Notes under the pieces: generated by a model
Databases searched by the model: none
What the model was told of the DNA's origin: nothing
What the model saw: the letters and a program-made list of their open reading frames with translations, nothing else
Made by a program: the position numbers and the translations under genes
NCBI GenBank assembly: GCA_964618265.1
Contig: CAZUAE010000002.1
Location: 71,520-135,519 of the forward strand
Length of the DNA stretch: 64,000 bases
DNA from: an uncultured Spirochaetales bacterium
Lineage (GTDB): Bacteria; Spirochaetota; Spirochaetia; CAYLLE01
Direction: 5' to 3'
Shown: positions 1 through 64,000 of the stretch, piece by piece
Layout of the letters: each line of letters begins with the position of its first letter
Position numbering within the stretch: position 1 is the first letter of the stretch

Positions 1-1
1 A

Positions 2-580
2 GAACTGGCAGGGAAATCCACAGTTTTAAACAAACTTGCAAAGTATGGAGCCTATGATAAAAATTCCCAAGTAGTTCGAAGTCTGGTACAGATATTAAAG
101 AAAAAGGAACAGGATGGGTATGAGTACGAAGCGGCGGAAGCTTCCTTTGATCTTCTCGTTATGAAGTCTCTGAATCGATATACACCTATGATAGAATTAA
201 ACAATTATCATTTAGAATCTTATAAAACATGGGAAACCCCCTCTAAAACCGTCGGCAGAATCTTCCTAAAATGGCAGGATAAGCAGATTATGGGAGCCGC
301 TGTGGGAATCGGCCCGGTAGAAACACTTGATACAGCTATGCGTGATGCCTTGGAACCGCATTATAAATTCATCAAGAATATTGGACTTACCGATTACCGG
401 GTCCGTGTGTTGAATGCAGAAAGAAAAGGCGCGGCTTCTAAGGTGCGTGTTTTCATCAGTTTTACAGACCACAAGGAAAGAACTTGGGATACCGTCGGAG
501 TTAACGAGAATATCGTTGAAGCATCCTGGGAAGCTCTTACTGACGGGTTGGAGTATTATTTCAATAGCTGGGTAGAGTAA
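2..580 (+). CDS. cimA: Citramalate synthase (LeuA/CimA family), 3' part; ORF is open at the window start
   Basis: The frame is open from nt 2 (ELAGKSTV...GYEYEAAEASFDLL). The C-terminal allosteric-domain motifs GPVETLDTAMRDAL, LTDYRVRVL and WDTVGVNENIVEASWEAL are present. Confidence 0.85.
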   Translation, partial: ELAGKSTVLNKLAKYGAYDKNSQVVRSLVQILKKKEQDGYEYEAAEASFDLLVMKSLNRYTPMIELNNYHLESYKTWETPSKTVGRIFLKWQDKQIMGAAVGIGPVETLDTAMRDALEPHYKFIKNIGLTDYRVRVLNAERKGAASKVRVFISFTDHKERTWDTVGVNENIVEASWEALTDGLEYYFNSWVE

Positions 581-592
581 GTTTAAACCCAA

Positions 593-3500
593 TTATACGG
601 TGGCTCTTCCAGCAGCCTCAGGAAGACTCATTACAGAAACCTCACCCCGGGCAAGATATTTGATTCCTTCTACAGCTGCTCTGGCTGCGGAGGTTGTAGT
701 CGTATACGGAATCTTGCGATTGAGTGACTCTATTCTGATGTAATCATCATCCTGCTGTGTATACCGTCCTTTCGGTGTGTTTATCACCAGATCTATTCTG
801 CCGTGCTTCATATGATCCAAGAGATTCGGGTGACCTTCATGCACCTTTAATATCACTTCCGCGAAAACACCATTTTCGTAGAGAAATTGCGCGGTTCCCC
901 GTGTTGCGGAAATGGAAAATCCCATTGATTTCAATTCCTTAACTATTGGTAGAATGGTTTCTTTATCGTAATCATTGACAGAAACAAACACTCTTCCCTT
1001 TATGGGGAGCCTGGTACCTGCTGCCGCTTGTGCTTTCGCAAAGGCCTCACCGAAAGAGGAACCGATACCGATAACTTCACCGGTGGAACGCATTTCGGGC
1101 CCTAGTACCGGATCAACATCCCGAAATCGGTCAAAGGAAAACATCGCTTCTTTAACAGCCCACCCGGTAATACAATAACCTTCCCCTACTCCGGCAATCC
1201 CGGTTTCATCATCGTTTATGAGTCCTTGATCTTTGAGATTTTCGTCTTCCCAAATCCTAACGACCGATTCAACCAAATTTACACCGGAAGCTTTTGAAAT
1301 GAAAGGAATTGTTCTTGAGGCCCGGGGATTTACCTCAAGAATGTAAAGTTCCCCATTTTTTACCGCAAACTGTATATTCAGAAAACCTTTAACCCCTATT
1401 TCACGAGCTATCCGCGCAGCAGCGTGTTTCATTTGATCCGCCATTTCAGGCTGACTAATGTAAGCGGGAAAAACACATGCGGAATCTCCTGAATGCACTC
1501 CTGCAGCTTCTATGTGCTGCATGATACCGGCAATATATACATTACTTCCATCAGAAAGGGCATCTACATCATATTCATAAGCATCTTCTAGAAATTGATC
1601 CACCAAAACAGGTTTATCGGGGGAGATGCTTATACCATGCCCGAGAAAAACCTTTAATTCTTCCGGGTTGTAGGCAATCATCATACTCCTGCCCCCTAAA
1701 ACAAATGAGGGTCTTAAAAGTACAGGGTAACCAATATCTAAAGCAGTATTCTCAACTTCTGTAACCGTTCCGGCCATTCTGTTGTCAGGCTGCCTTAATC
1801 CTAGCTTTTTAAGCAATAGAGAAAATAATCCGCGGTCTTCAGTATCCTGGATGCTTTTTACAGAGGTTCCTATTACGTTTGCTCCCCATTTTTCTAATCT
1901 CTCCGCCATGTTTAACGGTGTTTGTCCACCCAGTTGTACGATGACATCCCGGACATTTTCTTTTTCCATTACCGACATCACATCTTCGTCCGTCAACGGT
2001 TCGATATAAAGTCGATCGGCAACATTGAAATCGGTAGAAACGGTTTCCGGATTTGAATTTATAAGGATTGTTTTTACCCCCAATTTCCGATAAGCCATAG
2101 AGGACAATGTACAGCATGTATCAAATTCCAGCCCCTGCCCTATCCTGTTGGGTCCGCTGGCCAAAATAACTACGGCTTTGCCTTCTACCGGCTTCCCTTC
2201 ATCGATTTCTCCATAGGAGGAGTAAAAATAGGGTGTTGCCGCCTGAAACTCACCGGCACAGGTATCAACAAAGTGATACACAGCATTTATATTTTTTGTC
2301 TTTCGCATAGATCTGATACTTTCTACTTCAGCTCCTGTTAGAGAAGCTATGTATGAATCAGTGAGCCCCATTCTTTTTGCATCGAGTAGTTTTTCAGGAG
2401 AGACTCCCTCTGACTGTATTGATTTTTCAAGATCTGCCTGCTTCTTTAGATAATAAAGAAACCATCTATCATAGCCGGTTACCTGTCCTATGTCGGCTAT
2501 TGCTTCTACCCCATATCTTTTTATTTTCGTAAAGGCCGCTAAAATTCTCCTTGGATGAAGTGTAGCGAGTATCTGATCTATCTCGGAATCCGGCATAATG
2601 AGTTCGGTGATTCCAGGATAACCTATTTCCACGGCTCGGAACGCTTTATTCATGGCCTCCAAAAAAGTTCGTCCTATTGCCAGAGATTCTCCAACCGATT
2701 TCATTTGGGTACCTAACTGAGTATAACCGGTGGGAAACTTTTCAAATTCAAATCTCGGAACCTTCACAGCGACATAATCTAACGCCGGTTCGAAGCACGA
2801 TACAGTTTTCCCTGTTATATCGTTTATGATTTCATCAAGGGTAAAACCCACAGCTAACCGCGCGGAACACCGCGCTATAGGAAAACCAGTAGCCTTACTG
2901 GCTAGAGCTGAGGAACGGGATACACGGGGATTCATTTCGATTACTACCATACGTCCATCTTCGGGATTTACAGCAAATTGTACATTTGACCCGCCGCAAT
3001 CGACTCCTATGGCTCGTAATATTTCTATACCGGCAGTTCTCATCCTCTGATATTCGGTATCGGATAATGTCTGAATTGGTGCCACAGTTATACTGTCGCC
3101 GGTATGAACCCCCATAGGATCTATGTTTTCGATGGAACAAACGATTACAGCATTGTCAGCTTGGTCTCGCATGACTTCCAGTTCAAATTCCTTCCAACCG
3201 ATAAGAGATTCTTCCACCAGCGCTTGATGAACTGGGCTTTCAGCCAATGCACGGTTAATCATATATATAAAATCGTCAATAGTTTGTGCAATACTTCCGC
3301 CTCTGCCGCCCAGGGTAAAGCTGGGACGAATAATTACAGGAAGACCTGATTCATCCACAAAAGCTTTGGCTTCCGTGATATTTCTTACTAAAGCTGATTT
3401 GGGACTCTCTAAACCTATATCGGCAATAATCTCTTTAAAACGGCCGCGGTCTTCCGCTTTATTGATGGATTCGATGTTTGCACCGATAACCTCCACGCCG

Positions 3501-3832
3501 TGCTTACCCAAAACCCCTTCCCGGGCCAGTTCTATGGCAAGGTTCAGACCTGTTTGTCCGCCCATAGTGGGAATAATAGCATCCGGTTTCTCTTTCTTGA
3601 TTATTGCATCGAGATAAGGCACCTCCAGCGGTTCAACGTATATCGCGTCTGCGATACCGGGGGTGGTCATAACTGTAGCAGGATTGGGATTAACCAGAAT
3701 TACTCGGTATCCTTCTTCCTTAAGGGCTCTGACAGCCTGGTTTCCTGAATAATCAAATTCGCAGGCTTGTCCAATGATTATAGGTCCTGATCCTATGATC
3801 AGAATACTTTTAAGGTCGGTTCTTGCGGGCAT
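593..3832 (-). CDS. carB: Carbamoyl-phosphate synthase large subunit
   Basis: Canonical start [30 protein letters not shown], duplicated ATP-grasp halves and a C-terminal MGS domain. The true start is the ATG at 3832; the ORF-track extension to 4099 overlaps carA. Confidence 0.98.
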
Positions 3833-3848
3833 GATGCCTCCTGATAAA

Positions 3849-5009
3849 TCAACTTTCCGCCGATTTAGGTAAAGCCAATTCCAAAAAGGAATCGAATATC
3901 CAACTTGAGTCTCTGGGACCAGGTGCTGCTTCCGGATGAAACTGGGCACTTTTAATATTAAGAGTAGGATTAAAGATTCCCTCAACGGTATTATCATTGG
4001 CATTTCTAAACCAGACTTCTGTTCCGGCAGGGAGTTTGTCCTCCATAATTGAAAAACCATGGTTTTGAGAGGTAACAAACACCTTTTTGGTATACTCATC
4101 CCTCACAGGATGATTGGCGCCATGGTGTCCAAATTTCATTTTGAATGCCTCGCACCCAAGAGCTAACCCCAAGAGCTGGTGTCCCAAGCAAATCCCCGCC
4201 ATGGGAATTTGACCTATCAAACTCCGTATTGTTTCAACTTGGGAATATAATTCTCTCGGATCTCCAGGACCATTAGATATAAGAAGAATATCAGGTTTAT
4301 CTGATAACAATTCTTTCGGACCTGTTCCGCTTGGGTACACCGCAACTTTACAGTGGCGATTAATTAGTTCTCTTAAAATATTGGCCTTTGTTCCGCAGTC
4401 TAAAAGAGCAACATACGGTTCTCCATCAGAATTAAAAACTTTTTTTCCGGAAGTACCAACGTCCCCTATAAGATTTCTTCCTTCCATAGAAGGGAACCAT
4501 TTTATATAAGAAATGGCTTTTTCTATGTCGTTATCATCTAGATCTCCGGAAATCAGCAATCCGTTCGGACTACCGCCTTCCCGGATCTTTAATGTTAGAG
4601 CCCGGGTATCTATTCCTGATATCCCGGGGGTATTATTCATTTTAAGAAAATCGTTAAGACTTTCACGTCCTTCGGGAACCGGACCGTCATAATATTCTCT
4701 AACAACAAAACCGGATGCCTTAACCCCGGAACGTTTTGAACTATTCTCAGGTCCTATTTCACTCCATTCATTGCGGTCTCCGTAATTTCCGATGTGCGGA
4801 TAAGTCATGACAACGATTTGTCCCGTATATGACGGATCAGTTAAAACTTCGTGATATCCCGACATGGCGGTATTAAAAACCACCTCTCCTGCAGATTTAT
4901 CGATAAGTATTTCTCTTGTAAGTTCATCCGCGGTTACGGCAGGAGCTCCAAAACTTTTCCCTCTGAATACCGTACCATCAGATAATATTAAGTAACATGT
5001 ATTATTCAT
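3849..5009 (-). CDS. carA: Carbamoyl-phosphate synthase small subunit
   Basis: [26 protein letters not shown] (catalytic Cys), QFHPEA. Confidence 0.98.
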
Positions 5010-5023
5010 AGATGATTCCCTTT

Positions 5024-5048
5024 AAAAAAAGCCGGCTGCGGGCCGGCT
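5024..5048 (-). terminator. Rho-independent terminator or attenuator hairpin just upstream of carA
   Basis: Minus strand reads AGCCGGC-CCGCA-GCCGGCT followed by a U-tract, ending about 15 nt before the carA ATG. Confidence 0.75.
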
Positions 5049-5128
5049 CTTTACGATGTCAGCGATTAAGTAAAATGCATGTATATCCTCAAAGAATGAT
5101 AATGATTATTCCAAATCCTTTTGCTCTT

Positions 5129-5200
5129 TAGTCCCTAGGGGAATCGAACCCCTATTTGAAGAATGAGAATCTCCTGTCCTAGCCGTTAGACGAAGGGACC
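5129..5200 (-). tRNA. tRNA-Glu (anticodon CUC)
   Basis: Cloverleaf GGTCCCT...AGGGACT-A; anticodon arm GGAGA-TT-CTC-AT-TCTTC; T-loop TTCGATT. CCA is not encoded. Confidence 0.95.
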
Positions 5201-5205
5201 ATCAG

Positions 5206-5276
5206 CTTCCCGGGGAGGATTTGAACCCCCACAAGCAGATCCAGAATCTGCGGTGCTACCATTACACCACCGGGAA
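5206..5276 (-). tRNA. tRNA-Gln (anticodon CUG)
   Basis: Acceptor stem TTCCCGG/CCGGGAA-G; anticodon arm GCAGA-TT-CTG-GA-TCTGC; T-loop TTCAAAT. Confidence 0.95.
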
Positions 5277-5286
5277 ATCTGGCGAA

Positions 5287-5315
5287 ACGATACTAAATAG
5301 ATGGTGAAAAGTCAA
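5287..5315 (-). promoter_or_regulatory. sigma70-type promoter for the tRNA-Gln/tRNA-Glu pair
   Basis: TTGACT-N17-TATCGT followed by a GC-rich discriminator-like TTCGCC, directly upstream of tRNA-Gln. Confidence 0.6.
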
Positions 5316-5322
5316 GTCCTGC

Positions 5323-6834
5323 CTAATCCTTGTGTCCTGCTGAATCCTTGTAATCATTGCGATAGAGGAGTTCAACCCAATGTATTTTTACTGGTGATTC
5401 AGAAGTAACAGTTACCGTATTAAACCCATGATGGATAATGCTGGGATCTGCCTTAAAAAAATGCATTTCTCTTGGTATGGGATCTTTAATCGGTATTGGC
5501 CGGCTCCGGGTTACTTTATTACCGTTTAATCTAACCTGGAGCTTAGAGCCTTTATCAATTTCGGTTCCTATCATGATATACCAATTGAGCTTGTCTTCAA
5601 TCCTTCCAATATGTATTCTAAAATCTTTGAATACATTCTCCTGCACCTCTGTAGGGAGCATATACCCTTTTGGTGTTCCGGGTATCCATACATCGGTAAA
5701 AGTTACAGGATGTCTTCTGTCTTTACCGGAAAGAGTTTCCAGATTTCCTACTTCCTGAAGCAGTTGCCGATATTCTTCATCATTTTCCATGGAAGTTTCT
5801 GAATCCATGTAATTAAATAGGTAAATGGAATCCGCGCCTCTTGATAACAGAGAAGAAGCTGCTCCTCTGACTGTTTCTAAATTGTTTTTCTGAAGGGGGG
5901 TATAAGAAGGATATGGTCTAATTAATAATTCGAGTCCCGCCGAAATGGAAACGGAGGTGCCGTTCAACAGGTAGCGCCATATTTCCATGGGCATATCGGT
6001 TTCAATTGACCACCAGAATGGTGTTATTACTATTGAATCTATTAAACCATCCTTCGCCCACCGGGGAACATCGAACCCTAGTCCCAAGGCGGTATCCGGG
6101 TGTGACGGAACTCTTACGGAAAGTTTTAACGTATGGTCTCTATGGGATTCTTTTTGAGTCAAAGCATCCTTTACATCTTCTACAAATCGGTTTAGTTGGC
6201 TCTTACCAATTTCTTCATAACCCGGTGCAAAATGATACCCAAAACGCATCCAGTCTAATTCTAAACCATCGAAATTGTAACGATTTATTATTTCTTTGAT
6301 GATTCCTAACTGATAATCTCTAACTTCCTGGTGACGGTAATCCAATGCCCGGTCTGTCCAATCAGTAAATGTATAGTTTATTCGGCGGTATTCCGGATGC
6401 TCCTTCCAAAAAGCGGAATGCATAAAAGATCTTTCATCATCTACATCGTGTACGTCATTCATCCGTACTGATATCCACGGAGTAATACCTTTCTCCCTGC
6501 AGCGATCAATCCATACGGAATACGGATCAATTCCCCGGGCAGCCAAATCCCAAGCTGCATGAACCCATCTTCGTGAACGTTTTCTTTTTTCCGGAGGCAG
6601 AGATGCGAAAAGCTGCTGATCATCAGGTCCATCCGGATTATATCCTTCCCAAACGGGAGAACCTGCTTCGGAATTGTAGGAAGTAGACATAGAATTTACA
6701 CAGAGAAGAAGATCCTTAATTTGAGTGTCAGCATACTGGTCAACCCAGACGATAAGGTCCTCTATTGAGATTCGTCTATCACCCCGGGTGGAAAAAAAAT
6801 GGCTGTTGTCTTCATTCAAACGGATTCCGGACAT
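5323..6834 (-). CDS. Glycoside hydrolase-like TIM-barrel protein (GHL10/DUF187-like), cytoplasmic
   Basis: 503 aa with motifs WISVRMNDVH, FWKEHPEYR, LDYRHQEVR and YNFDGLELDWMR typical of this family. No signal peptide. Start abuts the apt stop (TAG-ATG). Confidence 0.6.
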   Translation of the reverse strand: MSGIRLNEDNSHFFSTRGDRRISIEDLIVWVDQYADTQIKDLLLCVNSMSTSYNSEAGSPVWEGYNPDGPDDQQLFASLPPEKRKRSRRWVHAAWDLAARGIDPYSVWIDRCREKGITPWISVRMNDVHDVDDERSFMHSAFWKEHPEYRRINYTFTDWTDRALDYRHQEVRDYQLGIIKEIINRYNFDGLELDWMRFGYHFAPGYEEIGKSQLNRFVEDVKDALTQKESHRDHTLKLSVRVPSHPDTALGLGFDVPRWAKDGLIDSIVITPFWWSIETDMPMEIWRYLLNGTSVSISAGLELLIRPYPSYTPLQKNNLETVRGAASSLLSRGADSIYLFNYMDSETSMENDEEYRQLLQEVGNLETLSGKDRRHPVTFTDVWIPGTPKGYMLPTEVQENVFKDFRIHIGRIEDKLNWYIMIGTEIDKGSKLQVRLNGNKVTRSRPIPIKDPIPREMHFFKADPSIIHHGFNTVTVTSESPVKIHWVELLYRNDYKDSAGHKD

Positions 6835-7368
6835 CTATTCACCATAATATTCTATTAGAGTATCAATTTTGTAATTCTTAAGGATTTTATTATAATTTAA
6901 GAAGGGTAAGCCGATTACTGCAAATAACCCTGCAACCTCAGACCCCGTGGATTCAATGATATCGATTGTTGCCTTTAATGTTCCCCCTGTCGCAATAAGG
7001 TCGTCCACTACGAGGATTTTTCTTTGTTCTTTTAAATCATCCTTTTTTATTTCAACGGAGTCTTCGCCGTATTCCAATAAATATTTTTGCTTGTATGTTT
7101 CTCCCGGAAGCTTCCCCTTTTTTCTTACCAATATTAAAGGCAGTCCCATTTTATAGGCGAAGGGCGCGGCAAATAAAAACCCCCTTGAATCTATTGCTGC
7201 AACAGCTTCAATGTTTCTTTGTTTGTACAAATCAATCATTCGGTCAATGCAATAGGAGAAAGCTTTAGGATCACTGACGATTCCAGTTATATCGTAAAAG
7301 AGGATCCCTGTTTTGGGGAAATCGGGAACTTTTCGTATTGCTTCATCTAGATTAAAACTATTGTCCAT
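6835..7368 (-). CDS. apt: Adenine phosphoribosyltransferase
   Basis: IRKVPDFPKTGILFYDI, IDSRGF, RKKGKLPG and the PRPP motif VVDDLIATGGT. Confidence 0.97.
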   Translation of the reverse strand: MDNSFNLDEAIRKVPDFPKTGILFYDITGIVSDPKAFSYCIDRMIDLYKQRNIEAVAAIDSRGFLFAAPFAYKMGLPLILVRKKGKLPGETYKQKYLLEYGEDSVEIKKDDLKEQRKILVVDDLIATGGTLKATIDIIESTGSEVAGLFAVIGLPFLNYNKILKNYKIDTLIEYYGE

Positions 7369-7484
7369 TCCTTACCTCCTGGATGAAAACAGTATAAAAA
7401 GAGTTCCGTTATTTGTCTATGTTGTTCATGTGCCGGGGCTTCTAAAATGAAGATTGATGAATTACAATTAGAAACAGGAGAACT

Positions 7485-8447
7485 ATGAAAACGATTATCC
7501 CTATAGTCAGCGGAAAAGGCGGTGTCGGCAAAACAATTCTCAGTGCGAATTTAGGAGTAACCTTAGCAAAAGCAGGAAAGACTGTTATAGTTATCGATCT
7601 TGATCTCGGCGGCAGTAACCTTCATACATGCCTTGGTGTCCGCAACAGATATCCCGGAATCGGCAATTATATCTTTCAAAAGGATAATATATTCGAATCC
7701 CTTATCCTCCCAACAGAACAGCAGCGTTTATTTTTTATTCCGGGTGATTCCCTTATACCGGGAACTGCCAATCTTCCCTATTTTAGAAAATTAAAACTTT
7801 TAAAGGCCATCACCGATCTTGTAGCAGACTATGTAATTTTAGACTTAGGCTCAGGGTCAACCTTTAACACTATCGATTTTTCTCTTTCCTCCTCCTCACC
7901 TGTTGTTGTTATAACTCCGGAGACCACATCAATCCTTAATGCCTATTCCTTTGTTAAATCCTCTCTATTTAGACTGATCTACAGAAGTTTTCCGCCTTCC
8001 AGCCGGGAAAGGGAGATTGTACAGGAATTTATTACTGAAAAAATGGAAGGAACGGAAGATTCAATGGCGACCCTTTCAAATGCCTTGGAAGATTACAGCC
8101 GGGAGGCATCCCAAAAAATAGAAGGTCAGTTAAAGAGTTTCCTTCCCCGTATTGTATTGAACGAAGGGAGAGGGACTAAAGATATAGAAGTTGGCGCAAA
8201 ACTCCGTCGCATTGTACGTAAAAATCTTAAAATTGAAGTTGAGTATATCGGGTATCTTAAGTACGATCCTCTTGTTCCCCGATCCTTAATCCACCGAAAA
8301 CCGGTTACACTCATTGATCCCGGATGCCCCTATAGTGTTTCTGTATTCAACCTCGCTTCCAGGATTATTTCAAAACCGGTACCGAAAACTCCGGCGTTAT
8401 TCGAAGAAAATGAAGATCTCCTCTCGTTAGCAGAGGAAATACAGTGA
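7485..8447 (+). CDS. MinD/FlhG-family P-loop ATPase (paralog 1)
   Basis: Deviant Walker A SGKGGVGKT, DLDLGGSNLH, DYVILDLGSG, ITPETTSILNAY. Confidence 0.85.
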   Translation: MKTIIPIVSGKGGVGKTILSANLGVTLAKAGKTVIVIDLDLGGSNLHTCLGVRNRYPGIGNYIFQKDNIFESLILPTEQQRLFFIPGDSLIPGTANLPYFRKLKLLKAITDLVADYVILDLGSGSTFNTIDFSLSSSSPVVVITPETTSILNAYSFVKSSLFRLIYRSFPPSSREREIVQEFITEKMEGTEDSMATLSNALEDYSREASQKIEGQLKSFLPRIVLNEGRGTKDIEVGAKLRRIVRKNLKIEVEYIGYLKYDPLVPRSLIHRKPVTLIDPGCPYSVSVFNLASRIISKPVPKTPALFEENEDLLSLAEEIQ

Positions 8448-8475
8448 AGATAAAAACGCAGCAAACAGCCCGTCT

Positions 8476-9504
8476 TTATGGATAAGGATGTCTAAGATTT
8501 TTGATACGGGAATATGCCTTAATGGTTAGTGGATCTCGATCACCACGTTTGAAATACCAATATCCCACCCCTGCAATCATAGCGGCGTTATCGGTACAAA
8601 ATTTCATGGGAGGAAATGTTGCGTCGATATCAGACATACCCAACTTCTCCGGTTGCTTCATCGCATCCCGCAGGTAAGAATTAGCTGCAACACCGCCGCC
8701 GAATACAATTTTTTTTATACCTGTATCGTTTACAGCCCGGATTAATCGCTTTAATATCATATCAATAGCTGTTTTCTGAAATGAAGCAGCAATATTTCGG
8801 TCGTTTATTTCTTTTCCTTCATTTTTAAATTGATCAAGCTGATTTATCACTGCTGTTTTCAAACCCGAATAGGATAGATCATAAATGTGGTGCCCCTTGT
8901 GCAGTGAAGGATCAGGAAAAGCAAAGGCCTCCGGGTCACCGGATTTTGCCAGTTTATCAATTACGACACCGCCCGGATATCCTAATCCATAAAATTTTGC
9001 AACCTTATCGAAGGCCTCCCCGCACGCATCGTCAACGGTAGTACCCAGCACTTCAAAATCATCGAATCCTCGAACAATCCCAATGATGGTATGACCGCCT
9101 GAAATGAGTACGCCTAGGTGGGGATACGGTATTTCTTCCGCGAGATGGGGAGCGTAAAGATGTGCTTTTATGTGATCCACCCCAAGGAGGGGAATATTTG
9201 ATGTAAGAGAAAGTGCTTTGGCAAAAGATAGGCCGACTATAAGTGAACCAAGAAGACCGGGACGGTTTGTTACCGCTATTCCCTGTATATCCTGGATTGC
9301 AAGTCCTGCTTCGGATATCGCTCTTCTGTATACATCCAAAATCCACTCGGTGTGTTTTCTGGAAGCAATCTCCGGAACAACTCCTTGATAAGGCTTATGG
9401 TATTCTATCTGGGTGGCAACTACATGAGATAGAATTCTTTTCCCCTCTTGTACCACTGCAACTGAACATTCATCGCACGATGATTCAATTCCCAATATTT
9501 TCAA
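8476..9504 (-). CDS. tsaD: tRNA N6-threonylcarbamoyltransferase
   Basis: ILGIESSCDE, GVVPEIASRKH, HIKAH metal site, SGGHT, DDACGEAFDK, CTDNAAMIA. Confidence 0.97.
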   Translation of the reverse strand: MKILGIESSCDECSVAVVQEGKRILSHVVATQIEYHKPYQGVVPEIASRKHTEWILDVYRRAISEAGLAIQDIQGIAVTNRPGLLGSLIVGLSFAKALSLTSNIPLLGVDHIKAHLYAPHLAEEIPYPHLGVLISGGHTIIGIVRGFDDFEVLGTTVDDACGEAFDKVAKFYGLGYPGGVVIDKLAKSGDPEAFAFPDPSLHKGHHIYDLSYSGLKTAVINQLDQFKNEGKEINDRNIAASFQKTAIDMILKRLIRAVNDTGIKKIVFGGGVAANSYLRDAMKQPEKLGMSDIDATFPPMKFCTDNAAMIAGVGYWYFKRGDRDPLTIKAYSRIKNLRHPYP

Positions 9505-10460
9505 TTATATTCCCCTACTTTAGTTATAATTTCCGATAGAGGTACCACATTATCTCTAATATCTTGTTTTACCAATACCTTTTCTAAAATCCGAGGCAAA
9601 TCAGTACTCCATACATGCCCAATAAGAACTGCCCACCCCTTTTCACGAGCAACTGATAATCCCTTACGTATTTCTTCTTCCATGGATTGCGAATCCTGAT
9701 GATTATCGATAAAAACGGTGCGTTCAATATACGGCACATGATATTTTTGTGCAAATTCTTTAGAGACAGTTTTGGCTGTCGTCCTAGAGTCAAGAAAGAA
9801 AATATCTTTATCAGAAATTGCTTTAAAAAAAAGGTCCATTGTTCGTTTATCGGCAGTTGCGGCTGACCCCATGTGATTGTTGATGCCCTTAGCACCGGAT
9901 ATGGATTTTAAATTATTCTCGATAGTTTCCAATAGTTCGTGTTCCTGCATCTTTCGTGTAATTCCACCGGGACCTATATCATTGCCGTTTTCCGCTTCCA
10001 TAGGAAAATGGAGCATAACCTCTTTGCCGGATCTTTCGATACGTTTTACCGCGGCTTCTGAATATGTTAATCCAGGCAGTACTGCAATAGTTAAATCCAA
10101 GTCAAGTTTCAGGAATAGTTCTAACTGATGCATATTGTAACCTGCATCATCAATTACCACAGAAACGAAAAAATCTCTTTTTTGCTTTTGTTCATCCGGT
10201 GGAAATACCGTTCCATTCTGCTTATGAATTGGGGAATCAATATCCGGTTCCGGTTTATGTTTTTCTTTTATATCTTCTGTATACCCATTAGAAAAATCAT
10301 TATCCTGAGTCTGAATTTGAGTATTAGAATCAGTATTTTTGGGAAGGAGAATAATAATAATGGTAAGGGAGATAAGTATAAGCATAAGAAGCAAAACCAC
10401 CCTATGTATTTTTTTATGGGGGGATTTTACTTTTCTTGTTCTATTTTTTTCCGCGGCCAT
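9501..10460 (-). CDS. Divergent polysaccharide deacetylase family protein, membrane-anchored
   Basis: N-terminal TM helix, then IDDAG, LHFPME, NNHMGS, FLDSRT and LIGH motifs. The stop overlaps the tsaD start. Confidence 0.85.
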   Translation of the reverse strand: MAAEKNRTRKVKSPHKKIHRVVLLLMLILISLTIIIILLPKNTDSNTQIQTQDNDFSNGYTEDIKEKHKPEPDIDSPIHKQNGTVFPPDEQKQKRDFFVSVVIDDAGYNMHQLELFLKLDLDLTIAVLPGLTYSEAAVKRIERSGKEVMLHFPMEAENGNDIGPGGITRKMQEHELLETIENNLKSISGAKGINNHMGSAATADKRTMDLFFKAISDKDIFFLDSRTTAKTVSKEFAQKYHVPYIERTVFIDNHQDSQSMEEEIRKGLSVAREKGWAVLIGHVWSTDLPRILEKVLVKQDIRDNVVPLSEIITKVGEYN

Positions 10461-10508
10461 TGGGAATGTAGAGTATCATAAAAAACAAATTAAGGGAAAA
10501 GCCTGGAG

Positions 10509-10645
10509 TAATTCTCATTTTATACCTTTAGGCAACAGAAAGAGGAATTATTTTAAAAGAAAAGCCGTAAAATAATCTAATAAAATGAGAATTCCCCCTT
10601 CTATATTAGTAAGAAGGCAATTCTAAATTTACCATTTAGAATTGC
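10509..10645 (-). repeat. Dispersed palindromic repeat, full copy (modules C+B+A, inverted orientation)
   Basis: TAATTCTCATTTTATACC...ATAAAATGAGAATTCC (10509-10595) followed by CCTTCT..AGAAGG and GCAATTCTAAAT..ATTTAGAATTGC. It aligns with the reverse complement of 20171-20308. Confidence 0.9.
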
Positions 10646-10668
10646 TGAAAAGCCTGGTTCATAGTAAT

Positions 10669-11511
10669 TCAGCTGTAAATATATTCTTTTATTTCACCGG
10701 CATGTTTTTTCAATTTCCGAATAGCACGCATTTCAATTTGCCGGACAGTTTCAGGAGATATACCCATCTCATCACTTATCCGTTTTAACGTATATTTCTT
10801 ACCTCCCTCTATAGCGTATCGGTAGAGGAGTATCTTCCTTTCCCGATCCATAAGATGGCGTAGAAAATGAAGGGTTTCATCCTGCATAGATTTCTGCATA
10901 AACTCGGTATCCGGAGAATATGAATAATCTTCAAAAATATCATGAAGAGTTCCGGAATCATCGTTTATTTCAGTGTCCAAAGAAACAGGATTAAAGGATA
11001 TATTAATTATTTCTAATACCTCATCCGTATCCATACCAACATACTCTGCCAATTCTTCAATTGACGGTTTCTTCATATCTCGCTGATTCAATGTTATAAA
11101 GGCCTTTTGTATCTTTCTTAACATTTCTTCTTTACGGTGGGGTAAACGTATCGGTCTCCGTTTGTTCGATAACGATCTAGAGATAGATTGTTTTATCCAC
11201 CAAGACGCATAGGTACTGAACCGGACATTCTTTCTGTAATCATACTTCGAAGCAGCTTTTATTAATCCGATATTTCCCTCCTGAATGAGATCTAGAAATG
11301 CTACATCTTCATTCATGTAGGCCTTAGCTATTTTTACAACTAAACGAAGATTAGCTTCTACCAGCCTCTCCTTAGCTTTTAAATCCCCTTTCATAATTCT
11401 TCTTGATAATTCTCGTTCTTCTTCGAAGTTTAACAGGGGTGACTTTTTTATCTGGGAGAAATACATTTTTAATGCATCATCATATTTTTTCTTGGTTTTT
11501 GGTCTTTCCAT
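10669..11511 (-). CDS. Alternative sigma70-family factor lacking region 1.1 (RpoS/group-2-like)
   Basis: Region 1.2 DALKMYFSQI, region 2 ANLRLVV and DLIQEGNIGL..FSTYASWWIKQ, region 4 ISPETVRQIEMRAIRKL. An SD (GGGAGG) sits 6 nt before the ATG at 11511. Confidence 0.9.
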   Translation of the reverse strand: MERPKTKKKYDDALKMYFSQIKKSPLLNFEEERELSRRIMKGDLKAKERLVEANLRLVVKIAKAYMNEDVAFLDLIQEGNIGLIKAASKYDYRKNVRFSTYASWWIKQSISRSLSNKRRPIRLPHRKEEMLRKIQKAFITLNQRDMKKPSIEELAEYVGMDTDEVLEIINISFNPVSLDTEINDDSGTLHDIFEDYSYSPDTEFMQKSMQDETLHFLRHLMDRERKILLYRYAIEGGKKYTLKRISDEMGISPETVRQIEMRAIRKLKKHAGEIKEYIYS

Positions 11512-11539
11512 AATGAACCTCCCCATTCATGATTGTTAT

Positions 11540-11556
11540 AGCAAGAATCATACCAA
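11540..11556 (-). promoter_or_regulatory. sigma54 (RpoN) -24/-12 promoter of the sigma-factor gene
   Basis: TTGGTATGATTCTTGCT matches consensus YTGGCACGRNNNTTGCW with exact GG-N10-GC spacing, about 30 nt upstream of the start codon. Confidence 0.7.
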
Positions 11557-11648
11557 ATACCCATCAATTTATTATGATGATTTTATTCTATACAATATAA
11601 AGAAATATTTAATGTCTTATTAAAGCAGTATTATTTTTTCAGGATTGT

Positions 11649-11666
11649 TGTATAATTTTTTATACA
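11649..11666. promoter_or_regulatory. Palindromic TGT-N12-ACA site, candidate enhancer-binding-protein UAS
   Basis: TGTATAA-TTTT-TTATACA is a perfect 7-bp inverted repeat about 100 bp upstream of the -24 element. Confidence 0.5.
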
Positions 11667-11736
11667 GAGAAGAGTTTTTCATTACAATTATTACCACATT
11701 AGCAAGTTTCAGCGTCCACCTTTTCATCAGCTGGTT

Positions 11737-12030
11737 CTACTGATAAGCTTTGACAATCATTTCCGAGATGCCTAGTTGTGTATTCTTTGATATTGTTTTT
11801 GCATATTGATGATACAGAAGATCTTCAAAATAATCGTTACTTCCCTTACCTCCGAGGAGATTCGTCTTTTTTACTGTCTTCCTCATGGAATCAAGCATTT
11901 GTTTAATCAAAAGGGATTCAAATTCCGACGCTGCTTCCTTAACATCATTTGTATTGGATATTCGGCTTTCTTTATACTCTGGAATATTTCCTGTTGAATT
12001 ATTGAGAAAGGTTAGATCCGTTATATCCAT
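11737..12030 (-). CDS. flgJ: Rod-binding FlgJ N-terminal-domain protein (no muramidase domain)
   Basis: KEAASEFESLLIKQMLDSMRKTV...FEDLLYHQYAKTIS; 97 aa; directly downstream of flgG. Confidence 0.85.
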   Translation of the reverse strand: MDITDLTFLNNSTGNIPEYKESRISNTNDVKEAASEFESLLIKQMLDSMRKTVKKTNLLGGKGSNDYFEDLLYHQYAKTISKNTQLGISEMIVKAYQ

Positions 12031-12035
12031 CTACG

Positions 12036-12830
12036 TTACCTCTTAAGATTATTGGCGATACCTAACATAGTATCGGAAGTCTGTATTGCCTTTGAATTAA
12101 GCTCATATGCCCGCTGTGCCACAATCATATTAACCATTTCCTTTACAACAGCAACATTAGACATCTCCAAAAATTTATGAAGTGTCCTTCCCATTCCGTC
12201 AAAACTTGGTCTGCCTCCGATAGGATCACCTGAAGCTGAAGTCGTTTTGAATATATTTTCTCCAATCGCCTTGAGACCTGCGGGATTCACAAACCGGTAT
12301 AGTTCCAACTGACCCACCTGAATTGGTTCATCATTACCCGGCATCTTAACAGTTACTCGTCCATCCTGAGAAATTGAAACAGTATCCCGAAGAAAACCTT
12401 CCGGAAGAATGACGTCAGGCATGAGTCTATATCCGTCGGAAGTTACAAATTGTCCATTTGAATCAATTTTAAAAGATCCGTCTCGGGTATAACCATAACT
12501 TCCGTCGTATAAAAGAACTCGATAAAAACCTTCCCCTTCTATAGCTACATCAGAAACATTATCTGTGGCCTGAAGTGATCCCTGTGTATGTATTTTTTGG
12601 GTAGAACCAACTTTAACCCCGTGGCCCATCTGTACCCCTGCTGGAACAAGGGTCACCTCCGTTGCTGGAGTTCCGGCAGTTTTTAAAGTCTGATAGATAA
12701 GATCTTTAAACTCGGGCCTATTTTTCTTATAACCTACGGTGTTCACATTTGAAAGGTTGTTTGAAATGGTATCGATGTTGTACTGCTGACCAATCATCCC
12801 GGTTGCTGCTGTCCATAATGATCTCATCAT
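12036..12830 (-). CDS. flgG: Flagellar basal-body rod protein FlgG
   Basis: MMRSLWTAATGM, ISNNLSNVNTVGYKK, YTRDGSFKID, LEMSNVAVVKEMVNMIVAQRAYELNSK. Confidence 0.97.
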   Translation of the reverse strand: MMRSLWTAATGMIGQQYNIDTISNNLSNVNTVGYKKNRPEFKDLIYQTLKTAGTPATEVTLVPAGVQMGHGVKVGSTQKIHTQGSLQATDNVSDVAIEGEGFYRVLLYDGSYGYTRDGSFKIDSNGQFVTSDGYRLMPDVILPEGFLRDTVSISQDGRVTVKMPGNDEPIQVGQLELYRFVNPAGLKAIGENIFKTTSASGDPIGGRPSFDGMGRTLHKFLEMSNVAVVKEMVNMIVAQRAYELNSKAIQTSDTMLGIANNLKR

Positions 12831-12845
12831 ATCTTTTTATCTCCC

Positions 12846-13694
12846 TTATACCTTCATCGTTTCGTTTATCAGCCTGCCGGCTAAACTATCCTGGGTCTGA
12901 ATTACCTTTTGATTTGCCTCGTATGTCCGGTTTACTTCAATCATTTTAACCATTTCTTGCACAGGATTTACATTTGCTCCCTCTAGAAAGCCTTGATGAA
13001 TCTTTGGTCTATTTTCACCTTCCGCGCTGAAGGCATCACCGGAATATTCTGTTGAACGCCACAGGGAATCCCCCTGCTTTTTCAAATACCGAGTCCGTTT
13101 GAAGTCCGTCAACTTCAATCGGTCAAGTAATTCCGCTTGCTCCCAATCATTTTCTAAAGATGAGACAAGCCGGGCGGGGTCCTCTGCATATAAAGGGTTT
13201 ATAAATATCTTCCCATCCTGATCAATTTTAAAATTGTTTTCCTTTAGCTGGATAGTACCCTTCTCTCCCAGTACGGGGTATCCTTGGCTGGTAACTAAAA
13301 TGCCATTGGGATCCAACGTGAATTCTCCGTTTCGGGTGTATCTCTCCCCGTAAGGAGTCATAACCGCGAAAAAACCTTTCCCTTCAAGGGCTAAATCAAA
13401 ATCGTTTTCTGTGATTTTCAAGGAACCTTGACTAAACTGTGTATACACCTCATTGGTTTCCACGCCTGTACCAAGTTTTCCCACAACAGGAGCTAAATCA
13501 ACAGAACCAAAGGGAAATTTTTTTACACCGTTATCGTTCATCCTTCTTAAGAGTAATTCGGGAAACGCCTTTTGCAGTGTTACATCTTTTTTATAGCCCG
13601 TTGTATCCACATTCGCGAGATTATTGGATATTACATCAAGCCTGTTCATTTGAGCAAGCATTCCACTCGCTCCGGTGTATATTCCTCTTATCAT
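12846..13694 (-). CDS. flgF: Flagellar rod protein FlgF/FlgG-like paralog
   Basis: MIRGIYTGASGM, ISNNLANVDTTGYKKD, YTRNGEF, LEGANVNPVQEMVKMIEVNRTYEANQK. Confidence 0.8.
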   Translation of the reverse strand: MIRGIYTGASGMLAQMNRLDVISNNLANVDTTGYKKDVTLQKAFPELLLRRMNDNGVKKFPFGSVDLAPVVGKLGTGVETNEVYTQFSQGSLKITENDFDLALEGKGFFAVMTPYGERYTRNGEFTLDPNGILVTSQGYPVLGEKGTIQLKENNFKIDQDGKIFINPLYAEDPARLVSSLENDWEQAELLDRLKLTDFKRTRYLKKQGDSLWRSTEYSGDAFSAEGENRPKIHQGFLEGANVNPVQEMVKMIEVNRTYEANQKVIQTQDSLAGRLINETMKV

Positions 13695-13728
13695 CAAATG
13701 CCTCCTGCGGCTTTGTCACTCTCTTCTA

Positions 13729-13755
13729 TTATCGGTTACGGGTATAAACAATTTA
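13729..13755 (-). promoter_or_regulatory. sigma28 (FliA) promoter for flgF-flgG-flgJ
   Basis: TAAA-N15-ACCGATAA against consensus TAAA-N15-GCCGATAA. Confidence 0.75.
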
Positions 13756-13812
13756 GGAGATATAAATTGATTGTGATTGTTTTTCAACTGCCTTTTTACT
13801 CATGTCATGCCT

Positions 13813-13897
13813 GGAATTCTCATTTTATTCGATTGGGTTACGGATTTTCTTTTAAAATCATGCCTCTTTCTGCCTACAGGTATAAAATGAGAATTCC
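13813..13897 (+). repeat. Dispersed repeat, module C only (85 bp, terminal inverted repeats)
   Basis: GGAATTCTCATTTTAT ... ATAAAATGAGAATTCC, a perfect 16-bp inverted repeat. Confidence 0.9.
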
Positions 13898-13958
13898 TCT
13901 TAAGTGTTCATTTAATCTTGAATTTAACCATGTTTTAGGTGTATGTTTTAAATCCGAC

Positions 13959-14031
13959 GCCAGGATAGCTCAGTCGGCAGAGCGGCTCACTCGTAATGAG
14001 CAGGTCCGGGGTTCGAATCCCCGTCCTGGCT
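13959..14031 (+). tRNA. tRNA-Thr (anticodon CGU)
   Basis: GCCAGGA..TCCTGGC-T acceptor; anticodon arm GCTCA-CT-CGT-AA-TGAGC; TTCGAAT T-loop. Confidence 0.97.
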
Positions 14032-14104
14032 ATTCACATTTCCTTTTACGGCTTTTCGTGAGAATCATGCCTCTTTCTGCCTAAAGGTATAAAATGAGAA
14101 TTCC
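14032..14104 (+). repeat. Dispersed repeat, module C with the left arm eroded
   Basis: TTTTACGGCTTTTC...AATCATGCCTCTTTCTGCCTAAAGGTATAAAATGAGAATTCC, near-identical to the right half of 13813-13897. Confidence 0.85.
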
Positions 14105-14207
14105 TCTTTCTATCTGTCCGTCACTATACAAATGATATATTATTCGATACCCTGTCTGAAGGATTTATAGGACCATAACTATGAAACTATAATTTGAAAG
14201 GTTATTT

Positions 14208-16664
14208 ATGTCGAATCAACAGGAAAAACAAAAACCTCAATTGGGGATGATCAGAAAGTTAAAAAATCTACCGGAGCTTACGCTACCCCCTGAATATGAG
14301 TTGAGGCATTATGAACCTGGCGATGAAAGTGCGTGGAAAAGGATAATATCCGCATCTTTTAAGAAGGAAGATATTGATTTCCAGAAGATGATGAGAACAG
14401 ATTATCCATACCGGCCCGAAAGAATCCTCTTCATTACCCGTAACAATATACCGGTGGCAACAGCTTCGGCATGGTATCGGCCAAAATGGGGAAAAAACTC
14501 GGGATATCTTCATATGGTAGGAGTACTGCCGGATCATTCAGGTAAGAAACTGGGCTTCATGGTGAGTCTCGCCGCTCTTTATCACATGATGCGGGAAGGC
14601 AAAAAAGAAGCTGTGCTTCATACCGATGATTTTCGTATACCCGCTTTGAAGACTTATCTCAAATTGGGTTTCAGTCCTCTTCTCTTTCACGAGAATCACC
14701 GCGAACGATGGCCTAAAATCTTCGATAAAATTGGAAAACCTGGATTAAAAGATGAGTTCTCCGATCTATTATCCGGACCTTTATTTGAACCGATGGAGGA
14801 AAAACCTGATTCCGATTCTCCCGATAAATACCGGTTCTGTCATAAATGGTATACGGAACGTCCCCATAAACTTGGAACGGGGAATACAGATTCCTTAGGA
14901 GATGAGTCGCTCTATAAACCCTCCCTTTTAGGAACTGCCAGGGTAAAACCGGAGACAATTGAAGCTGCGGCAAAGGCTTCTCTAAAGCTGATATACACCG
15001 CAGGGACAGCCGGTATACGGGAAGGAAGCAGAATTATCTTTTATATGGGAGGTCAACGGCCTTTGGTTGGAGGAATACAGGATATATCTATAGAGGATAA
15101 TTTCGATATGATTTTTAATCGCATCAAATTGGAACCTGTACATGTCCAAGGACCATCTTCTGTAGACCTGGAAGTTTCTGATAAAACGGCGAAACAGGTG
15201 GTAGTAAGCCTTAAAAAAGGCAATTTAAAGAAGGGAGACACAATAATAGTTGATGCCGGTCCTGATTCAGGATTTCCATGGACCCCCTTGGCTGGAAGGT
15301 ACGAAATAAAGGTGATTTTTGATACCGGTGATAATATTCCTCAGAGACGTTTGCCGGAACCATTAGTTATAGAGGTTTTACCAACGCAAGAAGATCACCT
15401 TGAAACAACTGTTAGCTGCACACATGGCACCACAGAAAGCCTTAAAGTTCACACTACTCTTCGTGATAAGTTTGATAACCGTGTACCGTTGGATGGCACG
15501 GTAGAACTGTCATCGGGTGACAGAAAAAAGTCTGTACCAATGAAAAATGGATTGTGTGAAACATTTTGGAAAAATGAGAATTTAACTTCGTTTAATATTC
15601 AAGCGGTACACAAAGAATCTAAGTTACGCTGCTCATCCAATCCTTCCATCCCAACTAAAGGAATGAACCTATATATTGGTGACCTTCATGTTCACGATTT
15701 CATGAGCGCCGCCCATGGATACACCGATGATATTTATCGATGGGCGAAAGAAGATCGGAATTTTGATTTCGTATCCATTCCTGTTCAGTTACATGGATGG
15801 TTAGACAATGAAAAATGGACTATAGCTAAATTTATGAATGAACGTTTTTTGGATGAAGGAAATTTTGTTACCTTTCTGGCAAATGAATGGCAGCACACAG
15901 GATATGCCGATAAGGTTATACATTTTTTAGGAGGAGATCAGCCGTACTTCTGCGTAGACGATAACCGGTACAGTAATGCCGCTAAACTCTACGAAGCAGT
16001 TCGGGGAAGTGACGCCCTTATCATCAGCCATCACTGCTCGTATCCTCCTGGAAGCTGGTGCTCCCGCACCGATTTTGAGGTAATAGAAACAGATGTAGAA
16101 CGCTTGGTAGAACTGTGGTCTATGCATGGCAGCTCCGAAGGTTTTGATACTCAAGACCGACCGCTCAGGAAGATGGATCCCGACAACACAGTACTAGCCG
16201 CACTTCGCAGGGGCTTACGAGTAGGTTTTGTAGGAGGATCGGATACGCATAGCGGCCGTCCGGGCGGATCAGCAAAGGAACCCTACCCTTACTGGGGAGG
16301 TATAGCCGCGGTATGGGCAAAATCTCTTACACGACGGGATTTATTCGAAGCGCTCTATGCCAGAAGGACCTATGCTTTAACAGGCGCCCGTATAGTCCTT
16401 AGAATGACTGTAAACGGAAGCCCCATGGGTTCGGAATTACCCGCAACAGATAGAGTAGATATTGCCATAGATGTTTGGGCTCCGGAAAGAATAAAATCTG
16501 TACAGATAATGAAAAACGGTATGCTGTATGATGAACATAGGGGAACCGGTAAGGAATTTCATCTTGAACGGGATGATACTGCCGGCGGAACCGCTTTTTA
16601 TCATTGCAGGGTACAACAGGAGGATGGTCATCTTGCTGTATGTTCACCGGTTTGGATTGGGTAA
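14208..16664 (+). CDS. Fusion protein: N-terminal GNAT acetyltransferase and C-terminal DUF3604/CehA-McbA-like PHP metallohydrolase
   Basis: GNAT motifs GYLHMVGVLPDHSGKKLG and LHTDDFRIPALKTYLKLGF. Metallohydrolase motifs GDLHVH, NEW, SHH, VELWSMHG and GGSDTHSG. Confidence 0.7.
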   Translation: MSNQQEKQKPQLGMIRKLKNLPELTLPPEYELRHYEPGDESAWKRIISASFKKEDIDFQKMMRTDYPYRPERILFITRNNIPVATASAWYRPKWGKNSGYLHMVGVLPDHSGKKLGFMVSLAALYHMMREGKKEAVLHTDDFRIPALKTYLKLGFSPLLFHENHRERWPKIFDKIGKPGLKDEFSDLLSGPLFEPMEEKPDSDSPDKYRFCHKWYTERPHKLGTGNTDSLGDESLYKPSLLGTARVKPETIEAAAKASLKLIYTAGTAGIREGSRIIFYMGGQRPLVGGIQDISIEDNFDMIFNRIKLEPVHVQGPSSVDLEVSDKTAKQVVVSLKKGNLKKGDTIIVDAGPDSGFPWTPLAGRYEIKVIFDTGDNIPQRRLPEPLVIEVLPTQEDHLETTVSCTHGTTESLKVHTTLRDKFDNRVPLDGTVELSSGDRKKSVPMKNGLCETFWKNENLTSFNIQAVHKESKLRCSSNPSIPTKGMNLYIGDLHVHDFMSAAHGYTDDIYRWAKEDRNFDFVSIPVQLHGWLDNEKWTIAKFMNERFLDEGNFVTFLANEWQHTGYADKVIHFLGGDQPYFCVDDNRYSNAAKLYEAVRGSDALIISHHCSYPPGSWCSRTDFEVIETDVERLVELWSMHGSSEGFDTQDRPLRKMDPDNTVLAALRRGLRVGFVGGSDTHSGRPGGSAKEPYPYWGGIAAVWAKSLTRRDLFEALYARRTYALTGARIVLRMTVNGSPMGSELPATDRVDIAIDVWAPERIKSVQIMKNGMLYDEHRGTGKEFHLERDDTAGGTAFYHCRVQQEDGHLAVCSPVWIG

Positions 16665-16674
16665 AACTGATTTA

Positions 16675-16899
16675 TCACTTTGAGAAGATATCGTTATATA
16701 TTTCTATTATTCTATCTTTATACGCCGCAGGCGCTTCGATTCTACCCCACCCTTTCTGCATCTGCCACAATCCGTCGTATGCGGAATCATGGTAACTTCG
16801 AAGCATGTGTGGTATTTTATTATCCTGCAAAACACCTTCAATTCTACGTGCTTCAACTTCATTTTCCACGGTTAAGATCGGTTCAAATTTTTTTTCCAT
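16675..16899 (-). CDS. DUF2007-like small putative signal-transducing protein
   Basis: VENEVEARRIEGVLQDNKIPHML..SAYDGL..GWGRIE pattern; 74 aa. Confidence 0.65.
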   Translation of the reverse strand: MEKKFEPILTVENEVEARRIEGVLQDNKIPHMLRSYHDSAYDGLWQMQKGWGRIEAPAAYKDRIIEIYNDIFSK

Positions 16900-16983
16900 A
16901 TATACGTTAATTTTATTTCATTCCCGGAAAAATCGGCTGAGAGTAATGGCCGATTTCCGGTAGATTTATCAAAAAAATATAGT

Positions 16984-17028
16984 AATTCTCACTTTGCAAT
17001 TAAGAATTGCCTCTTTACTAATGTAAAG
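16984..17028 (+). repeat. Dispersed repeat, degenerate modules A+B
   Basis: AATTCTCACTTTGCAATTAAGAATTGCCTCTTTACTAAT against AATTCTATATTTGCAATTTAGAATTGCCTTCTTACTAAT at 20173. Confidence 0.7.
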
Positions 17029-17044
17029 CTTGGAAGATATCTAA

Positions 17045-17257
17045 TTATTGAAAAATGGTTGGTTTGTTTTGTATCCTTCCTATTTCCTGTGCAATTTTTT
17101 CATTATTTTTCTGAAAAAGTTCTGTAATTGCTTCTACAATGCGGTCTGCATCAACGGGTTGTCCTTTCTGGAAGGCTTTTCCCAGTATAGATACCATCTC
17201 TTCACGGGTTAAACCCGCGGATACATTTTGATTTTCCTTAGTCGGTCCAATAGCCAT
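17045..17257 (-). CDS. Small hypothetical protein (70 aa, helical)
   Basis: SD GGGAGA before the ATG and an upstream TTGATT-N17-TATATT promoter-like motif. No recognised family. Confidence 0.55.
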   Translation of the reverse strand: MAIGPTKENQNVSAGLTREEMVSILGKAFQKGQPVDADRIVEAITELFQKNNEKIAQEIGRIQNKPTIFQ

Positions 17258-17353
17258 ACTATCATCTCCCTTATTTCATTTTTTCCACCTCAATAAATGA
17301 GGTTATTCGCTTAAAATATACCTCAATGATTTCTTCAAATCAATGTTTTATTT

Positions 17354-17986
17354 CTATTCCTTACGTTTAGCGGAAACAAAACGCACAAAATCATTGATAT
17401 TCTTAACCACGATTTTATCATTAAAAACCTCTATGCGTCTCTGAGCTGCAAAATGGTTTACCACTTTTTGGGTATCCTCCAGGGACATTCCAGCCCAATG
17501 CGCGATTCCATCAATGGTTGTTTTGAAAGTACGTTCTCCGTCATCTTCCCCGGTGGCGGGTAATTCCTCGTTAAGCATCAAAAACACATCAGCAACTTTT
17601 GATTGCGCATCCGGTAACGTAAGTATCATGAACCGTCTTTTCTGGTCATATATTCTTTTTGTGAATAATTTTAAGAGCTTAAGAGCGATTTGCGGATTAC
17701 CCTTCATGAGGATTTCAAAATTTTCCCTGTTAAATTCTAGTGCTTTTACATTATCTAAAGCTATAGCATTGGCAGACCGCGGAGCTTCTTCAAGGATTGC
17801 CATTTCTCCGAATATTTCTCCCGGTTTCAAAATATCAATTGTTTTTTCAATATCCGCCATGATCTTTGATATTTGAACCCTTCCCGATTGAATCAGATAA
17901 AATGCATCTCCGGGTTCGTATTCACAAAAGATTATATCCCCAGCCTGAAAGGTAACGGCGAACCGTTCGAATACAGATAAATCCAT
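17354..17986 (-). CDS. Crp/Fnr-family cNMP-binding regulator
   Basis: FYLIQSGRVQI, GEIFGEMAIL..PRSANA (cNMP cassette), C-terminal HTH-like TIDGIAHWAGMS. Confidence 0.85.
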   Translation of the reverse strand: MDLSVFERFAVTFQAGDIIFCEYEPGDAFYLIQSGRVQISKIMADIEKTIDILKPGEIFGEMAILEEAPRSANAIALDNVKALEFNRENFEILMKGNPQIALKLLKLFTKRIYDQKRRFMILTLPDAQSKVADVFLMLNEELPATGEDDGERTFKTTIDGIAHWAGMSLEDTQKVVNHFAAQRRIEVFNDKIVVKNINDFVRFVSAKRKE

Positions 17987-17987
17987 T

Positions 17988-18986
17988 TCATCCTTCCTCG
18001 ATGGCTTTTAAAGCCTTGTTTGTTTTTCGCTTTAACCCTTCATCGGGAGACATAGAAATTATTTTTTTATAAAAACTGGCGGCTCTTGTAGTATCATCTA
18101 TATTACGATACGCCTCTCCAATGTAGAATAACGCATCAGGTAAATCCGGAATCTTAGGATATTTTTGTATTAAATTGGTATAGTGTTTTATACATTGATC
18201 ATATTTTTTCATTGAAAAAAGACATCGTCCGATTTCAAATAATGATTTGACTAAATATTCTTCGCTGGGCCCTGAGGCTATTATTTCTTTTAATTCTGCT
18301 ATAGCTTCGTTATATTTTTGCTGACTGAAGAGGCTTACAGCATTGTAATATTTTTTTGCAGTATCGGATAGTTCTTTTCCTTTTTTAGGTTTCGATGTAG
18401 GAGCAGATTGCTCTAAACCGGGGATGTTTGGTCCTTTGCCGGATCCGTATCTTTGCGAATATTCTTCTGCCTGTGACAAATAATTTGTTACTTTTTTTTC
18501 GTATCTACCTGTTGGGTAATAGGTAAGATAACGGTTTAACGCATATACAGCTTCTGGATATTTTTTCTTCCGGAGATAATATTCACCTATACGATACAAT
18601 CCTGTTTCAGGTTCAACCTGCTCCTCTAGTGTAAGAAGATTTCTTACGCGTTTATGGATTCTTCTTAATTGGTTCGAAAACACCTGTAACATTTTCATGA
18701 TGATTCTGGTTTTTTGACTAACCAAGTTTTCGAATTCCGGTACGGTAAACATCACAACCGATGAATCGGTGAGAACAATAGCATTTTCCTCTCTCTGATA
18801 TTTCCCTAAGGCTGATTTTACCCCGAAAAACTCGCCTGTTTGGATATAATCGTGTATTTCTTGTCCAGTTTCGATATCAGTGGTGGTAAGGCTTACTCTC
18901 CCAGTTTTCAGGATAAAAATCCTGTCGCTTATATCTCCCTTGAAATATATAACTGAGTTAGTCTTATACGTCATCGCTTTGGGCAC
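17988..18986 (-). CDS. Cyclic-nucleotide-binding domain plus TPR-repeat protein
   Basis: IFILKTGRVSL, GEFFGVKSAL..REENA. TPR repeats SLFEIGRCLF and ALFYIGEAY. GTG start. Confidence 0.8.
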   Translation of the reverse strand: MPKAMTYKTNSVIYFKGDISDRIFILKTGRVSLTTTDIETGQEIHDYIQTGEFFGVKSALGKYQREENAIVLTDSSVVMFTVPEFENLVSQKTRIIMKMLQVFSNQLRRIHKRVRNLLTLEEQVEPETGLYRIGEYYLRKKKYPEAVYALNRYLTYYPTGRYEKKVTNYLSQAEEYSQRYGSGKGPNIPGLEQSAPTSKPKKGKELSDTAKKYYNAVSLFSQQKYNEAIAELKEIIASGPSEEYLVKSLFEIGRCLFSMKKYDQCIKHYTNLIQKYPKIPDLPDALFYIGEAYRNIDDTTRAASFYKKIISMSPDEGLKRKTNKALKAIEEG

Positions 18987-19099
18987 AGTATAACTCCATT
19001 TTTTAAAACTCTACTCTTATATACGGATAAAATCAAGATCTTTTATTATTGACATAGATGAGGCTCTTTCAAAAATACCATTTTTCAGAGTCTCAGTAT

Positions 19100-19139
19100 T
19101 GAGCCGTTTTCAAAATTAGATAATTTTGAAAACGGCTCA
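19100..19139. other. Perfect 19-bp inverted repeat with a 2-nt spacer
   Basis: TGAGCCGTTTTCAAAATTA-GA-TAATTTTGAAAACGGCTCA. Confidence 0.9.
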
Positions 19140-19158
19140 GATATCTAAATATTTGCAT

Positions 19159-19294
19159 CAATTCTAAATATGCAACTTAGAATTGACTTCTTCCTAAGAT
19201 AAAAGGAGGAATTCTCATTTTATTCGCTTATTTTTATGGCTAATTATAGAAAATCATGCTGGATCTGTTGCCTGATGGAATAAAATGGTAATTC
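19159..19294 (+). repeat. Dispersed repeat, full copy (A+B+C), upstream of the PHP gene
   Basis: CAATTCTAAATATGCAACTTAGAATTG, then GGAATTCTCATTTTATTC (19208) ... ATAAAATGGTAATTCC (19294). Confidence 0.85.
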
Positions 19295-19303
19295 CTCAAA
19301 TAC

Positions 19304-20164
19304 TTGACTGTAATCAAAATAAAGAGTAACTCTACAAGGATGATGGATCTACACACCCATTCTACAATATCGGACGGAAGTATGACACCTGAAGACCTTA
19401 TTTTGTATGCTCAGAAAAAGGGGCTGTCTTCCTTGGCACTTACAGATCATGATACTGTGGGAGGATTAGAAGAAGCTGAAACAGCAGCGTCAAAAAGTTC
19501 TATTATATTTATTCCGGGTATCGAAATCGAAATTACTTATTCCCCCGGGGTTTTTCATATTTTAGGTCTCGGTCTAAAAAAATGGCGGGAAGTTATACCG
19601 GAGAGATTATCACGTCTCAAAAAATATCGTTACACCCGCAATCAGAGAATCATCGAAAAAATGAAAAAAGCCGGTATACACATTGACTATTCCGAAGTGG
19701 AGGCTGTTTCAGGAGGTGATATTGTAGCAAGACCCCACTTTGCCCGAGTACTCGTTGATAGAGGAATTGCACGTTCAATAAAGGATGCATTTGAAAGGTT
19801 TCTTGGAACAGGTCAACCTTTTTATGAACCTATAAAGACACTCTCATTGTCCGAAGCAATACAGCTGATTCATGATGGAGGAGGCAAATCGATCCTTGCT
19901 CATCCCCAAAGTCTTTATCTGTCCAAAAAAAATTTTATTTCTTCTATAGAAAAATGGAAAGAGGCGGGACTTGATGGTATTGAGGCATACCATTCGAATT
20001 TAAAATACCGGCAGAGCATCTGGTATGAAAAAATTGCAAATGAATTAGATTTAGTTGTGACTGCAGGCTCTGATTTCCATGGAAAACATAGACCGGATCG
20101 AAAATTGGGTTATACCAGCTCTGGTATGAAGATTGAAGACCGCTTTCTAATACCTTTCATTTGA
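19304..20164 (+). CDS. PHP-domain phosphoesterase (TrpH/YciV-like); start may be 19340
   Basis: DLHTHSTISDG, LTDHDT, GIEI, HILGL, RPHFA, ILAHP, GSDFHG. Confidence 0.9.
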   Translation: MTVIKIKSNSTRMMDLHTHSTISDGSMTPEDLILYAQKKGLSSLALTDHDTVGGLEEAETAASKSSIIFIPGIEIEITYSPGVFHILGLGLKKWREVIPERLSRLKKYRYTRNQRIIEKMKKAGIHIDYSEVEAVSGGDIVARPHFARVLVDRGIARSIKDAFERFLGTGQPFYEPIKTLSLSEAIQLIHDGGGKSILAHPQSLYLSKKNFISSIEKWKEAGLDGIEAYHSNLKYRQSIWYEKIANELDLVVTAGSDFHGKHRPDRKLGYTSSGMKIEDRFLIPFI

Positions 20165-20170
20165 ACCAAA

Positions 20171-20308
20171 GCAATTCTATATTTGCAATTTAGAATTGCC
20201 TTCTTACTAATATAGAAGGCGGAATTCTCATTTTATTCGGTTATTTTATTGCTAATTCTAAGAAATTACCTCGTTTTCTGCTGCCTAAAGGTATAAAATG
20301 AGAATTCC
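20171..20308 (+). repeat. Dispersed repeat, full copy (A+B+C), downstream of the PHP gene
   Basis: GCAATTCTATATTTGCAATTTAGAATTGC-CTTCTTACTAATATAGAAGGC-GGAATTCTCATTTTAT...ATAAAATGAGAATTCC. Confidence 0.9.
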
Positions 20309-20373
20309 TGTTTGATCCATGTGCTTAGTTAAAGTTTCAGGTATAAATGTTTAAACTATTTCACTTTTAACCC

Positions 20374-20817
20374 TTGTTAGATTTTGCGCCTATTTTTACA
20401 ATGGTAGGTATGGAAGCAGTTATGCGAAACCTGTTAAAAAAAATAAACCGCGGCAACATCGTGATTTTAAGATGGGTGTTAGCCCTCATACTAATAATTG
20501 GTGCTGTTACTCTATCAGCTTTATTGATCGTATATCCGCTTTGGTATGCCGCCGTACATTGGCAGCAGTACTATACTTTATTTTCATTGCTGCTGATTGG
20601 ATCCGGTATATTATTTCTGGTTATTTCAAAATTCCTTAAAAAAATTAATTCTTTTAAAGGCAAAAGTATAATCAGATTCTTCATTATCATTATTCTTTTT
20701 TCTTTATTGTATGTAATAATTATTTTATTTGCAGAAGAATTTTTTATATTTGCTATAATTCTTAGCATATTATTCTTCGTTTCACTTTCACTGTTGATAG
20801 CAAACACACAAAAATGA
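20374..20817 (+). CDS. Hypothetical integral membrane protein (about 4 TM helices)
   Basis: Four long hydrophobic stretches; upstream of the M23 gene. The start is probably one of the ATGs at 20401-20422. Confidence 0.55.
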   Translation: MLDFAPIFTMVGMEAVMRNLLKKINRGNIVILRWVLALILIIGAVTLSALLIVYPLWYAAVHWQQYYTLFSLLLIGSGILFLVISKFLKKINSFKGKSIIRFFIIIILFSLLYVIIILFAEEFFIFAIILSILFFVSLSLLIANTQK

Positions 20818-20829
20818 GCGAGTCTACTA

Positions 20830-21780
20830 GTGATTAAATCAACTTATAATTCTTTTTATAGTTTTATTTTTTCTTTTCAAATAATACCCTCTAACCGTAG
20901 AAAAATTAAAATAATCATAACAATGCTATTACTAGTTACATTTAGAGCTTTTTGTGATTTCCCGGAAATAAAATCCATATCCCCCAGCGATACATTATTT
21001 GCGCAACTCCAGCGAGACATTTCAAGTTATTATAAGGCGGCGGAGGGGAATGGTACGGTACCCTCATTAGTTTTTTATCAGTATACTCCTCGACCAGGGG
21101 AAGATATTCTATCAATCTCAGCAAAATTATCTCTAAATTATGATACTATAGTGTCTCTTAACGATATCTCATCTATAAATGAGTCACTTAATAAAACACT
21201 AATTATTCCCAACACTCCCGGTCTTTTTATACGTCAAAAACCGGTTTCTGAATTTGATAGCTTATTATTCGCCAACAGAGATTTTTCTAAAGATAACTAT
21301 TCCCCTATCACCCTCAATATAGATGGGAAAAAGGTAAAATTTCATGTGATACCGGGGGGAAAATTAAATCCCCGGGAAAGAGCCTTTTTCTTAGGAGCTT
21401 TTTTTAGAAAACCCTTATCGGGCGGACGTCTATCGTCGAAATTCGGATTACGTTTAAATCCCTTTACAGGTATTAGCAGTTTTCATCATGGATTAGATAT
21501 TGTCGTTCCCACGGGTACTCCAGTAGCTGCCGCAGCTCCAGGCAAAGTAATAAAAAAAGGGTATGATCCTATTTACGGTTTCTACATTGAATTGTTCCAT
21601 GAGCCATATTATCAAACATTTTATGGACACTTAAACAGTACTGCGGTAGTATTAAATCAAGAGGTTTCTTCCGGGACGATTATAGGAACGGTGGGAAGCA
21701 CAGGACAATCTACCGGTCCTCACTTGCATTTTGAAATAAAAAGGAATAATACACCAGTGAATCCGGAAAATTATTTTTGA
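20830..21780 (+). CDS. LysM + M23 family peptidoglycan endopeptidase
   Basis: LysM-like YTPRPGEDILSISAKL; M23 zinc motifs HHGLD, YGHL and STGPHLHFE. Confidence 0.85.
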   Translation: MIKSTYNSFYSFIFSFQIIPSNRRKIKIIITMLLLVTFRAFCDFPEIKSISPSDTLFAQLQRDISSYYKAAEGNGTVPSLVFYQYTPRPGEDILSISAKLSLNYDTIVSLNDISSINESLNKTLIIPNTPGLFIRQKPVSEFDSLLFANRDFSKDNYSPITLNIDGKKVKFHVIPGGKLNPRERAFFLGAFFRKPLSGGRLSSKFGLRLNPFTGISSFHHGLDIVVPTGTPVAAAAPGKVIKKGYDPIYGFYIELFHEPYYQTFYGHLNSTAVVLNQEVSSGTIIGTVGSTGQSTGPHLHFEIKRNNTPVNPENYF

Positions 21781-21783
21781 TCT

Positions 21784-22809
21784 ATGATGGCATGGAAAAT
21801 AAAAAAACCATTTATTTTTTTTCTCTTCTGTTTAACCATATTTACAATGAAAGGCACAATGTATGCAGAACATATAAGAGGCCCTGTGGTAAGTATTATT
21901 TCATTGCAGAAGGATATGCTGGAGGAAAATTCGGAAGCAGTTCTCCGTATAGGAGATCTTAGTTTCATTGAATTAAGAGAAAATAATCCTCTGCTCCAAG
22001 GGATAGAATTGGAAATCTCAATTCCATCGGTAATTAAAAATTACGGGAATGCTGTAGAATTTATTCTATACAAAAATGTTGATCCTAAACCTAGTACAAA
22101 TATTATGGGATATGAAGGAGACCAAATTCATAATGAAATATTAAGCGGATCTGGTCGATTTTTTATACAAATTCCATTGATTGATCAGCATAGGATGCTG
22201 TCATCTTCAGAAGCAGCCCTTGTTTCTTCAACAGCAGATGAAGATGATTTTCCAATTCTTTTTGCTTTCTATCCAGTTGGAAAAGGATTTGACGTCCCTA
22301 AAACACTCAATTTTTCCGTAAAACCAAAACCGGTTTATCTTGATAAAGGTGGAATTTCTATTGTTTTTTTGGATGAAAATAACCGTAAACTCAATCAAAA
22401 CACAGAAAATCTCGATTTGCTTATATCCATCAATGAAGAAATACTTACTGATATACCTCACGTACTTTATATGAACACCGGTTTTCATAAATTAACCCTC
22501 CGTTCAGATACCTATGAAGATGAGGATTATACATTCGGAATAGAAAAGGGTGTAATAAATAAGATTACAATTCCTTTAGTCCGGGCTTTATCAAAATTAA
22601 ATATAATAGCACCAAAAAATGGCACCCTTATTCTGGACGGGGAGATACTTTCCCATAACTCCGGCACCTCAGTATTTGTTAAACCGGGAGAACATGAAAT
22701 AAAATTGAAAACAGAACGTTATACATTATCAAAACGATTTAATGTTAAAAAGAAAACCGATTATACAATCAGTTTTGCATTAGATGTTATAATCAAAGAG
22801 GATAATTAA
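21784..22809 (+). CDS. Exported hypothetical protein (beta-rich, PEGA-like C-terminus)
   Basis: N-terminal signal-like segment; C-terminal LILDGE...VKPGEHEIKL pattern. Probably co-transcribed with the M23 gene. Confidence 0.55.
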   Translation: MMAWKIKKPFIFFLFCLTIFTMKGTMYAEHIRGPVVSIISLQKDMLEENSEAVLRIGDLSFIELRENNPLLQGIELEISIPSVIKNYGNAVEFILYKNVDPKPSTNIMGYEGDQIHNEILSGSGRFFIQIPLIDQHRMLSSSEAALVSSTADEDDFPILFAFYPVGKGFDVPKTLNFSVKPKPVYLDKGGISIVFLDENNRKLNQNTENLDLLISINEEILTDIPHVLYMNTGFHKLTLRSDTYEDEDYTFGIEKGVINKITIPLVRALSKLNIIAPKNGTLILDGEILSHNSGTSVFVKPGEHEIKLKTERYTLSKRFNVKKKTDYTISFALDVIIKEDN

Positions 22810-22950
22810 TACGGCAGATTTTATTACTTTTATTTTATATATTATCAGAATTGTTAGTAAAAAGGGCTTTTCTATCTGCTTAAAAAGCTGTAAAATACAT
22901 TTAGTGGAAAAAACTCTTAAGGTTATTCCATGATCGACGATAATGAGAAT

Positions 22951-23044
22951 ATATCGGTACTTAATGTAGTTCCCCTCCCAGTTTACTATATTAAGCCGAT
23001 AACCGATATGTGGGCCGGTTCTTATGAACCGGCCTCTTTTTTTT
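22951..23044 (+). ncRNA. Candidate structured RNA: long hairpin with a C-rich loop, followed by an intrinsic terminator
   Basis: TATCGG-TA-CTTAATGTAGT / loop TCCCCTCCCAGTTT / ACTATATTAAG-CCGATA. Terminator GGCCGGTTC-TTAT-GAACCGGCC-TC-T8 at 23013-23044. Confidence 0.4.
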
Positions 23045-23084
23045 AAAAAACCTCAATCGGTTAGTATTAAATGGGGAAATTGAT

Positions 23085-23130
23085 AATCATGCCTTTTTCT
23101 GCTGCATAAAGGAATAAAAAGAGAATTCCT
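23085..23130 (+). repeat. Dispersed repeat, right half of module C
   Basis: AATCATGCCTTTTTCTGCTGCATAAAGGAATAAAAAGAGAATTCCT. Confidence 0.75.
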
Positions 23131-23140
23131 CTGTATAATC

Positions 23141-23169
23141 TTGACAAATAATCATTCCATTCGTACTGT
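23141..23169 (+). promoter_or_regulatory. sigma70 promoter of the PBP1A gene, probably giving a leaderless mRNA
   Basis: TTGACA-N17-TACTGT. The ATG at 23176 is 7 nt after the -10 element and there is no SD. Confidence 0.6.
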
Positions 23170-23175
23170 GATACC

Positions 23176-25698
23176 ATGGTAAAAACTGAAAAAAGACACA
23201 TAATTATAGGCATTTCAATCGCCTTGATTATTATATTTTCTTCCGGAATCGGGGTTGCCCTGGGAATGGCTTTGGGGGAAACAAAAAACCTCAGAAATAT
23301 GGAAGGAATGGAAAGCGATAACCTAAAACTCCCGTCGCAAGTTTTAGACCGTGACGGCAAACGTATAACGGAATTTTTCTCTGAAGAGAAAAGGGAAATC
23401 GTTACAATTGAAGAACTACCTCATCATCTTGTTTATGCCCTCTTAACCAGAGAAGATAGAAATTTCTACGGACACCGCGGAATTAGTCTTTGGTATACAG
23501 CAAGAGCTGCATGGAATATATTGTTACAAAAGATTACCGGCGGCAGGTTAGGTTATTTCTCCGGCGGAAGCACCATTACACAGCAAGTAGCAAAGATGGT
23601 TTATCTAGATCCCAACGATATCTCAATAAAAAGAAAATTAAAGGAATATTGGTTAGCCTTTCAATTGGAACGCCAGTATTCTAAGGATGAAATCCTTGAA
23701 CTCTACTTGAATAAAATGCCCTTTGGACATAATACCTACGGTGTAGAGACGGCCTCGCAATTTTATTTTGGCCATTCCGCTAGAGAAATCACCCTTGCAG
23801 AATCTGTAATACTGGTAATTCAGCTTTCCAGTCCCGGTGGAAATTCTCCCATCCGTTACCCGGAACGTGCCAGAACCCGCCAACGGGAAATCTTAAATCA
23901 AATGGTAAATCTTGGTTATACCACTCGGGAAGAAGCTGACGCATCTTACAGTCAATTCTGGGCTGAGTATGACTACACAAGGTCCAACACAACAACTGCT
24001 TTTTTTGCGCGAGAGGATGAGGCCCCTTGGTTCAGCGAATACGTACGGATGCAGCTCGATCAAATGTTAGCGGGAACCATAAATTTTTATACCGATGGTC
24101 TTATAATTCATACTACACTGGATTTAGATTATCAAAAAATAGCGGATGAGGTAATGAGGGACGGATATGCAAAAATAAATGCAACATACCGGAAACTCAC
24201 AAATAATCAGCTTCAAAAGGCGGATGAGGAAATCGTACCGCTTATGGATATGTTAGCTCTTCTTTTTGATATGGAGGGCTTTAAAGTTGCCGATCTTTCA
24301 GGTCAGAAGGATGCTCAAGATAATTTTAAGGATGTTTTAAACCCCTTGGTGGACCTTACCTCTCTTATGTTTGGTTCAGAAAGCAATGCCCTGAGACAGT
24401 TTAGTCAGAACGTCTATAAGAAAAAAGCTGCTGAATTGGAACGTACTACGGTAGAAGGAGCCCTCATCTCCATTGATCCGGAAACAGGCCATATTTTGTC
24501 GATGGTTGGAGGCAGCAAATTTGAAGAGGGTAATCAGTATAACAGAGCAATGCAGGCTCGGGTCCAGCCCGGATCTTCCATAAAACCACTCTACTATTCC
24601 GCTGCTATTGACAGCAGAGAATTCACTACTGCCAGCATTATTTATGACACTCCGGTTATTTTTTGGAATGATGACAATACACCTTATAAACCTCAAAATT
24701 ATAAAGGTGAGTGGGAAGGCCGTGTACTCTTTAGACGCGCATTAATACGGTCCATGAATGTTCCTTCCCTTAAGATACTTGACTATATCGGGTTTGACAG
24801 GGCTATTGATAGGATAGGCGCTTTACTCGATATTCCGAAATCCGAATATGTTAGAAGAAACATCGTAAAAAGATATCCGATAGGATTGGGGGTTATATCT
24901 GTTGCACCCGTGGAGATGGCCAAAGCATTTTCTGTGTTTGCAAATCAAGGGAAAGAAGTAGAGCCTATAGCAGTAACTTACATAACCGACCGTAGTGGTA
25001 AGATCATCCTGGAACCTGAAAAGAATTTACGCCAGGAGCAAGCATCCCGCAATCTACAGGTGATATCACCGCAAACCGCATATATAATGGTCGATCTATT
25101 AAAATCTACCGTGTATGACGGAGGCACATTAACAGTCGCCGCAGATTCCGTGGGTGGATTGGATGACGGTATTTCCATGGCAGGTAAAACCGGAACGGTA
25201 CAAAATTGGTCCGACATCTGGACTGTTGGTTTTTCACCCTATATGACAACTGCAATCTGGTTTGGTTTTGATAAAGCAGGCAGTTCATTAGGGGTATATC
25301 AAACCGGAGGCGGAACTGTCGGTCCAATTTGGGCTAAATATATGAAAAAGGCACATGAAGATTTACCTCCAAAAGAATTTATCAAACCTCATACTGGACT
25401 TGTTGAAGCGGAAGTTAGTGCGGAAACGGGGCTCCTCCCTCCTCCCGATTATTCCCGGCCCACGATAGAAGAGATTTTCCTTGAAGGAACTGTTCCGCAA
25501 CAATATTGCGAAATTGACTCGAAAGAGGATGAGGAAAAATCAAAATTTATTGATAAGATCAAAAATGATCTTTTGGTTTTTGATTTTTTTGACTCTGATG
25601 AAAAGGATATACCTGATTTTACTGAACCGGCTTTTGATTTTGATATTGATACCGAAACATCTGATGATCAGGAATCAAAAAATCCCTGGTTAGATTAA
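23176..25698 (+). CDS. mrcA: Class A penicillin-binding protein (PBP1A)
   Basis: TM anchor; transglycosylase motifs EDRNF, GGSTITQQVAK, RKLKE and KDEILELYLN; transpeptidase motifs SSIK, SMN and KTG; acidic tail. Confidence 0.92.
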   Translation: MVKTEKRHIIIGISIALIIIFSSGIGVALGMALGETKNLRNMEGMESDNLKLPSQVLDRDGKRITEFFSEEKREIVTIEELPHHLVYALLTREDRNFYGHRGISLWYTARAAWNILLQKITGGRLGYFSGGSTITQQVAKMVYLDPNDISIKRKLKEYWLAFQLERQYSKDEILELYLNKMPFGHNTYGVETASQFYFGHSAREITLAESVILVIQLSSPGGNSPIRYPERARTRQREILNQMVNLGYTTREEADASYSQFWAEYDYTRSNTTTAFFAREDEAPWFSEYVRMQLDQMLAGTINFYTDGLIIHTTLDLDYQKIADEVMRDGYAKINATYRKLTNNQLQKADEEIVPLMDMLALLFDMEGFKVADLSGQKDAQDNFKDVLNPLVDLTSLMFGSESNALRQFSQNVYKKKAAELERTTVEGALISIDPETGHILSMVGGSKFEEGNQYNRAMQARVQPGSSIKPLYYSAAIDSREFTTASIIYDTPVIFWNDDNTPYKPQNYKGEWEGRVLFRRALIRSMNVPSLKILDYIGFDRAIDRIGALLDIPKSEYVRRNIVKRYPIGLGVISVAPVEMAKAFSVFANQGKEVEPIAVTYITDRSGKIILEPEKNLRQEQASRNLQVISPQTAYIMVDLLKSTVYDGGTLTVAADSVGGLDDGISMAGKTGTVQNWSDIWTVGFSPYMTTAIWFGFDKAGSSLGVYQTGGGTVGPIWAKYMKKAHEDLPPKEFIKPHTGLVEAEVSAETGLLPPPDYSRPTIEEIFLEGTVPQQYCEIDSKEDEEKSKFIDKIKNDLLVFDFFDSDEKDIPDFTEPAFDFDIDTETSDDQESKNPWLD

Positions 25699-25712
25699 CG
25701 AGGAGGCAAAGG

Positions 25713-26102
25713 GTGCAAAGGGGGATAGAAGAAATTGTTATTCGCAAAAGAATACGGAAAAACCTTGGTGACCTTAATTCATTAATGGAAAGTATGAAAA
25801 AATACGGTCTCCTCAATCCAATAACAATTACCCGGGACAATGTTCTAATAGCAGGCCATAGGCGGCTTGAATCGGCAAAACGGCTTGGATGGGAAACTAT
25901 TTCTGTCCGTATTACCGACGGTGATGATCAAAGCCGCCAGCTGGAAATAGAAATTGAAGAAAATACCCATCGTAAAAATCTAACCACTGATGAATTAGCT
26001 GAAGGTTATATTCGTCTTGAGAAATTAAAACACCCGGGATTTTTTCGCCGAATATGGACTGCTATTAAAGATTTTTTCAAAAAAATCTTTAATAAAAGAT
26101 AA
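25713..26102 (+). CDS. Stand-alone ParB/Srx N-terminal (CTP-binding) domain protein with a C-terminal amphipathic helix
   Basis: LMESMKKYGLLNPITI, LIAGHRRL (GxxR), EIEENTHR. SD GAGGAGG, GTG start. C-terminus GFFRRIWTAIKDFFKKIF. Confidence 0.85.
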   Translation: MQRGIEEIVIRKRIRKNLGDLNSLMESMKKYGLLNPITITRDNVLIAGHRRLESAKRLGWETISVRITDGDDQSRQLEIEIEENTHRKNLTTDELAEGYIRLEKLKHPGFFRRIWTAIKDFFKKIFNKR

Positions 26103-26108
26103 CTCTAA

Positions 26109-27680
26109 CTAGCTAATCCATATATCCTGAAACTGATGAGGCTGCTCACAATAAGTACATATAAATGTATTCTCTTCCGAGCGGGAGAATTCCTGAATAA
26201 CATGCTCATTGTTTCCGGCAGACGAAATACAATCCGGATTTTTGCAGGATATCTCTTCAAAATCATAAATTCTTGGAGGCATATGGAGGCGGTACTTTTT
26301 AGAAACTTGTGCGTTTTCAATAATATTCAATGTACATCCTGGAGATATTGCTCCGAGCATTTTTATTCGCTGTTCATTGAAATTTGTATATCCGGGAAGA
26401 GATATAATACCCTTCATATTTCCTGAGTGCGAATGAAAAACACCATGAGATCCAATAGTGCTTAAATCAAGTATCCTTCTTATCTTATCGATGTGGTCCC
26501 ATATCTTAATAGGCGTTCCCCCCTTACCTATATGGTCAATAACCAAACCATTCTCTACTGGTTTGATTCCTACCTTATATTCAGGTTTTTTATTTCTCGA
26601 GACAACAGTTTCTTCTACAAAATCATCATGAAATTCCCTTTCCGCCATTATCTTTCCCGAAAAATCTTCACCAATAGATCCTCCTAACATAGCTATTTCC
26701 GTTATACGGGTAAAATACCCGTTCCTGGATTGTTCATCCCACCAATTTAACGGTGTATTATCTAAAAAAGCTGGAATCGTTGGTTTTGTTCCATGTCTCG
26801 GCAGCGGATGATAAAACCTGGTACCCTCGGGTAAAAGATCGATATGATTTTTCCGAAAAGTTACCGACTGCCTAAGGTAGTCCTCTTTTTCAAGAAGCTG
26901 TTCTCCCATTCGCTCAAGCTGTAACCGTGTAAAATACCAGATATCGGCTACATCAGAATACTTTAAGTATTGATCAATGTTATCAAAAATTCTAACTTCA
27001 TATCCAAGGCGTACCATTGAATTGACATAATACTCCGGCATCTCAAGACCCTTCGGTGCGACCAGATCGACTTTAACTTTTCCAAATATTTTTAGCCCAT
27101 CCACTTTCGAATGAACGGTCCTTCCATGGAATAAATCCCCAACTAACGCACAGTGTATTTTTTCCCGGTCCCATTTTTTTGCTTCAAGAAAGCTAAACTC
27201 ATCTAAAAATTCTTGTGTTGGATGCTCATGTCTTCCGTCCCCTGCATTGATAAAGGCTGGATTAGGTAAATTGTTTTTCTGGGCATAGGTACCCATTGCG
27301 CGTTGAAGCCATCGGCACAATCCTTCCGTCCGGCTTCTTACTACAAATATGGATCGGGAACTGTATCCTACTAACATCTTTATAGTATCAGTAATTGTCT
27401 CTTTTTTCCCAATGGAGGAGCTTTGCGAAGAAAAATCGTTTACCCTTGACAGATGAAACTTTCCCGCATTCCTAAAAGATTCTTTGGTTCTGGTAGAATT
27501 TTCAAGAAACAGCAGGTAAACGCAAACATCAGGATTGCCAAGTCTGAAATAATCCGTATTTTTTCCGGTTTTGATTGCTTCTTTCAGCTTCCGGGTTTTT
27601 TCATAAAGATATACCTGTTCATCTGTAGAAAGGTCGTTTACTATTTGTATTGTTCTACCAATAAAAGGATTATCACTCAA
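26109..27680 (-). CDS. pyrBI: Fused aspartate carbamoyltransferase catalytic and regulatory subunits
   Basis: Catalytic ENSTRT, HPTQ, GDLFHGRTVHS and HPLP. Regulatory VIDHI and zinc cysteines CKNPDC...CTYC. Confidence 0.93.
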   Translation of the reverse strand: MSDNPFIGRTIQIVNDLSTDEQVYLYEKTRKLKEAIKTGKNTDYFRLGNPDVCVYLLFLENSTRTKESFRNAGKFHLSRVNDFSSQSSSIGKKETITDTIKMLVGYSSRSIFVVRSRTEGLCRWLQRAMGTYAQKNNLPNPAFINAGDGRHEHPTQEFLDEFSFLEAKKWDREKIHCALVGDLFHGRTVHSKVDGLKIFGKVKVDLVAPKGLEMPEYYVNSMVRLGYEVRIFDNIDQYLKYSDVADIWYFTRLQLERMGEQLLEKEDYLRQSVTFRKNHIDLLPEGTRFYHPLPRHGTKPTIPAFLDNTPLNWWDEQSRNGYFTRITEIAMLGGSIGEDFSGKIMAEREFHDDFVEETVVSRNKKPEYKVGIKPVENGLVIDHIGKGGTPIKIWDHIDKIRRILDLSTIGSHGVFHSHSGNMKGIISLPGYTNFNEQRIKMLGAISPGCTLNIIENAQVSKKYRLHMPPRIYDFEEISCKNPDCISSAGNNEHVIQEFSRSEENTFICTYCEQPHQFQDIWIS

Positions 27681-27690
27681 CTAAAACTCC

Positions 27691-29250
27691 TTATTCCAAT
27701 TCTTGTAAGGTATCCGGAGACAACGATACAATTTCTCCCGTAGACATTTGTACGAATAAACGGCCCCGTGCCGGAACAATAGGGGTTAGGGGGTCTACCG
27801 TTACATTAGATGTAGCTATTAGGGAGAGGTCATCATTAAATTTCGCAAGGACCCATTCTCCATCATTTTGAGTCACACCAAATAGATACTCTTCCCGATT
27901 TAACAAGGTTGAATTTCGATATACCTGCCCTTCTCCCCTGCCTAAAACGGTAAGCATAATGGGATCTAATATAGTAAGAGTTCCCCATTTAGATTCTTCG
28001 GAATCCAGTGCGAGGACAATAACCTCCTCGTTTTTATACAAATAGGTTCTACCGGCAATGACAGCTGTTTCAGCAGAACGTTCAGTTTTTCCGGTTATTG
28101 TATCGTAGAAAACCATTCTGCTCACTGGACCGTATGGTGTGTCCCGGACAATCATAAAACGGATTCCCGATCCAGCTCCATATTGGGTTAATTCAATTTG
28201 GCCCGTCTCTTCCTCCATGACTGCCTGCTGATCTTCAGCGATTTCCTCCCGATCCTCCTGGATATCCTCCCGCCGTTCCTCAACCTCTTCTTCTTGGTCT
28301 CTCACTTGTTCCTGTTGTTCTTCCAGTTCTAAAGCAGCTTCGTCAATCTCTTCTTCTTCTTCCCTCAAAGCTTCTTCCCTTTCCTCCAACTCTGCTTCCT
28401 CTTCTTCCCGTTCCTCTTCGGTCAAATCTGCTTCTGATAAACGGTCCCGTTCTTCTTCTATTCCTTCCCTCTCTTCTCCCGCTTCTCTCTGTCTTTCCTC
28501 CAGTTGTTCCTCTAATTCTTTGACTTTTTCCTCTTCCTCTTCTAGTAATTCCTCCTCTTCCTCAAGAACTTTCTCTTTTAATTCCACCATTAATTTTCGG
28601 GTTTCAATGGCCATATCCGGACTTTCCCGAAGATTTTCTACAACCTTATCGGTAGATAATTCCATGGGTTCAATAATTTCTCCATTCCTGCTCAATGGAA
28701 TAACCATTTGGGTTTGTCCGGACCAATCGCTGTAAAGAGTAGAAATCCCCACCATATTAGGTTCGAGATAAGAAAGTACTAAAGGCTTATACGCGGACTC
28801 AAAAAAAGAGTAATCCTGACGATATACCGCATTGTAAATAGTTATGTAATAAGCTAAAAGGGAAGCTGTTGCCTCATCATATCCGTAATATTCAGATAGA
28901 TAAGAAGAGACTATTCGCCGAATATTATCTATATGATCAACTTGTGCTTCAGAGAGTATCATGAAAATATCAGCGTCAAAACCCTCTTCTGTATCCGGAT
29001 CCACCACATGGATAGTACGGTATTTCTCAAAGTATGTATAATCATCATCCTCCACAATTTGAGAAGCAATAAATGTGCCGATTCCAGTTATCTCATCAAC
29101 GGAGTCTATGGCTTCGTAAGGACCTTGATAATTCTGAAATTCTATTGCTGCTCCTTCTACACGCCTTAGTTCTTCTCTTGCCACATCCACTTCTTGTGCA
29201 AAAAGGGGTATTGATAGAACAAAAAGAATTAAGAGATATCGTTTCATCAA
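27691..29250 (-). CDS. P83/100-family spirochaete protein with a long Glu-rich coiled coil
   Basis: Signal peptide, VDHIDNIRRIVSSYL and LAYYITIYNAVYR motifs of the P83/100 N-terminus; about 120-aa Glu-rich tract. Confidence 0.8.
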   Translation of the reverse strand: MMKRYLLILFVLSIPLFAQEVDVAREELRRVEGAAIEFQNYQGPYEAIDSVDEITGIGTFIASQIVEDDDYTYFEKYRTIHVVDPDTEEGFDADIFMILSEAQVDHIDNIRRIVSSYLSEYYGYDEATASLLAYYITIYNAVYRQDYSFFESAYKPLVLSYLEPNMVGISTLYSDWSGQTQMVIPLSRNGEIIEPMELSTDKVVENLRESPDMAIETRKLMVELKEKVLEEEEELLEEEEEKVKELEEQLEERQREAGEEREGIEEERDRLSEADLTEEEREEEEAELEEREEALREEEEEIDEAALELEEQQEQVRDQEEEVEERREDIQEDREEIAEDQQAVMEEETGQIELTQYGAGSGIRFMIVRDTPYGPVSRMVFYDTITGKTERSAETAVIAGRTYLYKNEEVIVLALDSEESKWGTLTILDPIMLTVLGRGEGQVYRNSTLLNREEYLFGVTQNDGEWVLAKFNDDLSLIATSNVTVDPLTPIVPARGRLFVQMSTGEIVSLSPDTLQELE

Positions 29251-29274
29251 ATTTTGCCTCCCTTTAGATTTTTA

Positions 29275-31011
29275 CTAATATTTCTGTATTTCCCTGATAA
29301 TATCAAGGGCAGATTTCCTTGTTTCCTTATTAAATCCATTTTGAATAATCATCATAAGTATAGTAATAATATTTTCTGTATGACTGTTACCATGGTATGA
29401 AAAAATTGCCCATGCTGCAGAAATTGCGGCACTTGCTATTTCGTTACTGGGTACTGATTTTTTTATTTCATTTTCTATAAAACCTTTAATCTGGATTGAT
29501 ACCGCAAAATTGCGGTCTCTCCGCAAAGCAGCAAACCCCCTTAAAATCCCCTGTTTTGCGAGACCGTCATATTCATATCCAGCATAATTTATTAGAGTTT
29601 TACGTTCATCATTTCCGCCGATTAACCCCAGGAGATAGGCAGCTTCACCTCTGACGCGGGGGAAATCTTTCGAGCCAAGCCTTCTTTCAGTATCCTTTTT
29701 CCATAATTCTGTAAAAAGATAACGTAAAATCTCTGCATAATATTTTCTGTTGATTCTAAAATCAGATTCATTCATCCTTTTTCTTATGGTGGAAATAACT
29801 GTTAACTTTTCTTGTTCAGAGTCCGATTTTGCCTGATTCAGAAGAAAAAAATATTCCAATGGAGGATCCCACGGGTCATGCCGGATTTTTATTTTTCCCG
29901 GAGCCCAACCGGATAAATGAGAATCGCTTCTATAATTCTTCCATCCTAAGTAGTCCATTACCGGAATAGCTACCTTATATACCGCCCAGTTAGAAGCCGT
30001 TACATATACCGCACCGTTGCCGTCCGTTACAGGATACATAAGTGTTGACGGCATATCGGTAAGGTATTCCCATCTCAGCCTTATTTCTCCGTTTTGGTGC
30101 TGCACGATCTGCATTTTACCATCATCGGTACAAATAAAAAAGCTGTCGTTATTTACAGAGACCATGCCTGTTATCTTTGAATTTTTCAGTTTCCAGTTAT
30201 AGACAGTATAATCATCATTGGAGACAAAAAAAGCTTCGCCGTTTGACAAAATACCGGCTGTAAAATCATTTGTCCAAATAAGGCGGTTAATAGAATGCTC
30301 TGCCAGGTTGATTAGATCCTTTGGAATATCAGATTCAATTGTTATCAACTCACCTGTCTTCATACCTGCGTATATTATTCCGGAGCTGTCACATGCAAGG
30401 GACGTAATTCTTTTATTCAGAACTATTGGTGATAAGATTATGCCGTCCAAGGTTACAATTTGTATAGTATTATTTTTTAAAGGGATGAGTATTCTGCCGG
30501 AAGAATCAAGTATTGGAGACAGTATAATTTCTTTGGAAAATGCGTGTTCCCATAGAAGGAAACCGCCTGGAGTGACTGCTGTCATGGTTCCACAGGACGA
30601 GAAGAGATAGACAATTCCATTCGGGCCTTCCAATGAAAAAAGTTGGTTTCCATCTCCTTCTTTTTCATACTTCCATACCATTCTTCCGGAAGGATTAATG
30701 AAAATCAATGCACCCCCCGTTAAACCGGTCAGCATATTCCCATCCTTTATAGCTGTAAGCACAGGTATAGGTTTCTTTTCCGTGTATGTTTTACTTAAAA
30801 CAGAACCGGAACTTGAAACGGTATAAAGATTTCTATCATCACATAAAAAAAATACATTTCCTTTTTCATTAATTATTGGATTTGTAATACACTTCCCTCC
30901 CAGAACGGTATACCATTCCAGATAGTGCTTTACTGTTTCTTGCGATTGCAGTGAGAAAATTATAATAACTGTATTAAGAAAAATAATAAAAACTTTTGTT
31001 TTTCCCGTCAC
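29275..31011 (-). CDS. Exported PQQ-like beta-propeller plus HEAT-repeat protein
   Basis: Likely GTG start at 31011 giving a signal peptide. Repeated W-terminated blades (MVWKY, LLWEH, LRWEY). HEAT-like VRGEAAYLLGLIG. Confidence 0.65.
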   Translation of the reverse strand: MTGKTKVFIIFLNTVIIIFSLQSQETVKHYLEWYTVLGGKCITNPIINEKGNVFFLCDDRNLYTVSSSGSVLSKTYTEKKPIPVLTAIKDGNMLTGLTGGALIFINPSGRMVWKYEKEGDGNQLFSLEGPNGIVYLFSSCGTMTAVTPGGFLLWEHAFSKEIILSPILDSSGRILIPLKNNTIQIVTLDGIILSPIVLNKRITSLACDSSGIIYAGMKTGELITIESDIPKDLINLAEHSINRLIWTNDFTAGILSNGEAFFVSNDDYTVYNWKLKNSKITGMVSVNNDSFFICTDDGKMQIVQHQNGEIRLRWEYLTDMPSTLMYPVTDGNGAVYVTASNWAVYKVAIPVMDYLGWKNYRSDSHLSGWAPGKIKIRHDPWDPPLEYFFLLNQAKSDSEQEKLTVISTIRKRMNESDFRINRKYYAEILRYLFTELWKKDTERRLGSKDFPRVRGEAAYLLGLIGGNDERKTLINYAGYEYDGLAKQGILRGFAALRRDRNFAVSIQIKGFIENEIKKSVPSNEIASAAISAAWAIFSYHGNSHTENIITILMMIIQNGFNKETRKSALDIIREIQKY

Positions 31012-31042
31012 ATCACCGATTATAACACATAGATATAAGGAT

Positions 31043-31753
31043 TTATTCCAAGATATACTGATAAATCTCTTTTTGAAGCTCCAATATATCAGGATGATAT
31101 GGATTGCGTTCTTCATGGATTACCGGATTTTTAAAACTCTTTTCTATACGGGTAGGACATGGAGTCATTATAAGAATTTCATCTCCCAACATTACAGATT
31201 CAATAACATCATGAGTTACAAATATCCCGGTACGGGATTCCATGTTCCATAGATGCTCAAAATCTTTTATCAGAGAAATCTTTAGAGGTAAATCCAACCC
31301 ACGGAAAGGCTCATCTAAGAGTATAGCGGAAGCTGGATAAGAAAATGCACGAGCAAGAGACACCCGCTGTTTCATTCCTCCAGATAGTTGGAAAGGGAGG
31401 AAGTCCTTATACTTATCAATTCTAAGTATTTTAAGTATTTTCATTAGGGTTTTTTTCTGATCATTTTTATTGGCAGCTTTCGGCATCACAACTTCTACAT
31501 TTTCAAGAACTGATCTCCATGGGAAAAGAAGAGGATCTTGAAAAACCATAGAAATATTACCATCCGAGCATTCGATCTTTCCGCTATCCGGTTTTATCAA
31601 ATGAGCTATTATTTTTAATAGAGTAGTTTTACCGCAACCAGAAGGTCCAAGAATGGCGGTTACCCTTTCCGGCGGGAAAGATACAGATAGGTTATCGATA
31701 ACGGTAAGTTCACCGTAAGATTTCTTTAGATTAGCGACATCTATTCCCTTCAC
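31043..31753 (-). CDS. ABC transporter ATP-binding protein (NitT/TauT family)
   Basis: GPSGCGKTT, LSGGMKQR, LLDEPF, VTHD. Confidence 0.9.
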   Translation of the reverse strand: MKGIDVANLKKSYGELTVIDNLSVSFPPERVTAILGPSGCGKTTLLKIIAHLIKPDSGKIECSDGNISMVFQDPLLFPWRSVLENVEVVMPKAANKNDQKKTLMKILKILRIDKYKDFLPFQLSGGMKQRVSLARAFSYPASAILLDEPFRGLDLPLKISLIKDFEHLWNMESRTGIFVTHDVIESVMLGDEILIMTPCPTRIEKSFKNPVIHEERNPYHPDILELQKEIYQYILE

Positions 31754-32538
31754 AGTTCTATTTTCCTTATCTTAGCAAGTATAGTAAACAGAATATCAGC
31801 AAAAGCACTCAGCAAAACCGCTATTAAAGTCCAGGCAAATACTCCTGAGGTATCGAGATAAACCCGCGATTCCTGAAGTCCTGCCCCGATTCCTAATTGA
31901 GGACTGCTCAAAACTTCTGCGGCGACAACAGCTTTCCAAGATAATCCAAGTCCGGTAGATCCCCCGGCCAACAGAAACGGGTAAATAGAAGGTAAAATCA
32001 AGTGACGAATGCGGGAAATGCGGGTAAAATTAAATAAGACAGTCATTTCGTAAAGGTTTTTATCGATAGATTGAATTCCGTGGATAATATTTACACAGAT
32101 TATTGGAAATGACATAAGACCAGCAGTAAGAATAGGGACATTGGAACTGCTTAACCAAAAAAGGGCAATAAGAATAAAAGAAACAACCGGTGTTGAACGA
32201 ACTAAGATAATAAATGGTTTAAAAAAGATGTTAAATGACTTTTTCGATCCCGCCGCAGTACCTATTAATATCCCCGCGGCAAGTGATACACCGAAAGCAG
32301 CCAGTCCCCTCCAAAAAGTGAAATAAACGGATTTCCAAAAAAATTTATTCTGTATTATACTGTAGAGCGCTTTAATGGTCTCCTTAGGTGTAGGAAGTAT
32401 TATCTCTTGTCCAACCAATCTTGCCGCAATAATCCATATGAGAATAATCGCAGCTGTGCCTGTAATAACAGGAAATACGGTTCCAGCTTTAATAAATCCT
32501 TGATTTTCTTTTTTTCTCTTAAGGATTTTATAACACAT
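31750..32538 (-). CDS. ABC transporter permease (NitT/TauT family)
   Basis: ILPTPKET, RSTPVVSFI, EAA-loop-like IDKNLYEM, WKAVVAAE. Confidence 0.88.
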   Translation of the reverse strand: MCYKILKRKKENQGFIKAGTVFPVITGTAAIILIWIIAARLVGQEIILPTPKETIKALYSIIQNKFFWKSVYFTFWRGLAAFGVSLAAGILIGTAAGSKKSFNIFFKPFIILVRSTPVVSFILIALFWLSSSNVPILTAGLMSFPIICVNIIHGIQSIDKNLYEMTVLFNFTRISRIRHLILPSIYPFLLAGGSTGLGLSWKAVVAAEVLSSPQLGIGAGLQESRVYLDTSGVFAWTLIAVLLSAFADILFTILAKIRKIEL

Positions 32539-32568
32539 TAACTTTTTGCTTCCACCGGTTTAGAACCT

Positions 32569-33807
32569 TTAGGTAAGAACTATTTTAAAATACCGTTTCT
32601 TGCCCGCCCGAAGCATAATTGTATCATCTTTAATCCAAGTACTGTCTATGACCGCATCTCCAGCGGTTATTTTAATATCATTTATTTTTCCGCCGCCCTG
32701 TTTTATAAGACGTCTGGCTTCGCTTTTCGATGCACACAACTCACTCATAGCGAATAACTCTACCGCTTCTATTCCGGCATCCAATTGGGAACGTGAGAGA
32801 GTAAGAGAAGGAATTGAATCTGTATCCTGTGTTGTGCCGGCATAAAAAACTTTTTTTGAGGAATCTCTTGCCTTTTCAGCTTCCTCTTCCCCATGAACTA
32901 TTTTAGTTACCTCGTAGGCCAACAGCTCCTTCCCCCGGTTTATTTCTTTATCCTTCAGGCTTCCCAGCTCTCTACACATCTCTTCCTCCAAAAATGTAAA
33001 TAGTAAAAGCATTTTTTCCACATCCGCGTCAGGAATATTGCGCCAGTACTGGAAAAAATCATATGGTGTAGTAACCTCCGGATCAAGAAACAATGCACCT
33101 TTTTCAGTTTTACCCATTTTTTTACCATCCGCCCGAGTTACCAGATTAAACGTTAATCCAAAAACTTCATTTCCCGTCACCCTTCTGGTTAGATCAATAC
33201 CGGCAACTATGTTACCCCATTGGTCATCTCCACCAAGCTGAAGGGTACAGTTGTGTCTCTGATTAAGAGTCAAAAAATCGTATGCCTGAAGCAGCTGGTA
33301 GTTGAACTCGATAAAGGAGAGTCCGGATTCCAGACGCATCTTATAGGTTTCAAAACTCAGCATTCTGTTAACTGAAAAGTGTCTTCCGATTTCCCGTAAG
33401 AAATCGATATAGTTTAGCGGCGCAAGCCATTCCGCATTGTCCAGTAGTAAAGCCTTTGAGTTACTAAAATCGATGAATCGGGAGATCTGTTTTTTCTGGC
33501 GCTTTATGTTCTCTCTAATTTGTTCGATAGAGAGTATTTTCCGCATTTCCGTCTTACCCGAAGGGTCTCCTATTCTAGCGGTACCTCCCCCTACCAAAGC
33601 TATTGGTTTATGACCTGCATTCTGAAGATGTGCCATTGCTATAAGCGGCACCATATGTCCTATATGTAAACTCGGTCCGGTCGGGTCAAAACCCGCATAT
33701 AGGGTGACCGATTCATTTGACATGAGTTCATCCAGTTTTTCAGGATCACTGCACTGCTTTGTGAATCCTCTTTTTTGTAGTGTTTCTAAGCTGGAAGTAA
33801 ATCTCAT
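32569..33807 (-). CDS. tyrS: Tyrosyl-tRNA synthetase
   Basis: YAGFDPT, HIGH, GGDDQWGNI, KMGKT, C-terminal S4 domain. Confidence 0.97.
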   Translation of the reverse strand: MRFTSSLETLQKRGFTKQCSDPEKLDELMSNESVTLYAGFDPTGPSLHIGHMVPLIAMAHLQNAGHKPIALVGGGTARIGDPSGKTEMRKILSIEQIRENIKRQKKQISRFIDFSNSKALLLDNAEWLAPLNYIDFLREIGRHFSVNRMLSFETYKMRLESGLSFIEFNYQLLQAYDFLTLNQRHNCTLQLGGDDQWGNIVAGIDLTRRVTGNEVFGLTFNLVTRADGKKMGKTEKGALFLDPEVTTPYDFFQYWRNIPDADVEKMLLLFTFLEEEMCRELGSLKDKEINRGKELLAYEVTKIVHGEEEAEKARDSSKKVFYAGTTQDTDSIPSLTLSRSQLDAGIEAVELFAMSELCASKSEARRLIKQGGGKINDIKITAGDAVIDSTWIKDDTIMLRAGKKRYFKIVLT

Positions 33808-35138
33808 TAGGATCTCCTGTAATTTTTCATTTCCTTCTTAATCCTCGATACAAGTTCATCGCGCCGCAAACGCACTTGTTCCATTGAGTCTCTAAACCGG
33901 AGAGTCACAGTATTATCTTCTTTCGTTTGATAATCAATTGTAATGCAGTAGGGGGTACCAACCTCATCCTGTCTCCTATACCTTCTCCCTATTGCACCGC
34001 CCTTATCATAAAAGACTGAATAATATTCTCTGAGTTCTCCTTCGATTTCTCTTGCCAATTCCGCAAGACCGTCTTTTTTTACAAGAGGAAAAACTCCTAC
34101 CGTAATTGGTGCAATTTCAGGATGAAACCGGAGAACGGTCCGTTTCTCACCCTTAACCTCTTCCTCATCATAAGCATCGGAAAGAACCATCAAGACACTT
34201 CTGGTTAAACCGGCTGAAGTTTCAATGATGTAAGGGATATAACGTTCTCTTGTTTGATCATCTAAATAGGTAAGGTCTTTTCCGGTGTATTCATTGTGAC
34301 GTTTTAAGTCAAAATCGGTCCGGTTATGGATACCTTCCAGTTCAGACCATCCAAAAGGGAAATTATACTCTATATCAAATGCGTTTTTTGCATAGTGAGC
34401 AAGTTCATTCTCACTATGGGCTTTTAACCGTATGTTTTCCTTTTTGATACCTAATTTGTAATAAAATTCTTCCCGATTATTCTTCCAGTATTCGAACCAT
34501 TTCTCATCGTTCGAAGGATGCACAAAGAACTGCATTTCCATCTGCTCAAATTCGCACGTCCTGAAGATAAAGCTTTTTGTAGTAATTTCATTACGAAAAG
34601 CCTTTCCAACTTGTGCTATTCCAAAGGGAACCTTTAATCGGGAAGTTTGAAGAACATTTTTATAATTCACGTAAATTCCTTGGGCGGTTTCAGGCCGTAA
34701 AAATATTGTTGCGCCTTCCTCATCTACCGGACCCATGGTGGTTTTGAACATTAAGTTAAAATTCCGGGCTTCGGTTAATTCCCCTCCGCACTCCGGACAT
34801 GTTCGCCCACTGATACTATCCTCAGGAAGCTGATCCTCCCGAAATCGCTGCTTGCACGACTTGCAGTCCACCAAAGGATCGGTGAAATTTTCAACATGAC
34901 CGGAAGCTTGCCATACTCGTGGATGCATCATTATAGCAGCATCTAATCCGACGATATTATCGTGCAGCTGCGTCATGTCACGCCACCAAAAATTTTTTAT
35001 GTTATTTTTAAGTTCAACCCCCAAAGGCCCGTAATCCCACGCGGAGGACAAACCTCCATAAATTTCAGAAGATTGAAATACGAAACCGCGTCGTTTCGCA
35101 AGTGATACCAGCATATCCATTGTAAGATTATTTGCCAT
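33807..35138 (-). CDS. glyQS: Glycyl-tRNA synthetase, homodimeric (alpha2) type
   Basis: LRPETAQG, GKAFRNEI, FRTCEFEQME, ELEGIHNRTDFDL, IGRRYRRQDEVGTP. Confidence 0.96.
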   Translation of the reverse strand: MANNLTMDMLVSLAKRRGFVFQSSEIYGGLSSAWDYGPLGVELKNNIKNFWWRDMTQLHDNIVGLDAAIMMHPRVWQASGHVENFTDPLVDCKSCKQRFREDQLPEDSISGRTCPECGGELTEARNFNLMFKTTMGPVDEEGATIFLRPETAQGIYVNYKNVLQTSRLKVPFGIAQVGKAFRNEITTKSFIFRTCEFEQMEMQFFVHPSNDEKWFEYWKNNREEFYYKLGIKKENIRLKAHSENELAHYAKNAFDIEYNFPFGWSELEGIHNRTDFDLKRHNEYTGKDLTYLDDQTRERYIPYIIETSAGLTRSVLMVLSDAYDEEEVKGEKRTVLRFHPEIAPITVGVFPLVKKDGLAELAREIEGELREYYSVFYDKGGAIGRRYRRQDEVGTPYCITIDYQTKEDNTVTLRFRDSMEQVRLRRDELVSRIKKEMKNYRRS

Positions 35139-35151
35139 TATGTTTTTCCTT

Positions 35152-36615
35152 TCATGCTAATTTAGCTTTTGCAGCCCGAACTCTCTTTAGTGCTTCTTCG
35201 TAACCTAAGATTTGTATGGATTCAAAAAGTGGTGGAGAAACATTCGATCCGGTTAATGCAACTCTTAAGGGCATTAAAAATTGTCCTAACTTGATCCCGA
35301 GATCTTTCGACCGTTGTCTCACGATCTGTTCATTCTCTTCATCGGTATTTTGGAAAAAATCTTCAAGGATCTCCTCCATAGAACTCAAAGCATCCTTTGC
35401 ACTTGCTGCATCTCCTTTCTTTGGAATAAGACTTTCTGCCGTGTATTCTTTTACATCCTTAAACAAAAATGATACTAATTCCGGTGCTTGTGACAATAAT
35501 CTAAGCCGCTCTTTAATCAAAGGTACAGCTGCTTTAAGTGTTTTCTTCTCTTCATCGGTTGGGAGATCTGATATAAGGCTTGCTTTTTGACAGTAAGGCA
35601 AAATCAATGAATAAAGTTCTTCATCATTCTTTTCCCGAATATACACTCCGTTAAACCACTGTAGTTTCTGATAATCGAATACCGCCGGAGACTTATTTAT
35701 CTTGTCTAAAGAAAACAGGTTTTCAAGATCAGCCTTCGAAAAGATCTCTCGGGAATCATCATAAGACCATCCTAACAGCATAACATAATTTATTAAGGCC
35801 TCTGGGAGATAGCCCTGCTCTCGGAATTCTATAATGCTGGTAGCTCCATGGCGCTTTGATAATTTTTGTCCATCAGGACCCAGTACATAGGGAAGGTGAC
35901 AAAATATCGGCGGCTTCCATCCGAGGGCCTTATATATTAAAACGTACAGCGGTGTAGAGGGAACATATTCTTGACCACGAAATATATGAGTGATATTCAT
36001 AAGGTGGTCATCGATCACATTCGCAAAATTATAGGTGGGATATCCATCAGCCTTAATCATTATAGGATCAGGGCTAAGGTCTGCATTTGCCTTGGTTATT
36101 TTCCCTAATATTGCATCTTCATATGATGTTTCACCCGAGAGAGGCACCTTAAAACGTATTACGCAGGTTCTTCCCTCCTCTTCGAACTTTTGCTGTCCTT
36201 CCTTAGAAAGATTCCGATGCCTCCTGTCATACCCAATTGCCTTTCCCGCCTTACTTTGCTCAGCCCTGAGAATTTCCAGCTCTTCAGGGGTGGTATAACA
36301 CTTATAAGCATACCCTGAAGCAATAAGCTGCTCCCCATACCCGGTGTACAGCTCTTTCCTTTCAGATTGGACATAGGAACCGTAATTCCCGCCTTTATCC
36401 GGACCTTCGTCCCAATCTATTTCAAGCCAATGAAACGTGTCATAAATATCTTGTAATGATCGCGGGTCGAATCGTTCCCGATCTGTATCTTCGATACGAA
36501 GGATAAACTTACCATTTTGACTTCGGGCAAAAAAGTAATCAAAAAGTGCTGTTCTTATTCCTCCGATATGCTGCAAGCCCGTTGGTGACGGAGCATACCG
36601 TACCCTTGTACTCAT
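35152..36615 (-). CDS. gltX: Glutamyl-tRNA synthetase
   Basis: RYAPSPTG, HIGG, LRIEDTD, KLSKRHG, PLRVALTG. Confidence 0.97.
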   Translation of the reverse strand: MSTRVRYAPSPTGLQHIGGIRTALFDYFFARSQNGKFILRIEDTDRERFDPRSLQDIYDTFHWLEIDWDEGPDKGGNYGSYVQSERKELYTGYGEQLIASGYAYKCYTTPEELEILRAEQSKAGKAIGYDRRHRNLSKEGQQKFEEEGRTCVIRFKVPLSGETSYEDAILGKITKANADLSPDPIMIKADGYPTYNFANVIDDHLMNITHIFRGQEYVPSTPLYVLIYKALGWKPPIFCHLPYVLGPDGQKLSKRHGATSIIEFREQGYLPEALINYVMLLGWSYDDSREIFSKADLENLFSLDKINKSPAVFDYQKLQWFNGVYIREKNDEELYSLILPYCQKASLISDLPTDEEKKTLKAAVPLIKERLRLLSQAPELVSFLFKDVKEYTAESLIPKKGDAASAKDALSSMEEILEDFFQNTDEENEQIVRQRSKDLGIKLGQFLMPLRVALTGSNVSPPLFESIQILGYEEALKRVRAAKAKLA

Positions 36616-36658
36616 CTTTCTAATCCTTTTTTAATAAATTGAATTGATATTGTGGGTT

Positions 36659-36688
36659 ATTATATAGAAGCTAAAAGGAGACCGTCAA
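36659..36688 (-). promoter_or_regulatory. sigma70 promoter of the gltX-glyQS-tyrS run
   Basis: TTGACG-N18-TATAAT, about 45 nt upstream of the gltX ATG. Confidence 0.6.
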
Positions 36689-36708
36689 GGCAACTGCTGG
36701 GAGTTACA

Positions 36709-36845
36709 GCAATTCTAAATTTGCAATTTAGAATTGCCTTCTTCATAAGATAGATGGGGAAATTCTCATTTTATTCGATTGTTTTATGTCTAATTCTATA
36801 AAATCAAGCTGTTTCTGTTGCCTGATGGGATAAAATCAGAATACC
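36709..36845 (+). repeat. Dispersed repeat, full copy (A+B+C)
   Basis: GCAATTCTAAATTTGCAATTTAGAATTGC (perfect 12-bp palindrome arms), then GAAATTCTCATTTTATTC...ATAAAATCAGAATACC. Confidence 0.88.
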
Positions 36846-36892
36846 TCCGGGAGTTAAAAATTCTTCGGAGTCTGAATACTGAGTATCAGGAA

Positions 36893-38191
36893 TCAAATAC
36901 CCTTTGCGTTATCAAAGTCCAATATATTTTTCAGAGTATCATTTATCTTAATAACCAACTCCTTTAAATCTTTCCCAATATATTCGCTGCCAAATAGTAT
37001 TGCTACAGTTTTCGATGAATTGATATTTATTAAAATGGATTTTCCCTCAACGGTTATTTTCTTTTCTGAAGGAGATATGAAATAGGTATAGAGAATGTTA
37101 TCGAGCTGATCGGTATATTCCACTCTCCTCTCAGTTCCCCGGGTCATAGATTTCATCTGCCAGGGATGTCCGACTCCGAGGGATTGAGCGTTGATCCATA
37201 AAGTCGGAATCTGATTTCGAGTAAAAAAAGCATTCGTCTGCAACAAATTATCGAGATACTCGAGATAATTACCGGCTTCCAACAATTGTACCGCCTTAAG
37301 TATCTCATTATTATTCAAATTCAATAATTCATCTTTAAAAAAGGCAGAAACATTTCTCAGTCCTGTTGTAAAACTCCACTGCAACGAAATATTCCCATGA
37401 TCTTTGATTGTAAAATCAGCTTCTACCTTATAAATTGTATACCGTTCCAATTTTCTTTTTGGAATACAAGCTGCGGATGTTGTTAGTAAGTTATCGTTCC
37501 CGGGATGAATTACCCATGAATCGATTTTATTACCACTATCATCATATATATTAAATCTATTTAAGATAAGTTTTGCTCTATCCCGCCACGGCTGTACTGT
37601 AATTGTAACGGGATATCCTGACAGATTACTGCGATCGGGACGGGGATTTGGTGATTCACCGCCGAATGCAATAGGAACTCCATATTGACCGTTGGTAGGA
37701 TATATTGAGTATTTGATTTCATCTGTACCAGGAGAAGCTACCGCGTAATTCATCACATCGAAAGATTTTTTAGAGTTCGTGCCGCGTCCGTATCCTGCTT
37801 CCAGCAGTTTGGGCATCATAATCGGAAAACGATGATATACACTGTCAATCCAAGAATCGACTGCACCTTCCGGATTTCCAAGATAACTTACATTTTCATA
37901 AATACCCGGGAAATCGTATCCCGTTTTTCTTGTTCGGTCCCAAGGGGCTCTTCCGGTAAATCCTCTCGCACCGGGAGATTCATAGTGTCCCATGACATTG
38001 TGCAAAGCCAAGTATCTAGCATGAGCTTCCGCAGCAAGCTTCAATTTTTCATTGTGCTCAATCACATCGAGATTATCGAGTTTCCGATACTGATTAACCC
38101 GCAGAACAGCTCTTTCAGATTCATTCTGCCCATATGCTGTGAAGGATAAAATAGTCATTAGAATTAGTATGATTTTTCTATGCATCCGCAA
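36893..38191 (-). CDS. CAP/SCP-domain exported protein
   Basis: Signal peptide, VNQYRK, AAEAHARY, GHYE, ENV, WIDSVYHR, EAGYG; Ig-like YPTNGQ domain. Confidence 0.8.
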   Translation of the reverse strand: MRMHRKIILILMTILSFTAYGQNESERAVLRVNQYRKLDNLDVIEHNEKLKLAAEAHARYLALHNVMGHYESPGARGFTGRAPWDRTRKTGYDFPGIYENVSYLGNPEGAVDSWIDSVYHRFPIMMPKLLEAGYGRGTNSKKSFDVMNYAVASPGTDEIKYSIYPTNGQYGVPIAFGGESPNPRPDRSNLSGYPVTITVQPWRDRAKLILNRFNIYDDSGNKIDSWVIHPGNDNLLTTSAACIPKRKLERYTIYKVEADFTIKDHGNISLQWSFTTGLRNVSAFFKDELLNLNNNEILKAVQLLEAGNYLEYLDNLLQTNAFFTRNQIPTLWINAQSLGVGHPWQMKSMTRGTERRVEYTDQLDNILYTYFISPSEKKITVEGKSILININSSKTVAILFGSEYIGKDLKELVIKINDTLKNILDFDNAKGI

Positions 38192-38211
38192 GCATCTCTT
38201 TTTAAAAGGTA

Positions 38212-39066
38212 CTACTGTAATTCACTGTTTTGAGTCGGGATGCTTTTATCCGGGTAGAGCCGGCCGGTAGCTTCATTCACAAATCGTGACAATACGATCA
38301 GCAAAACATTAGACTTTTCCTGTTCAATGTATCGCAGCCATTTTTTATAAGGTACCTCCTTACAAAAATCTTCCCGCTTTCTTTCAGCGTCTTCTCTTGT
38401 ATCCTGATCCGGAAATGTGCTAAGCAGATAAATGGTAAATCCAATTAATAGTTTTTTCGGTTTTTGTTCCAAGAGTTCTTCTATATAATCCTTAGCTTCT
38501 TCATATTTATTTCCCACCACAAGACTGAATCCTAACAGCAGGAATGTCCAATGTCTTGTTTTACGATACCTTAGACGGGATAGTTCTTTTTTCGACAACA
38601 GATCACGAAAATAATTCTCCATTACATTTTCATCATTAGATAATATTTTGGGTATACCAAAATAAAGAGCAAAATCCAGATGCAGATTTTTTTTCTCCTC
38701 CTCAAGAGTTTTTTTCAAATCCGTTACCTTTTCTGTATTTCCCTTAACTAGGTAAGCATTTATAAGAATTCTTACAAACTGTTTACGATACCTTTTCTTA
38801 TCGTATATCTGCTTTTCCAAATAGACTAATAGAGAGTCCCAATCTTCCCTTTCTAAATAAGTGAAAAATTTCCAATTGAGTATAAAGAAAATATTCATAC
38901 CGATTACTACTGCTGCAAAAAAGAAAGACAATATCCAAATCCATTCTTTAGACCACAATACCTGACTATACTCAGTACCCAAAATTAAAATTGGTACTAA
39001 AAATATAAAAATAAACGAAAATATGATAATTGCATTAAAAAATATAAAAATTAATTTAAATTTCAT
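38212..39066 (-). CDS. Hypothetical membrane protein (2 TM helices plus a helical-repeat region)
   Basis: SD GGAGGG before the ATG at 39066 (MKFKLIF); two N-terminal TM helices. Confidence 0.6.
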   Translation of the reverse strand: MKFKLIFIFFNAIIIFSFIFIFLVPILILGTEYSQVLWSKEWIWILSFFFAAVVIGMNIFFILNWKFFTYLEREDWDSLLVYLEKQIYDKKRYRKQFVRILINAYLVKGNTEKVTDLKKTLEEEKKNLHLDFALYFGIPKILSNDENVMENYFRDLLSKKELSRLRYRKTRHWTFLLLGFSLVVGNKYEEAKDYIEELLEQKPKKLLIGFTIYLLSTFPDQDTREDAERKREDFCKEVPYKKWLRYIEQEKSNVLLIVLSRFVNEATGRLYPDKSIPTQNSELQ

Positions 39067-39264
39067 CAAAATTCCCTCCACGTTCTTAATATGCTATTAT
39101 GAAGACAATATTCACATAATAAATACATAGTCTCTTAGTAGAATATCATAAATTTAAATTCATTTACTATACAAGTATAGTAATTATTAATCTGTAGTAA
39201 AAAAAATTGCCGCATAAGATACAATAAGAAATATAAATTGCTGTTACCTGTTAAACTAGATGAT

Positions 39265-39318
39265 AATTCGCTCTTTTATCTTAGGAGGAAGACAATTCTA
39301 AATTGCAAATTTAGAATT
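39265..39318 (-). repeat. Dispersed repeat, modules A+B (inverted)
   Basis: The reverse complement AATTCTAAATTTGCAATTTAGAATTGTCTTCCTCCTAAGATAAAAG matches 19160-19206. Confidence 0.8.
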
Positions 39319-39330
39319 TCTGAAACTAGA

Positions 39331-39360
39331 TTTACATTTTTTACATAAATCCACTATACT
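39331..39360 (+). promoter_or_regulatory. Possible sigma70 promoter for the HD-GYP gene
   Basis: TTTACA-N18-TATACT immediately upstream of the start at 39370. Confidence 0.4.
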
Positions 39361-39369
39361 AATAACGGG

Positions 39370-40533
39370 ATGAATAACGCGATGAACAAAATCATTGTCA
39401 ACAGCCTCGTTCCGGGTACGTACTTTACCGAAAAAGTATACCTTGAAGGTAAATATGTGTTACTCTCGCCTGAAACTCAAGTTACTCGGGAACTAATAAA
39501 CCGTCTACAAAAATGGGGATATACCGAAGTACAGACATTAGGAGAGCAGGTTAATTCACCCATAGTTGAGATGGGAAGTACATCAAAAAATGATTCTACT
39601 CTCAATGCCGACATTAAAGAATCAGAAAAAATAAATGAAGTTAGAGATTTTATCCAGAATCTTCTAAATTATACAGAAAAACTTTTTACCGATTTCGTAA
39701 CGAAAAACATTCTACCCATACAGAATCTATCAGATAAAATAAAAGAAGTAATTGATATGATGCGGAACAGAAAAAAATATATGCTCCGTTTAACAGATAT
39801 CAAAGAAGACGAAAAGAATTATATAGTGGTGCATTCGGTTAAAACAACAATTCTATCAATAGCCTTAGGCATAAACATGAAACTGGTTAACCATCGTCTG
39901 ATCGAACTGGGTACAGCCTCCCTTTTGCATACAGTCGGCATGATCCGATTACCACCGCAACTGTATCTTACAAAGAAAAAGCTATCTCCACAAGAACGTA
40001 AAGCAATTACTGCTCATCCTGTATTGGGTTTTAAAATTTTAAAATCATTCAATTTTCCGTCTAACATATCCCTTGCCGTATTAGAATGCCAGGAGCATAT
40101 AGACGGATCAGGATATCCACGGGGTTTAACTGGAGATAAAATTTCTCTCTATGCCAAAATAATACGCATTACGAGTTCTTTTGCAGCCTTAACTTCACCG
40201 CGCCCCCATCGGGGGGCAATGGATGGTCATCACGGAATTTTGGATATGCTTAAATTAAGCGGAACGGTGTATGATGAAACAATTCTAAAATCATTAATTT
40301 TAATATTATCTTTATATCCTATTGGAACTTATGTAAAGATATCGAATGGATCAATAGGTATTGTTGTTGAAACAGATGATACTAATGTTAGAACTCCTCA
40401 TGTAAAACTCCTTTTTACAGAAAAAGGAGAAAGATTTAACGATACAGTAATAATTAGAACCTCAGATGAACAGTATAAAATCATTCAAACATTGAAAGTG
40501 GACGAAATTCCACAGGCAGCTTCACATACATAA
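39370..40533 (+). CDS. HD-GYP domain protein with degenerate metal ligands
   Basis: HSV..LLHTVG (HD to HT), HPVLG, ECQEHIDGSGYP (HHE to CQE), ITSSFAA, RPHR. Confidence 0.8.
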   Translation: MNNAMNKIIVNSLVPGTYFTEKVYLEGKYVLLSPETQVTRELINRLQKWGYTEVQTLGEQVNSPIVEMGSTSKNDSTLNADIKESEKINEVRDFIQNLLNYTEKLFTDFVTKNILPIQNLSDKIKEVIDMMRNRKKYMLRLTDIKEDEKNYIVVHSVKTTILSIALGINMKLVNHRLIELGTASLLHTVGMIRLPPQLYLTKKKLSPQERKAITAHPVLGFKILKSFNFPSNISLAVLECQEHIDGSGYPRGLTGDKISLYAKIIRITSSFAALTSPRPHRGAMDGHHGILDMLKLSGTVYDETILKSLILILSLYPIGTYVKISNGSIGIVVETDDTNVRTPHVKLLFTEKGERFNDTVIIRTSDEQYKIIQTLKVDEIPQAASHT

Positions 40534-40556
40534 ATTATCACAGGAGTTCTCATAGT

Positions 40557-42218
40557 ATGAGCAAAAATATTGCTGTAAAAATTCCGGCAGGTGCTATTAC
40601 AGTTCCCAGAGGAACATTAGTAAAAGAAATTATTACCAAAGAGTATTTTCCAAAACATTATCCTGAAATAGTTGCGGTATACTGCAATAATGAAGTGACG
40701 AGTTTAAGTTCTCCTATTGATATTAATGCCGAACTTAGACCAATAACTTTTTTTGATCCAGAAGGTGTCCGGGTTTATCGCCGCTCTCTCTGTTTTTTAT
40801 TTTCCATGGTCATTCGGAAACTTTTTTCCGACCGTAGATTGATAATCGGCCATTCTATCGCAAATGGATATTACTACTATTTTGAAAAGATCGAAAAAAT
40901 ATCTAATGATGAAATACAGCAGATTACCGATTTGATGCAGAAATATATCGATCAAAACCTGCCAATAACTCCTAAGATTTATTCTTATTGTGATGCGCAA
41001 AAATACTTTTCAGATAATAATATGCAAGACACTGCCATGCTTCTTGAACATCGGAATGAAAATAGAATCGGTATTCAAGCCTGTGATGGATATATCGATT
41101 TATCTCATGGACCGTTAGTCTCAAATACCGGGATTTTGGGTACTTACCAAGTTGTTTCACACGGTCAAGGGATGATTCTTCGATATCCTAGTCATGCAGA
41201 CCCTTTCAAAATACGACCGTTCGAACCAAGTCCGCTTCTTTTTTCTATCTACACCGAATACCAAAGATGGGGGGCGATACTCAATGTTAATTCAGCTGGT
41301 AAATTGAATCGGTTGTCAAAAGGTGGAGAGATAGGTGGTTTTATCAAGGTTGCTGAAACTCTGCATGATAAAAAAATAGCCGAAATCGCAAATAAAATCG
41401 AGGAGATGGGTGGGGAGGGCAAAATAATTCTTATTGCCGGACCTTCATCTTCAGGAAAAACAACGTTTTCTAAAAAACTTGCTATCCATCTTACCGTATT
41501 AGGATTTAACCCGAAAGTTATTAATCTGGATAACTATTTTCATTCCAGAGACAAAACTCCAAAAAACGAAAAAGGTGAATATGACTTTGAAAGTCTTTAT
41601 GCAATTGATGTTCCTCTCCTGAATGACCATCTTCTCGCTCTCATGAAAGGTGAAAAGGTATCCATCCCATCCTTCGATTTTAAAGCCGGTGTTCGAAAGT
41701 ATGAAGATAATATTATGTCGCTACACAAGAACGATGTTCTTATGATGGAAGGTATACATGCTTTGAATAATGATCTTACACCCGAAATTGATATGGAAAA
41801 AAAATTCAAGATCTACGTTTCAGCTTTGACTCAGTTAAATATTGATTCGCGGAATCGTATATCAACTACAGATAATAGATTGATAAGACGTTTAGTGCGG
41901 GATTACAAATTCCGAGGACATTTAGCCCTAGATACATTTAGAATGTGGCCAAGTGTACGGGCGGGAGAAAATACAAACATCTTTCCCTATCAGGATACTG
42001 CTGACGCAGCTTTTAATTCCGCTTTAGATTATGAATTAGGAATACTAAAAAATCATGCCGTAACGCTGTTAAAAGATGTAAAGCCGTATAACGAACAATA
42101 CCACGAATCTTTACGGTTATTATCTTTTCTTGAAAACTTTGTATCCATTCCTGATTCTTATGTTCCACAGCATTCGATTCTAAGGGAATTCATCGGGGGA
42201 AGCGGATTCCATTACTAG
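40557..42218 (+). CDS. Nucleoside/uridine kinase fused to a TGS/ThrRS-like N-terminal region
   Basis: VYRRSLCFL and YIDLSHGPLV (ThrRS N-terminal-like); P-loop AGPSSSGKTT; EGIHALN; DNRLIRR. Confidence 0.85.
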   Translation: MSKNIAVKIPAGAITVPRGTLVKEIITKEYFPKHYPEIVAVYCNNEVTSLSSPIDINAELRPITFFDPEGVRVYRRSLCFLFSMVIRKLFSDRRLIIGHSIANGYYYYFEKIEKISNDEIQQITDLMQKYIDQNLPITPKIYSYCDAQKYFSDNNMQDTAMLLEHRNENRIGIQACDGYIDLSHGPLVSNTGILGTYQVVSHGQGMILRYPSHADPFKIRPFEPSPLLFSIYTEYQRWGAILNVNSAGKLNRLSKGGEIGGFIKVAETLHDKKIAEIANKIEEMGGEGKIILIAGPSSSGKTTFSKKLAIHLTVLGFNPKVINLDNYFHSRDKTPKNEKGEYDFESLYAIDVPLLNDHLLALMKGEKVSIPSFDFKAGVRKYEDNIMSLHKNDVLMMEGIHALNNDLTPEIDMEKKFKIYVSALTQLNIDSRNRISTTDNRLIRRLVRDYKFRGHLALDTFRMWPSVRAGENTNIFPYQDTADAAFNSALDYELGILKNHAVTLLKDVKPYNEQYHESLRLLSFLENFVSIPDSYVPQHSILREFIGGSGFHY

Positions 42219-42231
42219 GGGCTTCTTAAAA

Positions 42232-43518
42232 TTATACCGTATCGTCTATTAGACGAACTACATTATCCCTTATATCTTTTATACTCCGTTCAAAATTCGG
42301 AACAGAAATAAATCTTTGTCTAATATATCTTTTAGTGGCACGGAAGCCGTATTTTCTCATAAGAGATAAAATAGTAGAAAATTCAGCCGGATTGTTTACG
42401 GATTTAAAAAGAGGTTCCTCATCAGCAAGTAATCCAAAATAATAGTCCACATCCAAAGCAGATACAGTATCATATTTTCTTCCATGTGTACCGCTTTTAT
42501 AAGACTTTAGTTTTTGAATATCCTCATCTAACTTTTTACAAATCCCTTTTCTGTATACGGTCTTAAGAATTTGGAATTTTATTAAAGATTGCGTTCTATC
42601 TTGATTGGTTCCCGATTTGATGGAACTCGGTATATCTACCGTTACAAGTAATTCTCCACGATTATCAGTCCCTAATATAACTTCATTCCAAAAATCCTGT
42701 TCTGGTATAATAGGAGTACCGCGAGGACGCAGCTGAATTTTTTTTAATTCATTCAAAGATTTTCCTAATCTTGAGGTAACATCTTTGAGTCTTCTATTTT
42801 CCGGATCTTCTGCAAGTTTATCCAAGTATACCGGTAAAAGTTCTTCTTCAATTAAGCTGACGGCTTGAGATAGAGGCAAAACGGTGTTTTTAAAATAATA
42901 TACTACATCACTCTCCTCTATTCCGCATGGCTCATCCGAAAATTCCTTTAATAATACAGGAAAAAGACGTCTTAATATCCATCTCGTTCCTTTGCCAAGT
43001 TTTTTAAGATCAATGAGAGCTTTATAATTATCATCCCGATCAGAATATTTCCAAAAAGCATAAGTCAAAATCCATAGATTTTTCTGGTCGCGGCGACTAA
43101 TATTTTTATCAACATTAAGATCATTCCATATATTTTCATATCTGGTAAGTATTCTTAATAAGATTTTATATCGTATTATTCCGGGTTTATTTTTTATTAA
43201 TACAGTATGATTTTCAGGCGGATCAGAGATAAATACACCTTCAATTATTCTGAGACTCTCCATTATTTTTTCCCTGGATTCAACAGTTAGCTTAGGGGCA
43301 GCGTAATTTGCCTCTATTTTTGAAGCACCTTCAGCTAGTTTCTGAGCTACTAAAAGTTTAACTTCAGCTAAATTTAATGAAACGGAAATTCTGGACACAT
43401 CTCCACGGACATTATATGAGGACTGATATAAATCGGTTATTTTCGCTTCCTGTTTTTTTAATATTGACAAGTCGGTACGCCATTTAGATTCCAAATCGCT
43501 CATATATAAATAATACAA
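42232..43518 (-). CDS. Hypothetical protein, 423-428 aa (start probably 43503)
   Basis: Long ORF with the local codon usage; no recognised motif. Confidence 0.65.
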   Translation of the reverse strand: MYYLYMSDLESKWRTDLSILKKQEAKITDLYQSSYNVRGDVSRISVSLNLAEVKLLVAQKLAEGASKIEANYAAPKLTVESREKIMESLRIIEGVFISDPPENHTVLIKNKPGIIRYKILLRILTRYENIWNDLNVDKNISRRDQKNLWILTYAFWKYSDRDDNYKALIDLKKLGKGTRWILRRLFPVLLKEFSDEPCGIEESDVVYYFKNTVLPLSQAVSLIEEELLPVYLDKLAEDPENRRLKDVTSRLGKSLNELKKIQLRPRGTPIIPEQDFWNEVILGTDNRGELLVTVDIPSSIKSGTNQDRTQSLIKFQILKTVYRKGICKKLDEDIQKLKSYKSGTHGRKYDTVSALDVDYYFGLLADEEPLFKSVNNPAEFSTILSLMRKYGFRATKRYIRQRFISVPNFERSIKDIRDNVVRLIDDTV

Positions 43519-43568
43519 CAGGATAAGGGTATAAGGAAAGGCTTAACTTTATTAATTATCACTGCTCA

Positions 43569-43597
43569 GGAATTCAAATTTGTTAATTTATAATTGC
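43569..43597. repeat. Degenerate module A of the dispersed repeat
   Basis: GGAATTCAAATTTGTTAATTTATAATTGC against GCAATTCTAAATTTGCAATTTAGAATTGC. Confidence 0.5.
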
Positions 43598-43648
43598 TGT
43601 GCTGCCCTTGCTGTACATGAATAAAAGATCTCGGTATGATAAACTGTT

Positions 43649-43891
43649 ATGAAGTATAAGATAAATCTACTTATTTATCCTGAGGGTGATCAAAGAGAAA
43701 TATCACATCCTTTAAATTTTGATCAGCTGGTAGATATTAATGGCGGTCCATTGAAACTACCGCTTCCCACAAGGAAAATGATTGTGTATAGAGTTTTCCG
43801 CATATCAACAAGGGAAACTAGAAATGAAAATATTACTGAATATCATTTAGAACAGGTATGGAGCGATGAATTAAAAGCATATACAAGATGA
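43649..43891 (+). CDS. Small hypothetical protein (80 aa)
   Basis: Plausible protein composition (YPEGDQREISHPL..VDINGGPLKLPLPT..VYRV); converges on aat. Confidence 0.6.
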   Translation: MKYKINLLIYPEGDQREISHPLNFDQLVDINGGPLKLPLPTRKMIVYRVFRISTRETRNENITEYHLEQVWSDELKAYTR

Positions 43892-43903
43892 ACAGGTAAC
43901 CGT

Positions 43904-44644
43904 TCAAGAAAACGAAATGCTATTAATTTTTTCATCAAACATGAGTCCCCAATTCCCCTTTCTGGTCCGTCCTTTTAGAGCTTTATTTAATACGTCCATA
44001 TACTCATTACGTGGTATTTCCTCTGCGCCAAACCTCTCAAGATGAGAAGTATAAACTTGACTGTCTATTAATAAAAAGCCTTCTCTACTTAACAAAGTAA
44101 CTAACATGACAAATCCGGCTTTCGAGGCATTGTCCTGTTCAGTAAACATCGATTCCCCAAAAAAAATATCTCCTAAGGAAACACCGTATAGCCCCCCGGC
44201 AAGGCAGTCACCTGCCCAGATTTCCATAGAATGGGCATATCCCAGCTCATTCAAAATGGAGTAGCCTTTAATCATTTCTTCGGTTATCCAAGTGCCGTTT
44301 TGCCCTGGTCTTTCCGCTATGGCACACCTTGATATAACCTTTCTAAAAGATTTATCGAATGTATAGGTAAAGTGATCTTTCTTTAATATTTTCCTTAGGG
44401 ATCTTTGAATATGAATTTTTTCGGGAAATAGTACATATCTTGGATCAGGACTCCACCAGAGTATTGGTTCTCCCGGAGAATACCATGGGAATATTCCTTG
44501 AGAATATGCCGATAAAAGCATTCCGGGAGAAAGATTACCCCCTACCCCGACGATTCCTTCCGGAGTTGTATTCTCAATGTCAGGAAATTCAAATATCCTC
44601 TTTTCATCCAGATAAGGAAACTCTTCATTCATGAATCTGTCCAT
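43904..44644 (-). CDS. aat: Leucyl/phenylalanyl-tRNA-protein transferase
   Basis: GGNLSPGMLLSAYSQGIFPW, WWSPDPR, TWIT, GGLYGV, FFGESMF, NASK, IDSQ. Confidence 0.97.
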   Translation of the reverse strand: MDRFMNEEFPYLDEKRIFEFPDIENTTPEGIVGVGGNLSPGMLLSAYSQGIFPWYSPGEPILWWSPDPRYVLFPEKIHIQRSLRKILKKDHFTYTFDKSFRKVISRCAIAERPGQNGTWITEEMIKGYSILNELGYAHSMEIWAGDCLAGGLYGVSLGDIFFGESMFTEQDNASKAGFVMLVTLLSREGFLLIDSQVYTSHLERFGAEEIPRNEYMDVLNKALKGRTRKGNWGLMFDEKINSISFS

Positions 44645-44696
44645 TTTATAACGGCTTTTTCTGAATCATTAGTAGTTACGATAATCTTTTGAATTT

Positions 44697-47009
44697 TTAG
44701 ATAGATTCTGTTACCTCTTCTGTATCATTTTCTGACAGGGGGAAGATTACGATATTATCGTTCTGTACATCTGCTTTAGCAGTACCGCCATGCTGTAATT
44801 TTCCAAAAAGTACCGCGTCCACAAAGTACGATTTTATTTTTTCTTCAATTAACCGAGATATATTTCTTGCACCAAATTCAGGGGAATAGCCGTGATCTGC
44901 AATCCATTCTATGCAAGCTTCTGTTGCCTCTAACCGAACGTCTTTCTCAGTAAGCTGCCGGTTAAACTCCAGAAGTTCTTTCTTAACAATTTGTTTTATC
45001 ACTTCTTTGTCTAAATTGTTGAAGACAACTACCTTATCTAATCGATTTCTAAATTCCGGAGAAAAATAACGTTCCACGGCCTCTTCTATTGCTCCCGCAG
45101 AAACAGATCGGTCTCCGAATCCGATCATCGGTTTACCAATTTCCCTTGCACCTGCATTCGAGGTCATAATAATAATAACATTACGAAAATCAGCCTTCTT
45201 ACCCGTATTATCTGTAAGGGTTGCATAATCCATCACTTGAAGCAGTACATTAAAAATATCTTGATGTGCCTTTTCTATTTCGTCCAGCAAGAGTACGGAA
45301 TGAGGGTTTTTCCTTATTGCGTCAGAAAGTAATCCCCCCTCCTCATATCCTACATATCCAGGAGGTGAACCGATAAGCCTACTCACGGTATGTTTTTCCT
45401 GGTATTCACTCATATCAAATCGGTGAAGGGGTACACCTAATGTATTGGAAAGCTGCCTAGCCATTTCAGTCTTGCCGACACCGGTAGGACCGACAAAGAG
45501 AAAATTAGCTACCGGTTTATCTGGATGCCGGAAACCAGCTCTGCTGCGCTTTACCGCTTCTACTACAGGTTCGATTGCCTCCGCTTGTCCAAAAACATTG
45601 CTTCGGAGATCCTGTTCTAAAGAAGCAAGCCTTTCTTTTTCTGAAACTGAAACACTTCGTTCCGGTATATGGGCAATCTTAGAAATAACTTTCTCGATTT
45701 GTTTATCTTCTATGGTTACCGGGGGAGCATCTTCATGACCTTCTCTGAATGTGTTCATCCTCGTGTATGCTCCAGCTTCATCTATAACGTCGATAGCTTT
45801 ATCGGGAAGAAAACGATCATTAATATACTGAGCAGAAAGGTGTACCGCCGTATTGAGAGCACCATCAGTATAGCGTACATTGTGATACTCCTCATATTTT
45901 GGACGCAGCCCCATAAGAATTTCCACTGTTTCATCTTCAGTTGGTTCATTCACATCAATCCGCTGAAAGCGCCTGGACATCGCTCTGTCCTTTTCAAAAT
46001 ACTTTTTGTATTCCTCGTGAGTAGTGGAACCGATACAGCGTATTTTCCCGGACGCAAGTGCAGGTTTCAGCATGTTTGCAGCATCTAGAGAACCTCCGGA
46101 TACAGCGCCAGCCCCGACAACAGTATGAATCTCATCGATGAATAGGATGATCTTTTCCTCTTTAGTTAACTCAGATATTACTTTCTTAATCCGTTCTTCA
46201 AAATCACCGCGAAATCTTGTTCCCGCAAGGATTGAGCCCATATCCAAAGAAAAAATTCTGTAACCCTTTAAAAGATCGGGAACCTTCTCTTCCACAATTC
46301 TATTTGCCAAACCTTCAGTTATAGCTGTTTTACCCACACCGGGATCTCCAACATGGATAGGATTATTTTTTAAACGTCTGCAGAGCACTTGTATTGTTCG
46401 TTCAAGAATATCTTCCCTTCCTATAAGCGGCTCCAAAAGACCTTGATTAGCCAAATCGGTTAGATTTGTAGTGAATTGATCCAAGGCGGACTTTCTTCTT
46501 CTCTTACCACCAGCAGGAATTTCTTCCTCACCATTTTGAAATTCATCTTCTATATCTTCTGAATTATCAGTTTCATCAATACCAACTATATTTAACCCAT
46601 GGGAAATAGTTTCTAATAGATTCAGCCGAGTGACACCAGCCTTCTTAAGGAAATAGGCGCCAAAAGACTTTTCTTCATCAAGTATGGATACCAGAATATC
46701 ACCAATATCCACATCATCTTTTTGTGCGTTTTGGGTATGAAAAAGAGCCCTGTCGATAACATTCTGAAATCCCAACGACCGGAGAGGTTCTCGCTCTGGA
46801 ACTGTGGGTACTTTGTTTTTAAGATGCGCATCCACCTCATTCCTTAATTCATCCGGCTGAACACCACATTCCATTAAGATACTCCTGGGATATTCATAAT
46901 GGAGTGCAGCGTATAATACATGTTCCGGAGTCAAATATTCGTTTTTTCTCTGCTTAGCATCAAGATAAGCAGCATTCAGAATCGTTTCAAGTTCTTCATT
47001 TATCTTCAT
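44697..47009 (-). CDS. clpA: ATP-dependent Clp protease ATP-binding subunit ClpA
   Basis: Two AAA+ modules (GDPGVGKT, FIDEIH; GPTGVGKT, LDEIEKAH), no ClpB middle domain, downstream of clpS. Confidence 0.93.
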   Translation of the reverse strand: MKINEELETILNAAYLDAKQRKNEYLTPEHVLYAALHYEYPRSILMECGVQPDELRNEVDAHLKNKVPTVPEREPLRSLGFQNVIDRALFHTQNAQKDDVDIGDILVSILDEEKSFGAYFLKKAGVTRLNLLETISHGLNIVGIDETDNSEDIEDEFQNGEEEIPAGGKRRRKSALDQFTTNLTDLANQGLLEPLIGREDILERTIQVLCRRLKNNPIHVGDPGVGKTAITEGLANRIVEEKVPDLLKGYRIFSLDMGSILAGTRFRGDFEERIKKVISELTKEEKIILFIDEIHTVVGAGAVSGGSLDAANMLKPALASGKIRCIGSTTHEEYKKYFEKDRAMSRRFQRIDVNEPTEDETVEILMGLRPKYEEYHNVRYTDGALNTAVHLSAQYINDRFLPDKAIDVIDEAGAYTRMNTFREGHEDAPPVTIEDKQIEKVISKIAHIPERSVSVSEKERLASLEQDLRSNVFGQAEAIEPVVEAVKRSRAGFRHPDKPVANFLFVGPTGVGKTEMARQLSNTLGVPLHRFDMSEYQEKHTVSRLIGSPPGYVGYEEGGLLSDAIRKNPHSVLLLDEIEKAHQDIFNVLLQVMDYATLTDNTGKKADFRNVIIIMTSNAGAREIGKPMIGFGDRSVSAGAIEEAVERYFSPEFRNRLDKVVVFNNLDKEVIKQIVKKELLEFNRQLTEKDVRLEATEACIEWIADHGYSPEFGARNISRLIEEKIKSYFVDAVLFGKLQHGGTAKADVQNDNIVIFPLSENDTEEVTESI

Positions 47010-47041
47010 GGGTATCCCTCATTTTTTCTCAAAAATCCTTT

Positions 47042-47359
47042 TTATGCTTTTTCTACAGTACATTTTAAGGGGTATTCAGAATCCCGTGCAGTCTTCATAA
47101 CCTGTTTAGCCTTGGTATTTGCGATATCGTACGTATAGAGACCTACAACACCACGGCCCTTCATATGTACATCCATCATAATGGAAACAGCATCTAACAC
47201 ATTTTTATTAAATATAGATACGAGTATCTCAACAACGAATTCCATAGTTGTATAATGATCATTATGGAGGATAACCTTATACATTTCAGGTTCGCGGATA
47301 TCTTCACGATGTTTCTGTTTTTGTTTCCGAATGGTACCGGAATTAGTATTTCCCGGCAT
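47042..47359 (-). CDS. clpS: ClpS adaptor
   Basis: YKVILHNDHYTTMEFVVEIL, MMDVHMKG, YPLKCTVE. Confidence 0.97.
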   Translation of the reverse strand: MPGNTNSGTIRKQKQKHREDIREPEMYKVILHNDHYTTMEFVVEILVSIFNKNVLDAVSIMMDVHMKGRGVVGLYTYDIANTKAKQVMKTARDSEYPLKCTVEKA

Positions 47360-47522
47360 TTCTCCCCTCCAATGTATCTTCGGAATTAATATAACACAAT
47401 TTATGCTTATTACAAAGAGTTAATTTTGATTAGCTAAGATTATATGATCAGCGACAACTATTTTTATTGGTAAGACTTGTAAAGGAGAGTTAAATAAAGA
47501 GTAAAAGCGTTGTTTATAAATA

Positions 47523-49508
47523 TTAGTTTTCAGTTAAGAAATGGTTTAAAGCATTGCTGCCAGCGGATGGGATCAGTATACTCGAATGATCTTTCATTAC
47601 CGATACTTCCCGGGGGCTGTCTAAGTTTTCAATACCCATCTCCCTGTTTATGTTTCCCACATATTCAAGCTCATCATTTTGCTTTACCGAAAATATGGCT
47701 ATGCTGTCACTTCCACTTCCAGCGATGTAGAGCTTCGCTTTATCTGATGAAAAATCCATACCTTTCGGACGAAACATACCTTCTATTCCGATGTCTCCGT
47801 TTTTATAATTAGAATGAAATGCAACAGCAGAACCGGTGAGGACATAATAGGATATGGAATTATCATAATATCCCGTAACATAGATCGCCGTAGATTTTTG
47901 ATTTATAATTACATCTGCAGCTCCATTCAATCCATCTACTCCATCAATTTCATCTTTGAAAAAAGTACTAAAGGTTAATTCACCAGAATTGGAATTGACA
48001 TTAAAAATCAACAATGAATCAGAAGAAAAGCAGGTCACTGCCGCAATTGATCCATCCGGGGACAAATGTAGGGAGCTAGGTCCTTCCATACATCCATCAG
48101 GTAACTGGTTTGAATCGATACGCTGAATAGGTTCGATAGAGCTGGAATTTAATCTAAATACAGAAATCGAATTCCCATTTTCATTTGCCACATATAGATG
48201 ATTGTCAAAAATAGCTGCTTCTCGCGGACCGTCAAGCCAAGGCTCCTCTTCATTGCTATAAATTATCTTGTATGTTCCATCGAAGTCTAGTATTCCAATC
48301 GAATCAGATTTATACCCTAAGACCACTACTCCGCCAGAATAGATCTCTAAATCACAAGGACCATATAGATTAGGATCTTTTACATACCCCATATAATTCA
48401 GTTTACAAAATTCATTATCATAACAAAAATGAACTACAGAATCTGAATTATATCCAGCGACAAAGACATCGTTACCCCAAAAGCCTACCGATCGAGCTCC
48501 CGACATGCCTATTATTGATGCTTCGCCATTAGTATAATCTCTATAGAAAGCAATTCCCCCAACCCATTGTCCATCCAATACTGAAAACCAAAGACTCGCG
48601 GAACCTTGAGATAATCCCGATACTCCGTCAACCACTGCATCAAGTCTGTTTATTACCATAAGATTTTTAGTGTCAATTTCGATTTTTATTCCTGTACCTA
48701 TTTTGATTCCATTCATATACCAATCGGTATTTTCTAAATCTCCATTGCCGTTAACTTCATACTCGGCGGTAGTGTCACGAAAAAGAATATCTTTTCCTTC
48801 TATGGAAATCTCTGGAGGAGGCAATGTGTCCACGTTCACTGATATTTCCAAGTCCGTCTTAAAAATTGTATGATCATCGGTAAAATCAAAAACAGCTTCC
48901 GTTGTAAAACCATTAATAATCCTTACTGTTTCTGTTGCACCACACTGTTTTTTATTATTGTCGAATAGTTCTATACTTAGTATATAGTATCCGGAATCAA
49001 CAGGATCTATGTAGCATGAAGCGCCTTCAGTGGATACATTTGGCTCACACTGAATAATTGAGTCTTTACCTTCCAACAATATTGAAACCTCTGGATTAGC
49101 CATAGATAATTCCGGCCACATAACGACAACATTCAACGATCCATTTCCATTAACCGGATACAGATTTATATTAATTTCCGATTCCTGAGACTTATATACA
49201 TTTACACTTTTACTTCCGGAAAGTATTAGATCACCGCTCCTATTAAAACTATCAACTTTTAGTTCCCATGGACCGCATAAAATATCATTAACTTTTATTA
49301 CATAGTTTGATGAATCCACCGTGAAGTTTTTTCCTTCCGGACCTTTACCGGATATTATGAAATCCACAGGTTCCATGGAAACCTCCGGCAAAACAGTTCT
49401 ATTGCCGTCAGATGTCAGATTTAGTTTTATAAGTATTTCACCATACTCGTCTGGAATAGAACAGGATATAAGAAACAAGATAGCTGTCAGGTAAATAAAG
49501 ATTTTCAT
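47523..49508 (-). CDS. Lipoprotein with a C-terminal lactonase-type beta-propeller
   Basis: Lipobox FLISC; repeated blades such as DGVDGLNGAADV..IYVTGYYDNSI and LYIAGSGSDSI. Confidence 0.7.
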   Translation of the reverse strand: MKIFIYLTAILFLISCSIPDEYGEILIKLNLTSDGNRTVLPEVSMEPVDFIISGKGPEGKNFTVDSSNYVIKVNDILCGPWELKVDSFNRSGDLILSGSKSVNVYKSQESEININLYPVNGNGSLNVVVMWPELSMANPEVSILLEGKDSIIQCEPNVSTEGASCYIDPVDSGYYILSIELFDNNKKQCGATETVRIINGFTTEAVFDFTDDHTIFKTDLEISVNVDTLPPPEISIEGKDILFRDTTAEYEVNGNGDLENTDWYMNGIKIGTGIKIEIDTKNLMVINRLDAVVDGVSGLSQGSASLWFSVLDGQWVGGIAFYRDYTNGEASIIGMSGARSVGFWGNDVFVAGYNSDSVVHFCYDNEFCKLNYMGYVKDPNLYGPCDLEIYSGGVVVLGYKSDSIGILDFDGTYKIIYSNEEEPWLDGPREAAIFDNHLYVANENGNSISVFRLNSSSIEPIQRIDSNQLPDGCMEGPSSLHLSPDGSIAAVTCFSSDSLLIFNVNSNSGELTFSTFFKDEIDGVDGLNGAADVIINQKSTAIYVTGYYDNSISYYVLTGSAVAFHSNYKNGDIGIEGMFRPKGMDFSSDKAKLYIAGSGSDSIAIFSVKQNDELEYVGNINREMGIENLDSPREVSVMKDHSSILIPSAGSNALNHFLTEN

Positions 49509-49591
49509 TAAGGGCCTCCTCTATTACTAACAGGAAAAATCATAAGAAAACTTCAAAACTTGCTAAAAAAAAATAAAATATTTATACTTCC

Positions 49592-50404
49592 GTGATGCAC
49601 ATCGATAAAGCTCTTAAGCTCTTAGGCTTATCTTCTAATCCTTCATTACCTAATCTACTTGCTGCATACCGCAAACGTGCAAAAAAATACCACCCAGATC
49701 TTCATCCGAATCAGCAGGAAAAGGCCCACCGTGTCATGGTGCTTTTAAACAATGCCTACAAAATGGTTCTAAAGACATACTGTATAGAGGAACCGTTTCC
49801 GGAAGAAGAAATAGGTATTGAACGGGTACAGGAATCTGAAAAAACGGTATTGACTGAAGAATTTTCGAGGATATTTAATAAGCATTTGCATGTATTATTT
49901 GAAGGCATACTTACGTACTATCAGTATGGTTTGGAAAACGTATACCTTCGTACTGAAGGAACTCGGCGGATAAGGTATAGAAGAGCATTGCAGCAAATGC
50001 ATAAAGGTCTAACGGGCATGCTCAGAACAAAGAACTCAGCAATTTCAAAGGATGATATTGAACTCTATAAAACATTTACCGCTTTCAGTAAAACTTTTTT
50101 TCATATGGCACAATCAAATAAGAAATATGACCCAACTTTAAAAAGAAACGAAGCAAAACCGTATAAACATTACACAAAGGGCAGCAGATTGCTTGATATC
50201 GAATTGAAAAATGAATTTTTCCGTCCCTATTTCAATGACACCAAAGAAACAACGAACACTACTGTGATAAATCATGAGTTAATGACGGTAATTACTAAAT
50301 ATGCTGTGAGCGAATGGGCAGGAGAAGCAGTTATAAAACTGTTTCTCCTGGATCAATATAAACAAGTTCTTCGGCTTTATCGCAAGCATAATGAATATTT
50401 TTAG
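49592..50404 (+). CDS. J-domain (DnaJ-like) protein
   Basis: ALKLLGL..AAYRKRAKKYHPD..LNNAY followed by an unrelated helical C-terminal domain. Confidence 0.85.
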   Translation: MMHIDKALKLLGLSSNPSLPNLLAAYRKRAKKYHPDLHPNQQEKAHRVMVLLNNAYKMVLKTYCIEEPFPEEEIGIERVQESEKTVLTEEFSRIFNKHLHVLFEGILTYYQYGLENVYLRTEGTRRIRYRRALQQMHKGLTGMLRTKNSAISKDDIELYKTFTAFSKTFFHMAQSNKKYDPTLKRNEAKPYKHYTKGSRLLDIELKNEFFRPYFNDTKETTNTTVINHELMTVITKYAVSEWAGEAVIKLFLLDQYKQVLRLYRKHNEYF

Positions 50405-50434
50405 AATAAAAGAAAGAAACCTATTAAATTTAGT

Positions 50435-53056
50435 CTAACCCCTTTTTACTTTCTTCTTTTCTATATTCATCTGAGCAATAGCTAATTTTGCAATAGGTAT
50501 TCCATAGGGAGAACATGAGACATATTGAAGACCGATATTCCGTACAAAGGGAATGTTTTCTGGTTCTGCACCATGTTCACCACAGATACCCATCACGATG
50601 TCGGGCCTAGTCAATCTTCCCCGTTCCGCTGCAATTTTGATCATTTCTTTAACTTGATTCCCTAATACTTTAAAAGGATTATTTTCAAGGATATCAAACT
50701 CATTGTAATCTGTAAAAAATGAATTAAAATCATCCCTGGATAAACCATTTGTAGTTTGGGTAAGATCATTGGTTCCAAAGCTAAAGAATTCCGCATAACT
50801 TGCAATCTTATCAGCCTGGAGTACTGCAGCAGGAAGCTCGATCATGGTTCCCACCTTGTATGCTATCGGATCAGTATCCGCTTTTTCCCGAATCGCTTTC
50901 TCAATAGTTTCTATGCCCGTTATAGCTTTTCCTTCTATTCTTTTTCCATTCCGTACCGTCTTTAGCTCGTTAGCACTCATTATCAGAGGTATCATTATTT
51001 CAGGCTTACAATTAAATCCTTCTTTTTTCAGCTTATAAGCAGCTTCAAACAGCGCAGTGACCTGCATGTTATATATTTCAGGAAAAGAAATTGCAACACG
51101 TACACCGCGGTGTCCCAGCATAGGATTAAATTCTTTTAGCATATCACAACGGAACCTAATTTCTTTCTCCGTTAGTTTTTCATCAACTCCTTTCATGAAT
51201 TTAATGAAATCATCCATGCTATCTTTCGTATGGGGTAGAAATTCATGAAGCGGAGCATCTAGCAATCGTATAGTTACAGGATAATCACCCATTATTTTAA
51301 ATAGTTGATAGAAATCCGAGACCTGCATCTGTTTCAACTTCGCTAATGCCTTTTCACGGTCCTCTAGCTCTTGAGCAATTATCATGGAACGGAAAATATT
51401 AATTCGCTTTTCATTAAAAAACATATGTTCCGTCCGACATAGACCTATACCGGTTGCCTTAAATTTCTTCGCTAATTCAGCATCTTTTGGTTGATCAGCA
51501 TTGGCATGGACATCAAAATCGCCGATAGCCTTTTGGACAATTTCTAAATAGTCAAGTAAACCGCTGCCCTCGGGAGAAGGTTCGATTAATTCTAATTTTT
51601 CGAAATAAATCGCTGGAGGTTCGTAGTATGGTACGTTCAAAGAAACGTAATCCCCTTCTTTTACCGTTTTTCTGCCAATTTTGATGGAATTCTTCTCAAA
51701 TTTTATATTAGGCAATACCAACGCAACTTTGCCTAGACTTCTCGCTACTACCGGAGCATGCGAGGCATAACCACCTTCACTGGTAAGAACACCCTTGGCA
51801 ACCTCAATGGCCTTTACATCTTCCGCGAAAGTTGAAGGCATAACAAGGATAAATCTAGTATCTTCATTCTTCTGGCTTGCGATTTTATAAGCTTTAAGGA
51901 GAGAATCGGTAGAAAAATATACTTTACCCACTGCTGCTCCGACTGCACCCGCAATACCGCCTTCTGCACTCGAAACATTCCCGGTTTTGCTTAAATCGAG
52001 TACCGGATGTAAAATTTCCGCAAGTCTTCCGGGCTGTATGGCATCTATGCAGTACTCATCATCAATAACACCTTTTTTGTGCAAACCCAACAAAGTTTTT
52101 ATTTCTGCTTGAGCAGACTTGTTTGCTACCTGTATTTGATCGATTATCCATAGTTTTTTATTTTCTACGGTAAATCTTATCTGTCGTATTTCCTTAAAGC
52201 GATCCTCCAAATCTGTTGCTAATTTTTTTAGAACCTTCAAAATCGGTTTTTGAATTTCAGTTATCGATTTGCCTTTCGATTGAGTAGCATCGAACTCGTT
52301 CATGAAATAATTACCACTGATTTCATTATCGCCAGTGACTATATTTCGGGTATAGAATGTCCCGAAAAAACTCTCCTCCCCGTAATTACCGAATGTCATA
52401 GTCTGAATTAGCAAGGCGGCATCTTCGCTTGTGGCGTTACTTTCAAAAAACTTATCGAAGAGGGATATAACATAGGCAAGCTGATAATAGGCATCTTCAA
52501 TAATTTCTGAAGGGTAAATATTTTCTAACTCTTGAATTATTTTATCTACATCACTATTTTTCTTTGCGCTTACGAGCTTTTCCTTTATTCCGGATAGTTT
52601 TTTATTTCTTTCTGTATCTTCTGAAGATTTTAATTCTAGTTCAATAATTTTTGCATACACGTTCTTATATTCATGATATGCGAAATCTTCTCCGACAAAT
52701 GTACCGAAACCTTCCAGGGTTTTCCTGCATAAACCAATGTTGTGAATAGATATACTTTTAATAATGTTCAGCAATGGACTTTCCACTACTTTTATGAGAA
52801 GGGGGTTATCAGGATCATTAAATTTTTTATCGGTTATCTCATCCATCCTGTTTATTGGTAAACCCAATGCCTTTTTTATCTGTTCCGGATCTTTACTCAA
52901 CCCACGAACTGCTTCATTCGGCATCATGAAGCCCGGGAGAATCGGTGCATCTACTTTCGCAAGCTCCATTATTCGCTTACCCCGGATTCCTAGAGACTCC
53001 AAAATTTCAGGATTATCAATAAACTCTGTACTGCTAAATGAATAGTAGCTTTCCAT
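50435..53056 (-). CDS. PPDK-like PEP-utilising protein with a degenerate nucleotide-binding domain
   Basis: Intact His domain (GGYASH433AP) and PEP barrel (GLCRTEHMFF, IRLLDAPLHEF, NPMLGHRG, GTNDLTQ, GICGEHG). N-terminal ATP-grasp motifs are altered (LGIRG, IKVVES, QIRFT). Confidence 0.85.
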   Translation of the reverse strand: MESYYSFSSTEFIDNPEILESLGIRGKRIMELAKVDAPILPGFMMPNEAVRGLSKDPEQIKKALGLPINRMDEITDKKFNDPDNPLLIKVVESPLLNIIKSISIHNIGLCRKTLEGFGTFVGEDFAYHEYKNVYAKIIELELKSSEDTERNKKLSGIKEKLVSAKKNSDVDKIIQELENIYPSEIIEDAYYQLAYVISLFDKFFESNATSEDAALLIQTMTFGNYGEESFFGTFYTRNIVTGDNEISGNYFMNEFDATQSKGKSITEIQKPILKVLKKLATDLEDRFKEIRQIRFTVENKKLWIIDQIQVANKSAQAEIKTLLGLHKKGVIDDEYCIDAIQPGRLAEILHPVLDLSKTGNVSSAEGGIAGAVGAAVGKVYFSTDSLLKAYKIASQKNEDTRFILVMPSTFAEDVKAIEVAKGVLTSEGGYASHAPVVARSLGKVALVLPNIKFEKNSIKIGRKTVKEGDYVSLNVPYYEPPAIYFEKLELIEPSPEGSGLLDYLEIVQKAIGDFDVHANADQPKDAELAKKFKATGIGLCRTEHMFFNEKRINIFRSMIIAQELEDREKALAKLKQMQVSDFYQLFKIMGDYPVTIRLLDAPLHEFLPHTKDSMDDFIKFMKGVDEKLTEKEIRFRCDMLKEFNPMLGHRGVRVAISFPEIYNMQVTALFEAAYKLKKEGFNCKPEIMIPLIMSANELKTVRNGKRIEGKAITGIETIEKAIREKADTDPIAYKVGTMIELPAAVLQADKIASYAEFFSFGTNDLTQTTNGLSRDDFNSFFTDYNEFDILENNPFKVLGNQVKEMIKIAAERGRLTRPDIVMGICGEHGAEPENIPFVRNIGLQYVSCSPYGIPIAKLAIAQMNIEKKKVKRG

Positions 53057-53108
53057 TATTACCCCTATAATTAACCTTTGGGAAGAGTGCTTTCATTTTA
53101 CCTTCCCG

Positions 53109-54050
53109 TTAAAATAAATCTAAAATGACATCATGTCCTTGTTTTAGGAAGGCTTCGAACCTTGGACTTGCCCCTTCAAATAGATATCGCTTAAGTTTTG
53201 AAACATCTTTGATATTTTCTCCCGTTACACTAAACAATATAGGTGTTCCATGTTTAACCTTGCCCCACTTAAAGAGAGCATTAATATCATTAATGCGTTC
53301 ATTTTCATACCATATCAAAACATCAAGTCCTGAATATTTTGATTTATAGCTCTCGATTATTTTTTTCCAAGCCTCGACGTTACCGTTATGAAATAGTTCA
53401 TTAGTTACCACCACAGCGTTTTTAGGCGTAATCCGTTTTTTAACAGGAGATACCTTACGGCCTATTTTCTCTGTCTTTGAAACCGGAGTTTCTTTTCTAA
53501 TAACTGTAGTTTTTTGAGCGCTACGCGGAGGGCCCATATATGCCTTCTTTCCACGCACAATTCCGCCACTAAGAAGTTTAATAAAGTCTTCTACTGCTGA
53601 CTGAACCACATTGTCCTCAATATCTTCCGTCATAGGACCGCCATAAACTACTACGAGTTCGTCTTTAACGAGCGGCAGAACACTTTCCCATTGTTCTCTA
53701 ACCACCGGATTTATTACAACGAGTCCCGTTTGAGGATTATTATAAGTCATGACAAAATCAATATTTGTCCAGTCAGCTATTGTATCAACTATTTTTTTAG
53801 CTTCATCAATAGTTTCTTTCAAGTTATAGGACTTATATGCGTACCCATACTTGTCTACTAACATAGCACTTATTATAGACTTGACTTGAAAACGTTGTAT
53901 CTCTCCATTTTCCAATGACTCGTTCATAAGATCAGATATATTATCACCCCGGGTTATATCTGAAATATAGGATGATACGGTACGAAAGTGCCGCAAAGCG
54001 GCGTTAAAGCCGGCTTTGCGGGATAAAAAATTATATTCATTCTCTATCAT
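53109..54050 (-). CDS. Hypothetical protein with a C-terminal HPr-like domain
   Basis: Residues about 205-295 align by eye with HPr: VVVTNELFH221..., NALFKW, GTPILFSVTGEN. Lies 3 nt after the cfpA stop. Confidence 0.6.
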   Translation of the reverse strand: MIENEYNFLSRKAGFNAALRHFRTVSSYISDITRGDNISDLMNESLENGEIQRFQVKSIISAMLVDKYGYAYKSYNLKETIDEAKKIVDTIADWTNIDFVMTYNNPQTGLVVINPVVREQWESVLPLVKDELVVVYGGPMTEDIEDNVVQSAVEDFIKLLSGGIVRGKKAYMGPPRSAQKTTVIRKETPVSKTEKIGRKVSPVKKRITPKNAVVVTNELFHNGNVEAWKKIIESYKSKYSGLDVLIWYENERINDINALFKWGKVKHGTPILFSVTGENIKDVSKLKRYLFEGASPRFEAFLKQGHDVILDLF

Positions 54051-54053
54051 ATT

Positions 54054-56015
54054 TTATAACTCTTGCAAATCGTCTGAGGATTTTCCTTTTTTCCTGGAGG
54101 GGGTTACATCCGCCTTACCTTCAACATCTGATCCCTCAGATTCATTGAAACTACTTTGGGATGCATCAGGAACCTCGGCACGGATATCATCCTCATAAGC
54201 AAAGCTCTGAGAAATATCTTCCCGTACCGTAGAGCGTCTTCTCTTGAAAGAGGCAAACGCCGCATCCTGAAACCCTTTGGATACACCATGGAGGAATTCA
54301 TTAAGCACATTAGCCATAGAATTCAGAGTGTATTTTTTCCTTTTGATGCTGCAAATATCGATATCCAAAATCAGTCCGGGTTGTACATGATATGGATTGA
54401 TCAGGTAATCGAATTGGCCGAATTGCTGTTCCAGAAAATCTATCCGTTTATCCAGGATCACCCGTACTTGAGGATTCTCATAACCATATATCTGGCGGAT
54501 CCTTTCACGGGATCTCCTTAATATCTTCTTATAGAGATCCTTTTCATACAGATAGGTGTTGTTCAGTTTTTCAACATCCGTTTCCTCTGGTTTGAGAAAG
54601 GACATTTCATTCCACGTTTTTTCTTTATCCTCGTAGAGTTCTTCTTCCTTATTTTGCTTAATCTTCTTTGCAATAGTTCCTTTTACTTTTGCGCTAAGAT
54701 CGTCGAAATCATTAACCTTAAAGTTTGATTTGTTAGAAAGATAGACTGCCTCTACAACTTCGTTTACATGGGTTATTTCATTGTGGAATTGGGCGATTTG
54801 CTTATCGTAAGCTTCCTGTTCTCTTTTCAGCTGGGTGGGATCATAATATTTCATTCTCATCTGATATCTTTCATCAGGCAGACGAACTTCATCGGTATCT
54901 TCATACTCACGGACAACAAGTTCCCGGGCGTTTTTCAGATTCTCGATGTACTGGTATCCCATTTTGCTGGTATCGAGGATTGAAGTAAGGGAATTGATAG
55001 CGGTATTGAATCCTCTGTTTCTAATATTTTCCATATCCACTATTTTTTTCAAATTTTCGCGGATATTGAGAGGATCAAATTCGCTCGGGTCTATCTCTGC
55101 TCTTAAACCCTCTATTTTCTCGATAAGATTCTTTGCCAGGAAAGTATACCGTTTTGATTGTTCGTTATCCGCTTCATCATCAGTATATTCCGGAACTCTT
55201 TTCATCTTTTCGAACATGACTTCGCCATCGGAAAGTTCTTCTTTTCCTTCATCAACGAGTTGATCCTGAAACTCTTCTATTTCCCGGTCGATTAAGTTCA
55301 TTATCGTATTTGCTATTTGATCCTTTATGATGTATTCCACAGTGCTTTGATATTGAAATATAGGACTAATCAACTCAGAATCAAGGATGTTTACAGATAA
55401 TTTCACATCAGTAACAGTTTTAGGTTTTGTTGCATTATCCTTGAAGGCACACTTTACAATTGAATAGGCATTTTCACCTCTAATGAAAGCGCCTACATCG
55501 GCTTTTTGCCGTAATAATGCATTTGTATCATTTTCCAAATCATTAAGACCACGCTGGACATGACCTTGAAGGTGTCCATACATGTTTACGATGGACTTCT
55601 CTATTTCTCCCGTGTTGAATTTATCGGCACCGCCGATTGAGTCCAACATTTCGGAAATCTCTTTCGGTGTGTATCTCGACAGGACTTTTGTTTCTTCTTT
55701 GTCCATGTAGTTCCGGATCTTCTTAACCATCTCGTCTTCTGTGGTTACGATATACCGGTTAAACATGTTCTGATAGTTCTGATTGAAATAGTTATAAAGC
55801 TTCTCCTTGAGACCGCCCATAACATCCAATTTTTCTAATACCTCTTCGGGCAGTTTCACCATGATATCTTTAAGCATCTTATCTGTTTCTTCATTGATAA
55901 GCTGTTTATACTCTTCTTTCTGGCTTCTACCCTCTTGAGCGAGACTGTTTCTCGAACCGACTGCCGAAGGCTTTGTCGGATGGAAAACATTTGGACTTCT
56001 TGGAAGATCTGACAT
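54054..56015 (-). CDS. cfpA: Cytoplasmic filament protein A
   Basis: [52 protein letters not shown] and NPYHVQPG match the spirochaete CfpA family as I recall it. Confidence 0.88.
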
Positions 56016-56178
56016 ACCAAACTCCTTTTAACGATTATTCGTTGTAATTAACACGTTTTCTCAATTAATAAACATATCACATTTTTTTCTTTATGCAAGC
56101 AAATACTTTTAAAGAAAACAACTTTTTTTATTACCTGCATATAATCAACCCGTTTCTTTCGGCAAATACCTCCTCCTC

Positions 56179-58785
56179 CTATAACGATTGAATTTTATTT
56201 TCCACGAGTCTGCGAAATTGAGAACTGTAGGAGTTGTTAGCGAGTTTTCGCAGCTCTTTTTTAATTTCTTCTTCTTGTTGTTCATCCATAGAATTAATTA
56301 TTTCACTATACTGCTTTAAATCTTCAATCGTCCGGCTTTGAATATACCCGGCCGCTACATGCCATATCGTATCACCTCTGCTAATACGGTATTCATCTCC
56401 CTCCGGCATTATAAGAATATCACCAGGATATATCCAGTGTGAATCTTTAACTCCCGGTCTATTTTCAGTTCCTAATTTTCTGTAACCGTTAAGGTCAGAT
56501 ATTGTATTCGTAGTACGAATGATATCACTAATGGTTATCTCAAAGTCATAATTCTCCCCTGATTCACTAGTGTAATCAATTTTTCTCAACTCCTTCATGC
56601 GAGGAGTTTCAAAAAAACTATTCGGTATATCAGCTTCAGGAACTTTCTCGTCTTGGGTTGTATCAGGACTGATATCTGTGTTTTGAGAATCTGCAGAATC
56701 CTTTTCTTCACTTTCAACAGTAACAGAATTGTTATCAGGTTTCTCGGTTGTTTCCTGTTCGGTTTTTTCTACAGTTTCTCTTCCATTTTGAGCTTGACCG
56801 TTAGTACTATCTTGGTCCTGTTCAGTTTGTGAATTTTTTTCTTTACTTGTTTTATCCAACCCGGAATTCGAATTATCTGCCTGTGCTACTATATCGGCAT
56901 CTCCGCCAGAAACATCATCTCCTTGTTTTCCGTTTCCGCGAAAACCAAACCACCACGTCAAAAAACCTGTAAATAATATCAGTGCAACAATAGATGCCAC
57001 TGTAAAAAATTTGACGGGAAATCTTTTTTGTTTTCTCTTTATTGCCCCTGTTTCCTGTGTAGCATGGACCGGCGTGATCTCCTCTTTAGGCTTAAGTTTT
57101 GATGGAGCCTGTGCCTGTTCTTTCTCTTCAGAAAAACGGGACTGAGTCTCCTTTACTGATTCAGAGGTTCCCGGTATCCGCTGTTCCCTAATTTTCGCAG
57201 TGCGGGGCGGTTCCAACTCTCTGCTTAACCTGATAAGCCGCTCCCGTTCGCTGAAATAGAAGCTGTTGTCACCTTCGGGAAGTTCTGAAATATACCGTCT
57301 TGCCTTCTTTGAAGCTTGAATATCGGAAGCGGATAAGCCTTCTATCAAGAGTGTATAAAAACATAATATCTTCCCTTCTTTCTGATATAATTCACCTAAG
57401 AGCGGAATATCCGAACTGCCCAGCCGTTTAGTATTTAATATACTTGAAAGTTCAGAGGATATATTATTTAAAAGTTGGTCGTCTCTTGTTTCTGAAAGAA
57501 GGATAGATGCTGAACAGATATTATTAAATAAAGCTATGAGAACAGGATCCATATTACCGGAAATTTGGCTTAATTTAATTGATACTGCATCATCTCTTGT
57601 TTTATTTCCGGATATAAGATCATTAAAATAATTAATAAATATGTCTACAGTAGGAATATCAGTGGAAGACATAAATTTTTTGAATTTTTTTCCCGATTCA
57701 ATCACAAATTCTTTTATTACTGTATCGGTATTTATTTTGCTTTTAATTGGAACGTAGGGTATCCCAGTGAAAATGTTCAATCGCTCCTTTAAGGATACAG
57801 TTTTATCTTTTGAGTCAATTATGATTAAATCATTATTTTTTCCATTAACATTTTCATCAGAAAGCATAATTGGTCTTGGGAAATCTTCGTTATCTATAAT
57901 AATCTTATTACCTTGTTCATCATCACCTAGTTTATAAGAAAATTTTCCGCTAGTTACGCCTTTTGTATTATTTAGCTGATGGACAGTTACCTGAAACATC
58001 CCCGCTTTAGCGGACGGAAATAACGTCGTAAAATCCTGTATCTTTTTCTTGTTTTTTGAAAACAAAACCGCACGTGAATCGGAATATTTTTTTCTCTTTA
58101 GAAATCTTAGAAGTCCTTCATTTAATCTGGAAGTAACTGCACCTTGCAGCAGATCAGGATCAATACCGTATTTTGCCGCTTCCCGAAAATAATCCACCAG
58201 GACTTTGTCTGATACCAAGTTAGAATTTTTGAATAAAATAGTCGTTTCATCCAATACAATAAAACCTGCCTGATCTATTTTATGAAAGGGCAGCAAAAGC
58301 GGATCTCTTTTTATATGATCCTTCATTATGTCCGCACGCTGGTTAAAATGCTTATCCTGTAATTCCCGCTTCTTTAGATCAAAAATAACTTCATTATTGT
58401 AAGCTATGTTGATATTCTTGTTATCCATGAAATAAACGAGAACCCGGTTTCCATCAGATTTGACGTGTTTATAGTCTTCTATAGCTTTTGGTTTAGTTTT
58501 AAAGATCTGCAGGAATTTTTTAAAGTGTTGAATTATTTCCGAATCACCTATATATCGGTACTCACGTACACTTTCATTTCTCACCTCATAAAGTGGATTG
58601 CCTGTGAGAGAGTCGGGAACTATTACAGTATAAATATCTGATAATACTTGCTTAGGAATTCTGTCGGAAGTTCCAATTCTTAAAAATGGGCGCAGGTCTT
58701 GTTTATCTTTTCCAATATAGATTATATAACATTCGTTATCTATATGAAAAATGCGTCTTTCCGGAAATTTATCAAAATTTTCCAT
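56179..58785 (-). CDS. Bitopic membrane protein: large cytoplasmic domain, single TM helix, acidic/polar linker, periplasmic LysM-like domain
   Basis: TM FFTVASIVALILFTGFLTWWFGF (about 56942-57010) preceded by basic KRKQKR; LysM-like HWIYPGDILIMP..YRISRGDTIWHVA. Confidence 0.7.
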   Translation of the reverse strand: MENFDKFPERRIFHIDNECYIIYIGKDKQDLRPFLRIGTSDRIPKQVLSDIYTVIVPDSLTGNPLYEVRNESVREYRYIGDSEIIQHFKKFLQIFKTKPKAIEDYKHVKSDGNRVLVYFMDNKNINIAYNNEVIFDLKKRELQDKHFNQRADIMKDHIKRDPLLLPFHKIDQAGFIVLDETTILFKNSNLVSDKVLVDYFREAAKYGIDPDLLQGAVTSRLNEGLLRFLKRKKYSDSRAVLFSKNKKKIQDFTTLFPSAKAGMFQVTVHQLNNTKGVTSGKFSYKLGDDEQGNKIIIDNEDFPRPIMLSDENVNGKNNDLIIIDSKDKTVSLKERLNIFTGIPYVPIKSKINTDTVIKEFVIESGKKFKKFMSSTDIPTVDIFINYFNDLISGNKTRDDAVSIKLSQISGNMDPVLIALFNNICSASILLSETRDDQLLNNISSELSSILNTKRLGSSDIPLLGELYQKEGKILCFYTLLIEGLSASDIQASKKARRYISELPEGDNSFYFSERERLIRLSRELEPPRTAKIREQRIPGTSESVKETQSRFSEEKEQAQAPSKLKPKEEITPVHATQETGAIKRKQKRFPVKFFTVASIVALILFTGFLTWWFGFRGNGKQGDDVSGGDADIVAQADNSNSGLDKTSKEKNSQTEQDQDSTNGQAQNGRETVEKTEQETTEKPDNNSVTVESEEKDSADSQNTDISPDTTQDEKVPEADIPNSFFETPRMKELRKIDYTSESGENYDFEITISDIIRTTNTISDLNGYRKLGTENRPGVKDSHWIYPGDILIMPEGDEYRISRGDTIWHVAAGYIQSRTIEDLKQYSEIINSMDEQQEEEIKKELRKLANNSYSSQFRRLVENKIQSL

Positions 58786-59213
58786 TAGGGAAATGCTCCT
58801 TCTTAAAACAGCTTTGTTTTCATTTTCTGTAAGAAAGATGTGTCTATCCTAATCATATAATTCATTTTCATATTCATAATCATTATACCAGGTTAGTTAA
58901 AAAATATCATACGTGATAATACATTATCTGCTTTTTTCCGGATTTTTTCTTATGAAACATCCAAAATGAGTATCTATTTGCAGTAAAGGCGTGACGCTCA
59001 ATACCGGAAGGTAATGCTAAAGACATTGTCTTTATGTAAAAATTTTTCATATATATAGTTGCATTTTACCGGTAAATATAAAACAGATCAAGTTTTTCTT
59101 TTGTAAATGTCAATTCGATCTAAAGGTTTGTTTATAAAAAATATGGCTTTTGCAAATCATGAAACTAACCGAACCAGCAGATTTAGTCATAAAGACATAC
59201 GCAGGAGTATTTC

Positions 59214-59257
59214 GGAATTACCCCTTTTATTTTAGGAAGAAGGTAATTCTAAATTGC
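59214..59257 (-). repeat. Dispersed repeat, partial modules B+A (inverted)
   Basis: GGAATTACCCCTTTTATTTTAGGAAGAAGGTAATTCTAAATTGC resembles 39265-39306. Confidence 0.7.
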
Positions 59258-59306
59258 TGCATCATTATTGTATTAATAATCAAACCTATTTAACAATCTT
59301 TGTATA

Positions 59307-60479
59307 TTGCTGTATACTTTTCCTATGATTATCAATGAAAAAGCAAAGACAAAGATTATACCTATTGCCAGCGGAAAAGGCGGTGTAGGAAAATCCTTCA
59401 TCTCTTCTAACCTTGCAATAAGCCTTGCGAAAAGCGGAAAAAAGACTACCCTGATAGATCTGGACTTGGGCGGCTCCAACCTGCATACATATCTCGGAAT
59501 AAAGAATACCAATCCGGGGATAGGTAATTTCCTTTCAAATAAAAAGATTTCCTTTGATGATATTATTTTTGAAACTGAATTTCCAAACTTGACATTCATA
59601 CCCGGGGATGTATTAGTTACCGGCATGGCCAACATAAGCGGAAATCAAAAGAACCGTATCATCAGCGGTATTGAAAAACTGGAAGGCGATTATGTTATAA
59701 TGGATCTTGCCTCAGGCAGTCAGTTCGATATTGTTGATTTCTTTTTAGTTTCTAATTCAGGATTTCTTGTTGTTAATCCCCATGCTCCCTCCCTTCTTAA
59801 TACATATTCATTTTTAAAAACCACAGTCTTTAGATTTATTCAGAGAGCTTTTAACAATAACAAGAAGGTTTCATCCTATATGACTTCCTTGTTGAAGGAA
59901 AAACAACCTGGAGAAATTCCTCCTTTTTCGGAAATTCAAAAGGAAATTTCCAAACGGAGCGCCCCTGTGGGCAGAAATGTAAAAAAAAGTATTGAGCTGC
60001 TTAAACTCAAGATAATAATTAACATGGCGGATCATCCTGAAGATATAGCCTTCGTAATAAAACTCAGAGATCTTATACAAAAATTTCTTTCCATAGATAC
60101 AGAATGCCTTGGTCTAATATACAGAGATAAAGCTGTTCCAAGGTCTTTAGATGAGCTATCCGTCTTTTATACTACCTATCCATCAAGTTTAGCTGCTCAA
60201 GAGATAGAGAGAATAAGTCAGAAAATTTTACAATCAGAGGATTTTCCTAATATGCCGCTTGATTTAGAATATTATAAAGATTCTTTCGAATTGGCAGAAA
60301 TTGAAGCCGGCAATGATTACGAGATCCTAAAAAAAAATACTTCTGTATCAAATAAGGACGAAATTGACACCCGTGAACTCATTGATATGATTACATCCCA
60401 AAAGAAACAAATTAATGAGTTAAAGAGTACGGTTCGGAGACTGACGATGAGAAATGCTCCGCGGAGGGACCGACTGTAG
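59307..60479 (+). CDS. MinD/FlhG-family P-loop ATPase (paralog 2) with a C-terminal coiled coil; start probably 59325
   Basis: ASGKGGVGKS, DLDLGGSNLH, DYVIMDLASG; C-terminal tail ELIDMITSQKKQINELKSTVRRL. Confidence 0.85.
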   Translation: MLYTFPMIINEKAKTKIIPIASGKGGVGKSFISSNLAISLAKSGKKTTLIDLDLGGSNLHTYLGIKNTNPGIGNFLSNKKISFDDIIFETEFPNLTFIPGDVLVTGMANISGNQKNRIISGIEKLEGDYVIMDLASGSQFDIVDFFLVSNSGFLVVNPHAPSLLNTYSFLKTTVFRFIQRAFNNNKKVSSYMTSLLKEKQPGEIPPFSEIQKEISKRSAPVGRNVKKSIELLKLKIIINMADHPEDIAFVIKLRDLIQKFLSIDTECLGLIYRDKAVPRSLDELSVFYTTYPSSLAAQEIERISQKILQSEDFPNMPLDLEYYKDSFELAEIEAGNDYEILKKNTSVSNKDEIDTRELIDMITSQKKQINELKSTVRRLTMRNAPRRDRL

Positions 60480-60505
60480 TACAAAATTAGTCGGTCCCTT
60501 CCTTA

Positions 60506-61057
60506 TTAAACTATCTTTTTTGTCATAAAATCTCGGAATATTTCCCCAATTTCTTTTGATATTTTAACGGCATCAGAACGGGGTACATTAGCATCTTTCC
60601 ACATAGTATCCTGGAAGAACTTTACCATTATCCGATCCAATTGGGGATCTGGGAAAAAGATATAAGAATAATTATTTCCCATTGTCTTAAGTATTGTAAA
60701 GGACCCATAGCTAATTATAGGTTCTTTTCCTACCATTACCTTATCCTGGCGTTTTGTTGTAAATATTTCCAACTCGTTAAAACGGTAAGGAATTTTGTGA
60801 ATATCATCACGATAAGAGGGCTCGGTGTGTTTTTTATCATAATTCATCGGTTCGACTAAAATATACAATTTTTTACCGTCAGCCTGAAAGGTCAATCCAT
60901 CTTCCGATGCATGAATAGATTTTACATTATTGTAAGAGGTTATCTCATATTTAGTATATGCTGATGTTTCCAAAAAAAACGAGCTTACAATAAATCCCCC
61001 TTCCCGGGGTAATTCATTTTTGTTATACGCACTAAAAAGCTCTTTTACGGTAGACAC
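60506..61057 (-). CDS. Hypothetical protein
   Basis: SD GGAGG 5 nt before the GTG at 61057 (MSTVKELF...), so the start is revised from the ORF track. Confidence 0.65.
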   Translation of the reverse strand: MSTVKELFSAYNKNELPREGGFIVSSFFLETSAYTKYEITSYNNVKSIHASEDGLTFQADGKKLYILVEPMNYDKKHTEPSYRDDIHKIPYRFNELEIFTTKRQDKVMVGKEPIISYGSFTILKTMGNNYSYIFFPDPQLDRIMVKFFQDTMWKDANVPRSDAVKISKEIGEIFRDFMTKKIV

Positions 61058-61098
61058 AATTTCCTCCAATATAAAATTAAGGCTGGACTCTACCATGA

Positions 61099-61126
61099 AG
61101 TATATGATTCAAAATCATCTTGTCAA
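61099..61126 (-). promoter_or_regulatory. sigma70 promoter for 60506-61057
   Basis: TTGACA-N16-TATACT. Confidence 0.55.
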
Positions 61127-61148
61127 ACTTGCATATAAAGATTTAGTT

Positions 61149-61667
61149 TTACATTCCCGGAATGGCTCGTATGACATCCGGCATTCTACTATGCACTAAA
61201 ATATTGTAGATGAATCCCCAAAATCCAAGCAATACCGCAATTATTCCAAGAAGGTTTTTTATGCCGGTTAATTTATCATGGATATCATTTATTTTGGCAC
61301 TGGTATTTTCATCAGCCTGATTCAGCAGCAATTTCTGAAGGACCGATAATCCCAGTATGAAACTGATAGCAAAAGAAAGTAAGCTGATTACAAAATTAGA
61401 AAGCCACCAGAGGAAAGGAGACCAGCTGTTTTCTCCGCTTCTTGCGAGCTCCCGTGAAACAAGCCTCTGCAATCGCAAATCACCTAATTTTGCTAACACC
61501 CAAATGAAGAAAATTACACTCCAAATCATTAGAACAAAACCCACCCAGCCGGAAATTTGATCAACCTTAGAGACAGCGTTTTCCATTTCCGGTTTTTGCT
61601 TAACGAGCAGACCGGTTAAACAAAGAGCTCCACTCAAAATCAGAAAAAGCGAAGTAAATGTTCCCAT
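61149..61667 (-). CDS. Hypothetical membrane protein (about 4 TM helices)
   Basis: SD GGAGG before the ATG; hydrophobic helices. Confidence 0.6.
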   Translation of the reverse strand: MGTFTSLFLILSGALCLTGLLVKQKPEMENAVSKVDQISGWVGFVLMIWSVIFFIWVLAKLGDLRLQRLVSRELARSGENSWSPFLWWLSNFVISLLSFAISFILGLSVLQKLLLNQADENTSAKINDIHDKLTGIKNLLGIIAVLLGFWGFIYNILVHSRMPDVIRAIPGM

Positions 61668-61873
61668 ATGTTCCTCCTATGTTTTTACAGCAAATAGAGA
61701 TCTATATGCTGTTTTCTAAAATATAGTACAAATCTAGACAGAGTGTGTCAAACCAATATCTATTTATTTCGGCAATTCCCGGTCAACCCGATTTAAATTT
61801 ATATATTATATGTAATTATGGCCTCTTCTAAATCACACAAGGTGTTGACCGAGAATTGCTGTATTTATTTTTT

Positions 61874-62188
61874 TTATTTCTTCTTCTTTCTGAATGTTTG
61901 AACATATGCACACTGCGAAGGCATGTATCTTCCAAAAAGAGCATGATACATCGTTACTTTATTGCAATTTGAACATATTTTAAATCGGTTTTCATAAATT
62001 GTGCACAGACGAGTATTTGTATCTAAATAACGGCAAGGTTTATCGTATTCAATTATGACTTCACCGTTCCATTTGAGTCTTCTCTCGAAACAGCATAATC
62101 CACACTTATTACAGACGGACTCCCAATACTCTGCCCATTCTTCCTTTGTTTTTTTACCTCTACCTGTTAGATATCTGATTATTCTCAT
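61874..62188 (-). CDS. YkgJ/CxxCxxCC-family putative Zn- or Fe-S-binding protein
   Basis: WESVCNKCGLCC, CRYLD..TRLCTIYENR..CSNC, MPSQCAY. Confidence 0.85.
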   Translation of the reverse strand: MRIIRYLTGRGKKTKEEWAEYWESVCNKCGLCCFERRLKWNGEVIIEYDKPCRYLDTNTRLCTIYENRFKICSNCNKVTMYHALFGRYMPSQCAYVQTFRKKKK

Positions 62189-62234
62189 ACATTTATCCTA
62201 ACACTAATCTCAATTACTTATTCTATACAAACAA

Positions 62235-64000
62235 TTAAAATTCCAAAGGAGCAAAATATCCTCCTTTACCCCGGCCGCTTCTTCTAAGATATATCGTCTG
62301 TATCTCCAACGGGATAAAGGACCGGCCGAAATCAGCGGGGCTTCCTGATGTGTATGTCAATTGATAGGTACCGGATGTTTTATTTAAAAGATGAGAAACT
62401 ATTGAGGTAACTCCGCGAGCATCATGTATTGGCTGTATATAGCCGCCTGTTTCGGAGGCCAAAAACTCAAGCTCAGGACTTTCAGAGGCACCATTAAACA
62501 AAACTCCATAGAACACAATTCCATTGTTCTGAAGATAAGAGGCAAGTTCCGGCAGATCATAATCGATAAGTTGATCACCCATTATCCCGCCATTTCCGAT
62601 GAAGATGATACCCTTTCTACCATCCCGTTTAATCAATTCGGAACCGGCTAATCGAATTCCAGAATCTAAACGCCACCGTTCCGAATAATTGCCTTCTAAA
62701 CGAGCTTTTGAAGCAATCTCAAGTACGGATTTCCCAAACGGCTCAGCGATAAACGGTTCCGGGGAGGTAACAGTTAGACCAACAACTCCTCTTTCTGATA
62801 CTGCGCCCGCAATTTCATTAGCTCCTTCTTCTAAGAGATGTAATGATTTTATTACATCCTTCGAGCGCTCTGCCAAAATCATTACATCCACAGTTTCTGT
62901 CTTATCTTCAGCGTAAGTCATTTCTAAGTCGTTAACTACTAAATTGCCGTCAGTGACCGTAAAATTGGATTTATTCAAACCAATGATTCCGTTTCCTGCC
63001 CGGTCCTGAACGGTCACATCTACCGCTATAGAGGGGAAGTTATCAGCATTTACTCTTCCTACTTGAACAATCAAATTAGTATATAGATCTGTCATCTCCG
63101 ATAATAGATGAACCGCATTTTCCTGAAAATCGGTGGCATAAACTGTTCCGTTTGGTCCGATTACTGCTTTTACAATAGTACCGAAATCAGCAGTATCCGC
63201 GAAAAGAGAGACGGTGTTTTCGGTTGTATTAAGGAGCAGGAGTTTGTCGGCATCAGTTACCAGTAAATGGTTATCGTCAAACTTTGCAATACCTTCGGGA
63301 CGCATAAGGGTATTCGCACCCAGAGATCCTTGATAATTTCCATTTTCATCAAACTGGTATATTTCCCCCGCTTTTTTATCGGCAACATAAATTATTGAGC
63401 CTATAGCCGCTATACCGGTGGGCTCACGGAATCCCTGAAAAACCTCTCCCCGCTCCCCAAAAGTGAGAACGAAACTCCCGTCTCTTTTAAATTTAGAGAC
63501 ACGTCTATTACCATATTCAGTAACGTAAAGCTGATTTTTGTCATCCAGGGTTATAAACTGCGGTCCTAATAGTTCACCGGGATTTATTCCGGTTCTTCCT
63601 ATTACTAATTCTTTTAATCCTCGGGAATTTAATTTTGATATGCGGTCGCCTCGGAATTCTGTTACATAAAGGAATCCATCTGGTCCCAGTACTGTATCAA
63701 AAGGTCGATTTAGCCCTGTTAATCCTCCCTGGTACCGCCCCCGCAGCACACCATTCGCATCTATGTGAAGTATTTCATTAGAACCATAAGCAGCAACATA
63801 AAACCATCCATCCCTCCTTGCATCTACTCCGGAAGGTCTATTAAAAACATCAACGCCTTCCACCAAGCCCGGAAGAGAGGTTACGGTAACATATCGGTCC
63901 AAGGAATCCAATTCAGCTCCGCCGCTGCGTCTATACGCAACGGCCTCTAAAAATGTACGTAGAACAGGGTCACCCTTCACCTCCAACACAGAACGCCACT
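62235..64000 (-). CDS. NHL-repeat beta-propeller plus vWA-like domain protein; 5' part lies outside the window
   Basis: NHL repeats (FNRPSGV, LNRPFD, LLGPQFI, FREPTGI) followed by VTVQDRAGNGIIGLNKSNF and a vWA-like region. The frame is open to nt 64000. Confidence 0.8.
   Translation of the reverse strand, partial: WRSVLEVKGDPVLRTFLEAVAYRRSGGAELDSLDRYVTVTSLPGLVEGVDVFNRPSGVDARRDGWFYVAAYGSNEILHIDANGVLRGRYQGGLTGLNRPFDTVLGPDGFLYVTEFRGDRISKLNSRGLKELVIGRTGINPGELLGPQFITLDDKNQLYVTEYGNRRVSKFKRDGSFVLTFGERGEVFQGFREPTGIAAIGSIIYVADKKAGEIYQFDENGNYQGSLGANTLMRPEGIAKFDDNHLLVTDADKLLLLNTTENTVSLFADTADFGTIVKAVIGPNGTVYATDFQENAVHLLSEMTDLYTNLIVQVGRVNADNFPSIAVDVTVQDRAGNGIIGLNKSNFTVTDGNLVVNDLEMTYAEDKTETVDVMILAERSKDVIKSLHLLEEGANEIAGAVSERGVVGLTVTSPEPFIAEPFGKSVLEIASKARLEGNYSERWRLDSGIRLAGSELIKRDGRKGIIFIGNGGIMGDQLIDYDLPELASYLQNNGIVFYGVLFNGASESPELEFLASETGGYIQPIHDARGVTSIVSHLLNKTSGTYQLTYTSGSPADFGRSFIPLEIQTIYLRRSGRGKGGYFAPLEF

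Follow-up and report, generated by a model that had tools for sequence, protein, structure and literature searches.

Correia elements of Neisseria and BOX elements of Streptococcus pneumoniae are abundant intergenic repeats of about 100–150 bp that form hairpins in transcripts. BOX elements are modular, consisting of boxA, boxB and boxC with a variable number of inner modules, and thus resemble the A-B-C build of the repeat family described here, whereas Correia elements duplicate TA and not the 9 bp found for this family. Movement of the REP and IS200/IS605 type does not produce a target duplication at all. Bacterial MITEs (PMC11602168) are 50–200 bp long, contain no ORF, carry inverted-repeat ends of at least 10 bp, are accompanied by a duplication of 2–10 bp, are about 90% intergenic and reach tens to hundreds of copies, and the repeat family is like them in all of these features. 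In the Spirochaetes cluster comprising Leptospira, Sediminispirochaeta and Treponema, an average of 145 MITEs per genome was counted (PMC11602168). A single case is MITEAba12 from Acinetobacter, which has 16-bp terminal inverted repeats and whose parent was inferred via shared ends (PMC6382973).

The repeat family was analyzed in a stretch of 64,000 nt of DNA, called the window in the following, from an uncultured Spirochaetia bacterium of a microbial mat, a member of a phylum already known as MITE-rich. An earlier note, made from the sequence, had listed eleven intergenic copies built from modules A, B and C and had seen no transposase in the window, and this description was partly borne out. 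A profile HMM built from four full units recovered ten of the eleven places, and the eleventh (43567–43599, CAGGAATTCAAATTTGTTAATTTATAATTGCTG) was recognised by eye only. The modules, including A with the consensus CAGCAATTCTAAATTTGnAATTTAGAATTGnCT, and the motif TGCCTAAAGGTA match the earlier description, no element base lies within any gene, and no ORF with a transposase domain is present in the window. The copy given as 14032 had to be moved, since its true start is at about 14043, 12 nt past the tRNA-Thr gene (13959–14031). The 16-mer arm of module C, searched with at most three mismatches, gave 16 matches versus 2.9 ± 1.9 in shuffled sequences, with none of 100 shuffles reaching 16. Searches with the 12-mer of module A alone at two mismatches showed no enrichment (20 matches versus 14.8 expected); the specificity of this module lies only in the paired palindrome and not in the single 12-mer. 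Four copies are full A-B-C units of 141–142 bp with pairwise identities of 75–83%, and the remaining seven are partial. The elements, 50–200 bp in size, are situated wholly outside called genes, have no coding capacity and account for 1001 of the 4952 intergenic bases of the window (about a fifth), the intergenic share of the window being 7.7%. The copies lie in either orientation and in every kind of intergenic context.

Every element with intact ends starts with 5′-CAG and finishes with CTG-3′. The outer ends are imperfect inverted repeats: on its outer side module A reads CAGCAATTCTAAAT, and module C, as the reverse complement, reads CAGGAATTCTCATTTTAT. The two match at 10 of the first 12 positions and yield the terminal inverted repeat consensus CAGSAATTCTMA; a perfect 10-bp repeat, CAGCAATTCT / AGAATTGCTG, forms the ends in two loci from another metagenome (L006 and L008). 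Contrary to the earlier note, a consistent target-site duplication is present. With a strict geometry, in which the 9 nt directly outside the termini were compared, a 9-bp direct repeat with 8–9 of 9 bases identical was found at nine out of nine intact-ended elements, five of them in the window (c1, c5, c6, c8 and c9) and four in loci from another metagenome (L003a, L003b, L006 and L008). At random window positions, identity of at least 8/9 has a chance of 4e-4 per element, and a looser duplication search agrees, giving scores of 7–11 that were attained by just 3.2% of random flank pairs.

The four full units are c1 (142 bp, 10506..10647, minus strand, HMM E=1e-39), c5 (142 bp, 19156..19297, plus strand, E=4e-40), c6 (142 bp, 20169..20310, plus strand, E=1.4e-41) and c8 (141 bp, 36707..36847, plus strand, E=1.1e-41). 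The duplication of c1, CAGGCTTTT in minus-strand reading, occupies 10497–10505 and 10648–10656 and is identical at 9/9 positions, and those of the other three are identical at 8/9: AAATATTTG / AAATACTTG at 19147–19155 and 19298–19306 for c5, TTTGAACCA / TTTGATCCA at 20160–20168 and 20311–20319 for c6, and TGGGAGTTA / CGGGAGTTA at 36698–36706 and 36848–36856 for c8. The fifth intact-ended element of the window, c9 (39262..39322, minus strand, HMM positions 2–65, E=6.5e-12), is a 61-bp short form that combines A and B with a collapsed C, in which CGAATTATC corresponds to GGAATTCCTC; its duplication ATCTAGTTT (39253–39261 and 39323–39331) is identical at 9/9 positions. Neighbours of c1 are the stop of a sigma-factor gene (10669) and the start of a Polysacc_deac_2 gene (10460), and the PHP gene ends, with its TGA stop codon, inside the left duplication copy of c6.

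The other copies are truncated or decayed. Copy c2 (13786..13899, plus strand, HMM positions 26–142, E=5e-17) combines a decayed A and the B variant ACTCATGTCATGCC with an intact C that has perfect 16-bp arms, and decay of its left end has left no recognisable duplication in the flanks; its neighbours are a flagellar rod gene, which starts at 13697 on the minus strand, and the tRNA-Thr gene. Of module C, c3 (14043..14106, plus strand, HMM positions 75–142, E=7.5e-10) retains only the right ~64 nt, and c7 (23082..23133, plus strand, HMM positions 93–142, E=1.4e-7) likewise only the right part; the start of a PBP1A gene follows 43 nt downstream of c7. Copy c4 (16982..17041, plus strand, HMM positions 2–55, E=1.4e-4) is a short form that joins A and a variant of B to a decayed end (GGAAGATATC), and c11 (59213..59263, minus strand, HMM positions 16–60, E=6.7e-8) has both arms of A, the left one decayed, together with B and a C that has collapsed (GGTAATTCC). 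The copy found by direct reading, c10 (plus strand), is a solo, decayed A-like palindrome of 33 bp from CAG to CTG, for which the HMM gave no report at E<=1 and which lacks a clear duplication; it is the weakest member of the family. Recognisable duplications were found neither at the decayed c2, c4, c10 and c11 nor at the solo A in L094.

The duplications also bear on the proposal that the copies are palindromes of the REP/REPIN or BIME type, mobilised as single-stranded hairpins by a RAYT transposase (Y1, IS200/IS605-like), an alternative which the earlier note had raised. Short, palindromic and mosaic units that are confined to intergenic DNA and occur as doublets and singlets would suit this proposal, as would their strong folding (z-scores of −2.7 to −5.8). 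However, such palindromes would not be expected to be flanked by a 9-bp duplication at nine of nine intact elements, a GTAG or CGTC tag is found at neither end of A or C, and a Y1 transposase domain is absent from the window. In PMC3733652, a GTAG or CGTC tetranucleotide at the palindrome end is given as a criterion for REP sequences. The covariation check that had been suggested was run on the A palindrome of 13 copies and revealed no compensatory changes: one pair was changed on both sides versus 0.8 expected in shuffles, and pairing amounted to 87.0% versus 86.2% in shuffles and hence showed no excess, with seven of the twelve pairs departing only via unpaired cells. The proposal is thus unsupported and appears very improbable. 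Integron attC sites are imperfect palindromes with GTTRRRY cores that stand in a single orientation downstream of cassettes and near an integrase; these were rejected as a candidate, the elements occurring in both orientations, scattered among housekeeping genes and having no GTTRRRY core, and no integrase domain being found among the window genes.

Predicted folding bears likewise on the idea that the copies are structured non-coding RNA genes of one family or RNA motifs in untranslated regions. Each strand is predicted to form three stable hairpins, and some contigs labelled as metatranscriptomic pass from unique flanks into element copies, but folding is equal on both strands, as in any inverted repeat, the RNA libraries may include DNA, and the start of a contig does not mark a transcript end. 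Moreover, the only Rfam matches in the window are three tRNAs, with no match to an element, covariation is lacking in the A palindrome, the differences in the C arms of c5 and c8 leave pairing unrestored, and target duplications are present. An origin as RNA genes or motifs therefore seems extremely unlikely.

For comparison with a relative, an NCBI MAG labelled Spirochaetia (L091) was used, the PHP protein of which is 82% identical, at a DNA identity of about 71%. Gene order is shared across window positions 16000–20200, and at the sites of c4 and c5 this relative contains no element, its spacers being 66 and about 210 nt shorter, respectively; the c5 site corresponds to the spacer upstream of the PHP gene. 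Because spacers are unalignable at about 71% DNA identity, this comparison demonstrates absence of the element rather than a clean, base-exact empty site. Copies fixed at orthologous positions, which had been named as an indication of a regulatory motif, were accordingly not found at the two comparable sites. A selected, non-mobile regulatory or structural signal of the host (for example a terminator, operator or nucleoid-protein site) could account for the location of copies near gene ends and starts, for the terminator-like score of module A followed by CTTCTT, and for the right end of C facing the start of the downstream gene in four of five co-directional contexts. This bias, however, lacks significance (binomial P=0.19), the region has 44 promoter-like sites versus 44.0 in shuffles, and the existence of target duplications, the elements missing at the corresponding sites of the relative, the occurrence in both orientations and in every type of intergenic context, and the variable interior as opposed to conserved ends all speak against such a signal, which is consequently judged highly unlikely. 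Five sediment contigs (L003, L005, L006, L008 and L010) have only the elements in common with the window; they show no coding similarity to it and contain different inner modules, pointing to a second organism.

The assumption that the family is very abundant genome-wide is supported by an about 200-fold depth excess of element ends over single-copy DNA in two source metagenome runs. In run X1, the contig depth was 11.8 for single-copy sequence, about 2200 for module A and about 2570 for the right 35 nt of C, with about 290 for the left arm and about 50 for the core of C; the respective values in run X3 were 6.2, 1330, 1580, 165 and 35. Element ends are thus found at about 190–250 times the single-copy depth, which points to some 200 element ends for each genome equivalent, a copy number that could include related genomes from the same mat. 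Repeat depth climbs at about 20170 and drops after 20309, i.e., at the borders of c6, beyond which the flanking sequence is heterogeneous (agreement of 0.4–0.5). Logan and JGI contigs break at element copies; for example, the JGI contigs Ga0153773_1000115 and Ga0153773_1005886 terminate within c8 (window position 36761) and within c11 (59221), respectively. Polymorphism of filled versus empty sites within the population was not seen in the contigs, which drop rare variants. Judged from sequence divergence, there is no sign of very recent activity, since the full copies are just 75–83% identical.

Taken together, the inverted-repeat ends, the 9-bp duplications, the lack of coding capacity, the absence at two sites of the relative and the end depth bear out the earlier suggestion of a non-autonomous mobile, MITE-like element. 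It is very probable that the family is a non-autonomous DNA transposon (MITE) which is mobilised in trans by a transposase, probably of the DDE type, that makes 9-bp staggered cuts. This transposase, most likely a DDE enzyme, would be encoded elsewhere in the genome or now be lost; it would bind both ends and cut at the CAG/CTG termini, the element would be inserted into a 9-bp staggered break, and repair of the break would create the duplication. Effects of hairpins in transcripts on neighbouring genes, if any, would be a side effect.

The depth profiles show interiors that are highly variable and ends that are conserved, as well as joints at which A is directly attached to the right part of C. 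One locus, L003a, is a 50-bp element consisting of exactly A and the right part of C, with a duplication of 8/9. The minimal mobile unit is probably the A palindrome plus the last ~21–35 nt of C, in total about 50–60 bp. The inner arms (the right one of A and the left one of C) would then represent internal inverted copies of one end motif, and B and the C core (plus X and B′ in the second organism) optional inner modules that could be gained or lost through duplication and deletion, for instance when C collapses between two GAATTC cores to give GGAATTCC. A more elaborate version, a nested or composite MITE system, is conceivable but unlikely: the end motif occurs four times per full unit, once in every arm of A and C, and solo A (33–35 bp), the 50-bp form joining A to the right end of C, and the forms of 142–200 bp might each be substrates of one transposase, possibly from an undescribed Spirochaetia IS group, with some copies possibly co-opted as hairpins at transcript ends.

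Concerning the parent element, neither the window nor the 9.4 kb flanking it on the left encodes a transposase with these ends, and RAYT (Y1) domains are absent from the window genes. In 185,579 species-representative genomes, a pattern covering the whole C module yielded no match, and no known IS end or MITE in the collections searched matched the family, one search giving single chance matches only; a match would have removed its novelty. Duplications of 8–10 bp are known from ISAs1, ISMae2, the IS4 group, IS903, IS1 and IS66 in the ISfinder table, where the ends of ISAs1 and ISMae2 are CAGGG and the ISAs1-type transposase is a DDE enzyme. Prokaryotic Mutator-like elements, ISLre2 and ISKra4 included, have 8–9 bp repeats and a conserved terminal C (PMC3942029). 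The 9-bp length and the terminal C/CAG of the repeat family fit IS families with 8–10 bp duplications, and the length fits the ISAs1/ISMae2 range; its ends read CAGC or CAGG followed by AATTC and thus match CAGGG only partially. These IS families are regarded as a lead only.

The family is the reason why short-read assemblies of the mat spirochaete fragment, with JGI and Logan contigs ending inside copies, and recognising it makes this lineage easier to bin, scaffold and annotate. The CAG...CTG ends together with the 9-bp duplication provide an exact search key for the parent transposase. As a kind of element the family is ordinary, although as a particular family it appears to be undescribed; it offers a clean example of a MITE whose minimal form is 50 bp and whose inner modules are optional, and no new kind of biology.

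Among the described systems, REP/REPIN and BIME sequences share with the family a palindromic, intergenic and mosaic nature and the inverted doublets, but their lack of a duplication and their GTAG/CGTC tags have no counterpart here, and a RAYT gene such as the one their REPs flank is absent from the window. To our knowledge, no 9-bp duplication has been described for BOX, the modules of which are unrelated in sequence to those of the family, and we know of no sequence similarity of the family to either Correia or BOX elements. In contrast to the family, MITEAba12 shares its genome with a known parent, ISAba12, the ends of MITEAba12 (GGCTTTGTTGCACAAA; PMC6382973) bear no relation to CAGSAATTCT, and neither internal copies of the end motif nor modular forms are described for it. 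With about 113 bp, no coding capacity and a target duplication of likewise 9 bp, MITEAba12 resembles the repeat family (PMC6382973).

The repeat family proposed in the earlier note is real, as judged from the 16-mer of the C arm, from a sequence profile and from repeat detection. With up to three mismatches, the C-arm 16-mer occurs 16 times in the window compared to 2.9 ± 1.9 times in shuffled sequences, and repeat detection within the window paired distant copies through 140-nt inverted matches. Ten of the eleven places claimed were recovered with a profile derived from the full units c1, c5, c6, and c8, while the eleventh (c10, 43567–43599), a decayed A-like palindrome, was recognized by eye only. 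The full units, located at 10506–10647 on the minus strand (c1) and on the plus strand at 19156–19297 (c5), 20169–20310 (c6), and 36707–36847 (c8), are 141–142 bp long each and share a mutual identity of 75–83%. Partial copies matched by the profile are found at 13786–13899 (c2), 14043–14106 (c3), 16982–17041 (c4), 23082–23133 (c7), 39262–39322 (c9), and 59213–59263 (c11). The previous description of the modules, namely a palindrome (A), a hairpin (B), and a module with 16-bp arms (C), was accurate, and the same applies to the exclusively intergenic location, as all 1001 element bases lie outside of genes. Intergenic DNA accounts for 4952 bases (7.7%) of the window, and about 20% of it is occupied by the family, which has no coding capacity. 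Next to these general features, the tRNA-Thr(CGU) gene at 13959–14031 was found to be flanked by c2 and a truncated c3 (together 13786–14106), the latter beginning 12 nt past the 3′-end of the tRNA. Since both copies have the same orientation and their right parts are, according to repeat detection, 98% identical across 46 nt, the region around the tRNA gene seems to have undergone either a local duplication or a rearrangement of copies.

Contrary to the earlier statement that there is no consistent target-site duplication, such duplications are present in every element with intact ends. These elements start with CAG (variants CAT and AAG) and finish with CTG (variant CTC), and with the flanks aligned in element orientation, the 9 nt directly outside both ends were compared. 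Left and right flanks are identical at all nine positions for c1 (CAGGCTTTT on both sides) and for the 61-bp short form c9 (ATCTAGTTT on both sides), and at eight of nine positions for c5 (AAATATTTG left, AAATACTTG right), c6 (TTTGAACCA left, TTTGATCCA right), and c8 (TGGGAGTTA left, CGGGAGTTA right). The 9-bp rule also holds in four elements on contigs of a sediment metagenome, with eight of nine identical positions in the 50-bp element L003a (CTGAGAAGT left, CTCAGAAGT right) and nine of nine in L003b on the same contig (200 bp, CTTTAGTAT on both sides) as well as in the elements of L006 (143 bp, CATCTGATC on both sides) and L008 (142 bp, CATAGAATT on both sides). As the probability of at least 8/9 flank identity at random window positions with the same geometry is only 4 × 10⁻⁴, matching flanks in nine out of nine elements cannot be due to chance. 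The duplicated 9-mers of these nine intact elements share no obvious common consensus. Only 3 mismatches were counted in the 45 duplicated positions of the window versus 17–25% divergence between copies, which suggests that much of the divergence of the copies is older than their insertion, i.e., that several source lineages existed.

The window, which has a GC content of 38.6%, matches contigs from JGI microbial-mat metagenomes exactly. The best organism-named homologs of its PHP phosphoesterase are labeled Spirochaetia, Spirochaetales, or Treponema, and the spirochete marker domains CfpA_C, TP_0747_N, and Borrelia_P83 are encoded; judged from these sequences, the host is therefore an uncultured member of the Spirochaetia. 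The genes are housekeeping genes, comprising carAB, tsaD, a sigma factor, flagellar rod proteins, PBP1A, three aminoacyl-tRNA synthetases, ClpA/S, and PPDK. The mechanical ORF of carB (593–4099, minus strand) includes an 89-codon in-frame extension overlapping carA, with the family match starting from residue 90; the called gene covers 593–3832 (1079 aa). Two flagellar rod genes (12036–13697) are directly followed by a gene for a rod-binding protein of the FlgJ N-terminal type (11737–12030), with no L-ring or P-ring genes in between, an arrangement that fits a spirochete periplasmic flagellum. Three minus-strand ORFs are without a significant Pfam match: 38212–39081 (289 aa), 56179–58785 (868 aa, with a sub-threshold LysM match only, E = 0.042), and 42232–43518 (428 aa), the start of which lies 49 nt from c10 and which bears no transposase signature.

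The closest relative on record is a syntenic contig of an NCBI MAG labeled Spirochaetia (L091), in which the PHP protein is 82% and the DNA about 71% identical and the gene order is conserved from the DUF3604 gene through the PHP gene. At the site of c4, between two small ORFs, this contig contains no element and its spacer is 66 nt shorter; the same applies to the site of c5 upstream of the PHP gene, where the spacer is about 210 nt shorter, and the element profile yielded no match on L091. At L091 3845–3900, the PHP stop codon is followed by GCAAAACAATTATTCCGTTTTACCGCAAAAATTGC, which may be a different repeat of that genome at the position taken by c6 in the window; the contig extends about 100 nt past this codon. 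Immediately upstream of c5, the divergent spacer contains a perfect palindrome with 18-bp arms (19100–19139, TGAGCCGTTTTCAAAATT-AGAT-AATTTTGAAAACGGCTCA), which is absent from L091, and a similar hairpin adjoins c4 (about 16925–16961, GGAAAAATCGGC...GCCGATTTCC). Both might serve as bidirectional terminators or represent another small repeat.

The absence of the elements in this relative, together with the duplications and the occurrence in both orientations and in all kinds of intergenic context, contradicts the idea that the repeats are a regulatory signal of the host. In four of five co-directional contexts the right end of C points toward the start of the downstream gene, as such a signal might, but this is not significant (P = 0.19), and consensus promoter-like sites are not enriched (44 versus 44.0 in shuffles). 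Terminator-like sites were counted 20 times versus 11.7 ± 3.5, with two of them (10645–10617 and 19188–19211) within elements, which is suggestive only. It is possible that individual copies affect transcripts secondarily. The RNA data consisted of sparse contigs from two runs labeled metatranscriptomic; since repeats interrupt unitigs, the contig starts at 19325 and 23121 were not taken as transcription starts.

Copy number was estimated by placing Logan contigs from two mat metagenome runs, X1 and X3, on c6. Depth amounted to 11.8 (X1) and 6.2 (X3) for the single-copy flanks, to approximately 2200 and 1330 for module A, 290 and 165 for the left arm of C, 50 and 35 for its core, and 2570 and 1580 for its right 35 nt, i.e., element ends far outnumber the interior. 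The assumption that the family is probably very abundant genome-wide is borne out by these values, which correspond to roughly 200 ends per genome equivalent, a number to which related mat genomes could add; the similar depth ratios in both runs argue that most counted copies belong to this organism. Repeat depth climbs at about 20170 and drops past 20309, marking the element borders, outside of which the sequences are mutually discordant (agreement 0.4–0.5), as expected of dispersed copies. Logan contigs are broken at every copy, and JGI contigs from this organism terminate at 36761 (in c8) and 59221 (in c11). A third JGI contig stops at 43821, about 220 nt from c10, where the spacer may carry some other repeat. 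The contig-level population data contained no precise-excision joint across c6, and no evidence of very recent activity was seen.

Read inwards, the two outer ends are CAGCAATTCTAAAT (A end) and CAGGAATTCTCATTTTAT (C end), which form an imperfect inverted repeat; those of L006 and L008 match perfectly along 10 bp (CAGCAATTCT / AGAATTGCTG). Inside the element, this end motif recurs in inverted form as the right arm of A and as the left arm of C. In some mat contigs A is joined straight to the right part of C, skipping 62–81 nt, and L003a, which has its own duplication, comprises nothing but the A palindrome plus 21 nt from the C end. Together with the excess of ends, these sequences point to A combined with the right end of C as the minimal mobile unit. 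In the sediment organism, there are an additional stretch (X) and another type of hairpin (B′, AAGGCTTTC...GAAAGCCTT), which, like B and the C core, would then be optional inner modules. The short forms c9 and c11 terminate in CGAATTATC and GGTAATTCC, representing C collapsed to GGAATTCC. As GAATTC is its own reverse complement, the two GAATTC cores of C are direct repeats, and a deletion between them would be the simplest explanation for this collapse.

A structured RNA family would be expected to show itself in the pairing of the repeats. Predicted folds are indeed strong on both strands (z-scores −2.7 to −5.8), which is simply a consequence of the inverted repeats. Across 13 copies of the A palindrome, 87.0% of cells are paired versus 86.2% in shuffles, 7 of 12 pairs deviate through unpaired cells alone, and a double-sided change occurs in one cell only; the palindrome is maintained through sequence conservation rather than selected pairing. 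Likewise, in c5 and c8, the differences between the two C arms do not re-establish pairing. This lack of a compensatory-change signal in A, along with Rfam matches in the window being limited to three tRNAs, contradicts an RNA family. The REP/BIME-like mosaic considered earlier as an alternative, or REP/REPIN elements mobilized by a RAYT, are contradicted by the missing compensatory changes as well, and additionally by the 9-bp duplications and the absence of a GTAG or CGTC tag from the family.

Searches for described elements in the genome, viral, and plasmid collections yielded no match. The full C-module pattern with both arms was not found in 185,579 species-representative genomes, and the closest genomes based on CarB (61–67% identical) contained no repeats, while their labels disagreed and were of no use for taxonomy. 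In viral contigs, a 15-mer gave single chance matches only, the A palindrome pattern one unrelated locus of 51% GC, and the right-end pattern none; a distant blastn search of the plasmid collection with one full element was also without a match. Among metagenome contigs, the C-module pattern hit eight loci, five of which are true relatives, all from one sediment metagenome. Of the others, two were dismissed as unrelated 52-bp tandem arrays and one as sharing the arms only. The arrays, L004 2743–2907 and L007 3340–3665, stem from two other metagenomes (30–34% GC) and comprise 3.2 and 6.3 copies of a unit with a back-to-back AATTCTCAT(AAA/TTT)ATGAGAATT palindrome and a hairpin of the type CTCGGGAGATTC..AATCTCTTCTC; the palindrome core equals the C-arm core, and the family profile does not match the arrays. 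The arms-only locus, L009 1614–1686, is situated at the very end of a 43% GC contig that stems from yet another metagenome; its 14-nt arms (AATTCTCATTTTAT / ATAAAATGAGAATT) enclose an unrelated core of 45 nt, and it may be another MITE using the same end. Such arms around a different core hint that a transposase recognizing the AATTCTCATTTTAT-type end might be spread across several organisms.

All in all, the family is most likely a non-autonomous DNA transposon (MITE), an interpretation already proposed in the earlier note and now supported and sharpened by the duplications, the lack of the element in the relative, and the copy number. A transposase supplied in trans would bind the CAGSAATTCTMA ends, cut at the CAG/CTG termini, and join the element into a 9-bp staggered break of the target, the repair of which would yield the duplication; we infer both this enzyme and its chemistry. 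In agreement with what had been stated before, no ORF with a transposase or Y1 domain is present in the window and the 9.4 kb to its left, the latter containing, apart from housekeeping genes, just a single solo A. On the right side, the contigs on record are all shorter than 2.7 kb. The solo A (GCAATTCTTAATTGCAAATATAGAATTGC; L094 14896–14930, about 1.1 kb outside the left border of the window) lies between LeuA-like and DUF5312 genes, is without CAG/CTG ends and a clear duplication, and is the same copy in four independent assemblies.

As far as they could be tested, the defining features of bacterial MITEs are all present in the family. Several IS families would agree with a 9-bp duplication plus a terminal C or CAG, and none of them is singled out. 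ISAs1 and ISMae2 (ends CAGGG, 8–10 bp), the IS4 group, and IS903 fit, and so do prokaryotic Mutator-like families. The latter are characterized by 8–9 bp repeats and a conserved terminal C (PMC3942029). Spirochetes have already been flagged as rich in MITEs, 145 of which are contained on average in each genome of a Leptospira-Sediminispirochaeta-Treponema cluster (PMC11602168). MITEAba12 (PMC6382973) resembles the family in its size and 9-bp duplication, whereas its ends are unrelated.

Follow-up and report, generated by a model that had tools for sequence, protein, structure and literature searches.

The window, a stretch of 64,000 nucleotides from an uncultured Spirochaetales bacterium, contains a cfpA operon that ends in a conserved module of two genes. 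Judged by its residues, the product of the last gene is not a canonical ppdK: the nucleotide site appears dead across the whole family, and the site for the PEP/His half-reaction is strictly conserved. The best reading of the module, to which we give about an even chance, is that of a counterpart of the Enzyme I/HPr pair, built on a PPDK, whose genes usually lie within the cfpA operon. The 873-aa protein would have descended from pyruvate phosphate dikinase (PPDK) and lost the AMP/PPi (ATP-grasp) active site, and the sole PPDK partial reaction left to it would be PEP + His433 -> pyruvate + His433~P. In the manner of Enzyme I, it would then hand the PEP-derived phosphoryl group on to His221 of the neighbouring 313-aa protein (p313), whose phosphorylation state would report the PEP/pyruvate ratio. 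The N-terminal domain of p313 may relay this state to some target, of which the CfpA filament ribbon, encoded directly upstream, is the most plausible, and a TM/LysM-like protein may tether the ribbon to the envelope in the window genome. We infer the His-to-His transfer, a physical contact of the proteins with one another and whatever effect they may have on CfpA; for transfer from His433 to p313, fold, adjacency and correlated loss argue in favour, and the residues of the first step are intact. The more specific proposal, that a PPDK turned into an Enzyme-I-like PEP sensor and that phosphorylation of the HPr-like domain governs how the CfpA ribbon is assembled, bundled or anchored, is possible rather than probable.

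The open reading frame (ORF) list places four co-directional genes on the minus strand, to which all coordinates given here refer. In transcription order they encode an 868-aa bitopic membrane protein (the TM/LysM-like protein; 56179-58785), cytoplasmic filament protein A (CfpA, 653 aa; 54054-56015), p313 of the TP_0747 family (53109-54050) and the PPDK-derived protein with its putatively inactivated nucleotide site (873 aa, TP0746/TDE0844 family; 50435-53056). The intergenic gaps are 163, 3 and 52 nt, and the last two agree with those of the earlier note, which had described the same four genes. In related loci, the p313 and PPDK-like genes adjoined in 80/80 cases (median gap 48 nt). Where the contig extended upstream, cfpA was found 5' of p313 in all 77 informative loci (median gap 1.5 nt), the three genes having identical order and orientation throughout. 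CfpA identity to the window in related loci was 65-76%. A homologue of the 868-aa protein (25-38% identity) was encoded 5' of cfpA in 59 of the 80 loci, and its gene was not found in the T. phagedenis locus or the other Treponema loci examined. Co-occurrence, which the earlier note had proposed to check for all four genes, is confirmed for CfpA, p313 and the PPDK-like protein (77/77 Spirochaetota loci, plus T. phagedenis, where they lie side by side in the order of the window); the TM/LysM-like gene is less widespread. In two genomes, T. primitia and the one carrying locus L081, p313 and the PPDK-like gene occur without a neighbouring cfpA, indicating that this pair is the core unit. A scan of the locus for terminators and promoters gave a site count no higher than that of shuffled controls, and none of the gaps between the genes held a terminator, which is compatible with an operon and otherwise uninformative.

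The PPDK-like protein matched the Pfam families PEP-utilizers and PEP-utilizers_C. The former marks the swivelling phospho-histidine domain (residues 376-480; 51617-51931; PF00391, E = 6.7e-11) and the latter the PEP/pyruvate-binding TIM barrel (residues 511-873; 50438-51526; PF02896, E = 6.4e-70). PPDK_N (PF01326) matched neither this protein nor any of 120 homologues, and residues 1-345 (52022-53056) were recognized by alignment as a remnant ATP-grasp domain. The PPDK equivalog model TIGR01828 scored 652.7 bits over the full length, below its cut-off of 843.45. The Enzyme I model TIGR01417 reached 122.7 bits (cut-off 341.7), and NCBIfam Enzyme I models matched residues 631-868 only, within the barrel. 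The protein shares the three-domain architecture of Clostridium symbiosum PPDK (1DIK/1KBL), to which it is 36% identical in a collinear alignment of residues 17-866, and His455 and the PEP-site residues of that enzyme are identical in it. In contrast, the residues of the nucleotide/phosphate site have been replaced (R92->V, R135->N, D321->Q, E323->R, R337->Q, the Gly-rich G101 loop and QGEDVVAG; C. symbiosum numbering), with only K22 (as Arg) and Q335 surviving. Thr453, a regulatory and catalytic residue in PPDK, is always Ala in this family, and a TP_0747-family gene invariably accompanies that of the PPDK-like protein.

These differences extend to the whole family. The ATP-grasp catalytic residues were replaced in 67/67 orthologues, several of the positions varying among them. 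His455 (His433 here; codon 51758-51760), R561, R617, E745, N768, D769 and C831 were kept; the equivalents of the last six and the phospho-His motif GGYASHAPVVA were invariant in all 67. No PEP-site residue of PPDK is missing from the barrel, in which Cys825 is the catalytic Cys. The remnant ATP-grasp domain has invariant residues of its own, namely R25, K89, H105, E129, D212, S213, D256, R291, E298, D306 and Q307. Two claims of the earlier note, that the PEP barrel and phospho-His persist while most ATP-grasp catalytic residues are lost, and that the gene is not a metabolic ppdK, are supported by these counts and by the sub-threshold TIGR01828 score. As a whole, the interpretation in that note is supported in part, everything in it that lends itself to sequence analysis having stood up. 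Database names vary: many entries read 'pyruvate, phosphate dikinase' and newer NCBI ones just 'putative PEP-binding protein'.

The Pfam family PF27497 (TP_0747_N) is precomputed for p313 of the window and for every listed homologue. We found 2445 homologues, and the family comprises 207 clusters (50% identity) among 1.84 billion representatives. The protein consists of an N-terminal alpha/beta domain (residues ~11-180), a disordered linker rich in Pro, Ala and Lys (181-208) and, at the C-terminus, a domain resembling HPr (209-313; 53112-53426; motif VTNELFHNGNVEAWK). Foldseek returned no convincing structural relative of the N-terminal domain, the cNMP-binding/PrfA-like matches having a probability of only ~0.1. 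Mean column identity of the C-terminal domain is 84%, far above that of the rest of p313, and His221 is one among many near-invariant residues there. This conservation exceeds the needs of a simple phosphocarrier, an observation that speaks against the Enzyme I/HPr reading. Two apparent fusion proteins were set aside. P0365 (841 aa), a possible Rosetta-stone fusion of CfpA and p313, is a eukaryotic gene model from a mussel genome assembly and was dropped as spirochaete contamination; P0351 appears chimeric with an unrelated sequence resembling a DNA ligase and was discarded.

The C-terminal domain of p313 is linked to HPr by its predicted fold and not by significant sequence similarity. Two independent template-free AlphaFold2 models were made, one of full-length p313 (pLDDT 77.8) and one of the C-terminal domain alone (pLDDT 82.5, pTM 0.79). 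The domain is predicted to be beta-alpha-beta-beta-alpha-beta-alpha with an extra helix, which is the open-faced topology of HPr. Searching the PDB by Foldseek, the best match of the full-length model was HPr (7x7h_B; TM 0.74, probability 1.0), and the best 24 matches of the domain-only model were all HPr (TM 0.45-0.60); E-values for HPr matches were just 0.02-0.3, so the similarity is moderate. Crh chains were also among the matches of p313. Pfam PTS-HPr (PF00381) gave no match to the C-terminal domain up to E = 10, and an HMM of 15 such domains searched against PDB sequences found no HPr, only an insignificant folliculin match (E = 0.04). A first hhalign comparison with HPr using a shallow profile yielded 3.5% probability; with 91 diverse C-terminal domains the values were P = 4.4e-4 and 34% probability over 77 columns. 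This alignment pairs His221 with His15, NALF with KSLF and GTPILFSVTGEN with GTVVTISAEGED, posterior confidence being low in the His221 segment.

His221 (codon 53388-53390, from translation) is the candidate phospho-acceptor. In the models it lies in the beta1-alphaA loop, 2-3 residues ahead of the long helix; nowhere in the domain model is confidence lower than in this loop (pLDDT ~65), so that an exact equivalence with His15 is only tentative. His221 was kept in 98 of ~105 representative clusters (50% identity). The HPr Arg17 column is occupied by Gly223, within the motif F-H221-N-G-N. We also considered His267 as the acceptor and rejected it, since it is invariant among close relatives, yet varies family-wide. 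The HPr-like end that the earlier note had ascribed to p313 is hence upheld for the fold and for a near-invariant His in the beta1-alphaA loop, but Arg17 is absent and the sequence similarity is not significant.

Natural variants of the pair bear on its function. In T. primitia, the partner of p313 has 585 aa and consists of the His domain and the PEP barrel, without the ATP-grasp remnant; in locus L091 the partner likewise comprises these two domains only, and both variants are EI-sized. With the ATP-grasp domain missing entirely, no nucleotide half-reaction should be possible in these two proteins. A further line of support for the Enzyme I/HPr reading comes from two unrelated lineages in which catalytic residues have disappeared from p313 and its partner alike. 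In L082, p313 is without the His motif, and its partner carries His->Tyr, R561K, changes at N768 and D769, and C831L. In L081, the His of p313 is Ser and the PEP site of the partner is degenerate. The L081 and L082 partner proteins share only 33% identity with each other. We rejected fast evolution as the sole cause of these losses because L090, at 25% identity to the window, has diverged more yet retains every site in both p313 and the partner. The L081 partner retains the donor His although His221 of p313 is gone, which speaks against the Enzyme I/HPr reading. Both degenerate pairs persist as full-length ORFs, and some non-catalytic role must therefore also exist.

The alternative that survives best is that PEP autophosphorylation has been kept and the phosphoryl group is delivered elsewhere (to a small molecule or protein that the remodelled N-terminal domain binds, to CfpA itself or to water), p313 being an adaptor that uses its HPr-like domain for binding. 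Delivery to water would make the PPDK-derived protein a PEP-to-pyruvate converter or sensor. We regard this explanation as unlikely but deserving of serious attention. The N-terminal domain of the PPDK-derived protein is not decaying, as the invariant R25, K89, H105, D256, R291, E298, D306 and Q307 testify; the Arg17 of HPr is missing in p313, and the C-terminal domain is conserved far beyond the rest of p313, as a binding surface would be. Known HPr-fold proteins such as Crh also function without His15. However, T. primitia and L091 do without this N-terminal domain and still have the gene pair, two independent lineages lost the His221 motif of p313 along with the catalytic site of its partner, and His221 is present in nearly all clusters.

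We judge it decidedly improbable that p313 and the PPDK-like protein are essentially structural parts of the ribbon, such as the bridging or anchoring densities reported from treponeme tomograms, with the PEP site at most an allosteric ligand site. Bridging and anchoring components of the cytoplasmic filaments have been described (Izard et al. 2004, as cited in PMC3398590), and the tight operon linkage to cfpA in 77/77 loci would fit such a role, as would the non-catalytic function implied by the full-length ORFs of L081 and L082. But all catalytic residues, including the proton-donor Cys and the phospho-His motif, persist down to the 25% identity of L090, and ligand binding alone is hard to accept when every one of them is retained over so wide a divergence; the pair is also present without neighbouring cfpA in T. 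primitia and L081.

Very improbable is a plain metabolic PPDK whose nucleotide domain has diverged and whose gene lies beside cfpA by chance: current annotation and the T. pallidum metabolic model (PMC10013896, PMC8525777) imply it, TIGR01828 aligns end to end at 653 bits, and with K22->R and Q335 conserved the invariant K89 and D306 might replace R92 and E323, but the score is under the equivalog cut-off, none of R92, the G101 loop, R135, QGEDVVAG, D321, E323 and R337 has been kept and some of these positions vary between orthologues, PF01326 is found in 0/120 homologues, the domain is gone in T. primitia and L091, and Thr453 is always Ala.

The preferred reading, an Enzyme I/HPr analogue derived from PPDK, can be compared with known phosphotransfer systems. 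The PPDK-like donor has in common with Enzyme I of the PTS the PEP-binding TIM barrel, the catalytic Cys and the swivelling phospho-His domain, and Enzyme I has the size of the 585-aa donor of T. primitia. With HPr, p313 shares the predicted fold, its conserved His being modelled in the beta1-alphaA loop, and its gene adjoins that of the donor. As in PTS-Ntr (EI-Ntr/NPr), the proposed role of the pair is regulatory and not sugar transport. Unlike Enzyme I, the donor stems from the PPDK lineage (653 bits for TIGR01828 versus 123 bits for TIGR01417, the latter covering the barrel only) and in most cases has a dead ATP-grasp domain as well. It is without the helical subdomain by which Enzyme I binds HPr, which counts against the Enzyme I/HPr reading. 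Unlike HPr, the acceptor domain has neither the Pfam HPr signature nor Arg17 and stands behind a 180-residue N-terminal domain and linker. Whereas ptsI/ptsH are associated with EII genes, the module here is tied genetically to a cytoskeletal gene. In PEP synthase, rifampin phosphotransferase and DhaM/DhaK, a phospho-His domain shuttles the phosphoryl group from a donor to an acceptor site that has been exchanged in evolution. In PEP synthase and rifampin phosphotransferase the donor is a working ATP-grasp site, and DhaM uses genuine PTS domains. Here, by contrast, PEP would be the donor and a distinct HPr-like protein the acceptor.

T. pallidum TP0746-TP0748 and T. denticola TDE0842-TDE0844 share with the window the order cfpA, hypothetical gene, 'ppdK' (PMC3914990), and TP_0747 is the namesake of the Pfam family that holds p313. 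The earlier note had mentioned a similar order in Treponema, which is indeed present in T. phagedenis and at TDE0842-TDE0844, and had surmised that the locus might be known while the reading might not. In agreement with this, a search of the literature on TP0747, TDE0843, a pseudo-PPDK or an HPr-like protein in Treponema did not find the idea of a PEP phosphotransfer pair. Unlike the window, the Treponema loci examined are without the upstream TM/LysM-like gene. TDE0842-0844 are co-repressed in the same co-incubations (PMC3914990). TP0747/TDE0843 are hypothetical in the literature, TP0746 figures there as the glycolytic Ppdk (PMC8525777), and it is taken to turn PEP, AMP and PPi into pyruvate and ATP (PMC10013896). 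The orthologue of T. phagedenis, a close relative of T. pallidum, is without the nucleotide-site residues, and, judged from relatives such as this one, TP0746 probably belongs to the PPDK-like family. If TP0746 lacks these residues too, the last glycolytic step and ATP yield of T. pallidum would need re-examination; under the PEP-sensor proposal, TP0746 would not be the ATP-yielding glycolytic Ppdk of current metabolic maps.

If the Enzyme I/HPr reading is true, the module would be an independently evolved PEP:protein phosphotransferase, derived from PPDK instead of Enzyme I. It would provide a rare direct genetic link from a metabolic signal to a bacterial cytoskeletal filament. Under the PEP-sensor proposal, central-carbon status would be wired straight to a cytoskeleton involved in division and nucleoid organization. 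The uncharacterized TP0747/TDE0843 family also gains a specific and cheaply testable hypothesis. Interruption of cfpA in T. denticola caused filamentation, chromosome condensation and loss of virulence (PMC3398590), phenotypes that may include polar effects on the two downstream genes.

The 653-aa protein was identified as CfpA by NCBIfam NF040882 (1095.8 bits, cut-off 500; residues 3-606 against a profile of 605 positions), and the CfpA products of neighbouring loci bear Pfam PF27473 (CfpA_C). The 868-aa protein, for which a Pfam scan of the whole sequence gave no family, is composed of a conserved N-terminal domain predicted to be cytoplasmic, one TM helix, an acidic low-complexity spacer and a LysM-like C-terminus, making it a candidate membrane/peptidoglycan anchor. 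The TM helix (residues 591-615, VKFFTVASIVALILFTGFLTWWFGF; 56941-57015) has a Kyte-Doolittle peak of 2.17 in a 19-residue window, and KRKQKR just before it suggests a cytoplasmic N-terminus. The LysM-like segment (residues 799-829, YRISRGDTIWHVAAGY...; 56299-56391) is a borderline match to PF01476, obtained with the C-terminal 134 residues (E = 4e-4, 20.6 bits, cut-off 20.9); the whole protein gave no LysM match. Of the 'LysM anchor' in the earlier note, the membrane helix is clear but the LysM assignment only borderline. RodZ differs in having a helix-turn-helix, and the 868-aa protein has no significant RodZ score and a C-terminus that is LysM-like. It nevertheless resembles RodZ-type anchors in being bitopic, its single TM helix separating a cytoplasmic N-terminal from a periplasmic C-terminal domain, and in being encoded beside a cytoskeletal gene, and a weak NCBIfam RodZ match extends over its TM helix and spacer (E = 0.002, 17.7 bits, cut-off 208).

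The cfpA cluster of the window consists of four co-directional ORFs on the minus strand, encoding a TM/LysM-like protein (868 aa; 56179-58785), CfpA (653 aa; 54054-56015), a 313-aa protein termed p313 (53109-54050) and a PPDK-like protein (873 aa; 50435-53056), with intergenic gaps of 163, 3 and 52 nt. CfpA scored 1096 bits on NCBIfam NF040882 (cut-off: 500). Between the four genes no terminator-like sites were found in a scan whose total was no higher than that of shuffled sequence. The ORF listing, recomputed gaps and profile searches bore out the coordinates, spacings and gene identities of the earlier note, which had proposed a candidate PEP-driven EI/HPr-like pair attached to the cytoplasmic filament. 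The 868-aa protein contains a single strong TM helix (residues 591-615) with KRKQKR just before it and, close to the C-terminus, a LysM match of borderline score (20.6 bits; cut-off: 20.9); on this basis it is bitopic, its cytoplasmic domain being large and its tail possibly able to bind peptidoglycan.

Our scan covered 185,579 species genomes and gave at least 575 stretches encoding a relative; the counts below are from the best 80 loci, spirochaetal without exception. The p313 gene was followed by the PPDK-like gene in 80/80 loci (median gap 48 nt), and CfpA was encoded directly upstream of p313 in all 77 loci whose contig reaches there (median gap 1.5 nt); a TM/LysM-like gene was present in 59 of the 80. 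The earlier note had mentioned a similar order in Treponema, and the genes indeed co-occur across Spirochaetota, Treponema included. Treponema phagedenis, a close relative of T. pallidum, carries CfpA, p313 and a PPDK-like protein of 912 aa whose ATP-grasp residues are dead as in the window and whose His/PEP site is intact. T. denticola TDE0842-0844 has the gene order of the window, and the co-incubations with other oral species that repressed one of the three genes also repressed the other two (PMC3914990).

On the PPDK-like protein Pfam matched PF00391 (mobile His domain) and PF02896 (PEP barrel) only, and PPDK_N gave no match. The same two domains and nothing else were found on 120/120 database homologues, for which the newer NCBI name is merely 'putative PEP-binding protein'. 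TIGR01828 spans the protein end to end at 653 bits, under its cut-off of 843, and Enzyme I models cover the barrel alone. We compared the window protein and 66 orthologues from related loci (67 in all) with Clostridium symbiosum PPDK. The ATP-grasp residues were all replaced (R92, the G101 loop, R135, the QGEDVVAG motif, D321, E323 and R337), several positions varying between orthologues and E323 being Arg or Lys in most. The motif GGYASH433APVVA, with the candidate phospho-His, and the counterparts of R561, R617, E745, N768, D769 and C831 were invariant in 67/67 sequences. This combination suggests that the PEP/pyruvate-to-His half-reaction is plausibly the sole chemistry left to the protein. 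The N-terminal domain is not decaying, as it retains its own set of invariant polar residues.

p313 matches precomputed Pfam family PF27497, whose name, TP_0747_N, places it in the family of T. pallidum TP0747. This family is narrow: its 2445 homologues make up just 207 clusters (50% identity) in a set of 1.84 billion representatives, and relatives with a named source organism were all spirochaetes or unclassified MAGs, evident mislabels aside. One treponeme-like cluster (P0398; NCBI MCM1322382.1 and others) includes MAG records labelled Bacteroides sp. or Prevotella sp., probably mis-binned spirochaete contigs. A gene model from the freshwater mussel Potamilus streckersoni (P0365; NCBI KAK3596126.1) fuses a spirochaete CfpA to the TP_0747-family N-terminal domain; the sequence, from a eukaryotic assembly, evidently stems from a contaminating spirochaete or a symbiont, and we rejected it as a CfpA-p313 fusion.

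An AlphaFold2 model of full p313 (pLDDT 77.8) showed an N-terminal alpha/beta domain, a disordered linker (181-208) and a C-terminal beta-alpha-beta-beta-alpha-beta-alpha domain. In a Foldseek search of this model against the PDB, HPr ranked first (7x7h_B; TM 0.74 normalised to HPr, probability 1.0, E=0.025) and made up nearly all matches with a meaningful TM-score. With a model of the C-terminal domain only (pLDDT 82.5, pTM 0.79), the top 24 matches were all HPr, at lower TM-scores (0.45-0.60; E 0.018-0.3). HMM-level searches of the C-terminal domain gave no connection to HPr. A profile of 91 diverse C-terminal domains aligned by hhalign with HPr over 77 columns (P=4.4e-4), pairing His221 with His15, NALF with KSLF (Ser46 region) and GTPILFSVTGEN with GTVVTISAEGED. 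His221 lies within a long near-invariant motif, VTNELFHNGNVEAWK, in the lowest-confidence loop of the domain model, and is kept in 98 of ~105 representative clusters; His267, the other conserved His, is variable across clusters. Within the fold, the position of HPr His15 may be taken by His221 or by Asn224. The HPr-like domain (53112-53426, minus strand) has a mean column identity of 84%, against ~64% for whole p313 among close relatives and 40% with Treponemataceae included. Such conservation exceeds what a simple phosphocarrier needs and is not explained by this role alone; it points to a domain that has several binding partners or is built into a polymer.

Variant loci bear on both proteins. 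In T. primitia ZAS-2, p313 is directly followed by a 585-aa protein that has only the linker, His domain and PEP barrel and retains all catalytic residues; cfpA is not adjacent to the pair. The PPDK-like protein of a further locus, L091, likewise lacks the N-terminal domain. The pair can therefore do without the ATP-grasp remnant, and in these two cases the nucleotide half-reaction is impossible. In T. primitia a bactofilin gene (14503-14877 of locus L088) lies 1.7 kb downstream of the pair, with two genes between.

At locus L082 the His221 motif of p313 is gone, and the neighbouring 873-aa protein carries His to Tyr, R561K, altered N768/D769 and C831L. At L081, which has no adjacent cfpA, the p313 His is Ser and the neighbour has a degenerate PEP site (R561K, D620H, N768S/D769N). 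The two degenerations are independent, since the L081 and L082 proteins share only 33% identity. His221 and all catalytic residues of the partner are retained in the most divergent member, L090 (25% identity to the window). Both sites were intact in ~70 of the loci examined and both degenerate in 2, a pattern that supports functional coupling, counted as two events uncorrected for phylogeny. The persistence of the degenerate pairs as full-length ORFs speaks for a further role of the pair, one that needs no catalysis.

The best-supported reading is that the pair is a PPDK-derived analogue of Enzyme I/HPr. PEP would phosphorylate His433, the phosphoryl group would pass to His221 on p313, and the N-terminal domain of p313 would link the phosphorylation state with a target, for which CfpA is the most plausible candidate. 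We hold with considerable confidence that the PPDK-like protein is something other than a canonical PPDK and that it and the TP_0747-family protein make up a functional module; His-to-His transfer between the two is an evenly balanced proposition, and regulation of the filament by the pair is tentative. The PPDK-like protein resembles Enzyme I in its proposed working, yet lacks the EIN helical subdomain and scores under the cut-off. The p313 domain is HPr-like by fold, yet gives no significant match to the HPr profile and has Gly223 where HPr has Arg17. Delivery of the phosphate elsewhere, with p313 as an adaptor, is an unlikely alternative. That both proteins are mainly structural components of the filament is improbable. 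An ordinary PPDK is very improbable, as the window protein is a PPDK by descent but fails that family's nucleotide-site and score tests.

Our literature search found no paper presenting TP0747/TDE0843 as HPr-like or TP0746/TDE0844 as non-PPDK, and in the T. pallidum literature TP0746 figures as the glycolytic Ppdk (PMC10013896, PMC8525777). Its probable membership of the PPDK-like family is inferred from the orthologue in T. phagedenis, the order of the genes and the name that Pfam gives to the p313 family. The analogue of Enzyme I/HPr proposed here would have consequences for the metabolic model of T. pallidum as well as for the spirochaete cytoskeleton, and yields a specific, cheap experiment.

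Several neighbouring genes were also recorded. Convergent with the PPDK-like gene is that of a 270-aa J-domain protein (49592-50404, plus strand; Pfam DnaJ E=3e-8) without DnaJ C-terminal domains; in 51/80 related loci the opposite strand carries a homologue immediately beyond the 3' end of the PPDK-like gene, and the J-domain protein may be part of one functional neighbourhood with the cluster. Divergent from the TM/LysM-like gene, a 390-aa ParA/MinD-type P-loop ATPase is encoded at 59307-60479 (plus strand); such a gene occurs on either side of the cluster in 49/80 loci, in keeping with a theme of division or segregation around cfpA. A 196-aa protein of no Pfam family (60506-61096, minus strand) has counterparts near the cluster in 54/80 loci (44-64% identity). 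Further away, an N-degron pathway cluster (43904-47359, minus strand) comprises a Leu/Phe-tRNA protein transferase (43904-44644; Pfam E=1e-71) and, labelled from sequence reading only, a ClpA-like AAA+ unfoldase (44697-47009) and a 105-aa ClpS-like protein (47042-47359). Between the ClpS-like and J-domain genes lies that of a 661-aa protein (47523-49508, minus strand) with a lipoprotein-like N-terminal signal (LISCS) and a 7-bladed beta-propeller of the lactonase type (Pfam E=3e-15).

Follow-up and report, generated by a model that had tools for sequence, protein, structure and literature searches.

A PPDK homologue linked to cfpA in spirochaetes combines a conserved PEP/pyruvate site with an altered nucleotide site

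The window analysed here, a 64-kb stretch (64,000 nt) of DNA from an uncultured Spirochaetales bacterium, contains a gene for a PPDK-like protein which, although it goes by the name of PPDK in databases, is probably not a normal PPDK. The protein is a member of a Spirochaetota-specific paralogous branch of PPDK that has kept the phospho-carrier His and the PEP/pyruvate site, that has an altered nucleotide/Pi site, and whose linkage to cfpA spans the entire clade, deepest branches included. Judged from these sequence features, there is an even chance that the protein serves the cytoplasmic-filament (CfpA) system as an attached phospho-His module charged by PEP, and it would not be a nucleotide-dependent dikinase. 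The features of the locus are collected in Table 1.

Table 1. Genes and domains of the cfpA locus, in nucleotide positions of the window
Feature	Positions	Strand	Residues	Remarks
J-domain protein gene	49592..50404	(+)		270 aa, PF00226 DnaJ; convergent with the PPDK-like gene, 30 nt apart
PPDK-like gene	50435..53056	(-)		873 aa, intact ORF; PEP-utilizing protein of full length with all three domains, from the cfpA-linked clade of spirochaetes
PEP/pyruvate-binding TIM-barrel domain	50462..51541	(-)	aa 506-865	PF02896, 236 bits
Central swivelling phospho-His domain	51617..51901	(-)	aa 386-480	PF00391, 42 bits
N-terminal ATP-grasp-derived domain	52022..53056	(-)	aa 1-345	fold kept, catalytic set altered
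TP0747-family gene	53109..54050	(-)		313 aa; the PPDK-like gene follows 52 nt downstream
cfpA, cytoplasmic filament protein A	54054..56015	(-)		653 aa; NCBIfam NF040882, 1095.8 bits versus cut-off 500
868-aa gene upstream of cfpA	56179..58785	(-)		no family match; opens the conserved same-strand run

The PPDK-like ORF starts with ATG behind an AGGGG ribosome-binding site, and its product can be aligned to PPDK over the entire length (phmmer against PDB chains, MAFFT). The thresholds of the PEP-utilizing superfamily are exceeded for both PF00391 (42.1 bits versus 23.1) and PF02896 (236.1 bits versus 22.8); the PPDK equivalog model TIGR01828 gave 652.7 bits, which is below its cut-off of 843.45. 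The AF2 model (pLDDT 88.4, pTM 0.83, with pLDDT values of about 86-95 across the N-domain) matched PPDK structures in Foldseek with E values of 1e-58 to 3e-64 over about 900 columns (TM ≤0.73). The three-domain architecture and fold of PPDK, i.e., ATP-grasp, swivelling His domain and PEP/pyruvate TIM barrel, are present, even though a Pfam scan found no match to PF01326 (PPDK_N). Compared with PPDK (EC 2.7.9.1; C. symbiosum 1DIK/1KBL, maize 1VBG and Flaveria 5JVJ), the protein is of equal length, has the same three domains, shares 31-34% identity over the whole chain (Foldseek) and has the catalytic His and the PEP/pyruvate residues, Cys included, in common; unlike PPDK, it is without R92, the SMPGMMDT loop, D321, E323 and R337, and has Ala in place of T453.

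Residues were mapped in C. symbiosum PPDK numbering by three methods that agree (phmmer against PDB chains, MAFFT with canonical PPDKs, and hhalign), the last of which aligned the N and His domains of the clade with those of canonical PPDKs at a probability of 100% (E 1.3e-75, 452 columns). LGGKG reads LGIRG, so that K22 becomes R25, a conservative substitution with the Arg kept in 55 of 56 clade members; VSVRSG reads IKVVES (R92 to V91); the SMPGMMDT loop reads LNIIKSI-S, with G101 and M103 lost; DIEFT reads QIRFT (D321 to Q292, E323 to R294); and LQTR reads IDQIQ with a one-residue insertion, in which Q335 is kept as Q307 and R337 is Q309. From the nucleotide/Pi-site set of K22, R92, the G-loop, D321, E323, Q335 and R337, Q335 alone is retained, and the equivalents of Q240 (Q218), G248 and G254 are also kept. 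E323 is a Mg2+ ligand in PPDK, and the roles of the other C. symbiosum residues are likewise general knowledge; structures of the PPDK mutants K22A, R337A and T453A exist. The altered N-domain states recur in 53-56 of the 56 clade members in which residue states were counted, with the D321 and R337 positions variable, and the same positions are invariant across nine canonical PPDK representatives (mutual identity ≤59%); the changes are therefore neither chance nor sequencing noise. A first-pass annotation had listed these changes for the window protein, and its list stands for K22, R92, the loop, D321, E323 and R337, whereas Q335, which it had counted as lost, is kept and the change at K22 is mild. 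Its broader claim that the nucleotide/Pi-site residue set is gone is borne out by the threefold mapping, by the failed PPDK and PPDK_N thresholds and by the relaxed constraint on the N-domain, whereas its term 'catalytically dead' goes further and is an inference from sequence.

The alignment and phylogeny by which the first-pass annotation proposed to check its reading yielded a monophyletic PPDK-like clade (NJ tree, 135 representatives) in which the altered states recur. Relatives occur in at least 473 species genomes, and the best 80 of them are all from Spirochaetota. Nine other clade members scored 537-683 bits with TIGR01828, all under 843.45, and at most 26.5 bits with PF01326 (threshold 27), versus 1435 and 193 bits for the canonical control P0283; together with the window protein, ten clade proteins fall 160-300 bits short of the TIGR01828 cut-off. 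The ratio of pairwise identities in the N-domain and the PEP domain was 0.53-0.59 in the clade versus 1.02-1.06 in canonical PPDKs of matching PEP-domain divergence; measured against the PEP domain, the N-domain thus changes about twice as quickly in the clade as in true PPDKs. In the comparison with the closest relative, dN was 0.12 for the N-domain and 0.05 for the PEP domain with synonymous sites saturated, and on these rates selection on the N-domain is relaxed yet still purifying. Decay of the gene into a pseudogene was rejected, given the intact ORF, the confidently predicted fold and a dN far under the saturated dS. Among the canonical PPDK representatives the nearest is P0144, which is encoded in a glyQ/glyS context and tells nothing about spirochaetes.

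A newly conserved residue, K89, shares a predicted strand with the R92 position, which it precedes by two residues, and strand periodicity in the predicted secondary structure suggests that its side chain probably faces as that of R92 would. R25, K89, R294, Q218 and Q307 are conserved basic and polar residues of the cleft in the core subclade, where they may form a remodelled, metal-free anion site; they could also sustain phosphoryl chemistry in a residual or altered form, for example with PPi/Pi or, in the absence of Mg, with a nucleotide, which is a caveat to the mechanism proposed below. Conservation of the basic cleft residues does not extend to the deepest branches, and a clade-wide alternative catalytic set in the N-domain was rejected, as R25, K89, R294 and Q307 are constant within the core subclade only. 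The first-pass annotation had stated that alternative Lys/Arg/Glu residues placed in the ATP-grasp site by a structural model would speak against a dead site; basic or polar residues of the cleft are conserved in the core subclade, which counts in part against a dead site, while the basic ones are not conserved in the deep branches.

These substitutes could belong to a working PPDK with an unusual nucleotide site, in which R25 would replace K22, K89 would replace R92, R294 or other basic residues would replace Mg2+, and the full reaction would run. Spirochaetes have PPi-dependent glycolysis and PPi-dependent enzymes, and such a glycolysis would gain from a PPDK. The full-length homology and PPDK fold, the retained equivalents of Q240, Q335, G248 and G254, the conservative nature of the change at K22, the invariance of K89 in the core subclade and the purifying selection that persists on the N-domain all fit a working enzyme, and the T. 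pallidum literature assumes this function. A working PPDK is nevertheless hard to reconcile with the loss of the acidic pair D321/E323 as well as of the G-loop, R92 and R337, with an N-domain divergence twice that of true PPDKs at equal PEP-domain divergence, with the shortfall of ten clade proteins against the equivalog cut-off and with the lack of conservation of the substitute residues in the deeper cfpA-linked branches; we consider it quite improbable. The cleft could otherwise bind a new small-molecule acceptor, e.g., Pi (yielding PPi) or some other phosphorylated metabolite; the protein would then be a PEP-dependent phosphotransferase for which adjacency to cfpA is only a convenience of co-expression. 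For such an enzyme speak the intact PEP half-site, the more basic and metal-free-looking cleft of the core subclade and, as general knowledge, the use that spirochaetes with PPi-dependent enzymes would have for a source of PPi. However, the cleft residues vary in the deep branches whereas the linkage to cfpA stays constant, the relaxed constraint on the N-domain does not resemble that of a catalytic domain, and we know of no precedent for this chemistry in the PPDK family. A new acceptor of this kind is very improbable in our estimation.

In the His loop, GGMTSHAA reads GGYASHAP, with H455 kept as H433 (codon 51758-51760), and the phospho-carrier His is present in 56/56 clade members. The PEP-site residues R541, R597, D600, E740, N763, D764 and C825 correspond to R561, R617, D620, E745, N768, D769 and C831 of C. 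symbiosum (codons checked; that of C825 is 50582-50584). All seven are found in the 56 relatives, as is the His, which confirms the earlier claim of an intact PEP/pyruvate domain and catalytic Cys; among the clade representatives, 26 of 30 keep His433 and the seven residues, at identities as low as 33%. In the clade, conservation of the His and PEP domains matches that in true PPDKs. The Thr targeted by the PPDK regulatory protein (PDRP), two residues before the catalytic His, is A431 in the window protein, and across the clade the T453 position is Ala in 27 and Ser in 29 of the 56 members. The Thr-to-Ala change of the first-pass annotation therefore holds for the window protein and its subclade, while the Treponema-type subclade has Ser, in the loop GGY/F-S-A-H-A-S. 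As a further difference from PPDK, the clade gene sits in a cfpA cluster, and no PDRP (DUF299) gene was found among the scanned window ORFs or in nine annotated loci. Neither a second PPDK nor a pyruvate kinase was detected within the 64-kb window (phmmer of all ORFs; Pfam on 41 of the 43 ORFs of ≥150 aa).

The order in the window is (868-aa gene)-cfpA-TP0747-like-PPDK-like on one strand, which makes it a cfpA cluster; the cfpA stop lies 3 nt ahead of the TP0747-like start, and no terminator-like site was found between the cfpA, TP0747-like and PPDK-like genes (gaps of 3 nt and 52 nt). Among the best 80 loci, from at least 473 species genomes with a relative, cfpA lies upstream in 73, the other seven having too little upstream DNA, and the TP0747-like gene occupies the same position in 79, the one miss having a short flank. 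The same order is found in loci that were looked up separately, namely the Treponema-type L081 and L082, the deepest-branch L083/L084 (P0136, 37% identity) and L086; L085 has the PPDK-like gene some 7 kb downstream, with other genes in between, and L088 has an intervening 109-aa ORF. A homologue of the 868-aa gene is present upstream of cfpA in 38 of the 41 loci that have at least 5.5 kb of upstream DNA, and its product in the window shows a weak RodZ-like stretch only (E 0.0022). In the TP0747-like protein the N-domain is moderately conserved, the Pro/Ala linker is variable and the C-terminal domain of about 100 aa is near-invariant (alignment A3); homologues of this protein at other loci have PF27497 (TP_0747_N), a single-sequence AF2 model reached a pLDDT of 35, and a profile search of the PDB returned nothing significant. 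The J-domain gene is found downstream in most Spirochaetales-type loci and is at most a candidate member of the cfpA system. A ParA-like gene was rejected as a core member, being common nearby at variable positions (upstream and divergent in 16 of 41 loci). What had been taken for an oddity of one enzyme is instead shared by a family that is old, conserved and linked to the cfpA operon, which changes its likely biology.

The window locus shares its gene order with TDE0842-0844 of T. denticola and TP0748/TP0746 of T. pallidum, in which TDE0844 and TP0746 are named 'Ppdk' and TDE0843 is a hypothetical gene; the middle gene of T. pallidum we take to be TP0747, from the locus numbering and the Pfam name TP_0747_N. 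CfpA_C and TP_0747_N are both present at L081 and L082, together with a PPDK-like gene whose residues are altered in the same way, and L082 has pallilysin and VWA genes upstream, presumably the arrangement that surrounds TP0750/TP0751 on the T. pallidum map. By gene order, by the TP0747-named Pfam family and with L081 and L082 as proxies, TP0746 and TDE0844 would belong to the clade and presumably share its residue states. Searches with P0136 and P0282 returned environmental relatives only (Rectinemataceae and others), and P0282, which with 885 aa and a Pro655 resembles TP0746, was rejected as a T. pallidum protein, as it comes from a MAG. In T. denticola, TDE0842 (cfpA), TDE0843 and TDE0844 ('PPDK, putative') are jointly repressed (PMC3914990), and a published study lists both 'PPDK' and CfpA among the envelope fraction's major proteins; T. 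pallidum papers assign the PEP-to-pyruvate step to TP0746. This co-regulation and co-fractionation were published without comment in the two T. denticola papers, and no paper found in the literature searched remarks on the degenerate site or on the cfpA linkage.

Many database entries for clade members (JGI, NCBI) read 'pyruvate, phosphate dikinase', and the earlier warning that annotation as ppdK would mislead metabolic models is justified, many records and papers using the PPDK name. Many other NCBI records of the clade read 'putative PEP-binding protein' or 'PEP-utilizing enzyme', names that make no functional claim and are silent on the cfpA linkage and the nucleotide-site loss; such catch-all names show that the members bearing them miss the PPDK equivalog model. 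Unrelated lineages with degenerate N-domains, e.g., P0284 (Pseudomonadota), have been given the same catch-all name.

The constancy of the cluster also bears on whether the protein is an enzyme at all, as it could be a purely structural pseudoenzyme in which both sites are non-catalytic and which would serve the CfpA filament ribbon as an accessory subunit or as a scaffold in the shape of a PPDK. The universal linkage to cfpA and the abundance beside CfpA in the T. denticola envelope fraction agree with such a role, as do P0127, P0134, P0140 and P0145, in which PEP-site residues and/or the His or Cys are also lost. P0140 still sits in a cfpA cluster, and the maintenance of this copy beside cfpA despite the loss of its PEP-site residues argues for a family role beyond metabolism, a point that also counts for the phospho-His module described below. 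On the other hand, the invariance of His433 and the seven PEP-site residues in all 56 members and in 26 of 30 representatives is hard to explain without selection for catalysis, and the conservation of the His and PEP domains equals that of true PPDKs, which leaves the structural reading improbable.

Two other relatives help to place the protein. PTS Enzyme I (PtsI, 2HWG) shares the swivelling His domain and the PEP TIM barrel (Foldseek E ~1e-17), yet TIGR01417 gave only a partial match of 122.7 bits, below its cut-off of 341.7, and the HPr-binding domain PF05524 is unmatched in the PPDK-like protein, in which the N-terminal module is a degenerate ATP-grasp. PEP synthase (PpsA) shares superfamily and domain order, with scores of 108-115 bits versus cut-offs of 598-740 (TIGR01418: 108 bits versus 739.75), and it keeps a working ATP-grasp site whereas that of the PPDK-like protein is altered. 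Enzyme I has its His charged by PEP, while docking of the protein acceptor falls to an N-terminal module that is non-catalytic.

As a PEP-charged phospho-His module, the PPDK-like protein would run PEP + His433 <-> pyruvate + His433~P, and the half-reaction of Mg-ATP/AMP with Pi/PPi would not be possible, so that it would be no PPDK in the sense of EC 2.7.9.1. It would act as a phospho-His switch or phosphotransfer module of the CfpA system, with the basic cleft (R25, K89, R294, Q218, Q307) docking the phosphorylated His domain and/or a partner, e.g., the TP0747-like protein or CfpA, the phospho-acceptor being entirely hypothetical. Enzyme I offers an analogy, as it joins the same His and PEP modules to a non-catalytic N-domain that docks HPr, although no HPr-like acceptor has been identified here. 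In that case, the cell's PEP/pyruvate state would be what the filament system reads or what drives it. Such a docking pocket may apply to the core subclade only, as the deep branches are without a conserved basic cleft, and the association of CfpA with the PPDK-like protein is correlative, resting on adjacency and on co-fractionation, which can also arise from carry-over of an abundant cytosolic enzyme into an envelope fraction. To our knowledge, T. pallidum genomes contain no pyruvate kinase and no other PPDK, and if so, a metabolic role of TP0746 is to be expected. That a PPDK was turned, within the CfpA machinery, into a PEP-charged phospho-His switch, one that would use its former ATP-grasp cleft to dock the TP0747-like protein or CfpA or to phosphorylate either of them, and so couple cell division or the cytoskeleton to PEP/pyruvate, is a tentative proposal and, in this complete form, a somewhat unlikely one.

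The function of CfpA filaments is poorly understood, and an invariant operon partner with a PEP-driven phospho-His engine would provide a concrete, testable handle on it. If the reading is true, the family is a clear case of a three-domain swivelling enzyme repurposed by the disabling of one of its two active sites, in parallel to the design of Enzyme I. Should the nucleotide half-reaction be lost, spirochaete glycolysis is represented in flux models with a non-existent enzyme, and this would extend to the ATP-yielding step of the syphilis agent. The Ppdk of the T. pallidum and T. denticola reconstructions would make no ATP from PEP, AMP and PPi, and for the syphilis spirochaete both the final glycolytic step and the ATP yield would have to be re-derived.

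The PPDK-like gene encodes a full-length PPDK-fold protein in which the His and PEP/pyruvate half-site is intact and the Mg-ATP/Pi residue set has been lost. An AGGGG a few bases 5' of the ATG provides a plausible ribosome-binding site. Two domains and no others were recognized in the protein by Pfam, the mobile His domain at aa 402-447 (PF00391) and the PEP-binding domain at aa 507-864 (PF02896); the PPDK nucleotide-binding domain PF01326 gave no match even at an E value of 0.01. The NCBIfam PPDK equivalog TIGR01828 aligned over its whole model length with 652.7 bits, below its curated cut-off of 843.45 bits. In phmmer searches the closest solved relatives were C. symbiosum PPDK chains (E about 1e-138, residues 17-866 aligned). 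An AF2 model computed from a 59-sequence alignment was confident (mean pLDDT 88.4, pTM 0.83, N-domain blocks mostly 86-95) and matched solved PPDKs over about 900 columns with E values of 3e-64 to 1e-58, which indicates that the PPDK fold is kept. The top TM-scores were obtained with conformers whose His domain faces the PEP domain (5JVJ_A, 0.73, versus 0.50 for 1DIK).

Three independent alignments (phmmer, MAFFT with canonical representatives and hhalign profile-profile) gave the same residue mapping onto C. symbiosum PPDK. The hhalign comparison of the N-domain and His region of the spirochaete clade described below with canonical PPDKs reached a probability of 100% and an E value of 1.3e-75 over 452 columns. 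In the window protein R92 is lost to V91, D321 to Q292, E323 to R294 and R337 to Q309, and the SMPGMMDT loop (G101, M103) is lost to LNIIKSI-S. The positions replaced are invariant in nine canonical PPDK representatives sharing only 47-59% identity, and we take R92, D321, E323, Q335 and R337 to be required for the ATP/Pi partial reaction. The catalytic H455 is retained as H433, and R561, R617, D620, E745, N768, D769 and C831 are all retained as R541, R597, D600, E740, N763, D764 and C825, respectively. The first-pass annotation, which called the ATP/Pi-binding domain apparently dead, had listed the altered residues correctly, with two points to refine: the replacement of K22 by R25 is conservative, and Q335 is retained, all three alignments placing it at Q307, past a one-residue insertion. 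Its statements that the regulatory Thr is missing (T453 corresponds to A431) and that the PEP/pyruvate domain and catalytic Cys are intact were borne out. The crystallized C. symbiosum mutants K22A, R337A and T453A (PDB 1JDE, 2DIK and 1GGO) were among our structure matches, so these three residues have been targets of mechanistic work. The best-scoring solved chain in the PDB search, just above wild type, was the engineered T453A protein, because the window protein naturally carries Ala at this position.

Rather than being broken, the PPDK-like gene belongs to a conserved family. When 5.8 billion proteins were searched, more than 120 relatives with 61-100% identity were returned; every one with an organism name belongs to Spirochaetota, and none has a precomputed PF01326 match. 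An exhaustive search of 50%-identity representatives gave about 30 clusters that have the His-loop signature GG(Y/F)(A/S)(S/A)H-A-(P/S) in common and in which the SVRSG...PGMMDT, D-x-E and LQTR motifs are absent; canonical PPDKs appeared only under about 490 bits. Neighbour-joining of 135 full-length representatives, a crude method that left a short stem, placed the 30 in a single clade with no canonical sequence within it. When clade-specific peptide patterns were applied to one genome per GTDB species, 473 stretches yielded a relative, and the 80 best are all from Spirochaetota (Oceanispirochaeta, Alkalispirochaeta alkalica DSM 8900, Spirochaeta spp. and many MAGs). Nine further clade members scored 537-683 bits with TIGR01828 and at most 26.5 bits with PF01326, compared with 1435 and 193 bits for a canonical PPDK control. 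We then aligned 56 clade members, including Treponematales-type sequences (48-52% identity) and one deep-branch representative (P0136, 37%). The K22 position is Arg in 55 of them, the R92 position Val in 54, the E323 position Arg in 53 and the Q335 position Gln in 55; D321 and R337 positions are variable, and H455 and all seven PEP-site residues are retained in every member.

Outside the spirochaete clade, many PPDK-like representatives (P0159, P0168, P0173, P0176, P0179, P0185-P0190, P0195, P0205, P0216, P0284 and others) are also devoid of SVRSG/PGMM and D-x-E, yet keep the canonical GG(M/L)TSHAA loop; P0284 carries the name 'putative PEP-binding protein [Pseudomonadota]'. In the PPDK family, the ATP-grasp domain may have degenerated on several occasions.

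Within the clade, constraint on the N-domain is relaxed. Among the 120 closest relatives, the N-domain core has a mean column identity of 0.72-0.74, compared with 0.82 for the His domain and 0.84 for the PEP domain. In representative pairs matched for PEP-domain divergence (45-60% identity), N-domain identity is 27% in the clade versus 50% in canonical PPDKs, and the N/PEP identity ratio is 0.53-0.59 versus 1.02-1.06. The closest genome locus, L022, comes from an uncultured Spirochaetales MAG (CfpA 95% and PPDK-like protein 87% identical); against it, the N-domain has a dN of 0.12 and the His and PEP domains one of 0.05. With synonymous sites at saturation, selection thus remains strongly purifying. 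In the core subclade, residues R25, K89, V91, S93, Q218, R294 and Q307 of the former cleft are at least 90% conserved. On the predicted strand E88-93, K89 precedes the R92 position by two residues and therefore probably faces the same way. The deepest branches do not conserve the cleft positions, where L, N, S, F and D are all found. An atypical but active PPDK, to which the conservative K22R change, the retained Q335 and Q240 and the conserved K89 would point, is distinctly unlikely, given that E323/D321, R337 and the G-loop are lost, that N-domain constraint is relaxed and that deep branches show no conservation. We read the N-domain as having no catalytic job common to the whole family, and the core-subclade cleft as still serving the docking or binding of something anionic.

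Linkage of the PPDK-like gene to cfpA, encoding the cytoplasmic filament protein, and to a TP0747-like gene is clade-wide. In the window the three genes are separated by 3 nt (cfpA/TP0747-like) and 52 nt (TP0747-like/PPDK-like), and no terminator-like site was found among them. Using tblastn, the TP0747-like gene was located directly upstream of the PPDK-like gene in 79 of 80 genome loci, and cfpA upstream of the TP0747-like gene in 73 of 80; in every miss the upstream DNA is shorter than about 1.1 kb. The order CfpA_C, TP_0747_N, PPDK-like is present in two loci of the deepest branch tested (L083 and L084; P0136, 37% identity to the query), in L086 (P0277), in the Rectinemataceae-type locus L081, in L082, where pallilysin and VWA genes also lie upstream of cfpA, in L085 (P0278), with five genes inserted, and in L088 (P0140, with a dead PEP site), where two CfpA_C paralogues flank the PPDK-like copy. 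The TP0747 gene of L088 is split into ORFs of 177 aa and 109 aa.

The TP0747-like protein of the window had no match in our local Pfam copy, and its homologues in other loci fall into the recent Pfam family PF27497 'TP_0747_N'. In alignment A3, the N-domain (about 170 aa) is moderately conserved, and a Pro/Ala-rich linker that varies greatly in length joins it to the C-terminal domain (about 100 aa; VTNELFHNGNVEAWKKII...KWGKVKHG...EGASPRFEAFL). The latter is almost invariant in 33 spirochaete species, in which overall identity is 38-59% (81% for the closest relative), H221 is invariant and H267 nearly so. No PDB relative of this protein was found.

The 868-aa protein encoded upstream of cfpA could be assigned to no family and shows just a weak RodZ-like stretch (E 0.002). 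Its gene precedes cfpA in 38 of the 41 loci that extend far enough; the ParA/MinD-like gene is divergent from it in 16 of the 41 and nearby in others, and together with cfpA these genes look like a cytoskeleton and cell-division neighbourhood. On the other side, the J-domain protein has no further recognizable domain, and its gene, whose end lies 30 nt from that of the PPDK-like gene, is kept in most Spirochaetales-type loci and not in Treponema-type loci.

Elsewhere, a PyrB-PyrI fusion of 523 aa combines the catalytic domains of aspartate carbamoyltransferase (OTCace_N and OTCace) with both domains of its regulatory chain (PyrI and PyrI_C) in one ORF. The first approximately 290 aa of the 553-aa protein have no Pfam match, and the protein resembles a fused uridine kinase that T. 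pallidum and Thermotoga maritima reportedly have in common (PMC10248530). The window is placed on a spirochaete chromosome by a homologue of Borrelia P83/100 (293 bits), by two flagellar rod genes and by a lipoprotein in which a spirochaete-type lipobox (LISC) accompanies a lactonase-like beta-propeller.

Features of the window, with positions in the 64,000-nt stretch
Feature	Position	Strand	Remarks
Spirochaete hallmark gene	12036-13697	minus	
PyrB-PyrI fusion ORF	26109-27680	minus	Pfam domains
Spirochaete hallmark gene	27691-29250	minus	
553-aa protein	40557-42218	plus	uridine-kinase/PRK domain only in C-terminal part (aa 290-488)
Spirochaete hallmark gene	47523-49508	minus	
J-domain protein	49592-50404	plus	270 aa; convergent with PPDK-like gene
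PPDK-like gene	50435-53056	minus	873-aa ORF
TP0747-like gene	53109-54050	minus	313 aa; between cfpA and PPDK-like gene
cfpA	54054-56015		NF040882 1095.8 bits, cut-off 500; second gene upstream of PPDK-like gene
868-aa protein gene	56179-58785	minus	upstream of cfpA
ParA/MinD-like ATPase gene	59307-60479	plus	divergent from 868-aa gene

Published Treponema gene maps agree with this order. In T. denticola, TDE0842 (cfpA), TDE0843 (hypothetical) and TDE0844 ('pyruvate phosphate dikinase, putative') are consecutive and were repressed together in co-culture experiments (PMC3914990); in T. pallidum, TP0748 is cfpA and TP0746 is an 885-aa 'Ppdk' (PMC10013896). Synteny, the TP0747-named Pfam family and the Treponema-type proxies P0276 and P0282, which carry the altered residues, suggest that TP0746 and TDE0844 belong to the degenerate clade. 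An SDS-PAGE survey of the T. denticola envelope fraction identified band 1 as TDE0844 and band 3 as CfpA; its authors invoked inner-membrane anchoring for CfpA and made no remark on the 'PPDK' (PMC3931704). Our literature search retrieved no paper linking CfpA with 'PPDK' and none noting the degenerate site. The abundance in the envelope fraction would suit a purely structural pseudoenzyme, as would four lineages in which PEP-site residues (among R561, D620, N768, D769 and C831) are lost as well (P0127, P0134, P0140 and P0145), P0134, unlike the other three, having also lost the catalytic His. We nevertheless consider such a role unlikely, since the eight catalytic residues are invariant in 56 of 56 relatives.

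The window protein is probably still autophosphorylated by PEP at His433 and probably cannot complete the nucleotide half-reaction; it would therefore be no PPDK in the enzymatic sense. The observation made in the first-pass annotation is confirmed, and its interpretation, which had put forward these same two properties, is partly supported. With moderate confidence, we propose that the protein is a PEP-charged phospho-His module of the cytoplasmic-filament system. PEP would charge His433 of a module tied to this system, and His~P and/or a partner, for which the TP0747-like protein and CfpA are candidates, would dock in the old ATP-grasp cleft, which is basic and has no acidic metal ligands. 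PTS Enzyme I, in which the same His and PEP modules are joined to a non-catalytic docking domain, offers the closest working analogy. A role as a PEP-dependent transferase with a new small acceptor, Pi for example, appears very unlikely.

T. pallidum is not known to have a pyruvate kinase. Within the 64-kb window, neither a second ppdK nor a pyruvate kinase gene was found. Judged from sequence, the spirochaete cfpA operon has, as an integral and ancient member, a protein derived from PPDK whose nucleotide site is disabled. The PPDK-like clade bears on annotation and on how treponeme metabolism is modelled, and it provides a testable way into cytoplasmic-filament function.
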